Source: a virus
Strand: one strand, 5' to 3'
Length of the DNA: 64,000 nucleotides
IMG/VR virus record: IMGVR_UViG_3300022927_002861
Coordinates: 4,554-68,553 of that record
Shown: positions 1 through 64,000 of the stretch, one piece after another
Layout of the letters: the number at the start of each line of letters is the position of its first letter
How positions within the stretch are numbered: the stretch's first letter is position 1
Made by a program: the position numbers and the translations under genes
Notes under the pieces: generated by a model
Seen by the model: only the letters and a program-made list of their open reading frames with translations
Database searches by the model: none
What the model was told of the DNA's origin: nothing

Positions 1-459
1 TTAAAATCAGGGAGCTTAGAAAATAAATCTGTACTTTCTTCTTGCTTCACATCAAATACTATGCTACAATTCTCAAACTTATGCAAAAAGAAAAAAAACT
101 CAAAGTTTTCAATCATAGACGGGAATGGAGGCTGGCATAGCCAAGCAAAAGGTGTTAATGAATCGATTAAATATGCAGAAAATCATTCACTGGATTATGA
201 AATCATTAAAACTAAAACACACGAAGAAATGCTAAACACACTCTCCAATTACCATGGTTTAATTTTCCTGCCAATTATCCATGACACTTGCCCTAGAGTC
301 ACACTAGAGGCAAAATATATGGGTCTTGAAGTTATCACTAACTCGCATTCCCAGCATACAAAAGAAAAATGGTGGAGCGGTTCTATTGGAAATGCTTTTA
401 AGTTTACTCAGTCGAGGCCGAATTACTTCTGGAATACATTGCAACAATGTTTAAATTAA
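1..459 (+). CDS. Glycosyltransferase (GT-B/GT4-like) C-terminal part; 5' end lies before the window
   Basis: Frame is open from base 1; 'DTCPRVTLEAKYMGLEVI' resembles the GT4 E-x7-E nucleotide-sugar motif. Confidence 0.6.
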   Translation, partial: LKSGSLENKSVLSSCFTSNTMLQFSNLCKKKKNSKFSIIDGNGGWHSQAKGVNESIKYAENHSLDYEIIKTKTHEEMLNTLSNYHGLIFLPIIHDTCPRVTLEAKYMGLEVITNSHSQHTKEKWWSGSIGNAFKFTQSRPNYFWNTLQQCLN

Positions 460-1151
460 TAATACCTTGCTATGGAGACCGATCAAGATACTTTAATAAT
501 TTAATTGAAAGTATAGATCAGCAGGAAGTTAAATTTAATTACGAATGTATATTTTGCGAGGATATAGTATCTGAAAACTATAGAGAAATACTACAAGGTC
601 TTTCTGGCAACAAAACCTTCATTGAAAATAAAACAAAAAAAAGAACATATGCTTTAAAAAATGTATGCCGAATATTGGATGATTTAACTGAAGAATCTAT
701 AATTGGAATAATTGATGCTGATGATTACTTTTGGGGAAAAGATTGTTTTCAAAATGTAAAAAATGCATACGACGAAGGGTATGGATGTGTTTGGACTAAA
801 AACGAATGGTTAGGTTTAAATCTAAACCTATCAGGACCAATTAATGAATCTGTCTCCATATATAAACAGCCATGGAAATCTACCCATTTTAAAACTTTTT
901 CGCTAAGTGATTATAAAAAAGTTCCTAAATCAAACTTTTTAAATGAGAAAGGGGATTGGTTTGAATGTACTTATGACCAAGCTTTATATTTACCAATAAT
1001 ACACAATGTTTTAAAAGAGGGCAGGAAGACTCATTACATCAATAAAACCCACTATATATACAGAGGAAACACCTCACCAGACCCAGAATACCTTTCCTTA
1101 CAAAGACATTACGAAGGTTTCATAAGGAATAGAGGTTATCTAGAAGAATGA
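447..1151 (+). CDS. GT2-family glycosyltransferase
   Basis: N-terminal 'LIIPCY', DxD-type 'IDADDY'. Confidence 0.75.
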   Translation: MFKLIIPCYGDRSRYFNNLIESIDQQEVKFNYECIFCEDIVSENYREILQGLSGNKTFIENKTKKRTYALKNVCRILDDLTEESIIGIIDADDYFWGKDCFQNVKNAYDEGYGCVWTKNEWLGLNLNLSGPINESVSIYKQPWKSTHFKTFSLSDYKKVPKSNFLNEKGDWFECTYDQALYLPIIHNVLKEGRKTHYINKTHYIYRGNTSPDPEYLSLQRHYEGFIRNRGYLEE

Positions 1152-2053
1152 ATTTTTACATAAACAATTACTCTAACTCATCAGGTCCTACTATATTTGC
1201 TTATAGGCTAAAAAATAGCTTAGAAAATCAAGGAATTCAATTCTCTGAAGACTCAAATAATAGGATATCTGTTGTTACTGGCCCTTATTTTAAAGGTAAA
1301 AACAATATTCTAAGGCTAGACGGTCTTTATTTAGATTCAGGTAATCGTCTTGGAAATAGTAAATATTTAAATGCACCCATTTTTGAGTGTTATGAGAAAT
1401 TTGATCACATTGTTTTTCAATCAGAATATGCCAAAAATGTTTATGAAGCTTTTACGAATACAGAAAGACCTCACAGCATAATATACAATGGAGTTGAAGA
1501 TATATTTTTTTCTAATAAAGAGTCTATAGATAAACCTGAAGGTTTTGAAAAAGTTGTTATTGCTTCTTCTAAATGGAGAAGACATAAAAGGATTGAAGAA
1601 TGTATTGAAGCATTTAAAGACAACCGACTTAAAGATGTGGCTCTTGTAATTCTTGGCGGCTACCAGCAAGTAGATATGAAAAATGTTTTTTGCTTGCCTA
1701 TGATTCCTCCGAAAGATCTTCCTAAATATTATAAAATGGCTGATGCCATGATTCATTTATGTTGGCTAGATTGTTGCCCTAATTCTGTAGTTGAAGGTTT
1801 GGCTAGTGGCCTTCCTGTTATTTGCAGTCATAATGGTGGGACAAAAGAATTAGTTAAAAACGATGGGGTTGTTATAGAGCTAGAAGAAGATTATGAATAT
1901 GGAGAAATGGTGGATTTATACCAACCTCCCAAAGTAGATATCAATGTTATAGTTGAAGGGGTGCTGAAGGTTCTTGACATGCCTAAGATACAAGAAAGAA
2001 AAGATTTAAAAATAACCGAAACATCTCTACAATATATTAATTTATTTAAATGA
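1148..2053 (+). CDS. GT4-family glycosyltransferase
   Basis: 'IIYNGV', 'HKRIEE', 'DCCPNSVVEGLASGLPVI..GGTKELV'. Confidence 0.85.
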   Translation: MNFYINNYSNSSGPTIFAYRLKNSLENQGIQFSEDSNNRISVVTGPYFKGKNNILRLDGLYLDSGNRLGNSKYLNAPIFECYEKFDHIVFQSEYAKNVYEAFTNTERPHSIIYNGVEDIFFSNKESIDKPEGFEKVVIASSKWRRHKRIEECIEAFKDNRLKDVALVILGGYQQVDMKNVFCLPMIPPKDLPKYYKMADAMIHLCWLDCCPNSVVEGLASGLPVICSHNGGTKELVKNDGVVIELEEDYEYGEMVDLYQPPKVDINVIVEGVLKVLDMPKIQERKDLKITETSLQYINLFK

Positions 2054-3024
2054 CACATCCTAAGATACTTTTTTTACCCTCTACTAATTCTATAAACACT
2101 GGCTCTTATAGAATTTGGATAAAAGATTTAAACTATTACTTATCTGAGATAAAAATTTATTCAAAAATCGGATCAATTTCAGATGTTGCCGAGCATGATG
2201 TGGTCATACTTGGTAAAGGCAACCATCATCAATCAACAATAAAATCCATACAGAATCAAAACAAAAAAGTAGGCTTAATTAATCCTACAGGAGGACAAAA
2301 TCACAATGCTGATTTTATCATAGTAGGCTCTCTTGAAGAAAAAGATAGTTTATCAATGAATAAAAATGTAATTTTATTTCCTTTAATTGAAAATCTTTTT
2401 CAAAATAAAAAAATAAAAACCCATCAAGATCAAAAAAAATTAAGATTATGCTTCCATGGTCACTATCCTCATTTATCTAAATTCGAACCTAATTTAAAGT
2501 TAGCGTTGAACGATTTTTCTAAAGAAAAAGAAATTGAACTTTTAGTAATACATGGTAATCCTGAATTTAAATGGAGATATGGAAGGCCTGATGTAAAAGT
2601 TATATTTAAACCTTGGAAAATCGAAACTATTTACGAAGATATATCTTCTTGTGATATAGGTCTTTGTCCTAACATGACAATCCTGCCAAATAATATTTTG
2701 CAAACATCTACGGACTTTGGTATTTTTGACACAGATTATTCAGTTAGATTTAAAAACAAATCCAATGCAGGTAGAGCTTTTGTTTTTCATCAATTAGGAA
2801 TACCCGTTATTGCAGATTTAACCCCAAGTCATCTTCATATATTAGGTGACCCCGACTGTGGGTATATCGCTCTTTCTAAAAAAGGTTGGTTAAATTCACT
2901 AAGACAATTAACTTGTAAAAACCATAGAAATTTTATAGCAACCAATGCGAAAAAAGAATTTGATAGACTTTACAATCCATTAGATTGGGCTCAAAAATTT
3001 TACAATAAAATATTAGAATTATGA
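2050..3024 (+). CDS. Putative GT-B glycosyltransferase
   Basis: 'CDIGLCP', 'KSNAGR..LGIPVIA'; glycan-cluster context. Confidence 0.55.
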   Translation: MTHPKILFLPSTNSINTGSYRIWIKDLNYYLSEIKIYSKIGSISDVAEHDVVILGKGNHHQSTIKSIQNQNKKVGLINPTGGQNHNADFIIVGSLEEKDSLSMNKNVILFPLIENLFQNKKIKTHQDQKKLRLCFHGHYPHLSKFEPNLKLALNDFSKEKEIELLVIHGNPEFKWRYGRPDVKVIFKPWKIETIYEDISSCDIGLCPNMTILPNNILQTSTDFGIFDTDYSVRFKNKSNAGRAFVFHQLGIPVIADLTPSHLHILGDPDCGYIALSKKGWLNSLRQLTCKNHRNFIATNAKKEFDRLYNPLDWAQKFYNKILEL

Positions 3025-3758
3025 ATAATGGAATTTTATATATAGCTTTTAACGAAGCCTACATTAAAGAAACACTGCTTTCGGCTGAATCCTTAAAAAG
3101 GTACATGCCTGACATACCTGTTGCATTAATAACTAATCAAGAATTGTCTAGCCCATTTATAGATCACGTTATCAAAAGAAGGATAAAGCATGAAAGAAGC
3201 AAGGTAGATCTTGTTGCAGAAACACCTTTCAAAAAAACCATTTATTTAGATTCAGACACTTTAATAGTTAGAGACATTTCAGATATGTTCGAAGTTTTAG
3301 ATAGGTTTGATGTTGGATTTACTCATGATTACGCTAGAAAAAGAAAGAAATATTCAGATGCAATTCCTGAATACAGCGAAATACCTTATTCTTTCTCTGA
3401 AGTTAATGGTGGAATTATGGCCTACAATGATTCACCAAGAACAGCTCATTTTTTAGATTTATGGAAAGAATACTTTTATAAATATTATCATCAAACAAAT
3501 GGGTGGGATCAAGTTAGCTTAAGAATATCTTTATGGAAGAGCGAAGCTCTGATACATTATTTCCCTTTTGAATATAATATTAGAAGTAAAGATAATAGAG
3601 ACAAGCAAGATAGGTTTAAGCATGAATTTGGAGAACAGCATATGGCTCCAAGAATTTATCACATGCATCACAATCCAGATGTTTTTAGAGGCAAATTTAC
3701 AGTAAGTAATTTAGAAGAACTCGAAAAGATCTTGAAAGAAAAAGCTGTTTGGTATTAA
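3021..3758 (+). CDS. GT-A (GT8-like) nucleotide-diphospho-sugar transferase
   Basis: 'TIYLDSDT', 'NGGIMAY', 'DQVSLR', 'EYNIR', 'IYHMH'. Confidence 0.75.
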   Translation: MNNGILYIAFNEAYIKETLLSAESLKRYMPDIPVALITNQELSSPFIDHVIKRRIKHERSKVDLVAETPFKKTIYLDSDTLIVRDISDMFEVLDRFDVGFTHDYARKRKKYSDAIPEYSEIPYSFSEVNGGIMAYNDSPRTAHFLDLWKEYFYKYYHQTNGWDQVSLRISLWKSEALIHYFPFEYNIRSKDNRDKQDRFKHEFGEQHMAPRIYHMHHNPDVFRGKFTVSNLEELEKILKEKAVWY

Positions 3759-3761
3759 AAT

Positions 3762-4757
3762 ATGAAAATTTTATTTATAGACTTGCCAAGAAATTACCCT
3801 ACTCAAGAACAGGAAGGAAAGGAGTGCATGCAAATAGAAGGAAGGGGCTTACCAATCTTTTTCTCAAAAAAGGGTTATGAAGTCTACTCTGTTTTTCAAA
3901 AAAATGACAGAAACTATTTAGACAAAATAGTTGACGGGCAATATATAAACACATCTTTAGAAAAAATTTATTTAAATAATTTCAACATAGTCATAGGGAA
4001 AAATTCTGCATTCGACAAATATAAAAGCGATGCTATAAGCAATGCTGAATTAAAAGTAAACATCATGCCTTTAGGATTCAAACGTAATCAAAAAAATTGT
4101 GACCTTTGTTTTTCTGATAATGAATTAATAAAACCTCCTGATTACATATTTAAAAAATATGTAGATGAAAATTTTGATAAAGTCAAAAAAAGTAATGTTA
4201 TATTATATGTTGGCACAATCTGGCCAATTAAGAATCAACTAGAATTTGCTAATCTGATCGATCCTGATCTAATTAGCGATTATCAAATAAAGTTTTATGG
4301 CGACCTTCGAGATCGATCTTATATAAAAAATTTTAGCAACATTTTAAATGCTAAAAAAATTAATTTTTCTATAAATGGGTTTTTGCCTAAAAAAGATTTG
4401 GCTAAAGAGATGTTAAAAAGCAAACATTCAATACTTTGCACAAATTCTCCGTCACAACCTTACGACCCTTCACCTAGATCTATTCCTGAATCTATTTATG
4501 CAGGGTCTTCTTTTTTAATAAGAGACACTGTTTTGATACATAATCAACATTATCAATTCGGGCACCAATATAAAGGCGGAGATGCTGATAGTTTTAATAA
4601 TAATATAAAAAAAATGATTGATCAGTTTTCAATTAATAGATCCAGAGAAATACACTCCTTTTGTAAACTTAATTTAAGTATGGATTTTGCTTGCGAAAAA
4701 GCTTATAATACAATTATATCTCACTACAATAATGAAATTCGATATAAAAATAGCTGA
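3762..4757 (+). CDS. Putative GT4-like glycosyltransferase
   Basis: 'ILYVGTIWPIKNQ', 'DPSPRSIPESIYAG'. Confidence 0.6.
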   Translation: MKILFIDLPRNYPTQEQEGKECMQIEGRGLPIFFSKKGYEVYSVFQKNDRNYLDKIVDGQYINTSLEKIYLNNFNIVIGKNSAFDKYKSDAISNAELKVNIMPLGFKRNQKNCDLCFSDNELIKPPDYIFKKYVDENFDKVKKSNVILYVGTIWPIKNQLEFANLIDPDLISDYQIKFYGDLRDRSYIKNFSNILNAKKINFSINGFLPKKDLAKEMLKSKHSILCTNSPSQPYDPSPRSIPESIYAGSSFLIRDTVLIHNQHYQFGHQYKGGDADSFNNNIKKMIDQFSINRSREIHSFCKLNLSMDFACEKAYNTIISHYNNEIRYKNS

Positions 4758-5808
4758 AAAAGAGGATTTTAAAATTCACTTAAGTAGGCTCATTTCATTA
4801 GATAATGAAAATTTTACAGATTCTATTAGTACCGAAAAATGGAATGAAAAAAATTTCTTATTAGATTTGTATGGTAAATATCGTTTTAGTTTATTTGTTT
4901 TTGTTGATGGTTTTTTGATAGGCTATTGCATCTGCTCATTAAAAGATGACAAAGAAGTTCACATTCATAGATTTTTAATTGATAAAAAATTTAGAAATAA
5001 TAGCCTGGGTACTAAATTAATTAATAAAATCAACACTCTTTGTGTTAAAAAAAATATAGATAAAATATCTTTGTATGCGAAAAAAGAGAATACTTCAGCT
5101 CAAAATTTTTATTTAAAGAATGGATTTGAAGTGAAAGAGCATGATAAAGAAAACCTGAGGTTTGAATTAACACTTCGAGCTAAAGATCTTGTAATTTTTA
5201 TTGCTCACATTGATGATGTTGAATGCGCAGCTTATGGTTACTTATTTAAGCATTTCAATGAATATGATAATATAAAAATTATAACAGCAACAACATGGAG
5301 TGAAAAAATGCCAGTATGGGAAAAAAACAAAAGTGATCTACCTACTGAAATTTCCTCTAAATTATTGGATATTAATTTAGGATTTGAACAAAGGACGTTG
5401 TTCAATAACCTAGATCAGGTTAAAGATAGTTTTTACAAAACTATTGACTTCGATAAAAGGTTCGATCTACTTACTCACGATCACGATGATTCACACACAG
5501 ATCATGTAGCATTGAGCCTTATAAGCAAGGGTATGTATAAATATTGCTGTCGTTATGTTACTTTATACTCTCCATCTAGTGTTAACTTTCAAAGCAATTA
5601 CTATATAGGTATTGATGACGACCTTTACGCCCTTAAAAAGAAATCCTTAGACAGATATGATATAAACAAAGATCAGTCTTACACAAAATGGGGTTACTAT
5701 TTACAAAGCGAAGAGCATTACAATATAGGGCGAGCCCATGTATTGGAGAATTTTGCTTTTGATGATTTTAAAACTTATGAAATATACAGAATAATGAAAT
5801 GGCTATGA
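4732..5808 (+). CDS. GNAT acetyltransferase fused to PIG-L/LmbE-like deacetylase
   Basis: GNAT motifs 'FRNNSLGTKL' and 'NTSAQNFYLKNGF'; LmbE motifs 'AHIDDVE' and 'HTDH'; start moved to in-frame ATG 4732. Confidence 0.75.
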   Translation: MKFDIKIAEKEDFKIHLSRLISLDNENFTDSISTEKWNEKNFLLDLYGKYRFSLFVFVDGFLIGYCICSLKDDKEVHIHRFLIDKKFRNNSLGTKLINKINTLCVKKNIDKISLYAKKENTSAQNFYLKNGFEVKEHDKENLRFELTLRAKDLVIFIAHIDDVECAAYGYLFKHFNEYDNIKIITATTWSEKMPVWEKNKSDLPTEISSKLLDINLGFEQRTLFNNLDQVKDSFYKTIDFDKRFDLLTHDHDDSHTDHVALSLISKGMYKYCCRYVTLYSPSSVNFQSNYYIGIDDDLYALKKKSLDRYDINKDQSYTKWGYYLQSEEHYNIGRAHVLENFAFDDFKTYEIYRIMKWL

Positions 5809-6362
5809 GAGAATTAGATCAAATTATAAATAATCAGTTAACTGATAAAAACACAAGGCATTCATACATAAACACCTACAAAAAATTATTTAACCCCATT
5901 AGATTTTCTAGTAAAAATATTCTAGAAATAGGTATAGCAGGCGGTGGTGGAGCTCTTATGTTTCGTGATTTTTTTGATAATGCCACAGTTTACTGTGTGG
6001 ATATCGGTGATAGATCAGACGCTAGATCTGTACTAATGAATCAAGAAAGGATAGTTCCTTTTTTTAATCAAAATGCTTACGACCTATCATTTATTAATGA
6101 AAACTTTAACAATAAAAAATTTGATATTATTGTAGATGATGGGCCTCATACAGAGGAGTCGCAACTGTTTTTTCTAGACCACTTTTCAGATTTAATCAAT
6201 CCTTCTGGGATACTAATTGTAGAAGATGTCAATGGAATTGACTTGGCTCATCGTTTAATAAATAATACTACTTCAAAATTAAACTTAGAAATTATTGACC
6301 TAAGACATGAAAGGGTTATTAAAAATTACGACAACATATTGATAATTGGCCGCCCAAACTAA
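5799..6362 (+). CDS. SAM-dependent (sugar O-)methyltransferase
   Basis: 'ILEIGIAGGG', 'FDIIVDDGPH', 'GILIVED'. Confidence 0.8.
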   Translation: MAMRELDQIINNQLTDKNTRHSYINTYKKLFNPIRFSSKNILEIGIAGGGGALMFRDFFDNATVYCVDIGDRSDARSVLMNQERIVPFFNQNAYDLSFINENFNNKKFDIIVDDGPHTEESQLFFLDHFSDLINPSGILIVEDVNGIDLAHRLINNTTSKLNLEIIDLRHERVIKNYDNILIIGRPN

Positions 6363-6372
6363 TTATTTAGCA

Positions 6373-6948
6373 TTGAAGGCAACAATCCATCAACCCGAAC
6401 ATTTTCCATATATGGGTTTTTTTCAAAAAATTTCCCAAGCGGATGTGTTTGTAGTTCTAGATAATGTTAATTATAGAAAAAATTATTTTCAAAATCGCAA
6501 TAAAATAAAATTAAAAGACGACAGAGATGACTGGATTACCGTTCCAGTAGAAAAAAAAGCCACATCAAAAATTATAAAAGATGTTTGTGTGTCTAATGAT
6601 TCTAATTGGAGAAGAAAGATAAATTTAAAAATTAAAGAGAATTTTAATATAGATTTATCTCACATATATAAACACAATTTTTTGATAGACATTAACATGG
6701 AAAGTATTATGTGGGCTTTTCATAAATTAAATATTCAGAAAGAAATTATATTTGCTAGCGACCTTAATGTTTCTGGGCATAAATCTGAATTACTCGCAAA
6801 TATTCTTAAAAAAATTGGCGCTAAAAAATATATAAGTGGTCCATCTGGAAAGGATTACTTAGAAATGAATTACTTTGACGGAATAGATGTTGATTTCTTT
6901 GAGCCTAATGTAGAAAATTATTATTCTTGCCTATACAATTTATCATGA
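6373..6948 (+). CDS. WbqC-like protein
   Basis: 'IHQPEHFPYMGFFQKI..ADVFVVLDNVNY..FQNRNKI', 'YISGPSGKDYL'; TTG start uncertain (6346 or 6373). Confidence 0.85.
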   Translation: MKATIHQPEHFPYMGFFQKISQADVFVVLDNVNYRKNYFQNRNKIKLKDDRDDWITVPVEKKATSKIIKDVCVSNDSNWRRKINLKIKENFNIDLSHIYKHNFLIDINMESIMWAFHKLNIQKEIIFASDLNVSGHKSELLANILKKIGAKKYISGPSGKDYLEMNYFDGIDVDFFEPNVENYYSCLYNLS

Positions 6949-7820
6949 ATTATTATATAGATATATCGAGCCCTCCCGTAAAAGGATCTAGAAGAATGAG
7001 GGGTTTAAATATTGCTAAAATGCTCGGATGTCGTTACGGTAATATCGAACAAGATTATAAAACAATTAAAAACTCAAATGTTATTTTTATCAGAAGGTAT
7101 CCTCCATTCTTAAGTTTGTCAATTATAAATTATTTAAAATCAAACAACAATAAACTTATCCTTGACTTTCTAGATTCTTCGGAACTAACAATAAAAAATG
7201 AAGGTTTTTTTGATCTTATTATTACTAATAATAAGGACATGAATAGATTTTTTACAACTCAAACACATACAATATATCACGGATGGGATTCAGACTTACA
7301 TCAAAAAATAAAATTAAAACCCTCTAATGAATTAAAAGCTTATTTTTTTGGCAGCCCTGATAAAACTCATTTTTACGACAACTTCTCAAGTTTAGGAATT
7401 ATTGATTTAAAAACGCTTAAAGGAGAATATGATGTTCATAATCACGAAAACATGGACTCTGTCATTTATGATGGATCAATTAATATATCAATAAGGAAGG
7501 GTTATACATCATCAGGAGACCATCATGTTGTACTTCCAGAGTGGGAAACATCAACAAAAGTTGCCACGGCAGCCATGCTAGATAATCTAATTATATCCAG
7601 CAAATCTCCATCTTCTCTCGAAATACTTGGAGAAAACTATCCGTATTATGCAGATACTTTAATAGAGCTTGAAGAAAAATTAAATAAATGTAAACAAGAT
7701 ATTAAAAACCAATCAGATGACTTTTTTTTATCTAAAAACATAATGAAGAGAGCGAAAGAGATGTTGTCCCCAGAAAAATTAATAGATAGATGGATGTCTA
7801 TCGATGAAAAATTATTTTAA
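6945..7820 (+). CDS. Putative glycosyltransferase-like protein
   Basis: 'GSRRMRG', 'STKVATAA', 'LGENYPYY'; glycan-cluster context. Confidence 0.45.
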   Translation: MNYYIDISSPPVKGSRRMRGLNIAKMLGCRYGNIEQDYKTIKNSNVIFIRRYPPFLSLSIINYLKSNNNKLILDFLDSSELTIKNEGFFDLIITNNKDMNRFFTTQTHTIYHGWDSDLHQKIKLKPSNELKAYFFGSPDKTHFYDNFSSLGIIDLKTLKGEYDVHNHENMDSVIYDGSINISIRKGYTSSGDHHVVLPEWETSTKVATAAMLDNLIISSKSPSSLEILGENYPYYADTLIELEEKLNKCKQDIKNQSDDFFLSKNIMKRAKEMLSPEKLIDRWMSIDEKLF

Positions 7821-7841
7821 TTTAAAAATCAATAAAAATCA

Positions 7842-8750
7842 ATGAATAAAAATTCTATAGGTATAATAGGTAATGGGTTTGTCGGATCGGCAATAGTTCA
7901 CGGTTTCGCTCATTACGTTAATGATGTTAAAGTTTTTGATAAAGATTCAAAAAGATCTTCTCATTCTTTAGGTGAATGCTTAAATCAAGATATAGTTTTT
8001 GTATGCCTACCGACCCCAATGTCTTTAGCTGATGACGGTAAGTGTGATTTATCTATAATAAATTCTTTTTTCGAAGACATATCTAGCCATAATCCTGAAT
8101 GTATTTTTGTTATAAAATCAACAGTTCCAGTTGGCACCACTTATAATTTACAATCTAAATTTAAAAATTTAAAAATTTTACACTCTCCTGAATTTCTTAC
8201 CGCTAGAACATCTGCATTAGACTTCATTACCCCATCTAGAAATATAATAGGATTCCCAAAAGACTTCTACAACAAACTCGATAATGTGCCTAATAAAGTT
8301 GCAGGCCTTTTTAAAGAAAGATTTCCAGGTATCAAAACATTCCTAATGGATAGCGACTCTACTGAAATGATTAAATATATCGCTAACTGTTTTTTTGCGA
8401 CAAAAATAAGTTATTTTAATGAAGTTAAATTGCTTTGCGATAAGCTGAATTTAAATTTTGGAGACATCATGGAAGGAGTATTGAGTGATGGTAGAATTGG
8501 AATTAGCCATTATCAAGTTCCTGGTCACGACGGCTTGCCTGGGTTCGGTGGTACTTGCTTCCCTAAAGACATAAATTCTTTCATTAATTTAATGTGCGAT
8601 AATGGGATCGATTCTCATGTATTAAAAGGTGCATGGAAAACAAACTTAAAAGTTAGACCAAGTAAAGATTGGGAGAATTTCCCTTCTGCAGTTTCAAAAA
8701 AAATAGAAAATAATTTTGACTTATCTGGGTGTGGTCATGATCATATATAA
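7842..8750 (+). CDS. ugd: UDP-glucose/GDP-mannose dehydrogenase family protein (short form)
   Basis: 'GIIGNGFVG', 'CLPTP', 'IKSTVPVG', 'SPEFL', 'GFGGTCFPKD'. Confidence 0.88.
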   Translation: MNKNSIGIIGNGFVGSAIVHGFAHYVNDVKVFDKDSKRSSHSLGECLNQDIVFVCLPTPMSLADDGKCDLSIINSFFEDISSHNPECIFVIKSTVPVGTTYNLQSKFKNLKILHSPEFLTARTSALDFITPSRNIIGFPKDFYNKLDNVPNKVAGLFKERFPGIKTFLMDSDSTEMIKYIANCFFATKISYFNEVKLLCDKLNLNFGDIMEGVLSDGRIGISHYQVPGHDGLPGFGGTCFPKDINSFINLMCDNGIDSHVLKGAWKTNLKVRPSKDWENFPSAVSKKIENNFDLSGCGHDHI

Positions 8751-8777
8751 ATATTAATAAAATTAAAAAATAAACTT

Positions 8778-9566
8778 ATGAAAAATTTTGATAAAATAAA
8801 TTTAAACAATATCTCGAATGCTTTTAAAAACTTTAATGATGCAAAACCTTTTAGCCATTGTGTTATTGATGATTTTTTCAAAAACGATATAGCAGACCAG
8901 CTTTCCGATGAAATACCTGATTTTGATTCTAACTTTTGGCATGAATATAATAATGCAATTGAGATTAAAAAAACCTGTAATGATTGGAATAAATTTCCTA
9001 AATTAACTTATGATACTTTTTCTTTTTTAAATTCCGATATTTTTATTAAATATTTAGAGGGTTTATCTAATAACTGCCCTCTTTTTCCTGACAATGGTTT
9101 AAATGGAGGGGGCTGGCATATTCATTCAAATGGTGGAAGATTAAATCCTCATTTAGATTATTCTATTCATCCGAAATTAGGCTTGCAAAGAAAATTAAAT
9201 ATTATTATTTATTTAGAAAAAGATTGGCAAGATGATTGGGGTGGTCATTTAGGCTTGTATTCTGATACTGATTCGGACAAATCAAAGAAGTTAGAAATAG
9301 AAATTGAACCAAAATTTAATCGAGCCGTGTTTTTTGATACAACTCAAAACAGTTGGCATGGCTTAAGTCAAGTGGTGAACACTCCAGCTAATTATTGCAG
9401 AAAAAGCATGGCTGTATACTATCTTACTATCCCGCCTCAAAACGTTGATGAAAGAGGTAAGGCTTTGTTTGCTCCAACTCAAGATCAAGACGGAGATAAA
9501 GAGGTTATTGATTTAATTCATAAAAGATCAAATATAAATTCATCAAAGAACGTATATAAAAAATAA
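8778..9566 (+). CDS. 2OG-Fe(II) oxygenase
   Basis: HxD in 'LNPHLDY', 'RKLNIIIYL', 'WGGHL', 'SWHG', 'RKSMAVYY'. Confidence 0.85.
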   Translation: MKNFDKINLNNISNAFKNFNDAKPFSHCVIDDFFKNDIADQLSDEIPDFDSNFWHEYNNAIEIKKTCNDWNKFPKLTYDTFSFLNSDIFIKYLEGLSNNCPLFPDNGLNGGGWHIHSNGGRLNPHLDYSIHPKLGLQRKLNIIIYLEKDWQDDWGGHLGLYSDTDSDKSKKLEIEIEPKFNRAVFFDTTQNSWHGLSQVVNTPANYCRKSMAVYYLTIPPQNVDERGKALFAPTQDQDGDKEVIDLIHKRSNINSSKNVYKK

Positions 9567-9570
9567 CAAT

Positions 9571-10479
9571 ATGAAATATGTTGTTGTAGGTGGTGCTGGA
9601 TTTATCGGCAGTAATCTTACTGATTTATTAATTTCGGAAGGGCATGAAGTTTTAGTGGTAGATAATTTATCTACTGGCTTTGAATCAAATTTAAATAAAT
9701 CTGCTGATTTACTGACTCTTGACATTTCTCACCCATCAAATTTAGAAAGCCTTACAAATGCAATTTGTGGATATGATGGAATTTTTCATTTAGCTGCTTT
9801 GGCTAGAGTGCAGCCATCCATAGAAAATCCATATAAATTTAATAAAACTAATGTCGATGGGACGCTAAACGTTTTGCTTGCAGCTAGAAGTGCTAATATA
9901 AAAAGAGTTGTTTACAGTGCTAGCTCTTCTGCATATGGTAACGCAACTATATTCCCTACCCCAGAAGATCACCCAACTGATCCTCTTAGCCCTTACGGTT
10001 TACAAAAATTAATCGGAGAGCAGTATTGCAGGGTTTTCCATCATTGCTATGGTTTAGAAACAGTAAGCCTTAGATATTTCAATGTATTTGGTGAAAGGCA
10101 ATCTTTAGATGGAGCATATAAATTAGTCATGGGGGTTTTTGCTAAACAGAAACTAGAAGGAAAACCCCTCACAATTACTGGTGATGGCGAACAAAGAAGA
10201 GATTTTACATATGTAGGAGATGTCGCGAGAGCTAATCTTTTATCCATGCAATCCAATAATGTTGGGATTGGTGATGTTATCAATATAGGCAATGGAGACA
10301 ATCGATCAATCAATCAATTAGCAGATTTAATTGGAGGAGAAAAAATTTATATTGAAAAAAGATTGGAGCCGAATCAAACTTTAGCAGATAATTCTAAAGC
10401 AAAAAAATTATTAAACTGGAGTCCTTCTGTATCTATAGAAGACTGGGTCCCTTCTTATAAAAAATCATTAGGCTTATAA
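9571..10479 (+). CDS. NAD-dependent nucleotide-sugar 4-epimerase (extended SDR)
   Basis: 'GGAGFIGS', 'ASSSAYG', YxxxK in 'PYGLQK', 'LRYFNVFG', 'RDFTYV'. Confidence 0.9.
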   Translation: MKYVVVGGAGFIGSNLTDLLISEGHEVLVVDNLSTGFESNLNKSADLLTLDISHPSNLESLTNAICGYDGIFHLAALARVQPSIENPYKFNKTNVDGTLNVLLAARSANIKRVVYSASSSAYGNATIFPTPEDHPTDPLSPYGLQKLIGEQYCRVFHHCYGLETVSLRYFNVFGERQSLDGAYKLVMGVFAKQKLEGKPLTITGDGEQRRDFTYVGDVARANLLSMQSNNVGIGDVINIGNGDNRSINQLADLIGGEKIYIEKRLEPNQTLADNSKAKKLLNWSPSVSIEDWVPSYKKSLGL

Positions 10480-10481
10480 AT

Positions 10482-11543
10482 ATGAAAAAAATAATCATAA
10501 CAGGAGTTACTGGTCAAGACGGCAGTCATATGGCTGACTATCTTATAAACAAGATTAATAAAGAAAACTGTAAATTTAAAATTTATGGAGCTGTCAGGAG
10601 ATTAAGTGTCTTAAATCATAAAAACATTGAGCATCTTGAGAAAGATAAAAATTTTGAATTAATAGATTTGGATCTAACTGATGCCCATAGCATCAGAGAT
10701 GCAGTAATCGATTTACAGCCAGATTACTTTATAAATTTTGCCGCTCAGTCTTTTGTTGCTGGCAGTTGGAAATATCCAATACAAACCTGGGGGACTGATG
10801 CCGATGCGGTCCTTCATATTTTAGAGGCTATTCGCAGGTTCGCTCCTAATTGTAGATTCTACAACGCAGGATCTTCGGAAGAATTTGGAGATGTTGAATA
10901 TTCGCCTCAAAATGAGTTACACCCACTTAATCCACAATCTCCTTATGGAGCAGCTAAATGTGCAGCTAGACATCTAGTAAGAGTATACAAAGAATCCTAT
11001 GGGTTGTATGCTGTTCAAGGCTGGCTATTTAACCATGAAGGATCCAGGAGGGGTATAGATTTTGTGACTAGAAAAATAAGCTATAATATAGCTAAATTTA
11101 AATTAGCATTTGAGAATAGAAACATTTTTACCAGCCAACCTACCAGTTTTTCCTTAGGAAATTTAGATGCTCAAAGAGACTGGAGCGATGCAGAAGATTT
11201 TATGCATGGTGTTTGGCTGATGCTGAATCAAGATTCTCCCCGAAATTATGTTCTAGCCAGTGGGGAAATGCACACAATTAGAGAGTTTGTTGAAGTCTGC
11301 CTTGATTACAGCGGAATTAATTACTACAAATCAGGTTCGGGTATAGATGAAAAATATTTCACAAAAGAAGATGACATTCTTATTCTTGATGTAGATAAAA
11401 AATATTTTAGACCAGCTGAAGTTCATGAATTATGTGGTGATCCCTCTTTGGCAGAATCCGAATTAGGTTGGACTAGGAATACAGATTTTAAAGGGTTAGT
11501 ATACAAAATGTTTTCAAGCGATTATGAAAACCTCAAAAAGTGA
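10482..11543 (+). CDS. gmd: GDP-mannose 4,6-dehydratase
   Basis: 'ITGVTGQDGS', 'AAQSFV', 'SPYGAAK', 'FNHE', 'LGNLDAQRDW', 'YFRPAEV'. Confidence 0.95.
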   Translation: MKKIIITGVTGQDGSHMADYLINKINKENCKFKIYGAVRRLSVLNHKNIEHLEKDKNFELIDLDLTDAHSIRDAVIDLQPDYFINFAAQSFVAGSWKYPIQTWGTDADAVLHILEAIRRFAPNCRFYNAGSSEEFGDVEYSPQNELHPLNPQSPYGAAKCAARHLVRVYKESYGLYAVQGWLFNHEGSRRGIDFVTRKISYNIAKFKLAFENRNIFTSQPTSFSLGNLDAQRDWSDAEDFMHGVWLMLNQDSPRNYVLASGEMHTIREFVEVCLDYSGINYYKSGSGIDEKYFTKEDDILILDVDKKYFRPAEVHELCGDPSLAESELGWTRNTDFKGLVYKMFSSDYENLKK

Positions 11544-12483
11544 TTGTATTTTTGTAGCGGGCCATAAAGGTCTAGTAGGGTCTGCGGTTCTCAAAAAGTT
11601 AAAAAACCTTGGTTATGAAAATATAATCACCAGATCAAGGGATGAAGTTGATTTAAGCAATCAAGAAGATGTTGATAACCTTTTCAAAAACTTAAACATT
11701 GATCATGTTATATTATGTGCAGCAAAAGTTGGCGGAATACATGCAAATAATACATGTAGAGCTGAATTTATATCAGAAAACCTATCTATAGGTCTTAATG
11801 TAATAAAATCAGCACACAAGCATTCGGTCCGAAAACTCATCAATTTGGGATCTTCTTGTATTTATCCCAAAAATTTTGACTCTTTAATTAAAGAAGAAGA
11901 TTTACTAACTGGAAAGCTCGAACCCACAAACGAGCCTTATGCTATCGCTAAAATAGCAATACTTAAAATGTGTGAATCTTTTTACGATCAATATGGATCA
12001 AACTTTTATTCATTAATGCCCTGCAATATGTATGGGCCGAATGATAATTTTGATTTATTTACATCTCATGTGCTTCCAGCTTTAATACATAAAGTTCACC
12101 TAGCAAAAGAAAACCAAAGCCCTAATGTCGAATTATGGGGCAGTGGAAACCCTTTGAGGGAGTTTTTGTTTTCTGAAGATTTGGCTTCAGCAATAGTTTT
12201 TTGTCTTGAAAATGTCAATGCTAAAGATGTGTACTCTCAAAATATATCTCATCTTAACTGTGGTTCTAATGATGAAGTTAGCATTCTTGAACTTTTAAAA
12301 AAAATAAAAAAAATCATAGGATATCAAGGTGAAATTATTTTTGATAAATCTAAGCCAGACGGAACTTTTAGAAAAAAATTAGACAATTCAAGGATTTCTT
12401 CTCTAGGATTTTCTCCGCAAACTTCTCTTGAGGAAGGCCTTATAAAATCCTATAAGTCTTTTTTGTCAAAAATAAAAAAATAA
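11524..12483 (+). CDS. fcl: GDP-L-fucose synthase
   Basis: 'AGHKGLVGSA', 'AAKVGGI', 'LGSSCIYP', 'EPTNEPYAIAK', 'SHVLPALI'. Confidence 0.95.
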   Translation: MKTSKSDCIFVAGHKGLVGSAVLKKLKNLGYENIITRSRDEVDLSNQEDVDNLFKNLNIDHVILCAAKVGGIHANNTCRAEFISENLSIGLNVIKSAHKHSVRKLINLGSSCIYPKNFDSLIKEEDLLTGKLEPTNEPYAIAKIAILKMCESFYDQYGSNFYSLMPCNMYGPNDNFDLFTSHVLPALIHKVHLAKENQSPNVELWGSGNPLREFLFSEDLASAIVFCLENVNAKDVYSQNISHLNCGSNDEVSILELLKKIKKIIGYQGEIIFDKSKPDGTFRKKLDNSRISSLGFSPQTSLEEGLIKSYKSFLSKIKK

Positions 12484-12485
12484 TC

Positions 12486-12514
12486 TTGTCATATATTATT
12501 TTATATGTTAGTAT
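12486..12514 (+). promoter_or_regulatory. Sigma70-type promoter upstream of nrdA
   Basis: TTGTCA-17 nt-TAGTAT with TGn extended -10. Confidence 0.55.
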
Positions 12515-12576
12515 TTACATACTCTTGTTCTCTAGATTTATTGAGAATATACAAATTATCTGTGTAAAAAAACAAC

Positions 12577-15003
12577 ATGCAAATTAAAGTTAAAAAACGT
12601 AATGGTAGGCTCGAAGAATTTAATGTAGAAAAAATAAATGCAAGTGCTCAAAGAGCTTGTGAAGAGATAGAGGATGTGTCCGCAAGTGAAGTTGTACTAG
12701 ACGCACAATTACAACTATTCGACAAAATAACTACAAAAGAAATAGACAAGGCTCTAATCTTTTCAGCCAGAGAAAAGATAGAAAAAGAACCTAATTATTC
12801 CTTTGTTGCTGGCCAGCTTCTATTAAACACTTTATATAAAGAGGTGTTTAGAGAGGGAGTGGCTTCTGATACATTTAAGTTGCAATATAGAAAATGCTTC
12901 ATACAAAACATTCGAAAATTAGTTAAAGAAAAAAGATTAGATAACCGCTTGTTAGAATTCGATTTATTAAAACTTTCTGAAGCTTTAAAAATCAGAAGAG
13001 ATAAAAACCTCAAATATCTTGGAGTTCAGATTTTGTACGATAGATATTTTTTAAGGCTAGATGATAAAATCATGGAAGCCCCACAATCTTTTTACATGAG
13101 AGTCGCAATGGGTTTAGCCCTCAATGAAGAAAATAAAAATGAAAGAGCTATCGAGTTCTATGATTTAATTAGCAAGCAACTTTATACCCCTTCTACCCCA
13201 ACCCTTTTTAATAGTGGAACTACTCACTCACAACTTAGCTCTTGCTATCTTAACACTTTTGATGATAGTATTGACGGTATTTTTGACGGCGCTTGGCAAG
13301 AAGCTCGTAAATCAAAGTATGCTGGTGGTCTTGGTCTTGATGTTACCCCTTTTCGTTCTACAGGTTCTCATATTCATGGAACTAACGGCATTTCTAGCGG
13401 CTTGGTTCCTTGGCTTAAAATATACAATGATTTATTGGTTGCAGTAAATCAAGGTGGCAAGCGTCCAGGTGCTGGCTGCGCTTATTTAGAACCTTGGCAT
13501 TTGGATTATGAAGACTTTTTAAATCTTCGCAGAAATACTGGAGACGATAGGCTTCGTTGTCACGACATGAATACAGCTTCTTGGATTCCCGATGAGTTTA
13601 TGCGTAGAGTTCAGGGCGAGGATATTTGGTATTTCTTTGATCCAAAAGATGCAGATCTTCATGACAGGTTCGGAGAAGATTTTGACAAAAGATACAATGA
13701 GCTATGTAATAAAGCTGAAGAAGGTTTAATAAAAAACTATCGGACAATCCCAGCTAAAGATTTGTGGAAAAAAATGTTAAAGGTGCTATTTGAAACCTCT
13801 CATCCATGGAACACTTTTAAGGATCCTTGCAACATTCGATACACAAATCAGCATAAAGGAGCGGTTAGAAGCTCTAATTTATGCACTGAAATTACACTAC
13901 ACACTAAACCATCTGAATACCATAAAGGAGAAAAAACTAAAATTGGTGAAACTGCAGTCTGTAATCTAGGATCGGTAAATGTATTAAATCATTTAGATAA
14001 AAATACAGAAATAGATTTTGATAAATTGAAAAACACAATCCATACTGCGGTTAGAATTTTAGATAATGTTATCGATATAAACTTTTACCCAACTAAAGAA
14101 GCTAGTAATTCCAACCTTAAAAACAGGCCTGTGGGTCTTGGAGTAATGGGCATACATGATGTTCTTCATGTTAAAAATATATCTATTGATAGTGAAGAAG
14201 CCGTAGATTGGAATAATTCTTTTTTTGAATTTTACAGTAGAGAAGCCATATCAGCCAGTTCAAATTTAGCTAAAGAACGTGGGGCTTACGAAAACTACGA
14301 AGGTTCATTATGGTCTCAAGATATTTTTCCAATAGATAGTTGGAACAATCTTCATTCATACAGAAATTCCAATCCAGGCAAAGGGGAATCTTTAGATTGG
14401 TCAAAGGTCAGAGAATCGATTAGATCTAATGGGATGCGTAATAGTAATGTCATGGCTATTGCTCCAACAGCAACCATTGGCTATATAAACGGTGTTGAGC
14501 AAAGTATTGAACCCAACTTTTCTGTATTATTTGTTTACGAAAATAAAAGCGGCAATTTTTATATTACAAACCCTCATTTTGTGAAAGATATGAAAGACAG
14601 GGGTCTTTGGAACACTGAAGTTGCTACTTTAGTTAAAAGCTGTGACGGAGATTTGTCTCTCTTTGATGGCTCTATTCCTGACGATATCAAAGAAAAATAT
14701 AAAACAGCCTTTGACCGTGATATGTTAAAGTTAATTGAATGTAATGCATCCAGGCAGAAATGGATTGATCAAGCCGTCAGTTTTAATCTTTATAACAAAT
14801 CAACATCTCTTAAATATTTAAATGATATATATATGGCCTGCTGGGAATCTGGATTAAAAACCACTTATTATTTAAGAAATAGAGCAGCTAGTAAAATTGA
14901 AAAATCTACATCTCAAGACATCCGAAGCAATCAAGAATCTGAAGCGAATGCTTGCAGTATAGAAGCCATGCGTAATGGAGGGACATGCGAATCATGCCAA
15001 TAA
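12577..15003 (+). CDS. nrdA: Class I ribonucleotide reductase alpha subunit with N-terminal ATP cone
   Basis: 'VKKRNG' ATP cone, 'TPTLFNSG', 'LSSCY', 'SNLCTEI', 'VCNLGS', 'APTATI', 'KTTYYLR', C-terminal CESC. Confidence 0.97.
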   Translation: MQIKVKKRNGRLEEFNVEKINASAQRACEEIEDVSASEVVLDAQLQLFDKITTKEIDKALIFSAREKIEKEPNYSFVAGQLLLNTLYKEVFREGVASDTFKLQYRKCFIQNIRKLVKEKRLDNRLLEFDLLKLSEALKIRRDKNLKYLGVQILYDRYFLRLDDKIMEAPQSFYMRVAMGLALNEENKNERAIEFYDLISKQLYTPSTPTLFNSGTTHSQLSSCYLNTFDDSIDGIFDGAWQEARKSKYAGGLGLDVTPFRSTGSHIHGTNGISSGLVPWLKIYNDLLVAVNQGGKRPGAGCAYLEPWHLDYEDFLNLRRNTGDDRLRCHDMNTASWIPDEFMRRVQGEDIWYFFDPKDADLHDRFGEDFDKRYNELCNKAEEGLIKNYRTIPAKDLWKKMLKVLFETSHPWNTFKDPCNIRYTNQHKGAVRSSNLCTEITLHTKPSEYHKGEKTKIGETAVCNLGSVNVLNHLDKNTEIDFDKLKNTIHTAVRILDNVIDINFYPTKEASNSNLKNRPVGLGVMGIHDVLHVKNISIDSEEAVDWNNSFFEFYSREAISASSNLAKERGAYENYEGSLWSQDIFPIDSWNNLHSYRNSNPGKGESLDWSKVRESIRSNGMRNSNVMAIAPTATIGYINGVEQSIEPNFSVLFVYENKSGNFYITNPHFVKDMKDRGLWNTEVATLVKSCDGDLSLFDGSIPDDIKEKYKTAFDRDMLKLIECNASRQKWIDQAVSFNLYNKSTSLKYLNDIYMACWESGLKTTYYLRNRAASKIEKSTSQDIRSNQESEANACSIEAMRNGGTCESCQ

Positions 15004-15428
15004 TTAAAAAAGCCTCTGGCGTAACTATATGTTTTGAGGGAGAAATTCTTCTTGCTAAAAGATGCGAAACATGGGAAGGTAAACCAATACCTCTTGGCGG
15101 ATATTGGAGCATCTTTGGTGGCACTATTGATGAGGGAGAAAACCCAATGAATGCTGCTATTAGAGAACTTTACGAAGAATCTCATATAAAAATAGATTTG
15201 CATCAATTAAATTACACAAAAGATTTGTATTCAGATTTTAATGGAGTAACCACTCAATTTTCTGTATATTTTGCAAGCTCATGGCATAAACCAGAAGTCA
15301 TTCTAAACGAAGAGCATACTGAATACATTTGGTATCCTCTTGAAAAAATAGATGAATTTCCATATAATATACAGAAAGATTTAATAGATTGTATAGTTAT
15401 GTACAAGGATAGTCTTTATAAATTTTAA
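14994..15428 (+). CDS. NUDIX hydrolase
   Basis: Nudix box 'GGTIDEGENPMNAAIRELYEES', 'LNEEHTEYIW'. Confidence 0.85.
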   Translation: MPIIKKASGVTICFEGEILLAKRCETWEGKPIPLGGYWSIFGGTIDEGENPMNAAIRELYEESHIKIDLHQLNYTKDLYSDFNGVTTQFSVYFASSWHKPEVILNEEHTEYIWYPLEKIDEFPYNIQKDLIDCIVMYKDSLYKF

Positions 15429-15441
15429 CCCAAATAATATT

Positions 15442-15633
15442 ATGATTGAATTCTATAATGTAAAAAAGAAAACTAAAGTGCAGGTTTCCGAATCTAATGT
15501 AGAAAAGAAAACTTATGAAAGAATTACCAAATCTGGTAAGAAAACTATTCGGTATGCATTGGCTGCAGTTGACGATGACGGCACAAAGCTAACTAAATTC
15601 TGCAGTAAAGATGTTTATGATAGTTTAGGGTAA
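15442..15633 (+). CDS. Small basic protein, possible beta-sheet DNA-binding protein
   Basis: 63 aa, Lys-rich, 'IEFYNVKKKTKV..RYALAAVDDDGTKLTKF'. Confidence 0.6.
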   Translation: MIEFYNVKKKTKVQVSESNVEKKTYERITKSGKKTIRYALAAVDDDGTKLTKFCSKDVYDSLG

Positions 15634-16067
15634 TGGGTCCTATTCTTAATACCATATTAGGTGCAGGCATAAAACTTGCCTGCAACCTCATCAATTCTTG
15701 GCTAGAACAAAAACGTCAAGATCAGATGATGCTTGCGGCAAGAGATACTGCGATGCTTGAAGCCATTATTAAAAATCAGGAGCAACAAGCTAGTGATCCT
15801 TTTGTTAAAGCTACCCGTAGAATATTATTTATGACGATAACATTTACCATGTGTTATCTTATGATTTATTATGCTCACAATCCTACAATTACTTATGATG
15901 TCATTGTCCCAAAGGGGGATGGTGCAAAGTGGGGTTTCTTTAGCTGGATATTTGGCGGTAAAGAATGGGAAGTAGTGACATTGAGTGGCGGATTAATGCT
16001 CAGCTCTTTTATTGACTTATGTTTTATGGTTGTTGGTTTTTATGCTATTCCAAGTAAGAAACGATAA
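15633..16067 (+). CDS. Membrane protein, holin-like
   Basis: N-terminal amphipathic helix, coiled segment, two hydrophobic helices after 'TRRIL', basic C-terminus. Confidence 0.45.
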   Translation: MGPILNTILGAGIKLACNLINSWLEQKRQDQMMLAARDTAMLEAIIKNQEQQASDPFVKATRRILFMTITFTMCYLMIYYAHNPTITYDVIVPKGDGAKWGFFSWIFGGKEWEVVTLSGGLMLSSFIDLCFMVVGFYAIPSKKR

Positions 16068-16088
16068 AATAGTGTAATTTGTTTTGAC

Positions 16089-16352
16089 ATGAATCTTCAA
16101 AAACTTAAAAACAAAATACATCAATTCTCAAATTCTTCTGATTTTCAAAATGCTTTTGATCAATTAAAAGCTGATATAAGAGAAGCTGTAAATTCTGAAG
16201 AGCCTGGCGACCATAAACCTTATTATACAAATCATGTGGCTAGGGAGCTTTTTCAAAAGGCTTCTGACTTTGGATTAGACCATTTGATCGAAGGAGAAGT
16301 TGATGCTGGATTCAGACCTTTTCCTGGAGACACAACTTTTTTAGGTTCTTGA
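16089..16352 (+). CDS. Hypothetical protein
   Basis: 87-aa ORF in gene-dense run, preceded by GTGTA element. Confidence 0.6.
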   Translation: MNLQKLKNKIHQFSNSSDFQNAFDQLKADIREAVNSEEPGDHKPYYTNHVARELFQKASDFGLDHLIEGEVDAGFRPFPGDTTFLGS

Positions 16353-16930
16353 TATACATAATCTTTATAGCTTGGCTGCTACTGTCTGCTTTTCTTTTTT
16401 TTAAATTTAAAAAAAGATTAAAAAATGTAGAAGATATAGAAAAAGATAATTTTCTATTAAAGGGTAGGATAAAAGAGATAGAGCAAGACTTCTCTGCTCG
16501 CGAAAATACATACAAACATAATTTATCCACACTGCAAGAGTCTTTTAAATTAGAAAGGGAGTCTATACAAGAAAAGAAGGTAGAAATACAAGCAAAAGAA
16601 AAAGATTACGAGATTGCTATAGAAAAGCTCAAAGACGAGCTTAAAGAACAAGAAAAACTAAAGGCTAAAGTTACATCTCAAAAGAAAAGCAGTGAAGTTA
16701 GACTTGGCCATATAGCAGAAACCCTAGCTCCGTTTCTAGATCAGTTTGAATTCGAACCAGAAGAATGTAGTTTTTTAGGACAGCCTATAGATTATATTTC
16801 TTTCGGTCAAGATAGTGTTACATTCATAGAAGTTAAAAGCGGAAATAGTCAATTAAGTGCCAAACAAAGAAAAATAAGAGACCAAATAAAAAATGGAAAA
16901 GTGAAATGGACAGAAGTTAGAATAAATTAG
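16349..16930 (+). CDS. Holliday-junction-resolvase-like endonuclease (Endonuc_Holl type) with N-terminal TM helix and coiled coil
   Basis: 'GHIAETLAPF', 'FLGQPIDYISF', 'FIEVKSGNSQLSAKQRKIRDQI'. Confidence 0.8.
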   Translation: MIYIIFIAWLLLSAFLFFKFKKRLKNVEDIEKDNFLLKGRIKEIEQDFSARENTYKHNLSTLQESFKLERESIQEKKVEIQAKEKDYEIAIEKLKDELKEQEKLKAKVTSQKKSSEVRLGHIAETLAPFLDQFEFEPEECSFLGQPIDYISFGQDSVTFIEVKSGNSQLSAKQRKIRDQIKNGKVKWTEVRIN

Positions 16931-16947
16931 TGTATATCTATATGTAA

Positions 16948-17643
16948 ATGACTAATCTAATTTCAGAGAAATATCGTAATGAAATGCGTTCAGCAATGCA
17001 GGATATTCATGATACTTTCTCTAGACCCATTTACTATTTTAAAGAGGCCAAAACTGTGGTTCTGTCAACGCAACCCAGTTATAACCCTATTTATCAGCAA
17101 AACTCAATAACCCAACAAACCTTTAAAAGAATTACTCAATCAGGTTCTTTTAATGCAAGAATACAGTATGATACAGACAAATCTACTGATCAATTTTCTA
17201 GTTATCAAGTTAATTCTCAATTGAAACTTAAATTGCCCGATGGGTATGTTAGGATAAAAGTTGACTACTGTGGTTATGAACAATTAAAAAGTACAAAAAG
17301 ATTAGATTTTGATGGCAGGAGGTTCTCAGTTGAAAGTGATGTAAGACCTCACGGATTGTTTAGGCCCCAGCATTTTACTTTCTATTTGCTTCCAACTGAA
17401 GAGGCTGGTGCTGGTAGTGAATTGAAGGACATAGTCGGCTACCCACTAGGAACATGTCAGGCTAGTGCTGGAATAAATGATGTTGTAGCATATCCAAGTT
17501 CAGATTCAAATACTGCCAGCGACCTTGGAATTGAAAATATTAGCAATGGTATATTTAATGAAGGTCCTAATGCAAGTATTTCTTCATTATACTCTCAAGG
17601 TCAACATCTTAAAAAGAAATTAGACTTGAAATTTTCTTCTTGA
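16948..17643 (+). CDS. Hypothetical phage protein, possibly virion head-closure type
   Basis: Beta-rich 'ARIQY..YVRIKVD..DGRRFSV..PHGLF..FTFYL' core; structural role is inference. Confidence 0.4.
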   Translation: MTNLISEKYRNEMRSAMQDIHDTFSRPIYYFKEAKTVVLSTQPSYNPIYQQNSITQQTFKRITQSGSFNARIQYDTDKSTDQFSSYQVNSQLKLKLPDGYVRIKVDYCGYEQLKSTKRLDFDGRRFSVESDVRPHGLFRPQHFTFYLLPTEEAGAGSELKDIVGYPLGTCQASAGINDVVAYPSSDSNTASDLGIENISNGIFNEGPNASISSLYSQGQHLKKKLDLKFSS

Positions 17644-17668
17644 CTATATTTGTTTTTTCTTTTATAAT
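17640..17668 (+). promoter_or_regulatory. Sigma70-type promoter upstream of nrdB
   Basis: TTGACT-17 nt-TATAAT. Confidence 0.75.
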
Positions 17669-17727
17669 ATTATTTTATTATAAATAATTTAGTCTTTTTC
17701 CTAAAATTAAACGATATATAAAATACT

Positions 17728-18741
17728 ATGGATACAAAAACAGGAGAGCTTTTAACTAAAAACATTGCTGGAGTAAACAGAATACTTCCCCACAAGCACA
17801 AATATGCATGGGATTTGTTCTTAAAAAGCTGTGCTAATAATTGGATGCCTACAGAAATTAGCATGCAGAATGACATTAAACAATGGAAAAATAATGAAAT
17901 AACAGAAGATGAAAAATTACTTGTTAAACGTTGTCTTGGGTTTTTTGCTGGATCTGAGTCTCTTGTTGGTAATAATTTGCTACTATCCGCTTTTCGCTTT
18001 ATTACAGATGCTGAATGTCGTCAATACATACTTCGTCAAGCCTTTGAGGAGAGCCTTCACAACCTTACTGTAGTATATATTTGTGACAGTTTAGATCTTG
18101 ATATTGAAGAAGTTTTTGCTGCATATGAAAACATCCCCAGTATAAAAGCTAAAGATGATTTTCTCATGAACATAACTAATGATATTAGTCGCCAAGATTT
18201 TAATTCTACAACTAAAGAAGGAAAGCAAGAAATTTTACGTAACTTTTTGACTTATTGGATTGTCTGTGAAGGTACATTTTTCTTTAGTGGGTTTGCTATG
18301 CTTCTTGCCCTTGGAAGACAAAACAAGCTCCAAGGCATTTCTGATCAGATTAAGTATACATTAAGAGATGAAAGTTCTCATATTGCTTTTGGAACTTACT
18401 TAATAAATACACTTATTGAGCAAAATCCCGATATCTGGACAAAAAAAATCCAAGATGAATTTGTATCTCACATTAAAAAGGCCGTTGAGTTAGAGATTGC
18501 TTATGCTCATGATGTTTTACCTACAGGTATTCTAGGTTTAAATGCTGACATGTTTGTAGATTACATGCATTACATTGGCAATCGTAGGTTAGAAGCCATT
18601 GGTCTAGATTATCGTTTTCCTAGTGATAAAAATCCATTCCCTTGGCTTGGTGAAGTTGTTGATGTTCAAGCAATGGGGAACTTCTTTGAAAGAAGAGTCA
18701 GAGAATATCAACAAAGCGGTTCTCTGGAAGATGATTTTTAA
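17728..18741 (+). CDS. nrdB: Ribonucleotide reductase beta subunit with class Ic (Mn/Fe, R2c) signature
   Basis: 'ANNWMPTEI', 'GSESLV' (Glu first ligand), 'EESLHNLTV' (no radical Tyr), 'EGTFF', 'RDESSH', 'NFFERRVREY'. Confidence 0.93.
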   Translation: MDTKTGELLTKNIAGVNRILPHKHKYAWDLFLKSCANNWMPTEISMQNDIKQWKNNEITEDEKLLVKRCLGFFAGSESLVGNNLLLSAFRFITDAECRQYILRQAFEESLHNLTVVYICDSLDLDIEEVFAAYENIPSIKAKDDFLMNITNDISRQDFNSTTKEGKQEILRNFLTYWIVCEGTFFFSGFAMLLALGRQNKLQGISDQIKYTLRDESSHIAFGTYLINTLIEQNPDIWTKKIQDEFVSHIKKAVELEIAYAHDVLPTGILGLNADMFVDYMHYIGNRRLEAIGLDYRFPSDKNPFPWLGEVVDVQAMGNFFERRVREYQQSGSLEDDF

Positions 18742-19961
18742 TGGAACTTAAAGATTTTACATTTTTATTGTCTTTTTCGAATGTAAGCGAAAAAAGAAAC
18801 AGAAACTTTTCTTTCGTTTTAGGTTTTCTAAATTCTTTTAACTGTAATATTGTTATTGCTGAACAGGTTTTTAAAACAGGCAAAAGCGATGAAACATTTA
18901 AAAAAGAAAATTTAATTCACATTAAACATTACAGCACTGAGAGATTCAAGAAGTCTTATTTATATAATCTAGCGGCTAAGCACTCAGACACACCTTATTT
19001 ATGGTTCCTTGACTGTGATGTGGTCCTTCCAATACATGAGATTGTAAAGCAAATTCAAGGGGAAAAAATTATACAACCCTTTAGTTATATTTTTAATTTA
19101 GACGAAGAACAATCTGATCTTTTCATTTCGGGAGCAGAACCTTCTATTGAAAATTCAACATCGGATTCATTTTTTTCAAAGTACTCTTTCATAATAGATA
19201 GGTCTGTTTTTTTGAAAACTGGAGGTTTTGATGAAAGGTTTAAAGGATGGGGCTGGGAAGATTTAGACTTTTGTCTTAATAAATTAAAAAGTCGCGATAT
19301 TTTTGTATGTAAAAATATTGCAGGCTATCATTTACATCATGAAAAAGCTTCTCGACATAACGATAGACTTAATTATAGAATTTTTAAAAAAAACCAAGGA
19401 TTGTCTCCTCTCTTAACTCTTTGCATAGATTTTTATTCTATCGGTTTTGACTCTGCAGTTTTCCACAATTTATTAAAATATTTCTTTTGTTTTAAAGACT
19501 CTTGCAATCTTTGCATTTTCTTAAATAAGGAAGATGCAGATAATTTTCTAAAAATTGATTTTTTAGAACCTTTTTTAGGGGAAGGATTTATTTCAATTTT
19601 TCTTTGTGAATCGAATGATTTACCAACTCATTCATTGTATAACTATTTAGGACATTTAAGTATTGGAGATAATTTTTACATACCAAAATCTGTATTAGAC
19701 TTAAATCAAATTGTTTTAATGAAATTGCTTGATATGATAAACTCTAAAAAAAGAAATCTTTTTGAAATTAATTTCTTTAATGGATCTCTTTGCTTTAAGA
19801 ACTTGTTTGATTTTTCTCATGGATTTGGAGATTCTTTGAATTTGATCTTTCAAGAAGACTTGTCTCTTTTTATTCCTGAAAATCTTTACGAATCAAATTT
19901 AAATATCGAAACTAAATTTAGTTATTTAGATTTATCCGACTTTAAATTCAAAGAACTTTAA
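18741..19961 (+). CDS. GT2/GT7C-like glycosyltransferase with C-terminal extension
   Basis: 'FLDCDV', 'GGFDERFKGWGWEDLDF', 'YHLHH'. Confidence 0.75.
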   Translation: MELKDFTFLLSFSNVSEKRNRNFSFVLGFLNSFNCNIVIAEQVFKTGKSDETFKKENLIHIKHYSTERFKKSYLYNLAAKHSDTPYLWFLDCDVVLPIHEIVKQIQGEKIIQPFSYIFNLDEEQSDLFISGAEPSIENSTSDSFFSKYSFIIDRSVFLKTGGFDERFKGWGWEDLDFCLNKLKSRDIFVCKNIAGYHLHHEKASRHNDRLNYRIFKKNQGLSPLLTLCIDFYSIGFDSAVFHNLLKYFFCFKDSCNLCIFLNKEDADNFLKIDFLEPFLGEGFISIFLCESNDLPTHSLYNYLGHLSIGDNFYIPKSVLDLNQIVLMKLLDMINSKKRNLFEINFFNGSLCFKNLFDFSHGFGDSLNLIFQEDLSLFIPENLYESNLNIETKFSYLDLSDFKFKEL

Positions 19962-19963
19962 CA

Positions 19964-19992
19964 TTGACTTTTTGCTTTATATTTGAGATAAT
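19964..19992 (+). promoter_or_regulatory. Sigma70-type promoter for the recA-like operon
   Basis: TTGACT-17 nt-GATAAT with TGn. Confidence 0.5.
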
Positions 19993-20009
19993 ATATATAA
20001 AATATTTTT

Positions 20010-20375
20010 ATGCTCGAACACAAAGACAAACAAAAAATAATCGAAAAAAACTTACATATTCCTAAAAAAAATGCTAGCGTTTTTTGGTCTAGAGAAATAA
20101 AGCTATTTAATTCAATTTACAAAAAATTTCCTCATGAAAAATTCTGGAAGTCTCTCAATACAAGTTTTAAATTAAACAGTTTATCTTTCTTTAAAACAAA
20201 AGAAGGAGAGGAAGAACTTTTAAAAAAATTAAAATCTTTTAATTTGGGCTTACTATACAAGCCTAGAGAATTTCCCCAAATTACTATTGGAGAAAAGTGC
20301 GGAGAGGATATAAAATATACAGAAATAAAAAAAACATTAAAACAATTCCTTAAAGATGACAGAAACAATAAATAA
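20010..20375 (+). CDS. Hypothetical protein
   Basis: 121-aa basic ORF overlapping the recA-like start. Confidence 0.6.
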   Translation: MLEHKDKQKIIEKNLHIPKKNASVFWSREIKLFNSIYKKFPHEKFWKSLNTSFKLNSLSFFKTKEGEEELLKKLKSFNLGLLYKPREFPQITIGEKCGEDIKYTEIKKTLKQFLKDDRNNK

Positions 20376-21447
20376 AATAAATAAATTCTTATCTGAAAAA
20401 GATAATAAAAAGTATCATTACAATTTTTACGAAGAAGACGAATATAAAATTTCATCTGGTAGTATTAATTTGGATTTTGCATTAGGTGGTGGGCTTCCTT
20501 CAGGAGCTCACAGATTTACAGGAGTAAATGAAGGTGGGAAAACAAGCTGCGCATTAACTGTTGCCAAAAACTTTCAAGATCATTTCGGGGACAAAGGTAT
20601 GGTTGTTTATGTTCGCAGTGAAGGCAGATTAGCTAGAGAAGTTGTAGAAAGGGCTGGTCTAAACACTTCTCCTGAAAAATTTTTTAAATTTGATTGTAAT
20701 GTTTTTGAGAAAGTGTTTCAGTTGATAAGAGAGCTTGTCTTAGAAAACGAAGAAGATAAGAAATTTCTCTTCATTATTGATAGCGTTGATGCTTTGTGTA
20801 GAATTGGAGATATAGACAAGCCTTTTGATGAATCTGAGCAAGTCGCTGGAGGGGCATTAGTTACTTCAGTCTTTCTTAAAAAGATGGTTCTTCCTATAAC
20901 TAAAATGGGGCATATGATGATTCTCACTTCTCAGGTTAGGGTTGAAGTTGCCGCAAACCCATATGCTTCTAGAGGCGGACCTAAAGTTAAGCAAGCTGGA
21001 GGCAATGCAGTTAAACATTACTCAAACTTTATTCTTGAATTTCAAGAAAGGTATTCGAATGATATTATATATCCCAATCCTTCGGCCTCTAAAATAGAAG
21101 ATAAAGGAAACCCCATTGGACACTTTTGTAAAATTATTTTTCGAAAAAGCGTTAACGAAAAAACAGGGGCTGTAGTTAGATACCCAATAAGATATGGTAG
21201 AAAAAATGGCAAGAGCATATGGACTGAAAGAGAATTAATAGAGATGATGAAGTTATGGGGTTTTATAGAGCAAAAAGGAGCATGGATATCTTTCGATCAA
21301 GATGTTTTGGATTTGTTTTTATCTGCAAATTTGGAAGTGCCTGAGAAAGTTCAGGGGGAATCAAAGCTCTTGTCACTAATAGAAGAAAACGAATCTATTA
21401 AAGATATCATTCTCAATCATGTTAATTCAACCCTAGATGAAATTTAA
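20356..21447 (+). CDS. recA: RecA/UvsX-like recombinase
   Basis: 'ISSGSINLDFALGGGLP', Walker A 'GVNEGGKT', Walker B 'IIDSV', 'SQVR', 'GGNAVKHY', 'KGAWI'. Confidence 0.88.
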   Translation: MTETINKINKFLSEKDNKKYHYNFYEEDEYKISSGSINLDFALGGGLPSGAHRFTGVNEGGKTSCALTVAKNFQDHFGDKGMVVYVRSEGRLAREVVERAGLNTSPEKFFKFDCNVFEKVFQLIRELVLENEEDKKFLFIIDSVDALCRIGDIDKPFDESEQVAGGALVTSVFLKKMVLPITKMGHMMILTSQVRVEVAANPYASRGGPKVKQAGGNAVKHYSNFILEFQERYSNDIIYPNPSASKIEDKGNPIGHFCKIIFRKSVNEKTGAVVRYPIRYGRKNGKSIWTERELIEMMKLWGFIEQKGAWISFDQDVLDLFLSANLEVPEKVQGESKLLSLIEENESIKDIILNHVNSTLDEI

Positions 21448-21847
21448 GACTCTTCAAGGCAGTTTAAAGAGAGTTCCTAAAATTAAAAAATATTTAATTG
21501 ATTGGGATGAGCCGAGTAAAAGTAAATTACAATATTCTGTTAAGTCTTTCTTGCATGATTTTTGGAAAAACAATGTTGTTTTTGAAGAGTTTCCTGTGGC
21601 TGGAACTAGATTGTCTTTAGATTTTTACAACGCATCTAAATCTGTAGCTATTGAGGTTCAAGGGGCTCAACACAGACGATTTGTTTCTCATTTTCACGGA
21701 GGTCATAAATTAAATTACCTCGATCAAATAAGAAGAGACAAACAAAAATTAGAATTTTGCGAGCTTAATTCTATTAAATTAATAGAAGTTTATGATACAG
21801 ACAAATTATCAAAGGAATTATTTTTTAAATTAGGTCTTGATTTATAG
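21437..21847 (+). CDS. PD-(D/E)XK endonuclease (DUF559/Vsr-like)
   Basis: 'LDFY..VAIEVQGAQH..RRDKQKLEFCELNSIKLIEV'. Confidence 0.75.
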   Translation: MKFKTLQGSLKRVPKIKKYLIDWDEPSKSKLQYSVKSFLHDFWKNNVVFEEFPVAGTRLSLDFYNASKSVAIEVQGAQHRRFVSHFHGGHKLNYLDQIRRDKQKLEFCELNSIKLIEVYDTDKLSKELFFKLGLDL

Positions 21848-21858
21848 TGTATAAATAA

Positions 21859-22107
21859 ATGATGAATAGAGATTTAAATTCAATGCCTAAGTTTCAAATT
21901 CCAGAAACCTTCTTAGAACAATTGTATGAGTTTACGGGAAATAAAGAAGGTAATGCTGGTTTTGTATTGAGCTATGTTGATGATAACGGTAAAGCTCTTA
22001 TATATAGTAGAGCTAGTTGTGAAATTATAGACATGGGCTTGAGAAAAGCTTTAGAGCATTATTTAATTGAAAGAGAAGAGGGAGAAAGCTTAGGTAAAAA
22101 TCAATAA
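21859..22107 (+). CDS. Hypothetical protein
   Basis: 82-aa ORF preceded by GTGTATAAATA. Confidence 0.6.
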   Translation: MMNRDLNSMPKFQIPETFLEQLYEFTGNKEGNAGFVLSYVDDNGKALIYSRASCEIIDMGLRKALEHYLIEREEGESLGKNQ

Positions 22108-22111
22108 ATCA

Positions 22112-22140
22112 TTGACTGCGTTCTACAAATATGTTATTAT
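22112..22140 (+). promoter_or_regulatory. Sigma70-type promoter; probable leaderless dnaB mRNA
   Basis: TTGACT-17 nt-TATTAT with TGn; ATG follows after 6 nt. Confidence 0.65.
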
Positions 22141-22146
22141 ATTTGA

Positions 22147-23664
22147 ATGCAGTTATATAATTTAGATTTAGAAAAACATTTTTTAAGCGGTTTATTACAA
22201 AATCCAGAAAGCTATTTTGATATATCTTCTTTTTTCTCTAGTCGAGATTTTAGCACAGATCAAAGTTCTGTCCATAGTTCTTTATTTTCTGTAATTAAAT
22301 CTTTTATAGAGTTAAATCAAGATTTAGATCCATATTTAATATCTGAAAAAATAAAGGCTACAGGAATTTCTTTTGAGGATGGAATTAACCCTTTAGAATA
22401 TATACAGTCTTTATTTTTAAGAAAAGTATCTGCAAAATCTTTAATAGATACAGCAAGGGCTTTAAAGAAATTAACTCTTAAAAGAGATTTTTTCCAAACA
22501 GGGAAAGACCTCGCTACATCTATTGCGAAACTAGGCGATGCAGAATATGATGAAATAATATCGACTGCTGATCGCATATATAATTCAAGAATAAACCAAT
22601 ACGAAAATTCAGATAGTCTCCCAGTTAATATTTATGATTCCATGGAAAAGATGGTGGAAGATAGGGGGAATAACCCTATTGATGACTTTGGTCTCGTTGG
22701 TCCGCATCAAAGATTACATGAAATTTATGGGTCTTTACTTAGGCCAGGAAATATAACAGTTATTGTTGCTAGGTCAGGCATAGGGAAAACTCAATTTTGT
22801 ATGGATTTTTGTTCTAAAGTTTCGGCTATGAACGAAAATACACCCATTTTACATTTTGATAATGGTGAAATGAGTTTTGAGGAATTGACTAATAGACAAT
22901 GTGCGGCAATGTCTGGTGTTCCTCTTTCTTTAATTGAAAGTGGAAGGTGGAGGCATGCTGGAGATACAGTGGTTAATAAAGTTAGAGCAGTCTTTAAAAA
23001 AATTAAAGAATTAAAATTTTATTATTATAATTGCGGTGGTATGTCTGTAGATGAGATGGTTAATACCGTAAAAAGGTTTTATTATGCAAAAGTGGGTAGG
23101 GGCAATCAAATGATTTTTAGTTTTGATTATATAAAAACCACCTTTCAACCTTCTGGTAATAAAACTGAATGGCAGGTTGTGGGCGAGATGGTTGATCGTT
23201 TTAAACGTCTAATCGCCAAAGAAATATTATTTGAAAGAAATCCTGTGATATCTATGATCACGAGTGTTCAAATGAATAGGCTAGGTACAAGTAGAAATCG
23301 TAGTTCTGACAATATCGTGGAAGATGAAACTGTTGTGTCTTTATCGGATAGAATTACTCAATTTTGTTCGCATATGTTCTTGTTGAGAAGTAAAGAGCCT
23401 GAGGAAATATCTGAAGAAGGAAGTTTTGGAACACACAAGTTAACAAATATAAAAGCTAGACACTTAGGTCAAGATCCAATGGGTGAAATTGAGCCCGTTC
23501 AGATGGATGACGGAGTATTAAGAAGGAATTATATCAGTCTAAATTTCGAAAACTTTAATATTACTGAAGTTGGAGATTTGAGAGATCTAAGAAATCGATT
23601 AAGAGTATCTGGCATAGAGCCAGACCAAGACGGAGAGAACCAGTTACCTATATTATTTCAATAA
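22147..23664 (+). CDS. dnaB: Replicative DnaB-like helicase
   Basis: DnaB N-domain, Walker A 'ARSGIGKT', 'GEMS', 'FDYIK', 'VQMNR'. Confidence 0.88.
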   Translation: MQLYNLDLEKHFLSGLLQNPESYFDISSFFSSRDFSTDQSSVHSSLFSVIKSFIELNQDLDPYLISEKIKATGISFEDGINPLEYIQSLFLRKVSAKSLIDTARALKKLTLKRDFFQTGKDLATSIAKLGDAEYDEIISTADRIYNSRINQYENSDSLPVNIYDSMEKMVEDRGNNPIDDFGLVGPHQRLHEIYGSLLRPGNITVIVARSGIGKTQFCMDFCSKVSAMNENTPILHFDNGEMSFEELTNRQCAAMSGVPLSLIESGRWRHAGDTVVNKVRAVFKKIKELKFYYYNCGGMSVDEMVNTVKRFYYAKVGRGNQMIFSFDYIKTTFQPSGNKTEWQVVGEMVDRFKRLIAKEILFERNPVISMITSVQMNRLGTSRNRSSDNIVEDETVVSLSDRITQFCSHMFLLRSKEPEEISEEGSFGTHKLTNIKARHLGQDPMGEIEPVQMDDGVLRRNYISLNFENFNITEVGDLRDLRNRLRVSGIEPDQDGENQLPILFQ

Positions 23665-23666
23665 TT

Positions 23667-24734
23667 ATGTCGTCTAAAGTAGATTACAAAAACACCTTAA
23701 TATCTTTAGGTTATTCCTTGCAAGATAGGGGGGATTATTGGCAAACAAATGCCTTATTCAGAAAAGGAGATAATAGAACAGCCATCCAAATATGGAAAGA
23801 TTCTGGAGTATGGAAAGACTATGTTGAAAATTCTCCTTTCATGCCTTTCAATAAACTAGTTCAACTCACTCTTGGATCAACAGATTCTGAATTAACTAAT
23901 CAATCTCTACAGTTTAGCTCTGATCCTTTATTACACTCAAATTATTATATTAAAACTTATATAGAAATGGAAAAAACATACCCAGAATCATACTTAGATA
24001 GATTACTGCCTCATTTTTCTTTTTATGAAGATAGAGGTATATCTACTGAAATTTTAAAAAAATTTAAATGCGGGTTAAGTACAGAAGGAAAAATGTATCA
24101 AAGAATTATTTTTCCTATATATGGCCTTCAAAATCAAATACATGGATTTTCAGGTAGAGACATATCTAAATATAAAGATAGGCCGAAATGGAAGCATATA
24201 GGCATTAAAACAAAATGGATTTACCCACATCATCTTTCAGCACCCTATATATCGTCTTCTAAAGAAGTTATATTAGTAGAAAGCATTGGTGATGTTTTAA
24301 ATTTATACCAGAATGGCATATATAATGTCTTATGTTGTTTTGGCACAATGGCTTCTGCTTCTGTTTGTTCTTACCTTTCAGCTTTTAGCATTAATAAAGT
24401 TGTGATTGCTTTTAATAATGATCATGATAAAGAATTGAATGCGGGTCTAGAAGGCTCTATAAAAACTTTTTATAGATTATTAAATGTGTTTGATTATGAC
24501 AAAATAATTATTCACTTACCATTTCGAAATGATTTCGGAGATATGAACTCTGAAGATTTATTAGCCTGGAAAAACGATAAAGATAATTTATCATATGATT
24601 ACGAACAAGTTATACAAAAGTCTGAGTTTATGATCAAAAAGGGTAGATCAAGCAAAGACTTTATAAATAACTTAAATAAATTAAAAAAAATATTAAAAGA
24701 AAATGACTTCTTCGAACGTCTTATCAGCAAGTAA
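23667..24734 (+). CDS. dnaG: DnaG-like TOPRIM primase
   Basis: 'RIIFPI..GFSGRD..PKWKH', 'VILVESIGD', 'IAFNND', 'NDFGDM'. Confidence 0.82.
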   Translation: MSSKVDYKNTLISLGYSLQDRGDYWQTNALFRKGDNRTAIQIWKDSGVWKDYVENSPFMPFNKLVQLTLGSTDSELTNQSLQFSSDPLLHSNYYIKTYIEMEKTYPESYLDRLLPHFSFYEDRGISTEILKKFKCGLSTEGKMYQRIIFPIYGLQNQIHGFSGRDISKYKDRPKWKHIGIKTKWIYPHHLSAPYISSSKEVILVESIGDVLNLYQNGIYNVLCCFGTMASASVCSYLSAFSINKVVIAFNNDHDKELNAGLEGSIKTFYRLLNVFDYDKIIIHLPFRNDFGDMNSEDLLAWKNDKDNLSYDYEQVIQKSEFMIKKGRSSKDFINNLNKLKKILKENDFFERLISK

Positions 24735-25764
24735 AATCAAAACTTTACAGACTTGTACATGGAAGTATTGGTGCTCTTATGTATTAAAAATACCTCAAGA
24801 ATCTAATTCTGGGGCTAGTAGAGGTTGGATATCCCATTTAATATTCGAATTGCTCGGAGAAAAGAAACATTACAAGAAATATAAAAAAATAATAAATAGC
24901 GGAACTACATATGCTTGCAATTCTGTTTACAGATTAATTAAATATCATGCAAAAAAGCTAGATGTTTACAATGAAGAAGATATGGAGTTGATAGACTGTT
25001 TTATAATGCGAGGCTTGTTGTATGATTTTTTTGGCAAAGATCATAAAAAACCAAGTAAAGCAATTTCAGAACAAGATTTTAATCTTCAAATAGAAGAAGA
25101 TGGAAAATCATACTCCATGAGAGGTTTTATTGATAAACTTTTTATTTACGACAAGGGGTCTCATGCACTCATTAGAGATTTTAAAACAAGCAAACAAAAA
25201 TTCAAAGGCAAGGAAATAACAGATAACCTGCAAAATTTAATGTATTGTCTGGCCGTAAAGAAGCTTTTCCCTAAAGTTAAAACTATTGATGTTGAATTTC
25301 TTTTTTTAAAATTCTCCCTAGATAGTGATTTGCTTGGTGGAGATGGCCCTGGAGTTATGAAAATGGAAAGAATTTCAGATCTAGAGTTAGAAGGTTTTGA
25401 GTATCAACTTACAGCGATTAATGATTATTTAGATGGTTTTACTGAAGATGATGCCAAAAGTGGTTATGCGGCCACACAACCATATCCTGCAGATGGCACA
25501 TTTGGGGGACCCCTTGCTTGCGGAAAAGAAGGCTTTAAAAAGTCGAGAGGAGAATTTGTTTTAGATAAAGAAGGCAATAAAATCCCTAATTTTATATGCG
25601 ATTGTCGTTTACCTTTTGATTATTATGAATTATTAGATTTAAATGGCGATCTAGTTAGCACTTCCAAGTGTGTCCCATCAGAAGTTCAAACTGGATTTAG
25701 TGTTGTTAAAAAAAAATACCCAGGATGCCCTCATTTTTTTGAAAAAAATAATTTTCTCGTGTAA
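24703..25764 (+). CDS. RecB/Cas4-like PD-(D/E)XK exonuclease
   Basis: 'LSASKIKT..CTWKYW', 'RGFIDKL', 'IRDFKTS', 'QNLMY', C-terminal cysteines. Confidence 0.8.
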   Translation: MTSSNVLSASKIKTLQTCTWKYWCSYVLKIPQESNSGASRGWISHLIFELLGEKKHYKKYKKIINSGTTYACNSVYRLIKYHAKKLDVYNEEDMELIDCFIMRGLLYDFFGKDHKKPSKAISEQDFNLQIEEDGKSYSMRGFIDKLFIYDKGSHALIRDFKTSKQKFKGKEITDNLQNLMYCLAVKKLFPKVKTIDVEFLFLKFSLDSDLLGGDGPGVMKMERISDLELEGFEYQLTAINDYLDGFTEDDAKSGYAATQPYPADGTFGGPLACGKEGFKKSRGEFVLDKEGNKIPNFICDCRLPFDYYELLDLNGDLVSTSKCVPSEVQTGFSVVKKKYPGCPHFFEKNNFLV

Positions 25765-25772
25765 TATTTTGT

Positions 25773-25880
25773 ATGGCAGTACTAAGAGATAAAAAAACCA
25801 ATACCTTGCTTTTTGTCAAGGGTCCCCTTTTATTAAAGAAAAAACACAGCACTTTAAAATTTAGAGCTGTAGAATCTTAA
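25773..25880 (+). CDS. Small 35-aa basic ORF absent from the ORF track
   Basis: MAVLRDKKTNTLLFVKGPLLLKKKHSTLKFRAVES*; fills the intergenic gap; GTGTA 9 nt upstream. Confidence 0.55.
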   Translation: MAVLRDKKTNTLLFVKGPLLLKKKHSTLKFRAVES

Positions 25881-25885
25881 TTGAT

Positions 25886-27886
25886 ATGAGTAGAGTTATA
25901 CCACATAAGTCAAGAGGAGCAGGGATTTCTTATGTCCAGAGCCCAGCTCAACCAAGGAAAGATAACTGGAAAGATACTGCTCCTCCAGGAGTTATTGTTA
26001 AACAGGCTGGCTTTGGAAATAGTACTCCTAGCGCCGCATTTACCAACGCCTACGGTCAAACTAGTTCATTACTAGGTCACAAAGGTGTTCCTCAACCTAT
26101 AGAGATTGAGGATATATATTCTGACATTGAAGTCAGATACCCAGCTAAACGTCATAAAAGCTTAGGTTATTTTAATGGAGGGTTTCCTTTTTTGTTGCCA
26201 AATACTTCTGATTATTTACAGCCTCCAGTAAACGAAATATTTATTAATGGCTCTCGTGTAGATTCACCTTCTAGAAATGTTGGTATAGCAAAACAGTACA
26301 ATACAGGAATTTATGTAGAAAACCTAAACCCTAGTCAAGGTCATCTTGGTGGAGGATTTCCTATTTCAGCAAGCACTATTAGTGGTAGTGGTTTTTATCA
26401 AGGTTACGATTTTGATGCCAAAATAGTTACTGTAAATAACTTTTTTAATTTAGCTTGTATCGAGACCGATTTCGTTATAAGAACCATTAAAGCTCCAGCT
26501 GGATACGAGACTGGTTATTGTTATAATTCAGATGACACCAGTGAAGAAGGCTTACAATATGTAACACAAGATTGGGAGGTTGTAAATTCTTATGATGAAA
26601 CTGCTTATTTACCGAATTTAAGGCAATATCCCGATGAAACTGGAGTCCATAGTGAAATTTCTATCTCAGATAATGGCTTGATGGATGCGACTGGATTGAA
26701 TTATTCATCAATTCATATAACTGGAGAAGACATCGGGCCCAATGCTGATTTTTTTGTTCCGATTACAATTCAGCCAGATAATACAGGGGCTTTCGTAATT
26801 ACTTTAGATGAAGGTGTTGCTGAGTATTTTGAGTTATTACCTAGTTATGGAAATAAAAAAGCATTCAACTGTAATATGATGTTTGATTTTCAAATAGGGT
26901 CGAGAGATCATGAAGGATTCGAAAGATCAACTATAGATTATCACATTTTTCCAACTAAAGCTTATATAGTTCCAGCCTTGAATTGGGATTTCGAAGTTGT
27001 CTCTTCCAAGGTAAAAGGTATATATTATCAATATCCTTTTTTGAAGAACGCTCGTTATGCAGGTGATAACGCTAGCTTCATAGATAAAAGAATGCCTGAA
27101 AACAGTACGCCTCTTGTTTTCCCTTATTCTTTAACCACTTCAACCGTTTATGGATCTTATGAAATAAATTATAACGGTATTAATTATACTCACGCTCCTT
27201 TTGAGGTTAGACCGAATTATTTAAATAATTTTTATGGAACTCATTATATTCTCGAAGACTCATTAACTTATCTATCTCCCACTAAAAAACTTTTGTCAGA
27301 TTCTGAAACTCAATCAAATACATATATTCAAAAGTTTATTAGTAATGGTGATTATTCAACTGATGGCTGGGGTAGTGATCCATTGACATTTAGAGCTATA
27401 GCTAGAAATGCATCAAAATTAGAAGTTGAATTGATGACAGAACATTATCAGGGCAAAAGTCTTGATGAAGACTCTGGAAAAAAAGATATCTATAAGTTCA
27501 AAGCTTCGGATTTTACATTATCACCTTATTCGTTTGGAGGCATTAATAATAGTCCTTTTGTTAACAGCAATTTAGATCCAGATGAAAATCCATATAAACG
27601 AAGACAATTTAATAACAGAAGGTTGCCTGAATTAGGTATTTCTTCACACGTTATAGCTCAGAAAATAAAAGATTTAACTTACCCACTTCCAGACTTTAGA
27701 AAGATTGGCTCTGCTGGATCTATAGAAAATATAAGAGCTGGCAGAGAAGCTATTTCAAGCGAACAAGATGCTTCAGAACTTACTCTTAATAAGCTTTATA
27801 AAGAGCGTTCCGACGACACACTACTTCCTAAATTCCCTAAGCCTACAACACCACCTCGTGCTGTGTTCAGGACGACTGCAATGTAA
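25886..27886 (+). CDS. Large hypothetical protein, possibly virion-associated
   Basis: 666 aa, rich in G/S/T/N/Y, unlike the Lys-rich neighbours. Confidence 0.55.
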   Translation: MSRVIPHKSRGAGISYVQSPAQPRKDNWKDTAPPGVIVKQAGFGNSTPSAAFTNAYGQTSSLLGHKGVPQPIEIEDIYSDIEVRYPAKRHKSLGYFNGGFPFLLPNTSDYLQPPVNEIFINGSRVDSPSRNVGIAKQYNTGIYVENLNPSQGHLGGGFPISASTISGSGFYQGYDFDAKIVTVNNFFNLACIETDFVIRTIKAPAGYETGYCYNSDDTSEEGLQYVTQDWEVVNSYDETAYLPNLRQYPDETGVHSEISISDNGLMDATGLNYSSIHITGEDIGPNADFFVPITIQPDNTGAFVITLDEGVAEYFELLPSYGNKKAFNCNMMFDFQIGSRDHEGFERSTIDYHIFPTKAYIVPALNWDFEVVSSKVKGIYYQYPFLKNARYAGDNASFIDKRMPENSTPLVFPYSLTTSTVYGSYEINYNGINYTHAPFEVRPNYLNNFYGTHYILEDSLTYLSPTKKLLSDSETQSNTYIQKFISNGDYSTDGWGSDPLTFRAIARNASKLEVELMTEHYQGKSLDEDSGKKDIYKFKASDFTLSPYSFGGINNSPFVNSNLDPDENPYKRRQFNNRRLPELGISSHVIAQKIKDLTYPLPDFRKIGSAGSIENIRAGREAISSEQDASELTLNKLYKERSDDTLLPKFPKPTTPPRAVFRTTAM

Positions 27887-28104
27887 AATTCTAAAAAGGA
27901 GATTTCGATATTAGAGGTAATGGAAAAGAATCGGTAGACCTAGATGAGGTTTTAATCGTTGGAAGTGAAATTGGCGACTCATATGTCTTGCCTCAGTTTA
28001 CATTCGTAAACGGCAATAGAGTCATTTCTAAACCAGTAAGAAGCTCATACCTTTTCAGAAAATTAAAAGAAGAAGAAAACAATCAAGAACAAAAGGAGGA
28101 TTAG

Positions 28105-29322
28105 ATGAAATACCTATTATTAGGGTCAGCTGTTTTTTTATCATCAATAGCTGCTTATTTTAGTATAGCAGGTTTAATAACTATATTTCCAGGAGCTATA
28201 ATATCAATTATAGTCATGGCATTTGGTTTAGAGTTGGCTAAAATTGTAGTCGCGGTGTGGTCTCACACTAATTGGGATTTAATTTCTAGATTAACTAAAC
28301 TTTATTTATCTTTTGCTGTTATAGTCTTAATGGCTATAACCAGCACTGGGATTTTTGGATTTTTAAGTAAATCTCATATAGAACACAATTCAAACATATC
28401 ATTTCTTGAACAGTCTCTATCTGAAACAGAAAGAAAAATCCAGTTAGAGAACGAAATTATATCTCGAATTAAATCTCTTATTGACGAAAAAAAAGTGTCA
28501 ATGTCTCAAGACAAAAACTCTAATAAAGATTCCCGATCCTCTATAGAAGCACAAATTCAATCTATATACGAGAGAGAAGACTCTAGAATTCAACAAATAA
28601 ATTCAGAAATCAAATCAAATAAAGAGAGGCTTACTGTTTTAGATGATCAACTTAATCAACTGAGAAATCAAAAAACAGGATTCTTCTCTAGCAATAAATC
28701 TAAAATCGAAAAATTAGAACAAAGCCAATCTAAAGAAAGAGAATATATTTCATCTCAAATTGAGTCTTTAAACAATTCTATCGCAGAAACAAGAAATGCC
28801 TCAAAGAAAGAGTCCGATCTTTTACGAGAAAAAATATCTCAACTTAGCTCTCAAAAATACGAGATAGATCCACAAGATTTAAAGTTTATTGAAGAACAAC
28901 AGGTTTTAATTAATAATGCCTTGCAATCTATAGAAAATTTAAATTTAAAAAAATTTGAAGCAGAGAGTAAAGTTTTAAAATTCGAGAACGAACTCGGGCC
29001 TATAAAATACATTTCAGAACTAGTTAATGATCTAACAGGAAGCGATCTTGATACTGAATTTGCGGTTAGAATAGTGATAGTTTTACTGGTTTCTGTGTTT
29101 GACCCGTTAGCTATTGTGATGATAGTTTGCGCCTATAAAGACATACACAGAAATCAAAACCCCGAATCTGCTATAGGGTCTTTTGTTGAAGAGAGTGAAG
29201 CCGTAAAAGAAGAACCAAATCCAACGAAATACCCAGAAGAGAAATCAAAAAAAATTCTGGATTATAAATTTGACCCAGCAAAAAAGATCTGGCAAAAAAT
29301 TTCCAGAAGAAAATATCCTTGA
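28105..29322 (+). CDS. Membrane protein with long coiled coil
   Basis: Three N-terminal TM helices ('SIAAYFSIAGL', 'GIFGFLSKSH'), coiled coil, 'ELGPIKYI', C-terminal TM 'VFDPLAI'; AGGAGG upstream. Confidence 0.75.
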   Translation: MKYLLLGSAVFLSSIAAYFSIAGLITIFPGAIISIIVMAFGLELAKIVVAVWSHTNWDLISRLTKLYLSFAVIVLMAITSTGIFGFLSKSHIEHNSNISFLEQSLSETERKIQLENEIISRIKSLIDEKKVSMSQDKNSNKDSRSSIEAQIQSIYEREDSRIQQINSEIKSNKERLTVLDDQLNQLRNQKTGFFSSNKSKIEKLEQSQSKEREYISSQIESLNNSIAETRNASKKESDLLREKISQLSSQKYEIDPQDLKFIEEQQVLINNALQSIENLNLKKFEAESKVLKFENELGPIKYISELVNDLTGSDLDTEFAVRIVIVLLVSVFDPLAIVMIVCAYKDIHRNQNPESAIGSFVEESEAVKEEPNPTKYPEEKSKKILDYKFDPAKKIWQKISRRKYP

Positions 29323-29347
29323 TTTTTATTTTGTTTTATGGTATGAT
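29319..29347 (+). promoter_or_regulatory. Sigma70-type promoter; probable leaderless mRNA for the polymerase operon
   Basis: TTGATT-17 nt-TATGAT with TGn; ATG follows after 6 nt. Confidence 0.6.
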
Positions 29348-29353
29348 CTTTTC

Positions 29354-30106
29354 ATGCCTAAAATATTGCCTTTATTCAAATCTCATTATTCTATAGGCAA
29401 GAGTATTTTGCGTAATGATTTAAAGTCTTACGAAACACATCCAGACTTAAATATTTTCAATTTAGCTAAAACACACAACCTAAATGAAGTCACTATCGTA
29501 GAAGACTCCATGACTGGCTTCTTAGAGTCCTTAAAAACTTCAGAACAGCTAAACATCAATCTTCAATTCGGATTAAAAATTTTCTTAAATATCGACTCTG
29601 ATAACTCTTGCTTAGGTTCTAAATATATAATTTTTTCAAAAAATCAGCAAGGATGTAAGTTATTAAATAAAATTTCAAGCGAATCTTCTTTCAAAGAAAA
29701 ATTTTCTTTAGAGAACTTGAAGCAATTATGGAGTAATGATGACCTTATAATGGGGATACCTTTTTATGATTCTTTCTTATTTCAAAATCTTATGTTTTTT
29801 GATTCTTGTATTCCTGATTTTTCTTTTTGCGATCCTGTGTTTTTTACTGAAGATAATGGGCTTCCTTTTGATCATACAATATTTGACTCTATAAATGTTT
29901 ATTGTGAAAAATATGGATATGAAATTTACCCAACAAAAAGCATTTATTATAACAAAAAATCGGATTTTAAAGCATATCAGACATATAAATGTATTTGTAA
30001 TAGATCTTCTAATTATAAATCTATATCATTAGAGTCTCCAAATTTAGATCATTGTTCTAGTAATGAATTTTGCTTTGAAAGCTACTTAGAAAATGAAAGC
30101 GCTTAA
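29354..30106 (+). CDS. Stand-alone PHP domain of DNA polymerase III alpha (split DnaE N-terminal part)
   Basis: 'PLFKSHYSIGKSI', 'IVEDSMTGF', 'IIFSKNQQGCKLLNKISS' match the DnaE PHP pattern; start moved to ATG 29354. Confidence 0.8.
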   Translation: MPKILPLFKSHYSIGKSILRNDLKSYETHPDLNIFNLAKTHNLNEVTIVEDSMTGFLESLKTSEQLNINLQFGLKIFLNIDSDNSCLGSKYIIFSKNQQGCKLLNKISSESSFKEKFSLENLKQLWSNDDLIMGIPFYDSFLFQNLMFFDSCIPDFSFCDPVFFTEDNGLPFDHTIFDSINVYCEKYGYEIYPTKSIYYNKKSDFKAYQTYKCICNRSSNYKSISLESPNLDHCSSNEFCFESYLENESA

Positions 30107-31052
30107 ATATTCAGATATTTGCTTAATACCCAACTACAGTGAAATTCATAGCAGGGTTGACTGTGATCCTTCTATCAAATTATTTGGTAAAAAGTTTCTA
30201 TTACCGATTATCCCTGCTAATATGAAATCTGTAATAGATATGGATACATGCGAGTGGATGAGTTCACATGGGTTCTTTTATATTATGCATCGCTTTGATC
30301 GTGATTTAGCTGAAGACATTGCTAATGCTCAAGATTGGGATAACATTTCATTTAGTGTCGGGGTTAAGATGCAAGATAAGATTGCTATTCAAAAAATCAG
30401 TAAGAGTTTACACAGGGTAGATTACTTAACTATTGATATTGCTCACGGTTATTGTAAAAGAATGAAGGTCATGATTGAATGGATTAAAAAAAATCTTCCA
30501 GATACAAAAATTATTGCTGGTAATGTGGCTACTTCCGATGCGGTAAGGCAATTGTCTAATTGGGGGGCTGACATTGTAAAAGTTGGCATTGGCCAAGGTT
30601 CCCCATGCACCACGAAAGATAAGACTGGATTCACTATGCCTATGTTTAGCTGTGTTAAGTTATGCTCAAATGTAGTTCTTGACAATGGAAATATTGTACC
30701 AATAATTGCTGATGGCGGCATTCGTTGTAATGGTGATATAGCTAAAGCTTTAGTTGCTGGAGCCACCATGGTAATGGCTGGTGGCTTATTTGCTGCTTGT
30801 ACGGATAGTCCTGCTTCAGTTATTAGCATTAATGGGCTTGACCATAAAGCTTATTTTGGTTCTGCTAGTGTTGAAAACAAAGGTCATAACAATAATGTAG
30901 AGGGCAAGTTAAATCAAATACCAAACAATGGAATGACTTATGGCGAAAAGTTAAACGAAATTACTCAAGACCTTCAAAGCTCAATTAGTTATGCTGGTGG
31001 GAAAACATTGTCTTGCCTAACCCCTTGTGAGGTTAAATATTACGAAGTATGA
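30093..31052 (+). CDS. guaC: GMP reductase
   Basis: 'PIIPANM', 'YIMHRF', 'TIDIAHG', 'IAGNVAT', 'KVGIGQGSPCTT', 'IIADGGI', 'DLQSSISYAGG'. Confidence 0.92.
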   Translation: MKALKYSDICLIPNYSEIHSRVDCDPSIKLFGKKFLLPIIPANMKSVIDMDTCEWMSSHGFFYIMHRFDRDLAEDIANAQDWDNISFSVGVKMQDKIAIQKISKSLHRVDYLTIDIAHGYCKRMKVMIEWIKKNLPDTKIIAGNVATSDAVRQLSNWGADIVKVGIGQGSPCTTKDKTGFTMPMFSCVKLCSNVVLDNGNIVPIIADGGIRCNGDIAKALVAGATMVMAGGLFAACTDSPASVISINGLDHKAYFGSASVENKGHNNNVEGKLNQIPNNGMTYGEKLNEITQDLQSSISYAGGKTLSCLTPCEVKYYEV

Positions 31053-31690
31053 ATAACGATTTATTAAGATTTAAAAGAAATCAAAAGTATATATTTTTTG
31101 ATTATGAAACTTGCAACTTAAATTTAAATTATTTAAATAATAAGCCTTGGCAATTGGGTTTTATAATAGCAGAAGGTAGTAAAATAATCAAAAAGCATGA
31201 ATTATATATTGGCTGGGATCAGTTAGAGGTATCCAAAGAAGCTGCAAAAATCACTAATTTCTCTATGCAAAAATATAGAAAATTAGCTAAGCCAGCTATT
31301 GATTGCTTAAATGAATTTGATAAGTATTTATATAATCCTGAATATATAGTTGTTGGTCACAATGTTTTAGGATTTGATGTATACATACATAACATTCATA
31401 GAATTTTATGTCAAAAAAAATCTGATTACTCTTATTTAAATCGATTGATAGATACTAATTGCATAGCCAGAGCAGTTAAAAACAAAATAACCCTAGCAGA
31501 AAATAATTCCCTAATTAATTTTCAATATAGGTTATATAACCATAGAACAAAAGGAGTTAAAACTAATTTAAAACAATTATGCAAAGACCATGATATAGAC
31601 TTCGATCCTTTAAAACTGCATGATGCATTGTATGATGTTGAAAAAACTTTAGAAGTATATAATAAATTAATATGGCAAATAGAGATATAA
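31049..31690 (+). CDS. DnaQ-like DEDDh 3'-5' exonuclease
   Basis: ExoI 'FFDYET', ExoII 'VGHNVLGFD', ExoIII 'LHDALYDV'. Confidence 0.88.
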   Translation: MNNDLLRFKRNQKYIFFDYETCNLNLNYLNNKPWQLGFIIAEGSKIIKKHELYIGWDQLEVSKEAAKITNFSMQKYRKLAKPAIDCLNEFDKYLYNPEYIVVGHNVLGFDVYIHNIHRILCQKKSDYSYLNRLIDTNCIARAVKNKITLAENNSLINFQYRLYNHRTKGVKTNLKQLCKDHDIDFDPLKLHDALYDVEKTLEVYNKLIWQIEI

Positions 31691-34230
31691 ATAATTTCTT
31701 AACTAATTTTTCGAGTTATAAAGGTTGTTGTCCTCCTGGGGTCAGGCTTCCCACAATAGTCATTGATGACAAACATTTAAATAATTTAAATTTAAAAAAA
31801 GATGTTTCTAATTTTGGTTTTTTAAAGTTTCTTTGCGAAAAAACTCTATTTAAAAAATCTTTAGATAAAAATCCTGCTTACACAGATAGATTAAAATACG
31901 AATTAGAAATTTTAAATGAATTAGGTTTCATAGATTATGTATTGTTGAATTGGGACATTCTTAATTTTTGCCATGAAAATGATATCCCAACTGGTCCTGG
32001 AAGAGGGTCTGCTGCGGGTTCTTTAGTCTTATTCTTAATAGGAGTTACTAAAGTAGACCCTATAAAATATGATCTATTTTTTGAAAGATTTGTTTCTAAG
32101 AGTAGGGCTAAAAAAATAAAAGAAAATGGCATCACATATTTAGATGGAGGGCTCTTGGCAGATGTTGATAACGACATAGCTTATGAACATAGACCTAAAG
32201 TAATACAATATATTGAAAACAAGTATCCAGGAAAAACCGCAAAAATACTTACTCTTAATACATTGAGTGGCAAACTTTGTGTTAGGGAATGTGGTAAAAT
32301 ATTCAGCATGTTTTCCGAAGAAAAAGTGAATTTGATTAGTGACATGATTCCAAAAGAATTTGGTCAGGTCATGAAACTTTCTTTAGCATATGATTCAAGT
32401 CTAAAGTTTAAAAAGGTTATGGATGAAAACCCAGAGTTATACAAAATTTCATTGAAGCTCGAGGGTTTGAATAAAAATACGGGAGTTCATCCTTCTGGAA
32501 TTGCTATATCTCATGATGATATAGACTCTATTTGCCCAATACAAAAAACTAATGATGGATCGGTTGTAACTGGCTATGATATGAATTGGGTTGCAGAGCT
32601 TATGGTTAAATTTGACATCCTAGGACTTCGCACTCTTTCTATTGTTTACTCTACTTGCGATCAAGTTGGGATAGACCCAATACAAATATCATTAGATTCC
32701 GAATCTATTTATTCAAATTTACAAAACTTAAATCAGCCACACGGCTTATTTCAAATAGAAGCTAATACAAATTATTCTGTATGTAAAAAAATCAAACCCA
32801 ATAACCTTGAATCTTTAAGTGCTGTTATAGCCTTGGCTAGGCCAGGAGCAATGGATTTCGTAGAAAATTATAGAAGATATATTAATACTGGCGATTTCCA
32901 AAGCATCAACCCCTTTTACGACGATGTGTTATCTTATACTGGAGGTATACCTTTATATCAAGAGCAGTTAATGAAAATGGCTGTTAAAGTAGGCTTCACA
33001 TTAGAAGAGGCTGAGTCTCTAAGAAGGATAGTTGGTAAGAAAAAAGTTGACCAAATGCCAGAGTGGAAGTCTAAAATAGAATATAAAATCAAAAATAATA
33101 ATCTAGACCCTGTTATTGGAGATATTTTATGGAAAGTTGCCGAAGACAGCGCTAATTATTCTTTTAATAAAAGTCATTCTATATCTTATGCTATATTAGC
33201 CGCATGGACATGTTATCTCAAATTTTCTCACCCTCAAGAGTTTTTCTTGAGCCTTTTGAAAATGACTTCTTTTGAACCCAATCCACAGGAAGAGATATCT
33301 AAAATAAGTCAAGAGTTATTGCATTTCGGAATAGAACTTTTGCCCCCAGATTTAGCTAAATCATCTATGGATTTTAAGATCGAAGGGTGCAATATTAGAT
33401 ATGGCTTAAATAGCATAAAAGGCATTAGTTCTAAATCTCTTGAAAACTTAAAAGACTTCATTGATTCCGACACTCCAAATAAATACGACATTTTCCTATC
33501 TGCTAAATCTTCAGGCCTTAACATTGGTGTATTATCTTCTTTGATTCAAGCTGGAGCATTATCTTCATATAAAACAAATCGCCCTAGGTTGGTTTTAGAG
33601 GCTCAAGTTTTTAATTTATTAACAGACAGGGAAAAGAGAAATTTTTGTTTTTTGGGAGGTAAACATAAACATGATATACTCAATGCTATTCATGATGCAG
33701 TTACTAATGAAATCAAAGGAGACGATGGAAAACACATAATGAAATCCTCCCGTTTTGAAACTATAAAAAAGAAGTATGCTAAATATAAATTGATATATGA
33801 ACAAAACAAAAATTATGAAAAATTTGCAAATTGGTATTTTGAGTATACTCTTTTGGGTTTTTCCTATAGTGTTAGATTGAAAGATTGCTTTAGTTCTAAT
33901 AAAAGTCTTCAAGATAGTTTGTTTCTTCAAAGCGCTGAAATAAACTCAAAGAATAAATATATAGGTATAGTTACCGACTGTTTTTCTGGAAAAAGTAAAA
34001 ATGGAAACGATTATTTTAAAATGGATATAAGTGATGAAACAGGATCTTACAGCGCTCTTTTTGTCGATGGCAGAGATAAAAACCTTTCTAAGTACAAAGA
34101 AAAATCTACATTACCAGATAAAGGAAGTATTGTTGTTATTCTTGGGACTAAATCAGAAGAGATTGTTTTCGTTGAAAATCTTTCAAAGCTTGATGAGAAA
34201 ATATATATGAAACTTTCTGATTTAAAATAA
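31672..34230 (+). CDS. dnaE: DNA polymerase III alpha catalytic part (DnaE lacking most of PHP)
   Basis: 'GPGRGSAAGSLV', 'LFFERF', 'DVDND', 'GVHPSG', 'KFDILGL', 'LYQEQLM', 'YSFNKSHS', C-terminal OB-like region. Confidence 0.95.
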   Translation: MANRDINNFLTNFSSYKGCCPPGVRLPTIVIDDKHLNNLNLKKDVSNFGFLKFLCEKTLFKKSLDKNPAYTDRLKYELEILNELGFIDYVLLNWDILNFCHENDIPTGPGRGSAAGSLVLFLIGVTKVDPIKYDLFFERFVSKSRAKKIKENGITYLDGGLLADVDNDIAYEHRPKVIQYIENKYPGKTAKILTLNTLSGKLCVRECGKIFSMFSEEKVNLISDMIPKEFGQVMKLSLAYDSSLKFKKVMDENPELYKISLKLEGLNKNTGVHPSGIAISHDDIDSICPIQKTNDGSVVTGYDMNWVAELMVKFDILGLRTLSIVYSTCDQVGIDPIQISLDSESIYSNLQNLNQPHGLFQIEANTNYSVCKKIKPNNLESLSAVIALARPGAMDFVENYRRYINTGDFQSINPFYDDVLSYTGGIPLYQEQLMKMAVKVGFTLEEAESLRRIVGKKKVDQMPEWKSKIEYKIKNNNLDPVIGDILWKVAEDSANYSFNKSHSISYAILAAWTCYLKFSHPQEFFLSLLKMTSFEPNPQEEISKISQELLHFGIELLPPDLAKSSMDFKIEGCNIRYGLNSIKGISSKSLENLKDFIDSDTPNKYDIFLSAKSSGLNIGVLSSLIQAGALSSYKTNRPRLVLEAQVFNLLTDREKRNFCFLGGKHKHDILNAIHDAVTNEIKGDDGKHIMKSSRFETIKKKYAKYKLIYEQNKNYEKFANWYFEYTLLGFSYSVRLKDCFSSNKSLQDSLFLQSAEINSKNKYIGIVTDCFSGKSKNGNDYFKMDISDETGSYSALFVDGRDKNLSKYKEKSTLPDKGSIVVILGTKSEEIVFVENLSKLDEKIYMKLSDLK

Positions 34231-36662
34231 TGAAAGGTTATAACGTAACCCCTAGGGTCAAAAAAATCATTGCATTATCAGTGGATACTGCTGATAGCCT
34301 CAATAGTGAACATGTAGATTTAGATCATTTACTATACTCTGTCTTAGATTCCGAACAAGTGATCGTATCTAGATTTTTTGAAGACTTAAATATGTCTTTA
34401 GGAGATATAAAGATATTCGTTTTTAATTCAATTAAGGGCGAGTTGTTTGATAATGAAGATATTGGCCGCCCTTCATTCTCAAAAGATTTTAAAAAAATTT
34501 TCTCAAATGCCAAATCTCTCTCAAGTTCATTAAAGCATGGCTACATAGGCATAGAACATATCTTTTATTGCTTGTTAGTTTATGAAAGATCTCCATTGCC
34601 TGATATTCTCAAAAATTTTCATGTCAATGTAGATAAGGCTAAAGAAAAATTTCAATTATTCTTCAAGACTGGAGAGTGGCTAGATTCTAAGATTTCAAAA
34701 AAATCAATTAAAAAAACTTCTCCCCAAGATGAATTACTACCAGATCAGACTTCTTCTTTCTTATCAAGTTATGCCATAAACTATAATGAACTCGCTCTTA
34801 ATAATGATTTTGATCAAGTTATATCAAAGGAAAATGAGATAATAAAAATTTCTGAAATTTTATGTAGAAGAAATAAAAGTAATGTAATATTAGTTGGAGC
34901 TCCAGGCACAGGCAAGACTAGTTTAGTTGAAGGTTTAGCACAATCCATAGTCAACGGAACTTGTACTAATTTTTTAAGCAATAAAATTATATACGAATTA
35001 GATTTGGCTAGCTTAATAGCTGGGACTAAATATCGAGGTCAATTTGAAGAAAGGTTAAAAAATTTAGTCAACGAAGTTGAAGACAATAAGAATATTATTC
35101 TTTTTATTGATGAAATTCATACTTTAGTTGGTGCTGGTAGTGCTGAAGGCAGTATGGATGCAGCCAATATACTAAAACCAGCTTTAGCAAGAAATAAAAT
35201 TAAATGCATTGGAGCTACCACGCATAAAGAATTCAGAAAACATATATCGAAAGATTCAGCGCTCGAACGAAGGTTTGAAACAATTAAGATTGAAGAGCCT
35301 AACAGAAGGGCTACTTTGGAAATTATCAATGGAGTTATTTCTCAATACGAGAAGTTTCATCATGTAAAATATCGCAAAAATGCTATTGAATTAGCTGTTG
35401 ATTTATCCATTAGATACATTAATGATAAACAGTTACCAGATAAAGCTATTGATATTATAGATCAAGCTGGAGCCAGAGTCAAAATTCATAATTTCCACAA
35501 ACCTAAAAAAGCTATAAAACTTGAAAAAGATATAGAAGATTTAATGTTATTGGAAGATGATTCCGAATGCCCTAAAGAAATAAAAAAAATTAAATTGCTT
35601 CAAGACAAAGCTATTGATAAATATAAAAAAATAATTAGTCAATGGAGTAATCAGTACTCTCAGCAATCTTTCTTTGTCACTAAAGAGGATATTTACAATG
35701 TGATTTCTTCCAGAACAGGAGTTCCAATTAATAATATTTCCGCAAATGAAAAGTTTAATTTTTTAGATTTATCTAAAAAAATTAAAAGCGAAGTCTATCT
35801 TCAAGATGATGCCATAAATGCAGTTTGCGACTGTATTTTAAGATCTAAAACAGGGTTTTCTGACTCCAATAGGCCTCTAGGCTCTTTTCTTTTTTTAGGT
35901 AAAACTGGAGTTGGGAAAACTCATCTTTCTAAATCTTTGGCTTTTAATCTTTTTGGCGGGTATGAAAATTTCATACAAATAGATATGGCTGAGTATTCTG
36001 AAAAAATGAATTTATCTAAATTAATCGGTGCATCGCCAGGATACGTAGGTTATGATGAGGGGGGTCAACTTACGGATAGAGTGAAAAACAAGCCTTATTC
36101 CGTAGTTTTATTTGATGAAATCGAAAAAGCACACCCAGATGTGGTCAATATATTACTTGGCTTACTAGAGGAAGGTAGGATTACTGATAGCTTCGGAAGG
36201 GTTTGTGATTTTTCTAATTGTTTAATCATCATGACTGGCAACATAGGAGCAAATCTCCTTTCAAAAAAAAGGAACAATGTCGGGTTTATTAATTCCACAT
36301 CAGAAGATTTAGAAAATGAAATACTCGATGAAGCTAAAAGAAAATTGAGTCCTGAATTAATAAATCGAATTGATGATGTTATCGTATTCAAAGATTTTAA
36401 AGAGTCAGACATTCATTCTATTGTGCAAAAGCATTTGTCAAAATTAATTAAAGACGTTAAATCAAAACATAATGTTATTTTAGATATTGACCCTGACGTC
36501 TCTGATGAAATATCAAAAAAAGCTTACAAAGAATCTCTTGGAGCGCGACCGATCAGAAGAATCATACAAAAAACTATTGAAAACCATGTTTCCAGACTTA
36601 TCATATCTAGTGATATTAAACAGATTAAAATCGATAAAAAATTAATTATAAATAATGAGTGA
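34230..36662 (+). CDS. clpC: ClpC/ClpA-type AAA+ unfoldase
   Basis: Tandem Clp-N repeats, 'GAPGTGKT', 'GTKYRGQFEERL', 'LFIDEIH', 'GKTGVGKT', 'PGYVGY', 'LFDEIEKAHP', ClpP-docking 'VGF' loop, 'GARP'. Confidence 0.93.
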   Translation: MKGYNVTPRVKKIIALSVDTADSLNSEHVDLDHLLYSVLDSEQVIVSRFFEDLNMSLGDIKIFVFNSIKGELFDNEDIGRPSFSKDFKKIFSNAKSLSSSLKHGYIGIEHIFYCLLVYERSPLPDILKNFHVNVDKAKEKFQLFFKTGEWLDSKISKKSIKKTSPQDELLPDQTSSFLSSYAINYNELALNNDFDQVISKENEIIKISEILCRRNKSNVILVGAPGTGKTSLVEGLAQSIVNGTCTNFLSNKIIYELDLASLIAGTKYRGQFEERLKNLVNEVEDNKNIILFIDEIHTLVGAGSAEGSMDAANILKPALARNKIKCIGATTHKEFRKHISKDSALERRFETIKIEEPNRRATLEIINGVISQYEKFHHVKYRKNAIELAVDLSIRYINDKQLPDKAIDIIDQAGARVKIHNFHKPKKAIKLEKDIEDLMLLEDDSECPKEIKKIKLLQDKAIDKYKKIISQWSNQYSQQSFFVTKEDIYNVISSRTGVPINNISANEKFNFLDLSKKIKSEVYLQDDAINAVCDCILRSKTGFSDSNRPLGSFLFLGKTGVGKTHLSKSLAFNLFGGYENFIQIDMAEYSEKMNLSKLIGASPGYVGYDEGGQLTDRVKNKPYSVVLFDEIEKAHPDVVNILLGLLEEGRITDSFGRVCDFSNCLIIMTGNIGANLLSKKRNNVGFINSTSEDLENEILDEAKRKLSPELINRIDDVIVFKDFKESDIHSIVQKHLSKLIKDVKSKHNVILDIDPDVSDEISKKAYKESLGARPIRRIIQKTIENHVSRLIISSDIKQIKIDKKLIINNE

Positions 36663-37170
36663 TACTAAAATAAATAAATGTGTTTTAACCGTGGATAAAA
36701 CAGGCAAAGTCTATGAATACTTTGAGGCTCAAGACGAAAATCCTATTCAAAAAGTTAAATTTGCTTACCCAGGCGATTTAGATAAGCTTGTCGAAACTAT
36801 TTCTAATTCAAATCTATCAATACCCGAAGGTTCTAAATTCTCTATTTCTTTCAATGAAAAAAATGAAGTTGTAGCCTTGTCGTTAGTTTCCGATGATGCT
36901 CCAGAATTTACTCAGATGCTTTTCGAAAGCAAAGAAGAGGCCGATAATGAGATATACTGTAAAGGATACAAACCTTCATATGCTATAATGCCTCCAGAAG
37001 TTAAGAATTTATTAGACAATTTCTTTGGTGGAGTTATATGTTTTTTTGATGGTTATCAAGACTTATACTCTTCTTTTATTCAAGAAATCGAAAGGGCAGA
37101 ACCTAAAAAATACCCACTTATTAAATCCTTGTATGAAGATAAGGTTTTAGAAAAAATTCTTAACAAATAA
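36655..37170 (+). CDS. Hypothetical protein
   Basis: 171-aa ORF overlapping the clpC stop. Confidence 0.6.
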   Translation: MSDTKINKCVLTVDKTGKVYEYFEAQDENPIQKVKFAYPGDLDKLVETISNSNLSIPEGSKFSISFNEKNEVVALSLVSDDAPEFTQMLFESKEEADNEIYCKGYKPSYAIMPPEVKNLLDNFFGGVICFFDGYQDLYSSFIQEIERAEPKKYPLIKSLYEDKVLEKILNK

Positions 37171-37174
37171 TATT

Positions 37175-37783
37175 ATGTCACTTCAAATATATAAACCCAA
37201 CAGTAAAAATACAGGAGCTGCATGCACCATTTCTCTAACTAATGATAATAAAAGCGGAGCTCCCGTTTGTTACCTAAGCGCTATAGCTCAATATTCTTGG
37301 GACGATTCTAAAAAAACAGGATCATTTGCGGGCAATGCAAAAAATCCAGATAAAACTATAAACATAAAGATCAACGAAATAGAGGCTGGAGATTTTATAA
37401 GCGCCTTTACGCACAGATATGATCATACAGCTTTTCATGCATATGAAGGTTCTACTACGACAATTAAAATAAGCCCATGGGATAAATCTGTAAAAGTTTC
37501 AAAATACAACTCTTCTTCAAAGAAATACGAGGATCAGCATATTTCTGTTCCAGCATTTGGGTTAACCCTATCCAAAGGCAAGGGTAATTCTATAAAGGTA
37601 GCTCTTGATCCAGGAGAAGTTGAGAATCTTAAATCGTTTTTATCTTTGTTTATTCAGGAAAATATTAAATTTAAAATAGAGTTAAATAAAAAATACGCTC
37701 AAAATACGAAAAAATCAAATTCCCGCAAACCAGATCCTGTTGAAGAGGATGATTTTGATGAATTCGCAGATGCTCCATTTTAA
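37175..37783 (+). CDS. Putative ssDNA-binding protein
   Basis: Beta-rich body with acidic tail 'EEDDFDEFADAPF' resembling the SSB DDDIPF motif. Confidence 0.45.
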   Translation: MSLQIYKPNSKNTGAACTISLTNDNKSGAPVCYLSAIAQYSWDDSKKTGSFAGNAKNPDKTINIKINEIEAGDFISAFTHRYDHTAFHAYEGSTTTIKISPWDKSVKVSKYNSSSKKYEDQHISVPAFGLTLSKGKGNSIKVALDPGEVENLKSFLSLFIQENIKFKIELNKKYAQNTKKSNSRKPDPVEEDDFDEFADAPF

Positions 37784-37788
37784 AGGCT

Positions 37789-39699
37789 ATGTCGTTAAGA
37801 AAAAAAAAGATATTATTCCATAGCAATTATTCTAAGATATTAAGTGGTTTTGGCAAAAATGCTAGAAATATACTTCGTCATTTAGCTCGTACTGAAAAAT
37901 ATGAAATTGTCGAATTGAGTAATGGTGTCGCAGGTTCTCACCCCGAATTATCTAAACTTCCCTGGAAGGCTATTGGCGGCTTACCTAGTGACCAAAGTAA
38001 ATTGCAAAAAATTAATAAAGATCCTAATTTGAGTAGGTCAGCTCAATACGGTTCAATGGTTATAGATGACGTCGTTAAGTCCGAGAAGCCAGATATTTAT
38101 ATAGGTGTCGAAGATATATGGGGAGTTGGAGATAATGTTAAAAAACCTTGGTGGAATAAAATAAACTGTATGGTTTGGACGACTTTAGATAGTCTTCCTA
38201 TTTTGCCACAGGCAATAAATTTAGCTCCTAAAATAAAAAACTATTATGTTTGGGCTTCTTTTGCTGAAAGAGCGCTCAAAGAGAAAGGCTACGATCATGT
38301 AAAGACATTGCACGGAGCTTTAGATGTTTCTAATTTTTACAAATTAGAATCTGAAGTAAAACAAGGGTTGAGATCTAAATTTGGATTGGATCAAGATTCT
38401 TTTATTATTGGCTTTGTCTTCAGAAACCAATTAAGAAAAAGTGTGCCCAACCTATTAGAGGGTTTCAAACTTTTTAAAGATGATCAGCCTAAAAGCAAAG
38501 CAAAGCTTTTGCTTCATACTAATTTTGCAGAGGGTTGGAATATAGAAGACTTAATTAAAGAAAAAAACCTAGATCCTCAAGATATTCTTTGCACATATTA
38601 CTGTCCAAAATGTAAAAATTACGAAATCAAACCTTTTTCAGGCCAGAGTTTAGATTGCAAATTTTGTGGCTCTAAAAAATCTCAAAATACTGTCAATATA
38701 TCTTCTGGTGTAAATGAGAAGCAGCTAAATGAAATATATAATTTAATGGATGTTTATTGTCATCCTTTTACATCTGGAGGTCAAGAAATACCGATTCAAG
38801 AAGCTAAGTTAACAGAGTTGATAACTTTAGTCACTAATTATTCTTGCGGAGAAGACTGCTGCAGCAATGATAGCGGAGGTTTTCCGCTTGATTGGGCTGA
38901 ATATCGAGAGCCTGGCACTCAATTTATTAAGGCTAGCACATTTCCTTCAAGTATTTTTAAAAATTTAAAAAAGATTTTTAAAATGGATCTTTTGAAAAGG
39001 GCTTCTTTAGGAAAAAAGGCTAGAGAATTTGTCATCAATAATTACTCAATTGAAGTCATTGGCAAACATCTAGAATCTATCATAGATGAAATGCCAGATA
39101 TTGATTATAATTTTGATTTTACGCCTGAAAAAAGAGATCCCAACTACATTCCTCCACAAATTGATTCTAACTCAGAATGGTTAATAGATATTTATAAAAA
39201 TATATTAAAAGTAGATTTAGATAGCAATGACCCAGGACACAAGCATTGGATGTCTCGTCTTAAAGATGGAGCTTCTAGAGAATCTATTATTAATTATTTT
39301 AGATCTGTAGCTGTCGAAGAAAACAAAAAACAAGAACCCTCGCAGGTGGATTTTGATTTAGTTATATCGAATGATGGCGATAAAAAAGCTTTATTCGTCT
39401 GTAATAGTTCTGTCGAAGATGTTTTGTTAGTTACATCTTTATTGCCTTCTTTTCATAAACAAAACCCTGGTTTCGATGTGTTTTTCGCAACTCATAAGCA
39501 GATTCATGCAATTATAGGCTCCAATCCTCATATATATAAATGTATTGACTATCAAAAAGAAATGGGCGATGAATTAATTATGATTAAATCAGCCAAAAGT
39601 CAAGGTTATTTCGATTTGTATTATAATTTCGATAAAATTAGTTCTGACGATTTTGGTCTCTTAAGCATTGAAAATAAAATTTTTAAAACATATGAATAA
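37789..39699 (+). CDS. Multidomain GT4 glycosyltransferase with Zn-ribbon insert
   Basis: 'SGFGK', 'FRNQLRKSVP', CPKC..CKFC insert, 'YNLMDVYCHPFTSGGQEIPIQEA'. Confidence 0.8.
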   Translation: MSLRKKKILFHSNYSKILSGFGKNARNILRHLARTEKYEIVELSNGVAGSHPELSKLPWKAIGGLPSDQSKLQKINKDPNLSRSAQYGSMVIDDVVKSEKPDIYIGVEDIWGVGDNVKKPWWNKINCMVWTTLDSLPILPQAINLAPKIKNYYVWASFAERALKEKGYDHVKTLHGALDVSNFYKLESEVKQGLRSKFGLDQDSFIIGFVFRNQLRKSVPNLLEGFKLFKDDQPKSKAKLLLHTNFAEGWNIEDLIKEKNLDPQDILCTYYCPKCKNYEIKPFSGQSLDCKFCGSKKSQNTVNISSGVNEKQLNEIYNLMDVYCHPFTSGGQEIPIQEAKLTELITLVTNYSCGEDCCSNDSGGFPLDWAEYREPGTQFIKASTFPSSIFKNLKKIFKMDLLKRASLGKKAREFVINNYSIEVIGKHLESIIDEMPDIDYNFDFTPEKRDPNYIPPQIDSNSEWLIDIYKNILKVDLDSNDPGHKHWMSRLKDGASRESIINYFRSVAVEENKKQEPSQVDFDLVISNDGDKKALFVCNSSVEDVLLVTSLLPSFHKQNPGFDVFFATHKQIHAIIGSNPHIYKCIDYQKEMGDELIMIKSAKSQGYFDLYYNFDKISSDDFGLLSIENKIFKTYE

Positions 39700-40843
39700 G
39701 ATAGAGAAATATTCTTTACATTCAGCATTGCAATCCGATTCGAGTCTTTCAATTCAAGATGCTTTTTACCCTATAGGTTCTAGTGATTATGTCTGCTTTA
39801 ACACTAGCCCTTCATCTGGATTACAGTACCCACATTGGAACGAATTAATTCTTTTAATAAAACCTCATTTAGATAAAAAAAATATTTCTATTTATCGGAT
39901 AGGTGATAAATCTGGTTTTTCTATTGATAATGTTTCTGATTTTACTGGCTGCACTTTCAATCAAAATGCTTTTATTATAAAAAATTCATTGTTGTATTTT
40001 AATGTTTTAGATGAACATAGTTTGATTTCTTATAATTACGATATACCTTCAGTGGTTTTTTCTCCTAATTTTGATGCATCCTTTTTTCCTTTTTCTAAAA
40101 AAGAATCTTTTTCTATTTTACTTCCTGACGATTCGAAATTTCCGTCATTAATTCGTTCTTATCAGGGGTCTCTTCCAAAATTAAATCCAGAAGTTTTTGC
40201 TGCAAAAATACTAGACTCTCTAGATATCGAGCATTCTTTAAATGATTTCTCTATGCAGTATTATGGTCAGATGGCTAATGTGCCTACTGTCGAAATTATT
40301 CCTGATTTTTCTCCGCATCCGAGTTTTCTAAAAAACTCAACAGTTAATATTAGAAACGATTTACATTTTTCAGAGGAAAATTTAATTTCGTGGAGTCAGC
40401 AACGTAAATTAGGTATAGTTACATCAAATCCTATATCTACAAATTGCTTGTACCATTTAAAGCCTAACCTGGTCAAACTTTCTATTAATGCGGACGAAGG
40501 TGTCGATGAAAATTTCCTTAAGTCAGTAAAAGCTTTTAATATTAAATATGATATTTTTTGCACGGATAAAAGTATTTTAAATCGACTTAGATTAGATTTC
40601 ATCGAAGAGACTATAGAATATTTTCCTCGCACTGAGAAAAAAGATCTTGACTTACCTGAAGATATATGTAATAATTGTCTAATTCGTTCTTCGAAAGTCT
40701 TGATATCTAAAGGTAAAAAATTCACAAGCAAAGCTCATTGGATAATGGATTCAGAGCAAGCTCATGATTTTTCTACCATTATAGATACTAAAGACTTTTG
40801 GGGGGATAGCGATTTTTTCTACATATATAAAAAGAATGACTAA
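39692..40843 (+). CDS. Degenerate GT9-like / hypothetical protein
   Basis: 'QYPHWNELI', 'IYRIG', 'QNAFIIKNSLLY' resemble the GT9 C-domain. Confidence 0.45.
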   Translation: MNKIEKYSLHSALQSDSSLSIQDAFYPIGSSDYVCFNTSPSSGLQYPHWNELILLIKPHLDKKNISIYRIGDKSGFSIDNVSDFTGCTFNQNAFIIKNSLLYFNVLDEHSLISYNYDIPSVVFSPNFDASFFPFSKKESFSILLPDDSKFPSLIRSYQGSLPKLNPEVFAAKILDSLDIEHSLNDFSMQYYGQMANVPTVEIIPDFSPHPSFLKNSTVNIRNDLHFSEENLISWSQQRKLGIVTSNPISTNCLYHLKPNLVKLSINADEGVDENFLKSVKAFNIKYDIFCTDKSILNRLRLDFIEETIEYFPRTEKKDLDLPEDICNNCLIRSSKVLISKGKKFTSKAHWIMDSEQAHDFSTIIDTKDFWGDSDFFYIYKKND

Positions 40844-41585
40844 ACCAAATTTTAAAATAAATTACTCTAGAGACCAAAACGGTCTTATTGAAAATGTAAA
40901 TTACCAATTTAACGACGATGGCTCAATCAATTGGCGAGCGATGGTTAAAGACGAACATTTATTTCCTAATCGCAGCTGGTTCGATTCTAGAAAAAAAACA
41001 TGCCCCAAAAGTATAGATGGCTTAGAAGACCATCAGTTGCTTATTAAATTATCTGGGATCAAAGAGTTGGCTAAACTTAGAGGTTTTACTGAAGTGAAAT
41101 ATGATTTTATTAAATGCGAACAGGATCATGTTGCTACAGTTTGCTCCATCATGTTTATACCAAACTATGAAACAATTAATCAGCCCGTCTTGTTCCAAGA
41201 TTCAGCTAACGCCACACTTAATAACACAAGCAGTTTTGCGACTAAATTTTTAGAGACTATAGCTTGCAATAGGGCGTTTGTCAGGTGTGTTAGAAATTTT
41301 TTAAATGTACATATTGTTGGCGACGATGAAATAGATAAATCTAATTCATCAAATATGCTTAACGACTCTCAAGGATCTGACTCCTTATCTCCGAACAACT
41401 TATTGAAACAACAGGCTTTCAAATGTGGTTATAATGATTTTGATTCTTTCATGAACTTATTAAGGTCCTGGCACAATAATGGAAAATATTTAATGCCCTC
41501 TAGCGCGGACCCTAAATCTTGGAATGATTTTTCAGACATACCAGCAAAGCAGGCTAGAGAATTTTTAAAATTAATTAAGGAATAA
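40836..41585 (+). CDS. Putative Rad52/RecT-like single-strand annealing protein
   Basis: 'LIKLSGIKELA' and 'ETIACNRAFVRCVRNFLNV..VGDDEI' helix pattern. Confidence 0.45.
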   Translation: MTKPNFKINYSRDQNGLIENVNYQFNDDGSINWRAMVKDEHLFPNRSWFDSRKKTCPKSIDGLEDHQLLIKLSGIKELAKLRGFTEVKYDFIKCEQDHVATVCSIMFIPNYETINQPVLFQDSANATLNNTSSFATKFLETIACNRAFVRCVRNFLNVHIVGDDEIDKSNSSNMLNDSQGSDSLSPNNLLKQQAFKCGYNDFDSFMNLLRSWHNNGKYLMPSSADPKSWNDFSDIPAKQAREFLKLIKE

Positions 41586-41616
41586 CCCCACACGGTATCA
41601 ATTAATTATTTTAATT

Positions 41617-42153
41617 GTGAATATTTTAAATAAAACCAAAACTTATTTGGTCGGGCATATGCAGTATTTAAATGGTCGAAATTGGAGAGAAGAAGTTTCC
41701 TCTAAATTAGAGCCGATAGGTATAACATGTTTTGATCCTTATAAAAAGCCTTTTGTTAAAGATGTTGATGAAAGTGAATCTGCGCGTGAAGACATGGAAA
41801 CATGGTCTAAAAACGAACAATATGATCTTTTGACCAATAAAATGAAAACCATTCGGTCTTATGATCTAAATTTAGTTGATCGTTCAGATTTTATCATAGC
41901 TCATCTTGTCCCTGATGTTGCCTCATGGGGAAGTGCGGAAGAGATAGTCACTGCCGTACGCATGAAAAAACCAATTTTTATAAGTATGCAGGGCGGTAAA
42001 ACCAAAACTCCATTATGGTTATTTGGAATGATTCCTCATAAATATATATATAATTCTATTTCTGAAATTATTGATATGATTTATTTTATAAATTCAGGTC
42101 GAAAAGAAATTGACTCAGATAGATGGAGACTTTTGCAAGAAAAATATAGATAA
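41617..42153 (+). CDS. Nucleoside 2-deoxyribosyltransferase-like / nucleotide hydrolase
   Basis: 'YLVGHM', 'NWRE', 'FDPY', 'DLNLVDRSDFIIA', 'SWGSAEE', 'KKPIF'. Confidence 0.7.
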   Translation: MNILNKTKTYLVGHMQYLNGRNWREEVSSKLEPIGITCFDPYKKPFVKDVDESESAREDMETWSKNEQYDLLTNKMKTIRSYDLNLVDRSDFIIAHLVPDVASWGSAEEIVTAVRMKKPIFISMQGGKTKTPLWLFGMIPHKYIYNSISEIIDMIYFINSGRKEIDSDRWRLLQEKYR

Positions 42154-42167
42154 AAATATAGATAAAA

Positions 42168-42746
42168 ATGTACAGTTTATCTAATAAATTTATTTTTTTT
42201 CACCCTGGTCGGAGTGGAGGGACTTCTATTAAAAAATTTCTTGCTCAAAATTTTAAAGACTGCACGAGGTGTGGTCACAAAAGTCTATCACACATTGAGC
42301 GTTTAGTTAGTGATGCTGGCTACAATCCACATGAATTTAAAAAAATAACCTGCGTTAGAAATCCTTGGGATCGAATGGTTTCTAATTATTTCCACACATT
42401 AAAGCACAATAAAATTCCCGAAACTCATTTGCTTATTCAAATCAAAAACTTTAGAGAAAATTTAAGAGCTATCTTGCAAGATAGACCCATGACAGACAAT
42501 CTCTACCATAACTTTTTCCCTAATTATGAAGATTTTGATTTTGTTGTGAGGCTTGAAAATATTCATAAAGATATGAAATCTTTATGTGAAATTCTATGTA
42601 TTGATTATATTTTTTTAGACAAATCCAATTCCTCTAATCCAGGAATTCCTTATAATCTTTTTTACGATAAAGAATCTAGCGAATTAATAGAAAAGTATTT
42701 TTATAGATGCATTGAGAAGTTTGACTATAAATCACCTGATTACTAA
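42168..42746 (+). CDS. Sulfotransferase (Sulfotransfer_2-like)
   Basis: 5'-PSB-like 'FHPGRSGGTSI', 3'-PB 'VRNPWDRMVSNY', 'DFVVRLENI'. Confidence 0.8.
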   Translation: MYSLSNKFIFFHPGRSGGTSIKKFLAQNFKDCTRCGHKSLSHIERLVSDAGYNPHEFKKITCVRNPWDRMVSNYFHTLKHNKIPETHLLIQIKNFRENLRAILQDRPMTDNLYHNFFPNYEDFDFVVRLENIHKDMKSLCEILCIDYIFLDKSNSSNPGIPYNLFYDKESSELIEKYFYRCIEKFDYKSPDY

Positions 42747-43040
42747 ATAATTTAATTGGCTAATTATTTTTTGATAATTAGAATAATTAATTCTATTCAC
42801 ATTGATGTTTCCTCTTTCTTTTCTCAAGGAAATTCCTTCTACTGTATATGTTCTCACAAAATCTTCGACAAAATCTAAAGCGCATTTATCCTTCAGCCAT
42901 TTATAATAAAAGTCCCTTTCTTCTCGCAAACATTCTATAACTATTTCTTGATTTAAAAATGTTTTTGCATGTAAAGTTATGTCTCTAAATAAAGTCACTT
43001 CGCTGGGCGGAGCTGTAAGTTCTGCATAAATCACTAACAT
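42732..43040 (-). CDS. Hypothetical protein (one of few minus-strand genes)
   Basis: 102-aa ORF filling a gap with no + strand gene. Confidence 0.65.
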   Translation of the reverse strand: MLVIYAELTAPPSEVTLFRDITLHAKTFLNQEIVIECLREERDFYYKWLKDKCALDFVEDFVRTYTVEGISLRKERGNINVNRINYSNYQKIISQLNYLVIR

Positions 43041-43060
43041 TAATAGACTTATTTAAATTC

Positions 43061-43088
43061 TTGTGTACTATATATAGTATATACACAA
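43061..43088. promoter_or_regulatory. Palindromic element with two inverted GTGTA motifs between divergent genes
   Basis: TTGTGTA-CTATATATAGTATA-TACACAA; inner perfect palindrome TACTATATATAGTA at 43066-43079. Confidence 0.55.
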
Positions 43089-43098
43089 AAGTTTTATT

Positions 43099-43305
43099 AT
43101 GAATCGTCATGAAATAGATTTTAGTTTAGAAATTGAAAAAGCTATAGTAGAATCAGAAGCAGAGCGCAAAGGTTTGTGGCACAATATTAGAGAAAAGAGA
43201 AAGAGAGAAGGTAAAAATTATCGCCCAGCAAAGCTTGGAGATAAAGATCGCCCCGATCCAGAAGCATATAAAAAAGCACAAGAGAAAAAACCAAAAGCTG
43301 ATTAA
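43099..43305 (+). CDS. Small basic hypothetical phage protein
   Basis: 'KGLWHNIREKRKR..PAKLGDKDRP'. Confidence 0.65.
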   Translation: MNRHEIDFSLEIEKAIVESEAERKGLWHNIREKRKREGKNYRPAKLGDKDRPDPEAYKKAQEKKPKAD

Positions 43306-43307
43306 AA

Positions 43308-44240
43308 ATGAAAAAAATATTAGTCACTGGAGGATTAGGCTTCATTGGCTCTAATTTCATCAAGCATATCTTTAACAAGTATGACTATGATATCAACAAT
43401 GTTGATGTTAAAACATATGCAGCAAACTACAATAACATCAGCGAAGAAATTAATCAATCAGGTAGATACAGTTTATCAATTTGTGATATAAATGACACAG
43501 ATCGACTTCGCAATTTAATACAAAAAAACAATATAAACTATATTGTCAATTTTGCCGCAGAGAGCCATGTAGATAATAGTATAAATGACTCAACCCCTTT
43601 TGTTCAGGCCAATATAAATGGAACTCATTCCTTATTAAGTTTGCTTCACGATTGTCCCAGTATCGAGAGATACCTTCAAGTGTCCACAGACGAGGTATAT
43701 GGCAGTTTAAGGGAAGAGGATGATGCTTTTACCGAAAACACTCCATTGCAAGCAAATAGCCCCTATTCAGCAAGCAAGGCGAGTGCAGATTTATTATGTC
43801 GCAGTTTTTATGAGACTTTCGATTACCCTATTTTAATTACTCGCTGTTCAAACAATTACGGACCAAATCAACACGAAGAAAAATTAATTCCATTAATGAT
43901 TAAAAATGCTAAGGCAGGCAAAAAACTTCCTGTTTATGGTGATGGTAGAAATATTCGTGACTGGATTCATGTTTCAGATCATTGCTCTGGTATCGATGCA
44001 GTATTACATGGTGGGAAAATTGGTGAAGTTTACAATATCGGTGGCAAAAATGAAGTTCGTAACATTGACATAGTAAAAACCATTCTAAATCTTTTAGATA
44101 AAGATGAAGATCAAATAGAATTCGTAAAAGATAGATTAGGTCACGATTGGCGTTATGCAATTGATAATACTAAAATTCAAAACGAATTAAATTGGTTTCC
44201 AAGTGTAGATTTTGAAGACGGATTAAAACAATTATTATGA
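43308..44240 (+). CDS. rmlB: dTDP-glucose 4,6-dehydratase
   Basis: 'TGGLGFIGSNF', 'FAAESHVDNSI', 'VSTDEVYG', 'SPYSASKA', 'NNYGP', 'DRLGHDWRYA'. Confidence 0.95.
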   Translation: MKKILVTGGLGFIGSNFIKHIFNKYDYDINNVDVKTYAANYNNISEEINQSGRYSLSICDINDTDRLRNLIQKNNINYIVNFAAESHVDNSINDSTPFVQANINGTHSLLSLLHDCPSIERYLQVSTDEVYGSLREEDDAFTENTPLQANSPYSASKASADLLCRSFYETFDYPILITRCSNNYGPNQHEEKLIPLMIKNAKAGKKLPVYGDGRNIRDWIHVSDHCSGIDAVLHGGKIGEVYNIGGKNEVRNIDIVKTILNLLDKDEDQIEFVKDRLGHDWRYAIDNTKIQNELNWFPSVDFEDGLKQLL

Positions 44241-44671
44241 ATAAAGAAATAGTAGGATTTACAGCGGGAAATTTTGATTTATTGCATCCAGGTTATATTT
44301 ATACTTTTGAAGAAGCAAAACGACATTGTGATCGTTTTTTAGTGTTTTTACAGAAAGATCCAAGTGCTACACGATTCACAAAATATAAGCCTGTCATACC
44401 ATACTACGAACGCTACAAAGCATTAATGGCTATAAAATACATAGACGAAGTATATATGTATCAAACAGAAGAAGAGCTGGTTGACTTAATCAAATTTTGG
44501 AAACCTGATGTTCGCATACTTGGGGAAGATTATATTGGTAAAAGTTTTACGGGGGATGATCTTCCTCCTCGTGTAATATATACTACTCGCTCACATGAAT
44601 GGTCAACCACTCGACTTAAAGATTTAATTACCAAACAAACAATCAAACAAAACCCCGATATCTTAAAATAA
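44237..44671 (+). CDS. Cytidylyltransferase (TagD-like)
   Basis: 'GNFDLLHPGY', 'YIDEV', 'LGEDY', 'RSHEWSTT'. Confidence 0.85.
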   Translation: MNKEIVGFTAGNFDLLHPGYIYTFEEAKRHCDRFLVFLQKDPSATRFTKYKPVIPYYERYKALMAIKYIDEVYMYQTEEELVDLIKFWKPDVRILGEDYIGKSFTGDDLPPRVIYTTRSHEWSTTRLKDLITKQTIKQNPDILK

Positions 44672-44673
44672 TT

Positions 44674-45204
44674 ATGGCAGGAATAAGTACAGACAAAGAA
44701 AAACTAAATTGCACTCTAGAAAAAGCTTGCAGTATTTTACACAAAAACGACATCAATGATTGGTTTATATTTTTTGGCACGTTACTTGGAATTGTTAGGG
44801 AAAATAGTTGCATACAAGGAGATGATGATTTAGACATCATGATCAATTGCGATTATCAAAAATTACGTTCTGCGTTTGAGGCAGAAGGTTTTAGATTTAC
44901 TTCTAGATTTGGCATTAAAAACCCAGATACAATTTTAAAAACAGAGCCTTGTGATAAATATGCATCTTTTGATTTCTATATGTGTAATGTAAACGAATCT
45001 GGAGATTTTCATACACCCTGGCATGGAGTTGTCTCAACCGACTCTTATGTAAATGTAGACACTAAAACTTTTATATATAAAGAATGGTCATCAACAGTTC
45101 TTCAATTGCCTAACAATTATGAGAGTAAAGTAATAAACATGTATGGTTCTAACTGGAAAGTTCCACGATCTGGATCTTGTAGAATGCACATAGGTAAAGT
45201 TTAA
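44674..45204 (+). CDS. LicD-family phosphotransferase
   Basis: 'FGTLLGIVRE..IQGDDDLDI', 'YGSNWKVP'. Confidence 0.85.
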   Translation: MAGISTDKEKLNCTLEKACSILHKNDINDWFIFFGTLLGIVRENSCIQGDDDLDIMINCDYQKLRSAFEAEGFRFTSRFGIKNPDTILKTEPCDKYASFDFYMCNVNESGDFHTPWHGVVSTDSYVNVDTKTFIYKEWSSTVLQLPNNYESKVINMYGSNWKVPRSGSCRMHIGKV

Positions 45205-45205
45205 A

Positions 45206-45868
45206 ATGGATAAACAATATTGGGATAAATTTTATAAAAATTTCTCGCTTAGAAAAGATATATCTGAATGTAGCACTTTTGCTAGTTTTTGTTGTGATAA
45301 TTTTTTCCACAAAGAATCAAAAACAATTGTAGATCTTGGTTGCGGAAATGCAAGAGATGCACTGTTCTTTGCAGAACAAGAGCATTATGTTTTAGCTGTA
45401 GATCAATCAATAGATGATAAAGTTAAAGCACAAAAATCTCATATTAATCTTGATTTCTTGGAATCGGATTTTATTCGCCCGAAATACTACTTTGATGATG
45501 GAGAAACTTCTTATTATCATCCAACTGCTAATAAAATTGATGTTTTTTATTCTAGATTTACAATTCACTCAATCACACAGGAAGATCAAAAAGAATTATT
45601 GCCTAAAGTTTATAATCTCTTAGATACGGGAGGGTTGTTTTGTATTGAAGTTCGCACAACCAAAGATCCAAAATTTGGAGTAGGTAACCATATATGTGAC
45701 ACAACATATTTTAACGATGGACACACTCGTAGATTCGTAGATTCACAAAAATTTTTAAATACAGTTTTATCTCTTGGATTTAAATTACTTTATTTTAATG
45801 AGCGAGGCAATTTGTCTATCTATAAAGATGATAATCCTGTTTTAATGAGAATAATTTTAGAGAAATGA
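45206..45868 (+). CDS. Class I SAM-dependent methyltransferase
   Basis: 'YWDKFY', 'VDLGCGNARDA', 'YSRFTIHSI', 'GGLFCIE'. Confidence 0.85.
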   Translation: MDKQYWDKFYKNFSLRKDISECSTFASFCCDNFFHKESKTIVDLGCGNARDALFFAEQEHYVLAVDQSIDDKVKAQKSHINLDFLESDFIRPKYYFDDGETSYYHPTANKIDVFYSRFTIHSITQEDQKELLPKVYNLLDTGGLFCIEVRTTKDPKFGVGNHICDTTYFNDGHTRRFVDSQKFLNTVLSLGFKLLYFNERGNLSIYKDDNPVLMRIILEK

Positions 45869-46377
45869 TTAGTGGTAAATATTCATATGGCAACCCTGAA
45901 CACATTCCATTGAGGGGAGGTTCATATACAATAGGGTCTTTTTGCTCAATAGCTAATGGTGTAAAAATACACACAGGCAAAGGAGGTCACAGAACAAATT
46001 ATGTATCAACTTATCCTTTTGGCTTTATTCATCGAAACAAATTTCCTAATGATACTAACAAGCAGTTGCTAGACGATCAAGGGGATGTAACAATAGGGAA
46101 TGACGTATGGATAGGTCAAAATGCTACTATAATGTCTGGAGTCACTATTGGGGATGGAGCGGTTATTGCAAACAATAGTCATGTTGTAAAAAATGTAGAT
46201 CCCTATGCTGTGGTTGGTGGAAACCCTGCTCAACTAATAAAATATCGATTCAGCAATGACATTATCGATAAACTATTAGAAATTAAATGGTGGGAATGGT
46301 CTGACGAAAAAATCAAAGAAAATATTAATCTTATATGTTCTCCAGATATATATAAATTTATAAAATCATGTACATAA
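45865..46377 (+). CDS. Hexapeptide-repeat O-acetyltransferase (CatB/Vat-like fold)
   Basis: 'IGSFCSIA', 'IGNDVWIG', 'GVTIGDGAVI', 'VVGGNPA', 'IKWWEW'. Confidence 0.88.
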   Translation: MISGKYSYGNPEHIPLRGGSYTIGSFCSIANGVKIHTGKGGHRTNYVSTYPFGFIHRNKFPNDTNKQLLDDQGDVTIGNDVWIGQNATIMSGVTIGDGAVIANNSHVVKNVDPYAVVGGNPAQLIKYRFSNDIIDKLLEIKWWEWSDEKIKENINLICSPDIYKFIKSCT

Positions 46378-46395
46378 TAAAGTGTAATATGGTGT

Positions 46396-46935
46396 GTGGA
46401 GCTTTGCAATAATACACCAGCTATAAAATGTTTTTTAAGGAGAGAATTTGTCTCCAACTCTGAAAACATACCCGATCATTTAAATTGTGTAATTTTCGGC
46501 GTTCACACAATTAAAAATCAAGCTATGACATTCGTAGCTATGATTGAAAATGGAGCAGTATATACAAAGCTACCCTTACATGCCTTTTGTTGGCTCAAGA
46601 AAGCTCCACAAAGAGACTTATCATTCTTAATGACTTACGACTCATTCAGCTACTCTAATAGCGTTATTGAATACGATTACCTCAAATATATGAATTGTAA
46701 GTTTTTTGATGACAATAAAGAATTTCATCATGGTCAATATATGTTTACTCTAGAACCTTATGGCTCAGATCGTGCAGAAGACCCAAAGTTTTACAAACCA
46801 TTTCATTTTATCAAATTAAACGAGGGCAATTTTGCCGCGCAACCAACAAATAAGATCATATGGGATGACCATATAGTAAATGATAGTGTAAAATTTATAC
46901 CTAAACCTAATACAGAAATATATAATGTAGAATAA
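46396..46935 (+). CDS. Hypothetical phage protein
   Basis: GTG start 9 nt after GTGTA; 'GAVYTKLPLHAF', 'GNFAAQPTNKIIW'. Confidence 0.65.
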   Translation: MELCNNTPAIKCFLRREFVSNSENIPDHLNCVIFGVHTIKNQAMTFVAMIENGAVYTKLPLHAFCWLKKAPQRDLSFLMTYDSFSYSNSVIEYDYLKYMNCKFFDDNKEFHHGQYMFTLEPYGSDRAEDPKFYKPFHFIKLNEGNFAAQPTNKIIWDDHIVNDSVKFIPKPNTEIYNVE

Positions 46936-46980
46936 AAAGAAAAGATTTTTAAAATAGAATTAAAAGGTTATAAATTTTAA

Positions 46981-47061
46981 ATGAAAATCGCAACATTAGG
47001 TAGCCGTCAAGCAATGTCACTAAATTGGTATGTACATCAATTTCCTTTTGGAGAAAATTGA
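46981..47061 (+). pseudogene. Truncated 5' remnant paralogous to the gene at 49083
   Basis: MKIATLGSRQAMSLNWYVHQFPFGEN* versus MKIATLGSCQAMISSWYIRQLFP; DNA nearly identical over the first 36 nt. Confidence 0.75.
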
Positions 47062-47738
47062 TGAACTTTGTTTACTATCATTATTATTGCACGGAATTAT
47101 CTTTTGATATTTTACTGCAAACTTTAAATTCCATCAAGCAATCGGAATTGTATGATAATATTGAGTCCATTACAATTAATATTACGGGAGATAATAATAG
47201 CGATCATTATTTCAAAATCAAAGAGAAAATTTGTCCCAACTTCAAGAAAGTAAGTCTAGTAAAATTTAGAAGCTTAGAATTACAAAAATACATGAATTCC
47301 TTCTCGGATCTTGAAATAAAAAACAACTATAGACTGAGCATAGGTAAAAAAGGTGATGAATTAGATACCTTAAAATATTTACACTCAGATATTGTTACCC
47401 ATAACTTAGATGGCAATGTTTTATACTTGCACGGCAAGGGCTCTGTTCATACAAGCTACTTTGCTCATAAAAAAATGGATCGAGAACAATGGAGATTAGA
47501 AATGATTGAATTTGTAATTCAAAAATGGCAAACATGCATTCAGTCACTAAAAACAAAACCCCACACAGGTATAAATTTTACTGGTGATCATTACAGTGGT
47601 AATTTTTGGTGGGCGACTGGTGAACATATTAAAACCTTACAATGTCCAATCGAGTATGTGAAATCTAATAAATTTTCAGAGTGCAAATTAAAACAATCTC
47701 CACATTATAGTGCAGAGTACTGGTTGTGTTCACTATGA
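47061..47738 (+). CDS. Putative glycosyltransferase-like protein
   Basis: 'ELDTL', 'VLYLHGKG', 'HYSGNFWWA', 'AEYWL'; ATG overlaps the remnant's TGA. Confidence 0.6.
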   Translation: MNFVYYHYYCTELSFDILLQTLNSIKQSELYDNIESITINITGDNNSDHYFKIKEKICPNFKKVSLVKFRSLELQKYMNSFSDLEIKNNYRLSIGKKGDELDTLKYLHSDIVTHNLDGNVLYLHGKGSVHTSYFAHKKMDREQWRLEMIEFVIQKWQTCIQSLKTKPHTGINFTGDHYSGNFWWATGEHIKTLQCPIEYVKSNKFSECKLKQSPHYSAEYWLCSL

Positions 47739-47748
47739 AAAAATTATA

Positions 47749-48543
47749 ATGAAAATATTTTATGACCATGTTATTTCTAAGCAAGCTGATACAGACTTTA
47801 ATTATACTCTAATTTCTGCTTGGGTTGATAGTGGTGAAGAGGATGAAGCTCTAGCTACGGGTTGGTTACCTACTTACTTTTATACTGATGATTGTGAATT
47901 TTCGAAAGAGAGCGAGGTAAATAAACGTCAAATTTGGTGTCAATTAAGAAGCACAAGAATCGAGTGTGAAAAGTTTCGCGCAAAAAGTAAGCATTTAAAA
48001 GCATTAAAATTAGAAAACTTTAAGTATCAAATAATAGAACAAAAAGACATATATGGAGATTTAAATGTTCTATCTACCCTTTATCAAATATACAATAAAT
48101 ATGTCGCCTACAAAAATTATAAAGACATACTAGATAAAGATGGTTTTATTAAACATATAATTGATGATAGTAGTCATTTTATTTTATTTATGATTGATGA
48201 TAGAATTGTAGCTTGTACTGCGATGCAACAATTTGGTAATAGTTTTGTTTCGGGATTGTTTTTTTGGGACTATGCAAATAAAGAGTTGTCTCTAGGAAAT
48301 TTATCTAATCATCTCGAAGTTGAACTTTCAAGAAAGCATGGTTTCAAATATTTATATATCGGTGTGTATAGCGAAATACCTTCTCAATACAAATCGTACA
48401 TCAAAGGAGTACAAGTTTGGACAGGAAGAAAATGGCTATCAAATAAACGACAATTAATAAATATCGCACAGAATGACTCCAACAGTAATACGTTAGAAGA
48501 TTTTGTAGATTACGATAAATTTCAAAAACTACTTGAATTTTAA
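47749..48543 (+). CDS. ATE1/Bpt-like aminoacyl-tRNA-protein transferase
   Basis: 'ALATGW', 'RSTRI', 'FFWDY..LSLG..EVELSRKHGFKYLYIG..YKS..VWTG.KW' match the ATE C-domain pattern; start set at ATG 47749. Confidence 0.72.
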   Translation: MKIFYDHVISKQADTDFNYTLISAWVDSGEEDEALATGWLPTYFYTDDCEFSKESEVNKRQIWCQLRSTRIECEKFRAKSKHLKALKLENFKYQIIEQKDIYGDLNVLSTLYQIYNKYVAYKNYKDILDKDGFIKHIIDDSSHFILFMIDDRIVACTAMQQFGNSFVSGLFFWDYANKELSLGNLSNHLEVELSRKHGFKYLYIGVYSEIPSQYKSYIKGVQVWTGRKWLSNKRQLINIAQNDSNSNTLEDFVDYDKFQKLLEF

Positions 48544-48561
48544 TTGTTTATTTGATATACT
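48533..48561 (+). promoter_or_regulatory. Sigma70-type promoter of tmRNA
   Basis: TTGAAT-17 nt-TATACT with TGn, 23 nt before the mature 5' end. Confidence 0.65.
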
Positions 48562-48584
48562 ATTATAGTTCTTTAAAATTTTAC

Positions 48585-49026
48585 GGGCGTGTACTGGATT
48601 TGATTTAATTCTGATCAATATGCTGCAAGTCGGAGATGTGTCTGGCTCCGATATCAAGACACAAAAGCTATATATGGCGAAGGTTATTATAGCATTGAAG
48701 AGCTTCTCGAAGCTGCTCGCGAAGAGTACGACAACCTCGTGCAATTCGAGCAAGCTGAAGAGCTTGAGATGGTAGCTTAAAGACTACCCCCTCACAACTT
48801 TTGACGCAGATAAAAGGATTGTGGGGTCATCAATCTGCAAAACAGATAAAAGTTTATCCGTTTCAAAAACTGCACCACTGAGTATTCGGGGGCCTCAAGT
48901 TTGAGTGAATAATTGAAATGGTTAGTTGGATGTTTATATCATAACTCTAAAAAAAATAAACTAAACTTGTAGATGTATATTTTTGAAGCTTTAAAGACAG
49001 CGGTTCGACTCCGCTCACGTCCACCA
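48585..49026 (+). ncRNA. ssrA: tmRNA (transfer-messenger RNA), one-piece, 442 nt
   Basis: 5' GGGCGTG pairs with 3' CACGTCC-A-CCA including G3.U70; T-arm AGCGG-TTCGACT-CCGCT; PK1 (CGGAG/CTCCG and GTGTCT/AGACAC); tag ORF ends in a GGTAG/CTACC hairpin. Confidence 0.96.
48676..48780 (+). other. tmRNA tag reading frame (A)GEGYYSIEELLEAAREEYDNLVQFEQAEELEMVA*
   Basis: Resume codon GGC follows PK1 with UA at -5/-4; TAA lies in the helix-5-like loop. Confidence 0.8.
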
Positions 49027-49082
49027 TTTTCATGTGTATTATAATATAATACAATCAAATCTAAAACCACATAAAAACAACT

Positions 49083-49685
49083 ATGAAAATAGCAACATTA
49101 GGAAGCTGTCAAGCAATGATATCAAGTTGGTATATTCGTCAACTATTCCCTGATTGTGAAGCTAAATGGATATGTCCTGAGATATTTCAATCTTGGTCGA
49201 GTGAAGCTGTATGTAGTGATGAAACAAAACATTGGAAATCTCAAGTGCATCATAATATATTTGACACAGATGAAGGTATTAATTATTTAAAATCAGCAGA
49301 TTATATAATATATCAAAAAATAAAACCTGCATCATCTGTTTTATTTAACTACGAAAAAATTGAATCATATGCAAAACCTTCTGCAAAATTAGTATCATTT
49401 TCATTTATACAGTATAATAGAGACTTAGATGATCCAATACAAGGTATGATAGAAAGAGAAGAAGGGCTTTCTCTAGATATAAAGATTAGTAAAATGCTTC
49501 TAGAAAACCCAAATCGTAAACATTTTCGATTTGACCAAAAGGGGAATCATTTTAATTCAGTTTTGTTTTTAGAAATACTCAGAGAGGTTTGCGAAAAACT
49601 AAAATGGAATTTCTTTAATGATGATATGTATGCTAAAATTAGGGATCAATATTACCCTTTTGGTGGAGAATTAGATCCTATATAA
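49083..49685 (+). CDS. Hypothetical protein with WcbI-like N-terminus
   Basis: 'LGSCQA', 'ADYIIYQ', 'NHFNSVLF'. Confidence 0.5.
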   Translation: MKIATLGSCQAMISSWYIRQLFPDCEAKWICPEIFQSWSSEAVCSDETKHWKSQVHHNIFDTDEGINYLKSADYIIYQKIKPASSVLFNYEKIESYAKPSAKLVSFSFIQYNRDLDDPIQGMIEREEGLSLDIKISKMLLENPNRKHFRFDQKGNHFNSVLFLEILREVCEKLKWNFFNDDMYAKIRDQYYPFGGELDPI

Positions 49686-49686
49686 T

Positions 49687-50319
49687 ATGATTCCTAAGAT
49701 TATACATCAAATACACATGGGCGAAAAGCCTTTTTCAGAAAAAGAATTAAATTGGCAAAAAAGCTGGCTTGAAAACAACCCTGATTGGGAATATGTTTTT
49801 TGGGATGATGGCAAAATACAAGAACATTTTCATTTATTCGAAAACCAAGAGCAATTTAATCGCTGTAATAACTTTTCAGAAAAAAGTGATGTGCTTAGAT
49901 TTGAAATTTTATATATTTATGGTGGGTTATATATTGATACAGATTTTCAATGCCTAAAGCCTATTAATCCTCTATTTGAAGGTAAAGATATTGTTTTATT
50001 TACACAACAACCTCGAAAAATATGCGGAGCTTTTTTTGGAGCAAGCAAAAACAATCATTTAGTAAAAAAGCTAATAGATAACTTACCATTAAGGGAAAAA
50101 TCCCATGGAGATAGAATATCTGATTGCAAATATGGACCAGAATATATCACATCTTTGCTTTATAAAGAAGGAGTTCACACGGTAGATGGATCAGCCTCTA
50201 AGGAAAAAACTGTATTTCCTTACTTATGGTATGAAGACAGACGTAGAGAGAACTTTCGAAAAACTCATCCAGAAGCTTATGCTGTTCATCATTGGTCAGG
50301 GTCTTGGGTCACTCATTAA
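49687..50319 (+). CDS. GT32 (OCH1-like, DXD) glycosyltransferase
   Basis: 'MIPKIIHQI', 'SW..NPDWEY', 'SDVLRFEILYIYGGLYIDTD', 'HHWSGSW'. Confidence 0.9.
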   Translation: MIPKIIHQIHMGEKPFSEKELNWQKSWLENNPDWEYVFWDDGKIQEHFHLFENQEQFNRCNNFSEKSDVLRFEILYIYGGLYIDTDFQCLKPINPLFEGKDIVLFTQQPRKICGAFFGASKNNHLVKKLIDNLPLREKSHGDRISDCKYGPEYITSLLYKEGVHTVDGSASKEKTVFPYLWYEDRRRENFRKTHPEAYAVHHWSGSWVTH

Positions 50320-51017
50320 TGAAGATTTTAGTATCTATTTTAAGTTACAAGGGAGGGCTCGATAGAATTTGCTCTTGTATTTGTACATGGTTAAGGGATT
50401 TAGACAACCCTCATGACTATATTATATATGGAGATGATTTTATAGAATCTACTTTTAAAAAATCTATTAATGTAGTTAACGGAAATTTTAGAGATATTAG
50501 AATAAATCTTCCTTTAAAAACCCTAAATATGCTAGAACATGTAATTCAAGATTCAAGCTGGGATTTTTTATACAAGTGCGATGATGATACCTTCTTAAAT
50601 TTTGAAAATTTAAAAAAACTTTTAAAAAATCAGGATCCTACTAAAGATTTATACATGGGTGAAAGAATTTATCTCGGAAAAAGAGAAGTGGTTGAGTATG
50701 CTCAAGGCGGAGCTGGTTATGTTTTAAGTAGGAGTGCTGTGGAAAAATGCTTGCCCTACTTGAGGGAAATTGCCCCAAACAGGAGGCTAAATTTTGATGC
50801 CGAAGATTATTCAATAGGGAAGTCTTTGTCTCTTGGAGGAGTTGAATTAGAACATAGTCCATTATTTTATTCTGGAATTGATCCAGGGAATCGAAGATAC
50901 AGAAAAGAAGCTCTAGTTGAATGTGAAAATAAAATAGCTCAAGGTTTTATTAGCACTCATTATGTTAAACCAGCTTGGATGAAAATTCTAATGCACACAA
51001 AAAAGCCCTCTATTTGA
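50319..51017 (+). CDS. GT31/Fringe-like glycosyltransferase
   Basis: 'KCDDDTF', 'GGAGYVLSR', 'EDYSIG', 'ISTHY'. Confidence 0.85.
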   Translation: MKILVSILSYKGGLDRICSCICTWLRDLDNPHDYIIYGDDFIESTFKKSINVVNGNFRDIRINLPLKTLNMLEHVIQDSSWDFLYKCDDDTFLNFENLKKLLKNQDPTKDLYMGERIYLGKREVVEYAQGGAGYVLSRSAVEKCLPYLREIAPNRRLNFDAEDYSIGKSLSLGGVELEHSPLFYSGIDPGNRRYRKEALVECENKIAQGFISTHYVKPAWMKILMHTKKPSI

Positions 51018-51023
51018 GGGCTT
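51003..51023. terminator. Intrinsic terminator hairpin, possibly bidirectional
   Basis: AAGCCCTC-TATTT-GAGGGCTT, with an A-run on the left and T-rich sequence on the right. Confidence 0.7.
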
Positions 51024-51317
51024 ATTATTATAATATTTTTATTTTTATTGTTACATGCGACATTTTGTCTGCATCAAAGCCTCTTTTTGAGCACTTCGCT
51101 ATTAATATGGCATTTTACATGCCTAAAAAATAAAAATCCCACACAACCCACCCAACGCCGACCACCTTTTATAACTTTAGGCTCATTGGGCGTTAGTCTT
51201 AATTATGCTTTTTTTTAAAAAAATAGAATTTTTATTTTCCCGAACTCCAAAAAATTTTATTTGAAAAATTCTGCTTTAAGTTCGAATCCACAAATGTTTC
51301 CAAATTTTATTTTATTC

Positions 51318-51346
51318 TTGATCCTGTTTGTGTTTTATGTTATTCT
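51318..51346 (+). promoter_or_regulatory. Sigma70-type promoter for the methyltransferase gene
   Basis: TTGATC-17 nt-TATTCT with TGn; ATG follows after 9 nt. Confidence 0.5.
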
Positions 51347-51355
51347 CTAAAAGAG

Positions 51356-52417
51356 ATGAAGGCTTTATCATTATTTTCAAATGTGGGCATTGGGGAAATA
51401 TACCTAAAAGATATAGGCATAGATGTATGCGTGGCTAATGAACTACATCAAAATAGATGTGAAATGTATCAAGACTTGCATCCAAGTGCAAATATTATTT
51501 GCGGAGATATAACTAAACAGTCAATTAAAGATAAAATTTATGAAGCATGTCTCAATAATGTTGCTGGTGATGGGGTAGATTTGATTATAGCAACCCCTCC
51601 ATGTCAAGGAATGAGTGTGGCTAATGCTAAACGTCTACCTGATGACTATAGAAACTCATTGATCATTCACGCAATGTCAATTTTTAATAAGATTTTACCA
51701 AAATGCATGTTGATAGAAAATGTAGCTGGAATGTCGAATACATTTATTAATAATGATGGTAAAGTAATTAATATTATAAAATATATTGAATCTCAAATTC
51801 CAGAGCCTTGGGTTTTAAATTGGGAGATTTTAAATGCCAAAGATTATAATACTCCTCAGTCAAGAAAAAGATTTATTGGCTTGATCTCTAGATATGGGGA
51901 TTGGAAACATCCCAAACCTAGCAAAAAATTAATAACAACGAGAGATGCAATCAAACATCTTCCATCTTTAGAATCTGAAGAAAAAAGCTCTTTACCTTGG
52001 CACTATGCTAAAAAACATAATGATAATCATATTCTATGGATGAAGCATACCCCCACAGGAGAAACGGCTTTTAATAATAAAACACATTTTCCCCAAAAAG
52101 ACGGAAGAAAAATAAAAGGCTTCGCAACAACATATAAAAGAATAGATTGGGATAAACCTGCTCCGACTGTAACCATGTGCAATGGAGCCGTATCAAGCCA
52201 AAATAACGTACATCCAGGTAATTTGAAAAGCGATGGCACTTATTCTGATGCTAGAGTCATGAGTGTGAGAGAACTCATGATATTGTGCGGTTTACCAGAG
52301 AATTTATTTGATACTCTCGCTGAAAAATATTCAGAAAATTTTATGAGAAAAGTTTTAGGTGAGTGTTTTCCACCTAAAATGTGCTTGGAAATTATAAAAA
52401 ATATAAAAAAAATATGA
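51356..52417 (+). CDS. DNA (cytosine-5) methyltransferase, apparently orphan
   Basis: Motif I 'LFSNVG', IV 'TPPCQG', VI 'IENV', VIII 'PQSRKR', 'RVMSVRE'. Confidence 0.92.
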   Translation: MKALSLFSNVGIGEIYLKDIGIDVCVANELHQNRCEMYQDLHPSANIICGDITKQSIKDKIYEACLNNVAGDGVDLIIATPPCQGMSVANAKRLPDDYRNSLIIHAMSIFNKILPKCMLIENVAGMSNTFINNDGKVINIIKYIESQIPEPWVLNWEILNAKDYNTPQSRKRFIGLISRYGDWKHPKPSKKLITTRDAIKHLPSLESEEKSSLPWHYAKKHNDNHILWMKHTPTGETAFNNKTHFPQKDGRKIKGFATTYKRIDWDKPAPTVTMCNGAVSSQNNVHPGNLKSDGTYSDARVMSVRELMILCGLPENLFDTLAEKYSENFMRKVLGECFPPKMCLEIIKNIKKI

Positions 52418-52674
52418 AGATTGTTAAAGAATTAAAAAATATTGAATTTATTTACGATGATGAATCAAAGCGTTTTGAAATAACTAGAGATCATGGTATA
52501 TCCGCTTATATGGATTTAAATAAAGTAGAAGCCTTCGCTTTATTGCGCTTTATTATCCGCATTTCTCAGAGAAATTGGTTTAGATCAAAAAATATTGTTG
52601 ACAAAAATGATAAAACCATGCTACAATCAAACTCCTCAGAAGAAGAGAAAGAACAATTAACAATGGAATGGTAA
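52414..52674 (+). CDS. Hypothetical protein
   Basis: ATG overlaps the methyltransferase stop (ATGA). Confidence 0.6.
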   Translation: MKIVKELKNIEFIYDDESKRFEITRDHGISAYMDLNKVEAFALLRFIIRISQRNWFRSKNIVDKNDKTMLQSNSSEEEKEQLTMEW

Positions 52675-52677
52675 ATT

Positions 52678-52857
52678 ATGAATATTAAATCTTGTGAACT
52701 AGTATATGCTTCAAAATTTGAAGAATTCTTTTATGAAGAAAATGACATGGCTGTCTCAGAAGGTCAGCCTGTAGGCATTGATCTAGAATTAGATGATGAA
52801 GTAAAATTTGTTTTGCTTGATGGCATTTATTTGAAAAATGAAGAAGAAACAGCATGA
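52678..52857 (+). CDS. Small acidic 59-aa ORF absent from the ORF track
   Basis: MNIKSCELVYASKFEEFFYEENDMAVSEGQPVGIDLELDDEVKFVLLDGIYLKNEEETA*; fills the gap; TTGACA-18 nt-TACAAT at 52598-52627. Confidence 0.6.
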   Translation: MNIKSCELVYASKFEEFFYEENDMAVSEGQPVGIDLELDDEVKFVLLDGIYLKNEEETA

Positions 52858-53077
52858 ATCCGATAAACTTTTTGAATTTAGGATTAAATATAACGCTTCT
52901 CCCGAACATGTCGCTATAGACAACTACCATTATTATATGGCTCATGATGCCCAAGAAGCAATGAGTTTCCACAACTTTATGATAAAAAGTCATAATATTA
53001 CAGTACAAACACTATCAGTTGAAAAATTTAACCCTTATTCGGAAAGATGGGAATTGATATTTGATGTTAACAATTAA
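52838..53077 (+). CDS. Hypothetical protein
   Basis: 79-aa ORF in tightly packed run. Confidence 0.6.
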   Translation: MKKKQHESDKLFEFRIKYNASPEHVAIDNYHYYMAHDAQEAMSFHNFMIKSHNITVQTLSVEKFNPYSERWELIFDVNN

Positions 53078-53645
53078 AGAAAAACAAGAATGCTCTAAAG
53101 TGGTTGAGTTTTTTGACTTTGATTCATCTTTAGCAGATATACAACATAATATTTACAGTTATATTTTGACTAGGATACCGAATCCTTCTGATGCCAAAGA
53201 CATTTTACAAGATACGAATATTATTATGGTTAATAAAAAATCTTCATTTGATCCAAGTTTAGGCCCTTTAAAAGCTTGGGCATTTACTATAGCTAGATAT
53301 CAAGTCATGGCTTTTCGCACCGTAAAAGGTAGAAGTAGGGTATGTTTTTCTAATGAGTTGTCTGAAACATTGGCTGACGAATATGTCAACTCAGATATGG
53401 ACGAAGAATTAACTATAGCAAAACAAGCATTAGAAATTTGCTTAAATCAATTACCTGATCACATGAAGCAGATTGCTGACTTAAGGTTTAAACAGGAAAA
53501 GAGTTTTAAAGAAATATGTAAAAAAACAAATCGATCTATGGGAGCTGTTTCAGCAACGATTTCTAGGATTAGAGAAAATCTAATTAAATGTACAAGAAAA
53601 AAAATTAACGAATATAAAATATATGGAGAATTCATCAATGATTAA
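53064..53645 (+). CDS. ECF sigma-70 factor, Rhodopirellula/Verrucomicrobium type (TIGR02989-like)
   Basis: 'IYSYILTRIPNPSDAKDILQDTN', 'AWAFTIARYQVMAF', 'VCFSNEL', region 4 'CLNQLP..KEIC..GAVSATISRIRENL'. Confidence 0.85.
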   Translation: MLTIKEKQECSKVVEFFDFDSSLADIQHNIYSYILTRIPNPSDAKDILQDTNIIMVNKKSSFDPSLGPLKAWAFTIARYQVMAFRTVKGRSRVCFSNELSETLADEYVNSDMDEELTIAKQALEICLNQLPDHMKQIADLRFKQEKSFKEICKKTNRSMGAVSATISRIRENLIKCTRKKINEYKIYGEFIND

Positions 53646-53871
53646 TAACACACAAGCAATGATGGAATATTTACTTAATAAGTATGTTCCTTACTTAATA
53701 TTATTAGGTTGCCTATATTTTTCTTTAGGCTTATTTGATGTTATGTTTTACATAATATTATGTGCTGTTTTATTTATAGACAGACATTCTTTCGTAATAG
53801 GAAAATCTCATGGCATGTATGAAGCTGACCCTAAATTCAGAAAACGCGTTGATGATACAATAGATGATTAA
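53623..53871 (+). CDS. Small membrane protein
   Basis: Two hydrophobic segments. Confidence 0.55.
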   Translation: MENSSMINNTQAMMEYLLNKYVPYLILLGCLYFSLGLFDVMFYIILCAVLFIDRHSFVIGKSHGMYEADPKFRKRVDDTIDD

Positions 53872-53873
53872 TT

Positions 53874-54767
53874 ATGGGTAGAAAACAAAGACATATTCAA
53901 TACAAACTATTAAAAACTACATTTAGTTACGATCAATATTGGTCTATCTCATATACCCAAGTTTTTGAAGATAGGTTTGAAAAAGATTACAAGAGTATAG
54001 TAAAAGCTAGATCCGCAGAACTAGCTCGCAATATTTTGCATGCTAAAATTAATGAAGATCACCCAAATTCTAAATTAAAGTCTGTAACTATCGTCATGCT
54101 ACGCCATAAAGGGTATATCAATAAACTAAAGTTGAATATAGAAGATTGGGAACATATAAAAAATTGTGCATTTCCAAATTTAGCAAATCATCTTTTTAAA
54201 TATGAGTCTACAAGACCAGCAGGTTACAAAAATCGATGCAGTAATCATATTCCATTAAATAAATCCAAAAGATTTACTAAAGGAAATTCGAGCAGTGTTC
54301 GCGAAAAAATTTCAGATAAGCAAAAATCTGTTATGATTTTTCAATCAGGTAAATGGGTTCCATGGAGAAGTTCGGAAAGAAATGCTCTTAAATCTAAAAT
54401 CATACTAGCTTTAAAATTTAATAAGAATAATAGAACAAGGACTGCTGAATTCATGGGTATTTCTCCTAGAAAACTAAGCTCTTTGATGAAAGAAAAATTC
54501 ATTGAAGTTGATTGGGCTAAAGATTTCCCGCCACTTGAACGTGGTGCAGAATTACAAACAAGCAATCAAAGAACAGAAAGCTCCAAAAAAGGTTGGGAAA
54601 AAAGGCAAAAAGATTATTACGATCAAATCAGTCCTAGCATTATTAATTTATACTTAAGTGGTTTATCTAACAATCAAATAAGAATCAAACTAGGTCACTC
54701 TAGAAATGTAATTGCGAATATAATAAAAAAATATGAATCAGAAATCAAAAGCAATATCATGGCTTGA
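53874..54767 (+). CDS. Putative DNA-binding protein with Fis-like and C-terminal HTH motifs
   Basis: 'ALKFNKNNRTRTAEFMGISPRKL' and 'LYLSGLSNNQIRIKLGHSRNVI'. Confidence 0.65.
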   Translation: MGRKQRHIQYKLLKTTFSYDQYWSISYTQVFEDRFEKDYKSIVKARSAELARNILHAKINEDHPNSKLKSVTIVMLRHKGYINKLKLNIEDWEHIKNCAFPNLANHLFKYESTRPAGYKNRCSNHIPLNKSKRFTKGNSSSVREKISDKQKSVMIFQSGKWVPWRSSERNALKSKIILALKFNKNNRTRTAEFMGISPRKLSSLMKEKFIEVDWAKDFPPLERGAELQTSNQRTESSKKGWEKRQKDYYDQISPSIINLYLSGLSNNQIRIKLGHSRNVIANIIKKYESEIKSNIMA

Positions 54768-55419
54768 AGGCTACCAAAATGATTTAATTAAAATCATCTC
54801 TAAACATAGAAAATCTCGACATGCCCTCTCTGTTGAAGAGATATTATCAGATGTCAACAATCATTTTTTATCTAAAATCACTAATAAAATGGACTTTGAG
54901 AACGAGGCTTCTTGTAGAAAATTTTTGTACAGAATGGCTGTTCAGTTTGTTAGATGGACTGCAAAAGGTAGCACAAATAAAGATCAGAAATATCTTTCAT
55001 ATAAAGTAGATGCATTGGTTGGCTCAAATATAGAAGATCAAAATATTGAAACTGTATTTGATTTAGCTATTTACACTATAGGTGAAGAAGATGAATATTT
55101 CAAAGACTTAAATAAATCAAATAAATATTATAATATTAAAAAATGGATTTTTGATTATAGTGACATTATAACCGAACAACAAAAAGCAGTTTTACCTTTT
55201 ATTATGAAAGGTCAAACCTTAGATGAAGTTGGTGATGCTCTTAATATCACCCATCAAGCTGTTTCATCTTTGGTTTTAGATGCATTTGATAGGATCAAAA
55301 GAAATATTGACATATCAAAGTCTGAGAAAGAAATTTTGAAAAAAGGGAACGATTCGATATCATATTTATATGGAAATAAAAGACGTCAAAAAAGAAGATT
55401 TACAAAATCGAATAGATAA
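54733..55419 (+). CDS. Divergent sigma-70-like factor
   Basis: Region 2-like 'VEEILSDV..KFLYRMAVQFVRW'; region 4 'TEQQKAV..GQTLDEVGDALNITHQAVS'. Confidence 0.6.
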   Translation: MNQKSKAISWLEGYQNDLIKIISKHRKSRHALSVEEILSDVNNHFLSKITNKMDFENEASCRKFLYRMAVQFVRWTAKGSTNKDQKYLSYKVDALVGSNIEDQNIETVFDLAIYTIGEEDEYFKDLNKSNKYYNIKKWIFDYSDIITEQQKAVLPFIMKGQTLDEVGDALNITHQAVSSLVLDAFDRIKRNIDISKSEKEILKKGNDSISYLYGNKRRQKRRFTKSNR

Positions 55420-56101
55420 AATTTTGATTTTAAAATCTAATCCTAATTATAGGATAGGTGATCTTATTTTTCGCCAAGGGTATAGATGGCTGTCTGATCG
55501 AGAAATCATATTAAACGAAAGAAGGTACAAAAAATCATTTTTATATAATTACTTATCTCAGCTACAAGAGCCTCTATTTGATCCTTATTTTGATATAAAT
55601 AATACTGTACCAAGAGATATAGATGAAGAAAATTTATTATTTCAAATTATTACAAATTCTAAACCAGAAAAACTTCAAGATGATGTTTTATATGTTCATG
55701 TTAGAGCTGGAGATATAGTTCAATCAGAATATGGAGAAATAATGTCTATGTGGTTAATGAATCAAAATAAATTGATTCATAAAATAACTGATGCAATAAT
55801 CTCTCAACCTTTAATTAAAAAAATTTCAATTGTTACGGCATTACATTTTGGAGATTTTAAATCTAAATCAAAATGGATTTATAGCAAAGAATGTGAATTG
55901 CTAAATAAAAAACTTTTATCAAATTTGATTGAAAGTTTAAATAAATTAAAGCCAACAAATATACTTTGCGGAGAGGGTGCTGAAATTAAATCTATTGATA
56001 AGCACTTTCTCTATTTATGTCATGCGAAAAATGTAATTTTAGATACTAGCGGAATGTCAAAAGTAGCTTTTCGTTTTAGAAATAGTTTTAAATATGAATA
56101 A
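55370..56101 (+). CDS. Fucosyltransferase-like (HxRxGD) protein
   Basis: 'YRIGD', 'VHVRAGD', 'DKHFLYL..SGMS'. Confidence 0.55.
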   Translation: MEIKDVKKEDLQNRIDKILILKSNPNYRIGDLIFRQGYRWLSDREIILNERRYKKSFLYNYLSQLQEPLFDPYFDINNTVPRDIDEENLLFQIITNSKPEKLQDDVLYVHVRAGDIVQSEYGEIMSMWLMNQNKLIHKITDAIISQPLIKKISIVTALHFGDFKSKSKWIYSKECELLNKKLLSNLIESLNKLKPTNILCGEGAEIKSIDKHFLYLCHAKNVILDTSGMSKVAFRFRNSFKYE

Positions 56102-56834
56102 TACAGTTTTATCTTATTATACAAAAATTGAAGACAATAAATTCTCCAAAGAAAGCTCTGAGCTATTGTATTTTTGGAGAAAAAATTGGACTGAAAAAGG
56201 CTGGAAACCAGTTGTTTTAAATGAAAAATATGCGAGAAATCATCCTTTACTCAAATCTGCATCTCTTGATATTGATGATCTTGAAGGGAATTTATATAAG
56301 TATTCCACAAATACATCTTCATACTTAATCCATTGTTACTTGCGTTGGTTTGCATTTCATAGGTATGTCATGGAACATGACTCTACTTGTTGGGCTGATT
56401 ATGATGTTTATAATCGTAATTTCACTTTTGAAGATTTCGAATCAGATGGAAATACAAAGATTTTTTGCCCTTCTGGATGTGCTGGAGTCTTAAGTAAGGA
56501 AAGTGGCGATGAGATAACTCAAATGTTTAAAAAAATTCAGCTTACAAAAGATTTAGATCAAATAGATTTACCCAGTCAAGAACAAAGAGAATACATAATC
56601 AATTGCGTTAAGGAAAAATGTTTAAGTGACATGCTTTTGATGCAAATGTTAATGCGTAAAACATTACATAGAATCACTTCCTCGCTTAAAGAAGAAAATT
56701 ACAAAGAATATAGTTTATTTCATTTTCATGGCGGGTTTCTTAAGAAACGTTTAGACAGTATAAAAATTCCTAACGCAAAACAGAGAACAAGAATGCAAAT
56801 CATTAATCTTTGTATTAAACATTATTTATCTTAA
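56094..56834 (+). CDS. Putative GT-A glycosyltransferase
   Basis: 'W..KGWKPVVL', 'CYLRWFA', DxD in 'ADYDV', 'SDM', 'HFHG'. Confidence 0.5.
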   Translation: MNNTVLSYYTKIEDNKFSKESSELLYFWRKNWTEKGWKPVVLNEKYARNHPLLKSASLDIDDLEGNLYKYSTNTSSYLIHCYLRWFAFHRYVMEHDSTCWADYDVYNRNFTFEDFESDGNTKIFCPSGCAGVLSKESGDEITQMFKKIQLTKDLDQIDLPSQEQREYIINCVKEKCLSDMLLMQMLMRKTLHRITSSLKEENYKEYSLFHFHGGFLKKRLDSIKIPNAKQRTRMQIINLCIKHYLS

Positions 56835-56836
56835 AT

Positions 56837-57739
56837 ATGCTTGTATTAGCTGTATGCACTAATAATAATTACAATTATTTATTTAATTGCTTGGATTCGG
56901 TAAAACGCCAATCTAATCAAAATTTTAATTTAATTATACAAGATAATTCTCCTAAAGAATCGAAGGATCAAGAACATTTGATTGATCTAGTCGGGAAAAT
57001 TGATAATTTTTATTTTAATGATTTCAAGGCGAATGGACTTTCCCAATCAAGAAATATATGTAGTAATTTAGCTGTTGAAATATTTAATAGTGAATTTATT
57101 CATTATATTGATGACGATGTTTTATTGCCAAATGATTTTATTGATAATTTACATCATTCAATATCTAGTTTGGTAGACCCCAAAGCCATTGGCAGTAAAA
57201 TTCTGCCTCATTGGGGTTCTGTGAGTAAACCTAACTGGTTTACTGATCAACTTTATCCTTTGCTGTCAATTCTTGACTTTGGCGATAGAATTAAACAATA
57301 TGGAGGCGAAAATGGCGTTTGGTGGTTGGGTGGAGCAAACATTTGCTTTCACATTGACACTCTTCATGAACTAGGAGGATTTAATGTTCAATTGGGTAGG
57401 AATTCCAATAATCAAGGTTTAATGGGTTCTGAAGAAAATGAAATTTTAAGCAAAATGAAAGATGTTGGTTTAGTTGTCTACGATCCAAGTTTTCCTGTTT
57501 TTCATACTATAAGAGAAGAGAGATTAAATAAACAATGGATGATTAAGCGTTGTGTCTGGCAATCCGTTTGTGATGTTTTAACTGATTCCAAATGGCAAGA
57601 CTCCATTTCAGATCCTGAAACAAGAATTAGAGAAGCTGCTGAATCCATTATCATGCATGGAGAGAAAGTTGATTTTTGTAATTTTTTGAGTAAGGTTCAA
57701 TACCTCTCCTTCAAATTATTGAAAGGCGAATTAGATTGA
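56837..57739 (+). CDS. GT2-family glycosyltransferase
   Basis: 'IIQDNS', 'GLSQSRN', 'YIDDDV', 'GANICF', 'GGFNVQLGR..SEE'. Confidence 0.85.
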   Translation: MLVLAVCTNNNYNYLFNCLDSVKRQSNQNFNLIIQDNSPKESKDQEHLIDLVGKIDNFYFNDFKANGLSQSRNICSNLAVEIFNSEFIHYIDDDVLLPNDFIDNLHHSISSLVDPKAIGSKILPHWGSVSKPNWFTDQLYPLLSILDFGDRIKQYGGENGVWWLGGANICFHIDTLHELGGFNVQLGRNSNNQGLMGSEENEILSKMKDVGLVVYDPSFPVFHTIREERLNKQWMIKRCVWQSVCDVLTDSKWQDSISDPETRIREAAESIIMHGEKVDFCNFLSKVQYLSFKLLKGELD

Positions 57740-58608
57740 TGCCCTTGGTTTTTGTTCTATCTAATAAATATATATCACAATCTGGCTATCTTAAGAATTG
57801 TTTCCACGGAATAGGTGATATACTTAATGGTATTGCTTATTGTATGGATTATTGCGAGCAACATGGTTTAGATTTCAAAATAGGGTTTCATCCTGATTCT
57901 CCATATTTTAATATTTTAAATTTTAAAAATTTTTTTTATGGCATAACTTCTGTTGTCCCTAAATTCGTTTCGGATATTGAGGAGATAGAACATTCAAGTG
58001 ATAAATTCATTTTCACTAATTCCCCCAAATCTTTTGATATAAATAAATCTTCATTTTTTACGAAAACTTTCATCAAACAAGTTTTCTTAAATATTAAAAA
58101 TCCGAAATACAAAAATATACTTCATATTAGATCTGGAGATTCTTGTTTTGTTGACAAAACATTCTTGAATGATTTTTATCTATCTGACAATTCTCACCCA
58201 TTTTCGCCTTATGATTATGGAAATCTATTAAGCTTAAATGATAAAATTAAAATTATTATGGATTATCTAGAATACGAATGCTTGCTTAATTCATTTGATT
58301 TAATAATTTCAGACGATTTTTACATGAAAAACGACCTTGCTTTAAAGTTGAATTGTGATATTGAAAGCTTTCGTCCATTCCACTCTGGATTACCGAATGT
58401 AGATTTAAATTCTTTGTTTGAGACATTGCATGACCTTTCTTGCATTTTTTATTGTGAAAATTTACTATCTATTTCTTCTTTTCCATTCGGGGTTAGAGCT
58501 TCTAATTTTGCATATGTGCCAGCTACTCTAGGAGGCGTAAATGCCAAATATGCATTTTTAAATTTATTTGAAAAAAAAATACTTGACATTCATCCGCAAA
58601 TAAGGTAA
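57739..58608 (+). CDS. Fucosyltransferase-like (NodZ/GT11-like) protein
   Basis: 'GIGDILNG', 'LHIRSGD', 'ISDD', 'SNFAY'. Confidence 0.55.
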   Translation: MPLVFVLSNKYISQSGYLKNCFHGIGDILNGIAYCMDYCEQHGLDFKIGFHPDSPYFNILNFKNFFYGITSVVPKFVSDIEEIEHSSDKFIFTNSPKSFDINKSSFFTKTFIKQVFLNIKNPKYKNILHIRSGDSCFVDKTFLNDFYLSDNSHPFSPYDYGNLLSLNDKIKIIMDYLEYECLLNSFDLIISDDFYMKNDLALKLNCDIESFRPFHSGLPNVDLNSLFETLHDLSCIFYCENLLSISSFPFGVRASNFAYVPATLGGVNAKYAFLNLFEKKILDIHPQIR

Positions 58609-58611
58609 AAT
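58583..58611 (+). promoter_or_regulatory. Sigma70-type promoter
   Basis: TTGACA-17 nt-TAAAAT. Confidence 0.7.
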
Positions 58612-58644
58612 GCTATTTTTATTAAATATAACTATATTAAAATT

Positions 58645-58983
58645 ATGGATACTACTCACAGCACAGATTCAAAATCACAATCAGATTGGAGAAAACGCGA
58701 AATGGGCGCTCTTTGGAAAAAAGACGGCAAAACCCAGCAATTCTATTCTGGTTTCTTAAAACTCAACAAGGGGACTCCCGAAGAAAAAGAGCATAACATT
58801 GTTGTTTTCTTAAACAAGATGAAAAGTAGCGAAAAAGCTCCTGATCTAATCATCTATGAATCTGCAGAACAACCTTCCTTCATTAATGAAGGTGCGATGA
58901 CATTATCTGCTGATGATTCAAGTTCTTCTAGTTCGCATGAAGACGAAAGAGATGCGATTCCCGACACATTTCTAGATTCTTAA
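58645..58983 (+). CDS. DUF736-like protein with acidic tail
   Basis: 'GALWKK..FYSG..VFLNK..APDLIIY'. Confidence 0.6.
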   Translation: MDTTHSTDSKSQSDWRKREMGALWKKDGKTQQFYSGFLKLNKGTPEEKEHNIVVFLNKMKSSEKAPDLIIYESAEQPSFINEGAMTLSADDSSSSSSHEDERDAIPDTFLDS

Positions 58984-59007
58984 TTTTTTTTATTTTTTAA
59001 AAAAATC

Positions 59008-59036
59008 TTGACTTTAGTGTTTTTTTCTGCAATAAT
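59008..59036 (+). promoter_or_regulatory. Sigma70-type promoter, probably leaderless
   Basis: TTGACT-17 nt-AATAAT with TGn; ATG follows after 6 nt. Confidence 0.55.
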
Positions 59037-59042
59037 ACTATC

Positions 59043-59315
59043 ATGACAGAAAAAAAAGTTACTTACAATAAAGACGGGTCTACCAGAAAATCTGGCAGTG
59101 GTAGAAAGAAAGGAGCAAATTCTTTTATTAGAGTCAGTTATTCTCAACTAAAAGATTACATTGGTGAAAAAACTCCAATTACAGTTAGTAGAGTTTGGCT
59201 AGAGAGCCTTGGTTTCTCTAGCCAAGAAAACTCTACTGTGATTCTAAAATCAGAAAAAGAGAACAAACCGACCGATGAAGATAATAAAATCCTTTTTAAA
59301 GTTCATAAAGATTAA
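59043..59315 (+). CDS. Small basic hypothetical protein
   Basis: AT-hook-like 'GSGRKKG'. Confidence 0.6.
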   Translation: MTEKKVTYNKDGSTRKSGSGRKKGANSFIRVSYSQLKDYIGEKTPITVSRVWLESLGFSSQENSTVILKSEKENKPTDEDNKILFKVHKD

Positions 59316-59331
59316 TTAGAAAGTAAAAAAC

Positions 59332-60279
59332 ATGAATAAGCAAAATAGAAATACCTTTGACCACTTAGTTGGTCAATCAAATGTTAAAAAGAAATTAGAG
59401 TTTTACCTTAAAGCTGTAAATAAAACAGGTGTCAGTCCTTTCTTGGGTTTTTTTGGGGCTAAGGGTTTGGGCAAAACCGAGTTTGCTAATGCATATGCTC
59501 GTAACTTAAAAAACTCAGATGGGTCTATTAGACCTAGAATTGAAATTAATTGCTCTACCATCAAGAACAACGATGCTTTTTTTGAGCAAATATTTCTTCC
59601 CCAAATCTTAAACAACGAGGTTACAATTATATTTGATGAAGCTCATGAGTTGCCTTCTGACCTTACAGCCGCATTGTTGACGATTTTAGATACTAGAGAA
59701 TCTCATTTGCGTAATTTCACTTGGAAAGATACTGTATTTCCTTTTGATTTCGCAAAGCAAACATTTTTATTTGCGACAACTGAGAGTGATAAGCTCTTTC
59801 CACCACTTAAAGACAGATTAACTTCTGTTGACTTTGATCCTTATTCTTCTAATGAATTGGGAGAAATTATTAAAAGATTTATTCATGCAGAAATCACCGA
59901 TGAAGTTGTAGATAAATTAAGTCTTGTAGTTAGAGGTAATGCTCGCAATGCTATTATGAAGGCTAAAGATATCAATCTTTATATCGCTTCGGAAGATATT
60001 TCTGTATTTAATGCTTCTCACTATGAGAACTTTTGCAACATCCTTGGTATTTTACCTCTTGGCATTAGTTGCACAGAGAGACAAATTCTTAATATTTTAG
60101 AGGAGTGCGGTTCTTGCACATTATCTATGTTATCCGCCAAAACAGGTTTAAGTGCTACTTCCTTAAGGCAAGATCATGAAAAATATTTAATCATGCAAAA
60201 CCTAATGGAAATAGATGTAAAAAGAAAACTAACTTCTAAAGGTAGATCCATCATACAGGCTTGTAATGTTCATTCATAA
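59332..60279 (+). CDS. ruvB: RuvB-like Holliday junction branch-migration ATPase
   Basis: 'FDHLVGQSNVK', 'GAKGLGKT', 'IFDEAH', 'ATT..PLKDRL', 'RGNARNA', winged-helix 'HEKYLI..RKLT.KG'. Confidence 0.85.
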   Translation: MNKQNRNTFDHLVGQSNVKKKLEFYLKAVNKTGVSPFLGFFGAKGLGKTEFANAYARNLKNSDGSIRPRIEINCSTIKNNDAFFEQIFLPQILNNEVTIIFDEAHELPSDLTAALLTILDTRESHLRNFTWKDTVFPFDFAKQTFLFATTESDKLFPPLKDRLTSVDFDPYSSNELGEIIKRFIHAEITDEVVDKLSLVVRGNARNAIMKAKDINLYIASEDISVFNASHYENFCNILGILPLGISCTERQILNILEECGSCTLSMLSAKTGLSATSLRQDHEKYLIMQNLMEIDVKRKLTSKGRSIIQACNVHS

Positions 60280-60787
60280 ATTTGACACTAGAAACGCTGG
60301 TTCGATTGGTGACAAAGCTGAACGAATGTTTGTATCTTTAGCGGGCAAGAGAGGTTTTAAAGTCAAGCATTCAAATTTAAATGAAAACAAGATGTCAAGA
60401 ATTGATTTCTTTCTAGAAAAAAATGATGTTATCAAAAGTTTTGATGTTAAGGCTAGAAAAAAAATATCCTATAAAGATTCTTCTTATAATGATAATTGGA
60501 CATGGGTTGAGTTTATGACTGCCGATGGTTTTCCAGGCTGGCTTTATGGAGAAGCAGACTATATAGCTTTTGAAAAAAAAGATTTCTTTATCTTGGTGGA
60601 CAGGGTTTCTTTAAAAAATTTATCAGAATCTTTGGTTAACAGAAAAAAGCAATTTGCAAAATTAGCTTGGGATGCTAAATACAGAATATATCAAAGAAGA
60701 GATAATGAAGAAATCGCTTTAATTAAAACAGATGATATTAAAAAATTAAACAGAATATCTATTTGGAATAAAAATCATGGACTTTGA
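60266..60787 (+). CDS. PD-(D/E)XK nuclease-like protein
   Basis: 'GDKAERMF', 'IDFF..FDVK', 'WVE..GWLYG.ADYIAF'. Confidence 0.7.
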   Translation: MFIHKFDTRNAGSIGDKAERMFVSLAGKRGFKVKHSNLNENKMSRIDFFLEKNDVIKSFDVKARKKISYKDSSYNDNWTWVEFMTADGFPGWLYGEADYIAFEKKDFFILVDRVSLKNLSESLVNRKKQFAKLAWDAKYRIYQRRDNEEIALIKTDDIKKLNRISIWNKNHGL

Positions 60788-60998
60788 CGAACAAACAGAT
60801 GCTTTTAGATTTGAGCTAGATAATCTTTGTGATAGATTTTTGGATGAATTCGATATTAATGTATTTACAGAGGTAGGGGCTTTAGAGGAAAAAAGAATGG
60901 AAATACAGAAAATTTTGTGTATTATTAATGATAAGAAAAAAGAATTAATAGGTGAAGACATTGAGTTCGAAGTAGACGAAGACTTTTTTGAAGATTAA
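60777..60998 (+). CDS. Small very acidic protein
   Basis: 73 aa, D/E-rich. Confidence 0.6.
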   Translation: MDFDEQTDAFRFELDNLCDRFLDEFDINVFTEVGALEEKRMEIQKILCIINDKKKELIGEDIEFEVDEDFFED

Positions 60999-61025
60999 TA
61001 TTTCTTAATAAATATAAACTAAATT

Positions 61026-61667
61026 ATGAAAACTAAAACATACATTACGGCACTTTTGTGTCTGATTTCTAACGTCGCTATTGCGGGTTCTGCAAGTATT
61101 GGTTATACTTCTGACTACTTCCGCAGGGGTGCATTGCTTTCCGAAGAAGCAGTACAAACTTCTGTTGGTCTAGAAAAAGAAGTTGCTGGTTTTGCTTTTT
61201 CTGTAGGAGCATCAACAAATCAAGCTATTTCAGTTGGCGAAGATTCTTATGTCATTGAAGGTGGAGCATCAAAAGCCTTTGGAGAATTGCTTAATCTTTA
61301 TGTTGGTTTACAACATTTCGAGCAACGTTCTGGAGATGCAACTCTTGAAGTTAATCTTGGAGCATCTTTTGATACAGTACTTTCTCCTTCTTTATCTATT
61401 TTCAGAGATACTGACGATGAGCTTTACACCTATGAATTAAGTGTTTCTCATTCTATTTCTACTGAATTAGCTGAATTGGAACTTTCTGCATTATATGGAA
61501 ATACTGATCTTACAGAATCAACTGACGAAGATTATTATGTTCTTGGAGTCAAGGCATCCAAGTCTTTGTCAGAAAAAACTTCTCTCGAGCTGGGTTATGA
61601 TTATGTAGATTCAGATTTGATTAATGATGAGTCTATCGTTTCCGCTTCGGTTGTATTTTCTTTCTAA
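61026..61667 (+). CDS. Outer-membrane beta-barrel protein (TIGR02001/TorF-like)
   Basis: Signal peptide, 'SDYFRRG', amphipathic beta strands, C-terminal Phe ('SVVFSF'). Confidence 0.75.
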   Translation: MKTKTYITALLCLISNVAIAGSASIGYTSDYFRRGALLSEEAVQTSVGLEKEVAGFAFSVGASTNQAISVGEDSYVIEGGASKAFGELLNLYVGLQHFEQRSGDATLEVNLGASFDTVLSPSLSIFRDTDDELYTYELSVSHSISTELAELELSALYGNTDLTESTDEDYYVLGVKASKSLSEKTSLELGYDYVDSDLINDESIVSASVVFSF

Positions 61668-61688
61668 TCATAAACAAACAATAATATT

Positions 61689-61946
61689 ATGAACGAAGTA
61701 GTAAATAAAGTAAAGTGCGCCATCTGTGGCATCAGCGCTGTTTTAACGTCAGTCATTGGACTTCTAGTACTCGCCCAAGTGGTTTTTGGAGCTGGTTCAG
61801 GTATCAATGTTATCGCAAACCTTCAAGCCATTGTTGATGGTTTTGTTGGAACTGGAGCGAGCCTTGCAGGGGTTATTACATTGCTATTGATTGTCGGTCT
61901 TCTCGCTAAGAGTGGAGACGGTGAGTGTGCGCTCAAAAAGAAGTAA
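61689..61946 (+). CDS. Small two-TM membrane protein
   Basis: Two hydrophobic helices; apparently in one unit with the barrel gene. Confidence 0.7.
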   Translation: MNEVVNKVKCAICGISAVLTSVIGLLVLAQVVFGAGSGINVIANLQAIVDGFVGTGASLAGVITLLLIVGLLAKSGDGECALKKK

Positions 61947-61963
61947 TAAATACTTATTTCTTA

Positions 61964-61996
61964 GCCCCAGCCCCTAAAAAGGCTGGGGTTTTTTTT
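61964..61996 (+). terminator. Rho-independent terminator
   Basis: GCCCCAGCC-loop-GGCTGGGGT followed by a T-tract. Confidence 0.9.
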
Positions 61997-61999
61997 AAT

Positions 62000-62464
62000 A
62001 TGTTTTTAATATACTATAGCATCACAGTATTAAGCAAAAATTCATGCAAATCTTTTATTAAGGCAAAAGATAAGGCTTCCGCTAAATCAATTTTTTTAAA
62101 AAAAATAAAAAAAGATTTTCCTGATTGCTTGTTAAGTGATATTAAAATTTATAAGATAAATCAAAATAGATATAAAAGTCGTTGTATTTCTGATAAAAAT
62201 TGGGATAAAATAATTAATTATTCATACCCTAACGGAAAACATAAACTTTACAGGTTTTCTCAAAAATCTTGGTTTAACGATTTCTATCACAACAGGAATT
62301 CTGATGGAACTTTTAAATTAAAAAATATCCCATGGAATAAAGGTTTAAAAATTAAATTTATTCGCAAGGATTCTTTGGGGAAATTTTCAAAATCTAGGTC
62401 TGCTTGTGGTGAATTTAAAAAAGGCATAAAACCTTTCGTAATTGGCAGTTCTTTGTGTAAATAA
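62000..62464 (+). CDS. Hypothetical basic protein, paralog of the 53874 N-terminal domain
   Basis: Shared 'KS.[IV]KA..A..I..KI..D.P' and 'W..I.N..[FY]PN..L[FY]' pattern; 'IPWNKGLK'; start moved to ATG 62000 after the terminator. Confidence 0.65.
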   Translation: MFLIYYSITVLSKNSCKSFIKAKDKASAKSIFLKKIKKDFPDCLLSDIKIYKINQNRYKSRCISDKNWDKIINYSYPNGKHKLYRFSQKSWFNDFYHNRNSDGTFKLKNIPWNKGLKIKFIRKDSLGKFSKSRSACGEFKKGIKPFVIGSSLCK

Positions 62465-62468
62465 ACTT

Positions 62469-62819
62469 GTGACTACATTATCTTCTTTTTGTTTAAAACA
62501 TTCGGAAAAAGAATTATTTAATTCTATTTATCGCGAATTCATAGTTGACCAATTTAAACCATCAGACAGTTACAGGTTCGCAAACTTTTTTCATATTATA
62601 TATGAAAGTTTAAAAAAAATAAAAATAAAAGAATTCCATCAGGATAAAATTCTTTATTTAAAAGAATCAAACCTTTTCATTAAAGATTTAAAAGATGAGT
62701 CTTTGATCCCTTTCGTTAATTTTTCCTACAAAGATTTGTTTAGTTTTTCATGCGAATCTACTTTGGATGATTTAGAATTACATTATATTATATATGTAAT
62801 AACGACTTATTACGCTTAA
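62469..62819 (+). CDS. Hypothetical protein
   Basis: Open frame; in-frame GTG 9 nt after GTGTA; start uncertain. Confidence 0.45.
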   Translation: MTTLSSFCLKHSEKELFNSIYREFIVDQFKPSDSYRFANFFHIIYESLKKIKIKEFHQDKILYLKESNLFIKDLKDESLIPFVNFSYKDLFSFSCESTLDDLELHYIIYVITTYYA

Positions 62820-62820
62820 A

Positions 62821-63381
62821 ATGAAAAGGCATAAAGAAGATATTATACGTTTACACAGAGAAGGTAATTCTTATTCAGAAATTCAAAAGGTATTAGGGTG
62901 TTCCAAGTCTACTATTTCATACCATTGTGGAGATGGCTCAGAAAAAAAACGGACAAAAAAAATAGTAAAAGAAAGGAGTGCTATCGTTAGAAAAATTTCA
63001 GCTTTCCGCTCTAGAACCTCAAAAGAAGAATTTGACAAGCAATTAAATAAAAAAATAAGCATAAAAACTAAAACATTCAGAAGAGCAAGTAAAGGATCAA
63101 AAACTCACGGCTTAGTAAACAATATAAAAAAAGATTATAGTTATAAAGATGTGCTTGATAAAATTGGCAAAAACCCTCAATGCTATTTAACTGGAGAACC
63201 TATAGATTTATCTGATTCTTCTTCGTATCAATTAGATCATATAGTACCTACATCTAAAGGAGGTACGAATGACTTGAGTAATTTAGCGATTTGCACAAAA
63301 CAAGCTAATATTGCAAAAAGTAATTTATCCTTAGAGGAGTTGAAAGAACTTTGTGAAAAAATATTAAAACATATATCTTAA
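62821..63381 (+). CDS. HNH endonuclease with N-terminal HTH
   Basis: 'GNSYSEIQKVLGCSKSTISYH'; 'CYLTG..LDHIVP.SKGGTNDLSNL..ANIAK'. Confidence 0.85.
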   Translation: MKRHKEDIIRLHREGNSYSEIQKVLGCSKSTISYHCGDGSEKKRTKKIVKERSAIVRKISAFRSRTSKEEFDKQLNKKISIKTKTFRRASKGSKTHGLVNNIKKDYSYKDVLDKIGKNPQCYLTGEPIDLSDSSSYQLDHIVPTSKGGTNDLSNLAICTKQANIAKSNLSLEELKELCEKILKHIS

Positions 63382-63388
63382 TTTTAGT

Positions 63389-63586
63389 TTACTTTAATTC
63401 GTCTCCCGCTTTCCAGTTACTGCACCATTTATAACTTCGCACATTTACCACTTTTTCTTTATCTTCCCTGTTTAGATAATTCACAGCAGTTCGTAAATTG
63501 ACCTGCAAAGTGTCAATCAAGGCATATAGGTCAGCTATTTGCTTTTCTTTATTATTTAATTTAAATAACAATTGTTTTTCATTCAT
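63389..63586 (-). CDS. Small coiled-coil hypothetical protein
   Basis: MNEKQLL start at 63586; minus-strand TTGATT-16 nt-TATCAT upstream. Confidence 0.55.
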   Translation of the reverse strand: MNEKQLLFKLNNKEKQIADLYALIDTLQVNLRTAVNYLNREDKEKVVNVRSYKWCSNWKAGDELK

Positions 63587-63644
63587 TATAATGAATGATA
63601 TATTTCCATAATGAAAAATCAATTTTTTAAAAAATAAAAAAATC

Positions 63645-63673
63645 TTGACATGAATTTGTATTTATGGTTTAAT
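63645..63673 (+). promoter_or_regulatory. Sigma70-type promoter; probable leaderless uvsE mRNA
   Basis: TTGACA-17 nt-TTTAAT with TGn; ATG follows after 6 nt. Confidence 0.55.
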
Positions 63674-63679
63674 GGAATT

Positions 63680-64000
63680 ATGACAAATACAATACTAGGC
63701 TTAACTTGCATTAGCGAGCAACTTAAAGACAAAGATAAGAAAGAATACTCTTTTCGCACTATGACTCGCAAAAGATTTAATGATTTGTGTAATACAGAAG
63801 GTAGAGATGAAGCAATTAAAGAGTTATCTAATAGAATTTTGCATAATGTTGTTGTTACTGAATCTATTGTCTATCATTGCGCTAAGTCAAATATCGGGCA
63901 TTATCGTGTTAGTTCTGCTCTTTTTCCTCTCGTTACCGATGAAACTTTGGAGATTTCTCTTGATGAATTGCCCGATATTGAACAAATTAACCAAGAACTA
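63680..64000 (+). CDS. uvsE: UV-damage endonuclease, 5' part only (runs off the window; absent from the ORF track)
   Basis: MTNTILGLTCISEQ..FRTMTRKRF..HN..IGHYRVSSALFP matches the UvsE N-terminus. Confidence 0.82.
   Translation, partial: MTNTILGLTCISEQLKDKDKKEYSFRTMTRKRFNDLCNTEGRDEAIKELSNRILHNVVVTESIVYHCAKSNIGHYRVSSALFPLVTDETLEISLDELPDIEQINQEL

Follow-up and report, generated by a model that had tools for sequence, protein, structure and literature searches.

ATE1 and Bpt modify N-termini, canonical tags are recognized by ClpX through their terminal LAA, and the VGF-type tripeptide is a ClpP-binding motif. In human ATE1 (hATE1), residue R56 of the G(F/W)RRSG motif lines the pocket for N-terminal Asp or Glu, and the substitution R56E inactivates the enzyme, as described in PMC11283454, the source of the functional residues used here for mapping. 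Passages of PMC10115844 and PMC11283454 describe the Cys cluster of ATE_N, a Zn or Fe-S site, as critical to stability and function and to the substrate cleft. Phages also carry tmRNA genes: among 18,146 phage genomes, PMC9004378 counts 402 with a tmRNA, for which it suggests a role in translation maintenance or in selective tagging of host proteins.

The window analyzed here is a stretch of 64,000 nucleotides of viral DNA that contains an ATE1/Bpt-like gene, a tmRNA gene and a clpC gene, which the original prediction had joined into a single protein-tagging and proteolysis system. The interval is probably better described as three separate units (dnaE-clpC, the tmRNA, and a mobile cassette of the ATE-like gene and a partner), which adjoin because all of them lie downstream of the replication genes, where the genome is plastic. 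The features of the interval are as follows.

31672..34230, plus strand: DnaE-type DNA polymerase III alpha (Pfam DNA_pol3_alpha, finger and HHH_6)
34230..36662, plus strand: full-length ClpC-type AAA+ unfoldase, 810 aa (Pfam, PHROG 4871, PDB, motifs)
37789..46377, plus strand: variable block of sugar and nucleotide-sugar genes (Pfam, PHROG, NCBIfam)
46396..46935, plus strand: "PurM-like" partner of the ATE-like gene (PHROG 3704, E 8e-35)
47025..47738, plus strand: variable ORF between partner and ATE-like gene (no database match)
47749..48543, plus strand: ATE_C-only aminoacyl-tRNA-transferase-like protein, 264 aa (Pfam ATE_C, Foldseek, residue mapping)
48552..48579, plus strand: promoter-like site, TTGATA and TAAAAT separated by 16 nt, with its end 6 nt upstream of the tmRNA
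48585..49026, plus strand: one-piece tmRNA of the long type (ARAGORN, Rfam RF00023)
48676..48780, plus strand: tag reading frame, 34 codons and a stop (resume codon by homology with sister tmRNAs)

Phage setting and the dnaE-clpC unit

Matches to RNR, a DnaB-like helicase, a primase, a UvsX-like recombinase, a clamp loader and a sigma factor identify the window as being of phage origin, as do IMG/VR relatives with CheckV completeness estimates, and the lineage is that of an uncultured large phage of roughly 100-200 kb. The window region is otherwise the replication module; no structural genes were present among the window ORFs scanned. Scanning of ∼38 window ORFs with Pfam, PHROGs or NCBIfam revealed no smpB, clpS or clpP, and no MecA-, McsB- or ClpP-like gene was recognized among the ORFs scanned. 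Five related records, three of which are 93-100% complete, were searched further: the SmpB model PF01668 and the CLP_protease model PF00574 each matched 0/5 (compared with 10/14 and 12/14 control genomes, respectively), and the ClpS model had no match in any of the five. A ClpX-type gene was likewise not found in the related phage records.

The stop codon of dnaE and the start codon of clpC overlap, with base 34230 common to both, and DnaE lies directly upstream of ClpC in 10/10 ClpC-bearing records of the phage group. The ClpC polypeptide contains the Pfam domains Clp_N, AAA, AAA_lid_9, AAA_2 and ClpB_D2-small, and thus an N-domain, D1 and D2; it matched PHROG 4871 with 741 bits and the Staphylococcus aureus and Bacillus subtilis ClpC proteins of the PDB with 606 bits over residues 6-799. 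Walker A motifs are present at 223 and 557, Walker B motifs at 290 and 625, and a GYVG pore loop at 604. The tripeptide VGF occupies residues 684-686 of D2, and the aligned column reads [V/I/L]GF in all 10 phage ClpCs, copies that are mutually only 40-56% identical. The prediction of an intact upstream ClpC with a VGF ClpP-docking loop was confirmed, the distance from the end of ClpC to the start of the tmRNA being 11.9 kb. Retention of this tripeptide in every copy argues for docking on ClpP and, because the related records searched contain no ClpP, the full-length phage ClpC would have to dock on the ClpP of the host.

The position of clpC also bears on a different role, namely that ClpC serves phage DNA replication by remodeling or recycling replication proteins rather than degrading tagged ones. 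The invariant abutment of dnaE and clpC, their overlap in the window and the surrounding replication module are all consistent with this, as is a second phage lineage in which DnaE is followed by a Clp N+D1 ATPase in 8/8 records. That the ClpP-loop-type tripeptide is kept in all 10 phage ClpCs makes a replication role taken in place of degradation rather unlikely, but the two roles are mutually compatible.

A one-piece tmRNA with a long acidic tag

The tmRNA gene matched RF00023 over model positions 1-374 with 100.6 bits, well above the gathering score of 47, and was also located by ARAGORN. Its tRNA-like 3' end, GTCCACCA, reads TCCACCA at the terminus. Agreement of both methods on 48585-49026 bears out the prediction that the tmRNA is complete, and the RNA additionally holds a 33-nt insertion common to the tmRNAs of three related records (G006, G008 and G016). 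The promoter-like site upstream has 10/12 matches, in a region where the number of such sites is not above that in shuffled sequences; it overlaps a block whose conservation ahead of the tmRNA extends, in alignment, to three distinct genomic contexts. Contigs matching exactly over 48594-48829/48920 were present in 4/4 metatranscriptome runs (three samples from three studies), although contigs do not show transcript ends and DNA can occur in RNA libraries.

In sister tmRNAs, translation resumes at the GGC that follows a conserved ACAT; the window tmRNA has its homologous GGC in frame at 48676, from which a tag of 34 residues is read. The 21-residue tag read by ARAGORN is thus probably too short. 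The longer tag contains 11 acidic residues and 1 basic residue and has the C-terminus EELEMVA. The canonical ALAA-type end, which terminates the tag in each of the 14 sister tmRNAs whose tag is readable, is absent from the window-type tag. The earlier description of the tag as atypical stands.

Comparison of four copies of the tag revealed nine variable codons, with six synonymous changes and three non-synonymous ones (codons 1, 5 and 8). All five variable codons among codons 9-34 are synonymous, and the remaining RNA differs by 8-20%. This substitution pattern indicates that the tag peptide is under purifying selection, which implies that it is translated and that its sequence matters. The second unit would accordingly consist of a tmRNA with its own promoter-like site, differing in position among related genomes, that would depend on host SmpB and would add a derived, acidic, MVA-ending tag of 34 residues to the products of stalled ribosomes.

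Replacement of the ALAA end in a tag under purifying selection would also be expected if ClpC and the tmRNA formed a functional pair without the transferase, the MVA tag then being a phage-private degron or sorting signal read by phage ClpC and not by host ClpXP. Such a pairing is a tentative possibility. In 7/10 ClpC-bearing records, the tmRNA is situated no more than 12 kb downstream of ClpC, following it directly in G006 and G017 (gaps of 214-218 nt) and after 1.4 kb in G002; the ClpP-docking-type loop of ClpC and the presence of the tmRNA in RNA libraries are also consistent with it. However, the tmRNA is upstream of ClpC in G008 and G015 and 73 kb away in G012, and the invariant neighbor of ClpC is DnaE, not the tmRNA. 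Moreover, ClpC co-occurs equally with tmRNAs that encode ALAA tags (G002, G004, G006, G012, G013, G015 and G017), and hence shows no specificity for the long tag.

The ATE_C-only transferase and its partner

The ATE-like ORF starts with ATG; translation from a GTG at 47710 would make it 13 codons longer. Residues 111-209 of the protein matched ATE_C (PF04377) with 39.4 bits against a cut-off of 25, and this domain was matched by 67 of 95 aligned relatives. No Pfam match to ATE_N was obtained for the window protein, and only 11/95 aligned proteins matched it; motifs assigned 13 members to the Bpt type. The NCBIfam equivalogs for Bpt and arginyltransferase were not reached (17-33 bits, the best being 33.1, against cut-offs of 170-358), LPG_synthase_C was matched by 1/95 aligned proteins and Acetyltransf_6 by 8/95.

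The first AF2 model of the protein was poor outside residues 70-205. A Foldseek search returned human ATE1 as the top match (E 9e-9, TM 0.59), with MprF, FemX, LFTR and Sbb17/Sba18 below it at E 3e-7 to 4e-5, all matches being aminoacyl-tRNA-dependent transferases. The family profile matched yeast ATE1 with E 5e-9. The ATE1/Bpt-like fold that had been proposed was thereby recovered as an aminoacyl-tRNA-dependent transferase fold with ATE1 as the best structural match. Members of the family were detected in 516/600 IMG/VR candidate stretches and in only seven MAG contigs among 185,579 cellular species. As judged by these comparisons, the ATE-like protein belongs to a sister family of Bpt/ATE1 that is virus-borne.

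Residues were mapped through an alignment of Bpt to hATE1 followed by the family alignment. E190 and K215, present in 59/66 and 65/66 family members, respectively, map to E387 and K419 of the donor arginine pocket of hATE1; in Bpt, the first of these columns holds Gln in seven proteins and Glu in three, and the second holds Lys in 13/13. By contrast, the hATE1 R56 column contains Arg or Lys in 0/66 family members (Leu in 36, Ile in 10 and Ala in 5, among others, with L40 in the window protein) compared with Arg in 10/13 Bpt proteins. The two ATE1/Bpt Cys columns hold Cys in 13/13 Bpt proteins, whereas in the family (n = 66) the first is Trp in 60 and Phe in 4, with Cys in none, and the second is Ser in 26, Ala in 12 and Cys in 8.

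The claim that the enzyme marks N-terminal Asp or Glu to create N-degrons is unlikely to be correct because the family is without the acidic-pocket Arg and the Cys cluster. No ClpS was matched in 5/5 relatives. Nor was support found for the further speculation that the Glu-rich C-terminal tag is the acceptor, given that the known enzymes work on N-termini. Retention of the GNAT core and of the donor-pocket Glu and Lys of ATE1 makes an aminoacyl-tRNA the most likely donor, and the conserved Glu of the arginine pocket suggests that the transferred amino acid may be basic. The half that binds metal and recognizes acidic N-termini appears to have been replaced, which would imply an acceptor other than N-terminal Asp or Glu.

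The only widely conserved neighbor across 91 ATE-like loci is the partner gene, which is adjacent to ATE-like genes in 75/91 loci. After dereplication at 80% identity, this holds for 24/37 groups, and the median distance between the two genes is 0. Clusters of Clp-like and DnaE proteins were each found beside ATE-like genes in 4/37 groups. The partner has no Pfam domain, and its AF2 model is all-beta (pLDDT 74.8); the phrog_3704 family, with 108 cultured phage records, is annotated as "PurM" or "ferredoxin" in GenBank and RefSeq. The variable ORF that separates the two genes in the window, for which no Pfam, PHROG or NCBIfam match was obtained, has a homologue in the same place in G003 (50% identity), and a different ORF occupies this place in G002. 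Between the window and G002, the partner is 98% and the ATE-like protein 96% identical, as against 40% for ClpC, and the pair is therefore mobile. Homology stops at the ATE-like stop codon.

The sugar block preceding the cassette encodes proteins of glycosyltransferase-like, nucleoside deoxyribosyltransferase-like, sulfotransferase, epimerase/dehydratase, cytidylyltransferase, LicD, methyltransferase and hexapeptide acyltransferase types. The location of the ATE-like gene at its end, the Foldseek matches to MprF, FemX and Sbb17/Sba18 and the missing features of protein N-terminus recognition would be compatible with an enzyme that, like those just named, aminoacylates a non-protein acceptor (sugar, sugar nucleotide, lipid or cell-wall precursor) within a set of glycan-tailoring genes. 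This is unlikely: ATE1 is the best match in both sequence and structure, the sugar-gene cluster to which the window's epimerase belongs accompanies the family in just 3/37 groups, where the partner alone is widely conserved, and the collinear relative G003 has no counterpart of the sugar genes at 42168-46377 yet keeps the cassette. The sugar block is context that lies outside any tagging system.

The third unit would thus be a mobile cassette of two genes, a beta-rich "PurM-like" protein and an ATE_C-only transferase, with the acceptor probably being defined together with the partner or being the partner itself. A more specific version can be offered only tentatively, namely that the two proteins constitute a virus-only, two-component, tRNA-dependent aminoacyl transferase in which the beta-barrel partner either replaces ATE_N for acceptor recognition or is itself the acceptor and that, separately, the 34-residue acidic MVA tag is no longer read by host ClpXP. 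If such a transferase exists, phages would be marking a new class of target, distinct from acidic N-termini, using host aminoacyl-tRNA.

Linkage of the three genes and comparison with described systems

The 41-nt gap that had been noted between the ATE-like gene and the tmRNA is real, with the stop codon ending at 48543 and the tmRNA starting at 48585, and the order of the two genes is kept in the nearest subclade (window and G003). The distance is nevertheless 1.4 kb in G003, 36 kb in G002, 29 kb in G006 and 26 kb in G017, and a tmRNA was present within 10 kb of the ATE-like gene in 0/87 loci of the wider family, for which the Rfam tmRNA cut-off was reached in only 2/31 whole records. The 41-nt spacing is the result of a lineage-specific rearrangement and not a sign of coupling. 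Conversely, the ATE-like profile matched only 2/16 records with the tmRNA backbone of the window. The gene is absent from G012 (93% complete), which has both this backbone and ClpC, and from the 45-kb contig of G008, which encodes the same long tag. With regard to synteny and co-occurrence, the ATE-like gene is therefore largely distributed independently, but ClpC and the tmRNA recur together.

An integrated system, in which N-terminal marks written by the ATE-like enzyme and C-terminal marks written by the tmRNA are both read by phage ClpC on host ClpP, is very improbable in light of these data. Every sufficiently complete genome with an ATE-like gene (window, G002, G003, G006 and G017) also has ClpC and the tmRNA, but this weighs little because the genomes are related and ClpC and the tmRNA are near-core in the group. 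In the second phage lineage, the Clp N+D1 ATPase lies 0.3-1.8 kb from the ATE-like gene in 8/8 records with such an ATPase, which might point to a link between Clp and the transferase instead of common ancestry of a dnaE-clp-...-ATE order. This Clp has only the N-domain and D1, however, so the D2 region, where the ClpP loop is located, is missing from it. The ATE1-like fold and the short gap in the window are likewise what an integrated system would predict, but the ATE-like gene is missing from 14/16 tmRNA-backbone records, the residues for acidic N-termini and the Cys cluster are lost, the relatives have no ClpS, and the cassette moves independently of ClpC. The three-part system as first proposed is thus not supported, the ATE-like gene being unlinked to the tmRNA outside the window's subclade (26-36 kb apart) and in the wider family. 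Three separate units remain the favored interpretation; a loose functional relation among the three genes is still conceivable.

As in bacterial trans-translation by tmRNA-SmpB, the tmRNA of the phage locus is complete and in one piece, and it combines a tRNA-like end with a resume codon and a tag frame; the phage differs in that no gene for SmpB, ClpP, ClpS or a ClpX-type protein was found in the relatives. The two-piece tmRNAs of OM43 phage Melnitz and of pelagimyophages are a further case of phage-carried ssrA. The window tmRNA differs from these in being one-piece, in its much longer, non-ALAA tag and in belonging to a ClpC-encoding lineage; furthermore, no glutamine riboswitch was noted by Rfam for it. 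Compared with the ALAA-type tags read by ClpXP or ClpAP, the phage tag is 34 residues long, includes 11 acidic ones and ends in EMVA.

The phage ClpC resembles the B. subtilis and S. aureus proteins (PDB 3j3s and 6em8) in its N-domain, two AAA+ modules, pore loop and ClpP-loop-type tripeptide, but is encoded directly after dnaE. LFTR (Aat), FemX/FemABX, the lysyl-PG synthase MprF and Sbb17/Sba18 share the fold class of the transferase; they are weaker matches than ATE1, with a Pfam sequence match in only 1/95 proteins (LPG_synthase_C), and the conserved context gives no pointer to their acceptors (lipid, peptidoglycan precursor and aminosugar). The closest relatives are ATE1 and Bpt, with which the family shares a GNAT-type ATE_C, the SLG, YxYxG and YK motifs and the equivalents of E387 and K419. 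In contrast to these enzymes, the window protein does not match ATE_N, W..S/A stands in place of the CxxC cluster and the Arg of G(F/W)RRSG is lost, whereas an N-terminal MK.xFxH..G and a C-terminal GFE(W/F)WTG..W motif are the family's own, and its members are virus-borne and paired with a second protein.

Three units with separate distributions

The stretch has a GC content of 31% and carries nearly all of its ORFs on the + strand, among them genes for RNR subunits, a DnaB-like helicase, a primase, an exonuclease, a UvsX-like recombinase, a clamp loader, a sigma factor and a DNA methyltransferase; its relatives are IMG/VR viral contigs of 36–206 kb. The original prediction joined an ATE1/Bpt-like aminoacyl-tRNA-protein transferase, a long-tag tmRNA and a ClpC into one tagging-and-proteolysis system. 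All three genes are real. The ATE-like ORF (47749–48543) matches Pfam ATE_C at 39.4 bits (cut-off 25) and ends 41 nt ahead of a complete tmRNA (48585–49026) that was found by both ARAGORN and Rfam (100.6 bits; gathering score 47), which confirms the arrangement originally described.

The expected synteny was observed only in part. ClpC and a tmRNA occur together in 10 records (the window and the related phage records G002, G003, G004, G006, G008, G012, G013, G015 and G017), with the tmRNA ≤12 kb downstream of ClpC in 7 of the 10; the two are 214–218 nt apart in G006 and G017, and G002 has a gap of 1.4 kb. By contrast, the ATE-like gene, which is separated from the tmRNA by 1.4 kb and two ORFs in G003, lies 36, 29 and 26 kb from it in G002, G006 and G017, respectively. 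The ATE-like gene was present in 2 of the 16 records examined that carry the window's tmRNA backbone. In the wider family, ARAGORN placed no tmRNA within 10 kb of the ATE-like gene at any of 87 loci. Given the low sensitivity of ARAGORN, this count was backed by Infernal searches of 31 whole records (the 32 of 80 viral loci with contigs ≥20 kb, minus L066), of which only 2 reached the Rfam tmRNA cut-off. G008 has the long-tag tmRNA as well, located there 5′ of the replication genes, and its 45-kb contig, including 21 kb downstream of ClpC, contains no ATE-like gene. The three units are therefore independently distributed, and the transferase belongs to a cassette of its own. As a three-part degron machine the proposal does not hold up, and the interpretation is only partly supported; two points remain of interest, the virus-only cassette of the transferase and the long tag as a derived state.

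The dnaE-clpC unit

The ClpC (34230–36662) was confirmed as complete with a VGF loop. Pfam detects Clp_N, two AAA modules and D2-small, residues 6–799 score 606 bits in alignment with ClpC of S. aureus and B. subtilis, and the motifs include two Walker A/B pairs, the pore loop GYVG and, at residues 684–686, VGF. The column aligned to this VGF holds [V/I/L]GF in 10 of 10 phage ClpCs. Phage Clp ATPases already form a PHROG family. No model match to SmpB, ClpP or ClpS was found in G002, G003, G006, G008 or G012, and the phage ClpC would partner with host ClpP.

In all 10 ClpC-bearing records (the window, L006, L007 and L029–L035), dnaE stands immediately 5′ of clpC, and in the window the stop codon of dnaE and the start codon of clpC have base 34230 in common. 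ClpC may accordingly be a member of the replication module. Pfam matches in the DnaE ORF (31672–34230) start at the NTPase domain, with no PHP domain reported, and two short ORFs 5′ of dnaE might carry the missing portion of DnaE. A Clp-like ATPase also follows DnaE in a second lineage.

30093–31052 and 31049–31690 (window): two short ORFs 5′ of dnaE, conserved together with dnaE in G008
4284–5768 (locus L056): second-lineage Clp-like ATPase, with equivalent ORFs in L057, L058, L060, L061, L063, L065 and L069

The second-lineage ATPase (458–500 aa) consists of the N-domain and D1 only and, lacking D2, has no ClpP loop. In 8 of the 8 records with such a Clp, the order is DnaE, N+D1 Clp, a conserved 69-aa ORF, a variable ORF and the ATE-like gene, the Clp being immediately 3′ of DnaE and 0.3–1.8 kb from the ATE-like gene. 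This constant proximity speaks in favour of some relation between Clp and transferase. Since the DnaE-Clp pair that opens this order is also seen in the window, the second-lineage order is most simply explained by shared gene-order ancestry.

The transferase family and its partner

The PDB matches of an AF2 model of the ATE-like protein (pLDDT 65; good over residues 70–205) were all aminoacyl-tRNA-dependent transferases. Human ATE1 ranked highest (E 9e-9), and MprF, yeast and K. lactis ATE1, FemX, LFTR and Sbb17 came next, consistent with the ATE1/Bpt-like identity that had been proposed. The NCBIfam Bpt equivalogs, however, score only 17–33 bits against cut-offs of 170–358, and no PHROG match was obtained. 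When 1.84 billion representative proteins were searched by profile, 181 matched at E ≤0.001. The upper matches form a family of 225–265 aa with N-terminal MK.xFxH..G and C-terminal GFE(W/F)WTG..W motifs, and true Bpt (GFRRSG, CxxCxxC) is confined to the tail of the list. ATE_N was detected in 11 and ATE_C in 67 of 95 aligned proteins.

Residues were mapped through a Bpt-to-ATE1 alignment, leaving out human ATE1 H303, for which the mapping is not reliable. In PMC11283454, human ATE1 R56 is assigned to the Nt-Asp/Glu pocket, E387 and K419 to the arginine pocket and C26 to the zinc site; PMC10115844 describes a zinc cluster of C20/C23/C94/C95 in yeast ATE1. On these assignments, the donor-pocket residues are retained in the phage family (Glu in 59/66, Lys in 65/66), the Glu of ATE1's arginine pocket being mostly Gln in Bpt. 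The R56 column holds Arg/Lys in 0/66 phage proteins, in contrast to Arg in 10/13 Bpt, and two columns that are Cys in 13/13 Bpt hold Trp and Ser/Ala in the phage family. The ATE1/Bpt-like identity thus stands for the ATE_C domain and the fold but fails at the R56 and Cys columns. Judged by sequence, the protein is a member of a virus-borne sister family and not of Bpt/ATE1, with the putative catalytic, tRNA-facing half kept and the acceptor-recognising half exchanged. The transferase would draw on aminoacyl-tRNA, possibly one charged with a basic amino acid, given that the arginine-pocket Glu of ATE1 is retained. The acceptor would be other than an acidic N-terminus and would be defined jointly with a partner protein. 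At two loci, the ATE-like gene lies inside or right after a large tRNA array (L124 1276–9248, 12 tRNAs; L139 6988–16285, 18 tRNAs), a setting that is suggestive of a tRNA-dependent enzyme but concerns only 2 of 87 loci.

An IMG/VR profile scan confirmed at least 516 family members among the 600 candidate stretches listed. In contrast, 185,579 prokaryotic species (one genome each) gave 7, all on MAG contigs. Two separate members of the family, used as tblastn queries, matched nothing among GenBank phages, and neither did the nucleotide sequence of 47000–49100 of the window. A literature search, with subscription journals and supplements outside its range, found no paper on phage ATE/Bpt-like enzymes or on a long acidic tag.

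The surroundings of the ATE-like gene were surveyed at 91 loci (37 groups) with a crude ORF caller of our own (longest non-overlapping ORFs ≥60 aa), and the neighbours were clustered. The cluster that includes the window ORF 46396–46935 has a member next to the ATE-like gene at 75 of the 91 loci and in 24 of the 37 groups, whereas the Clp-like and DnaE clusters are each neighbours in 4 of 37. This partner gene mostly lies immediately upstream with overlapping stop and start, and is sometimes convergent or immediately downstream. Sixteen loci have no partner within 5 kb; among these, the ATE-like gene is within ~1 kb of the locus end in L001, L059, L117, L138, L141 and L142, L027 and L028 have flanks of only 1.5 kb, and the partner is truly absent in at least L111, L124, L137 and L139.

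The partner corresponds to PHROG 3704 and contains no Pfam domain. The names 'PurM / phosphoribosylaminoimidazole synthetase' in GenBank and 'ferredoxin' in RefSeq (matches H1–H25) look like misannotations, since Pfam matches to neither were found. Among cultured phages the family is represented in 108 records (cyanophage, pelagiphage and flavobacterial phage), which by first word of the organism name include Synechococcus (61), Prochlorococcus (16), Cyanophage (14), Pelagibacter (6) and Flavobacterium (4). No ATE-like gene accompanies the partner in these cultured phages, and in HTVC008M nrdA and nrdB flank it. A 252-aa ORF that follows the partner in Flavobacterium phage immuto was considered as a divergent ATE-like gene and rejected (hhalign probability 5%). 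The AF2 model of the partner is all-beta (pLDDT 75). Foldseek returned nothing at E ≤0.001, the best match being tandem Tudor domains (E about 0.05), and VIA-align wide gave Tudor, chromo and BAH barrels over residues 93–160 and 7–69 at Z 5.2–6.5, with a noise bar of about 8. These Tudor/SH3-like barrels are all sub-threshold, and a Tudor fold is not claimed. An ESM Atlas search yielded unnamed clusters only (scores up to 0.90), and complex prediction for the two proteins scored 0.00, which weighs neither way on binding.

The partner and the ATE-like protein of the window share 98% and 96% identity, respectively, with those of G002, compared with 40% for ClpC, and the two records have different ORFs between the pair and behind it, indicating that the pair moves horizontally as a cassette. 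The sequences 3′ of the ATE-like stop codon are entirely different among the window, G002 and G003; with no common sequence there, insertion of the tmRNA into a conserved intergenic site was rejected in its simple form. Other genes of the region are as follows.

37789–46377 and 49687–50319: glycan-type gene block
41617–42153: nucleoside 2-deoxyribosyltransferase-like gene
51356–52417: DNA methyltransferase, collinear with G003
53061–53645: phage sigma-factor-like gene, collinear with G003

The glycan block includes a sulfotransferase, LicD, a cytidylyltransferase, a GDP-mannose-dehydratase-like epimerase, a hexapeptide acyltransferase, a MduS-resembling methyltransferase and DXD glycosyltransferases, one of which weakly matches a TcdA/TcdB-type glycosyltransferase domain; its chemistry may act on DNA, the virion or the surface of the host. 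A simple model in which this block was put between clpC and the tmRNA was rejected, since the gene that follows the tmRNA in the window has as its homologue an ORF within the G002 cassette, not the post-tmRNA gene of G002. As a neighbour in the clpC region, the 2-deoxyribosyltransferase-like gene is more conserved than the ATE-like gene: it is 70–75% identical across G002, G003 and G015, and lies immediately 3′ of the tmRNA in G002 and of ClpC in G015.

The ATE/Bpt-like family is large, almost confined to viruses and locked to one partner gene. Identification of its acceptor would reveal a new role for aminoacyl-tRNA beyond translation and assign a function to a widespread marine phage gene.

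The long acidic tag

Phage tmRNAs are already known, with 402 among 18,146 phage genomes according to PMC9004378. ARAGORN detects 8 of the 19 tmRNAs that share the window's backbone and misses 11 (L004, L039–L041 and L043–L049) that score 108–137 bits with Infernal; phage tmRNA surveys using ARAGORN alone will undercount.

The same 19 tmRNAs were aligned for tag analysis. Sister tmRNAs resume at a GGC following a conserved ..ACAT, and the homologous GGC of the window lies in frame at 48676, 13 codons ahead of ARAGORN's resume codon. With this GGC taken as the resume codon, the predicted tag has 34 residues, of which 11 are acidic and 1 is basic, and would end in EELEMVA, in keeping with the atypical tag originally proposed. 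The long-tag type occurs in four records (the window, G003, G008 and G016). The tags of 14 sister tmRNAs have 11–21 residues, are mostly basic and end in ALAA, and the long tag is therefore the derived state. Because tmRNAs with ALAA tags include those of ClpC-bearing G002, G004, G006, G012, G013, G015 and G017, ClpC is not specific to the long tag.

The four long-tag copies have nine variable codons, six synonymous and three non-synonymous (codons 1, 5 and 8). All five variable codons among codons 9–34 are synonymous, and the RNA outside the tag differs by 8–20%. Substitutions of this kind show the predicted peptide to be under selection. A 33-nt insertion, GC-rich and hairpin-like, is present in the pseudoknot region (about 48862–48895) in the window, G006, G008 and G016; G003 and the remaining sister tmRNAs lack this insertion, which therefore does not track tag type. 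A promoter-like site ahead of the tmRNA matches at 10 of 12 positions but is only a hint, since such sites number 15 in the region against 16.4 in shuffles.

Sampled words from 46396–49100 were found at 81–95% in 13 DNA runs labelled salt marsh metagenome and at 19–32% in seven metatranscriptome runs; small word shares in marine runs were not used. Four RNA runs (3 samples, 3 studies) were examined where contigs cover the stretch. In 4 of 4, a contig was identical to the window over 48594–48829 or 48594–48920, covering the long-tag frame. These exact tmRNA contigs had depths of 40, 70, 505 and 833, and those on the neighbouring genes (partner, variable ORF and ATE-like gene) about 2–7, although contig depth gives no formal ranking of genes and RNA libraries may contain DNA. 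Loose contig ends at 48790 reveal ALAA-tag sister tmRNAs in the same samples. The long-tag tmRNA is present in RNA libraries, and the depths are suggestive of high abundance.

The tmRNA would work with host SmpB, and its long tag provides a natural experiment on the purpose of the trans-translation tag during infection. The tag of the window's tmRNA has tripled in length, has become acidic and has lost the ALAA end, yet its predicted peptide is still under selection.
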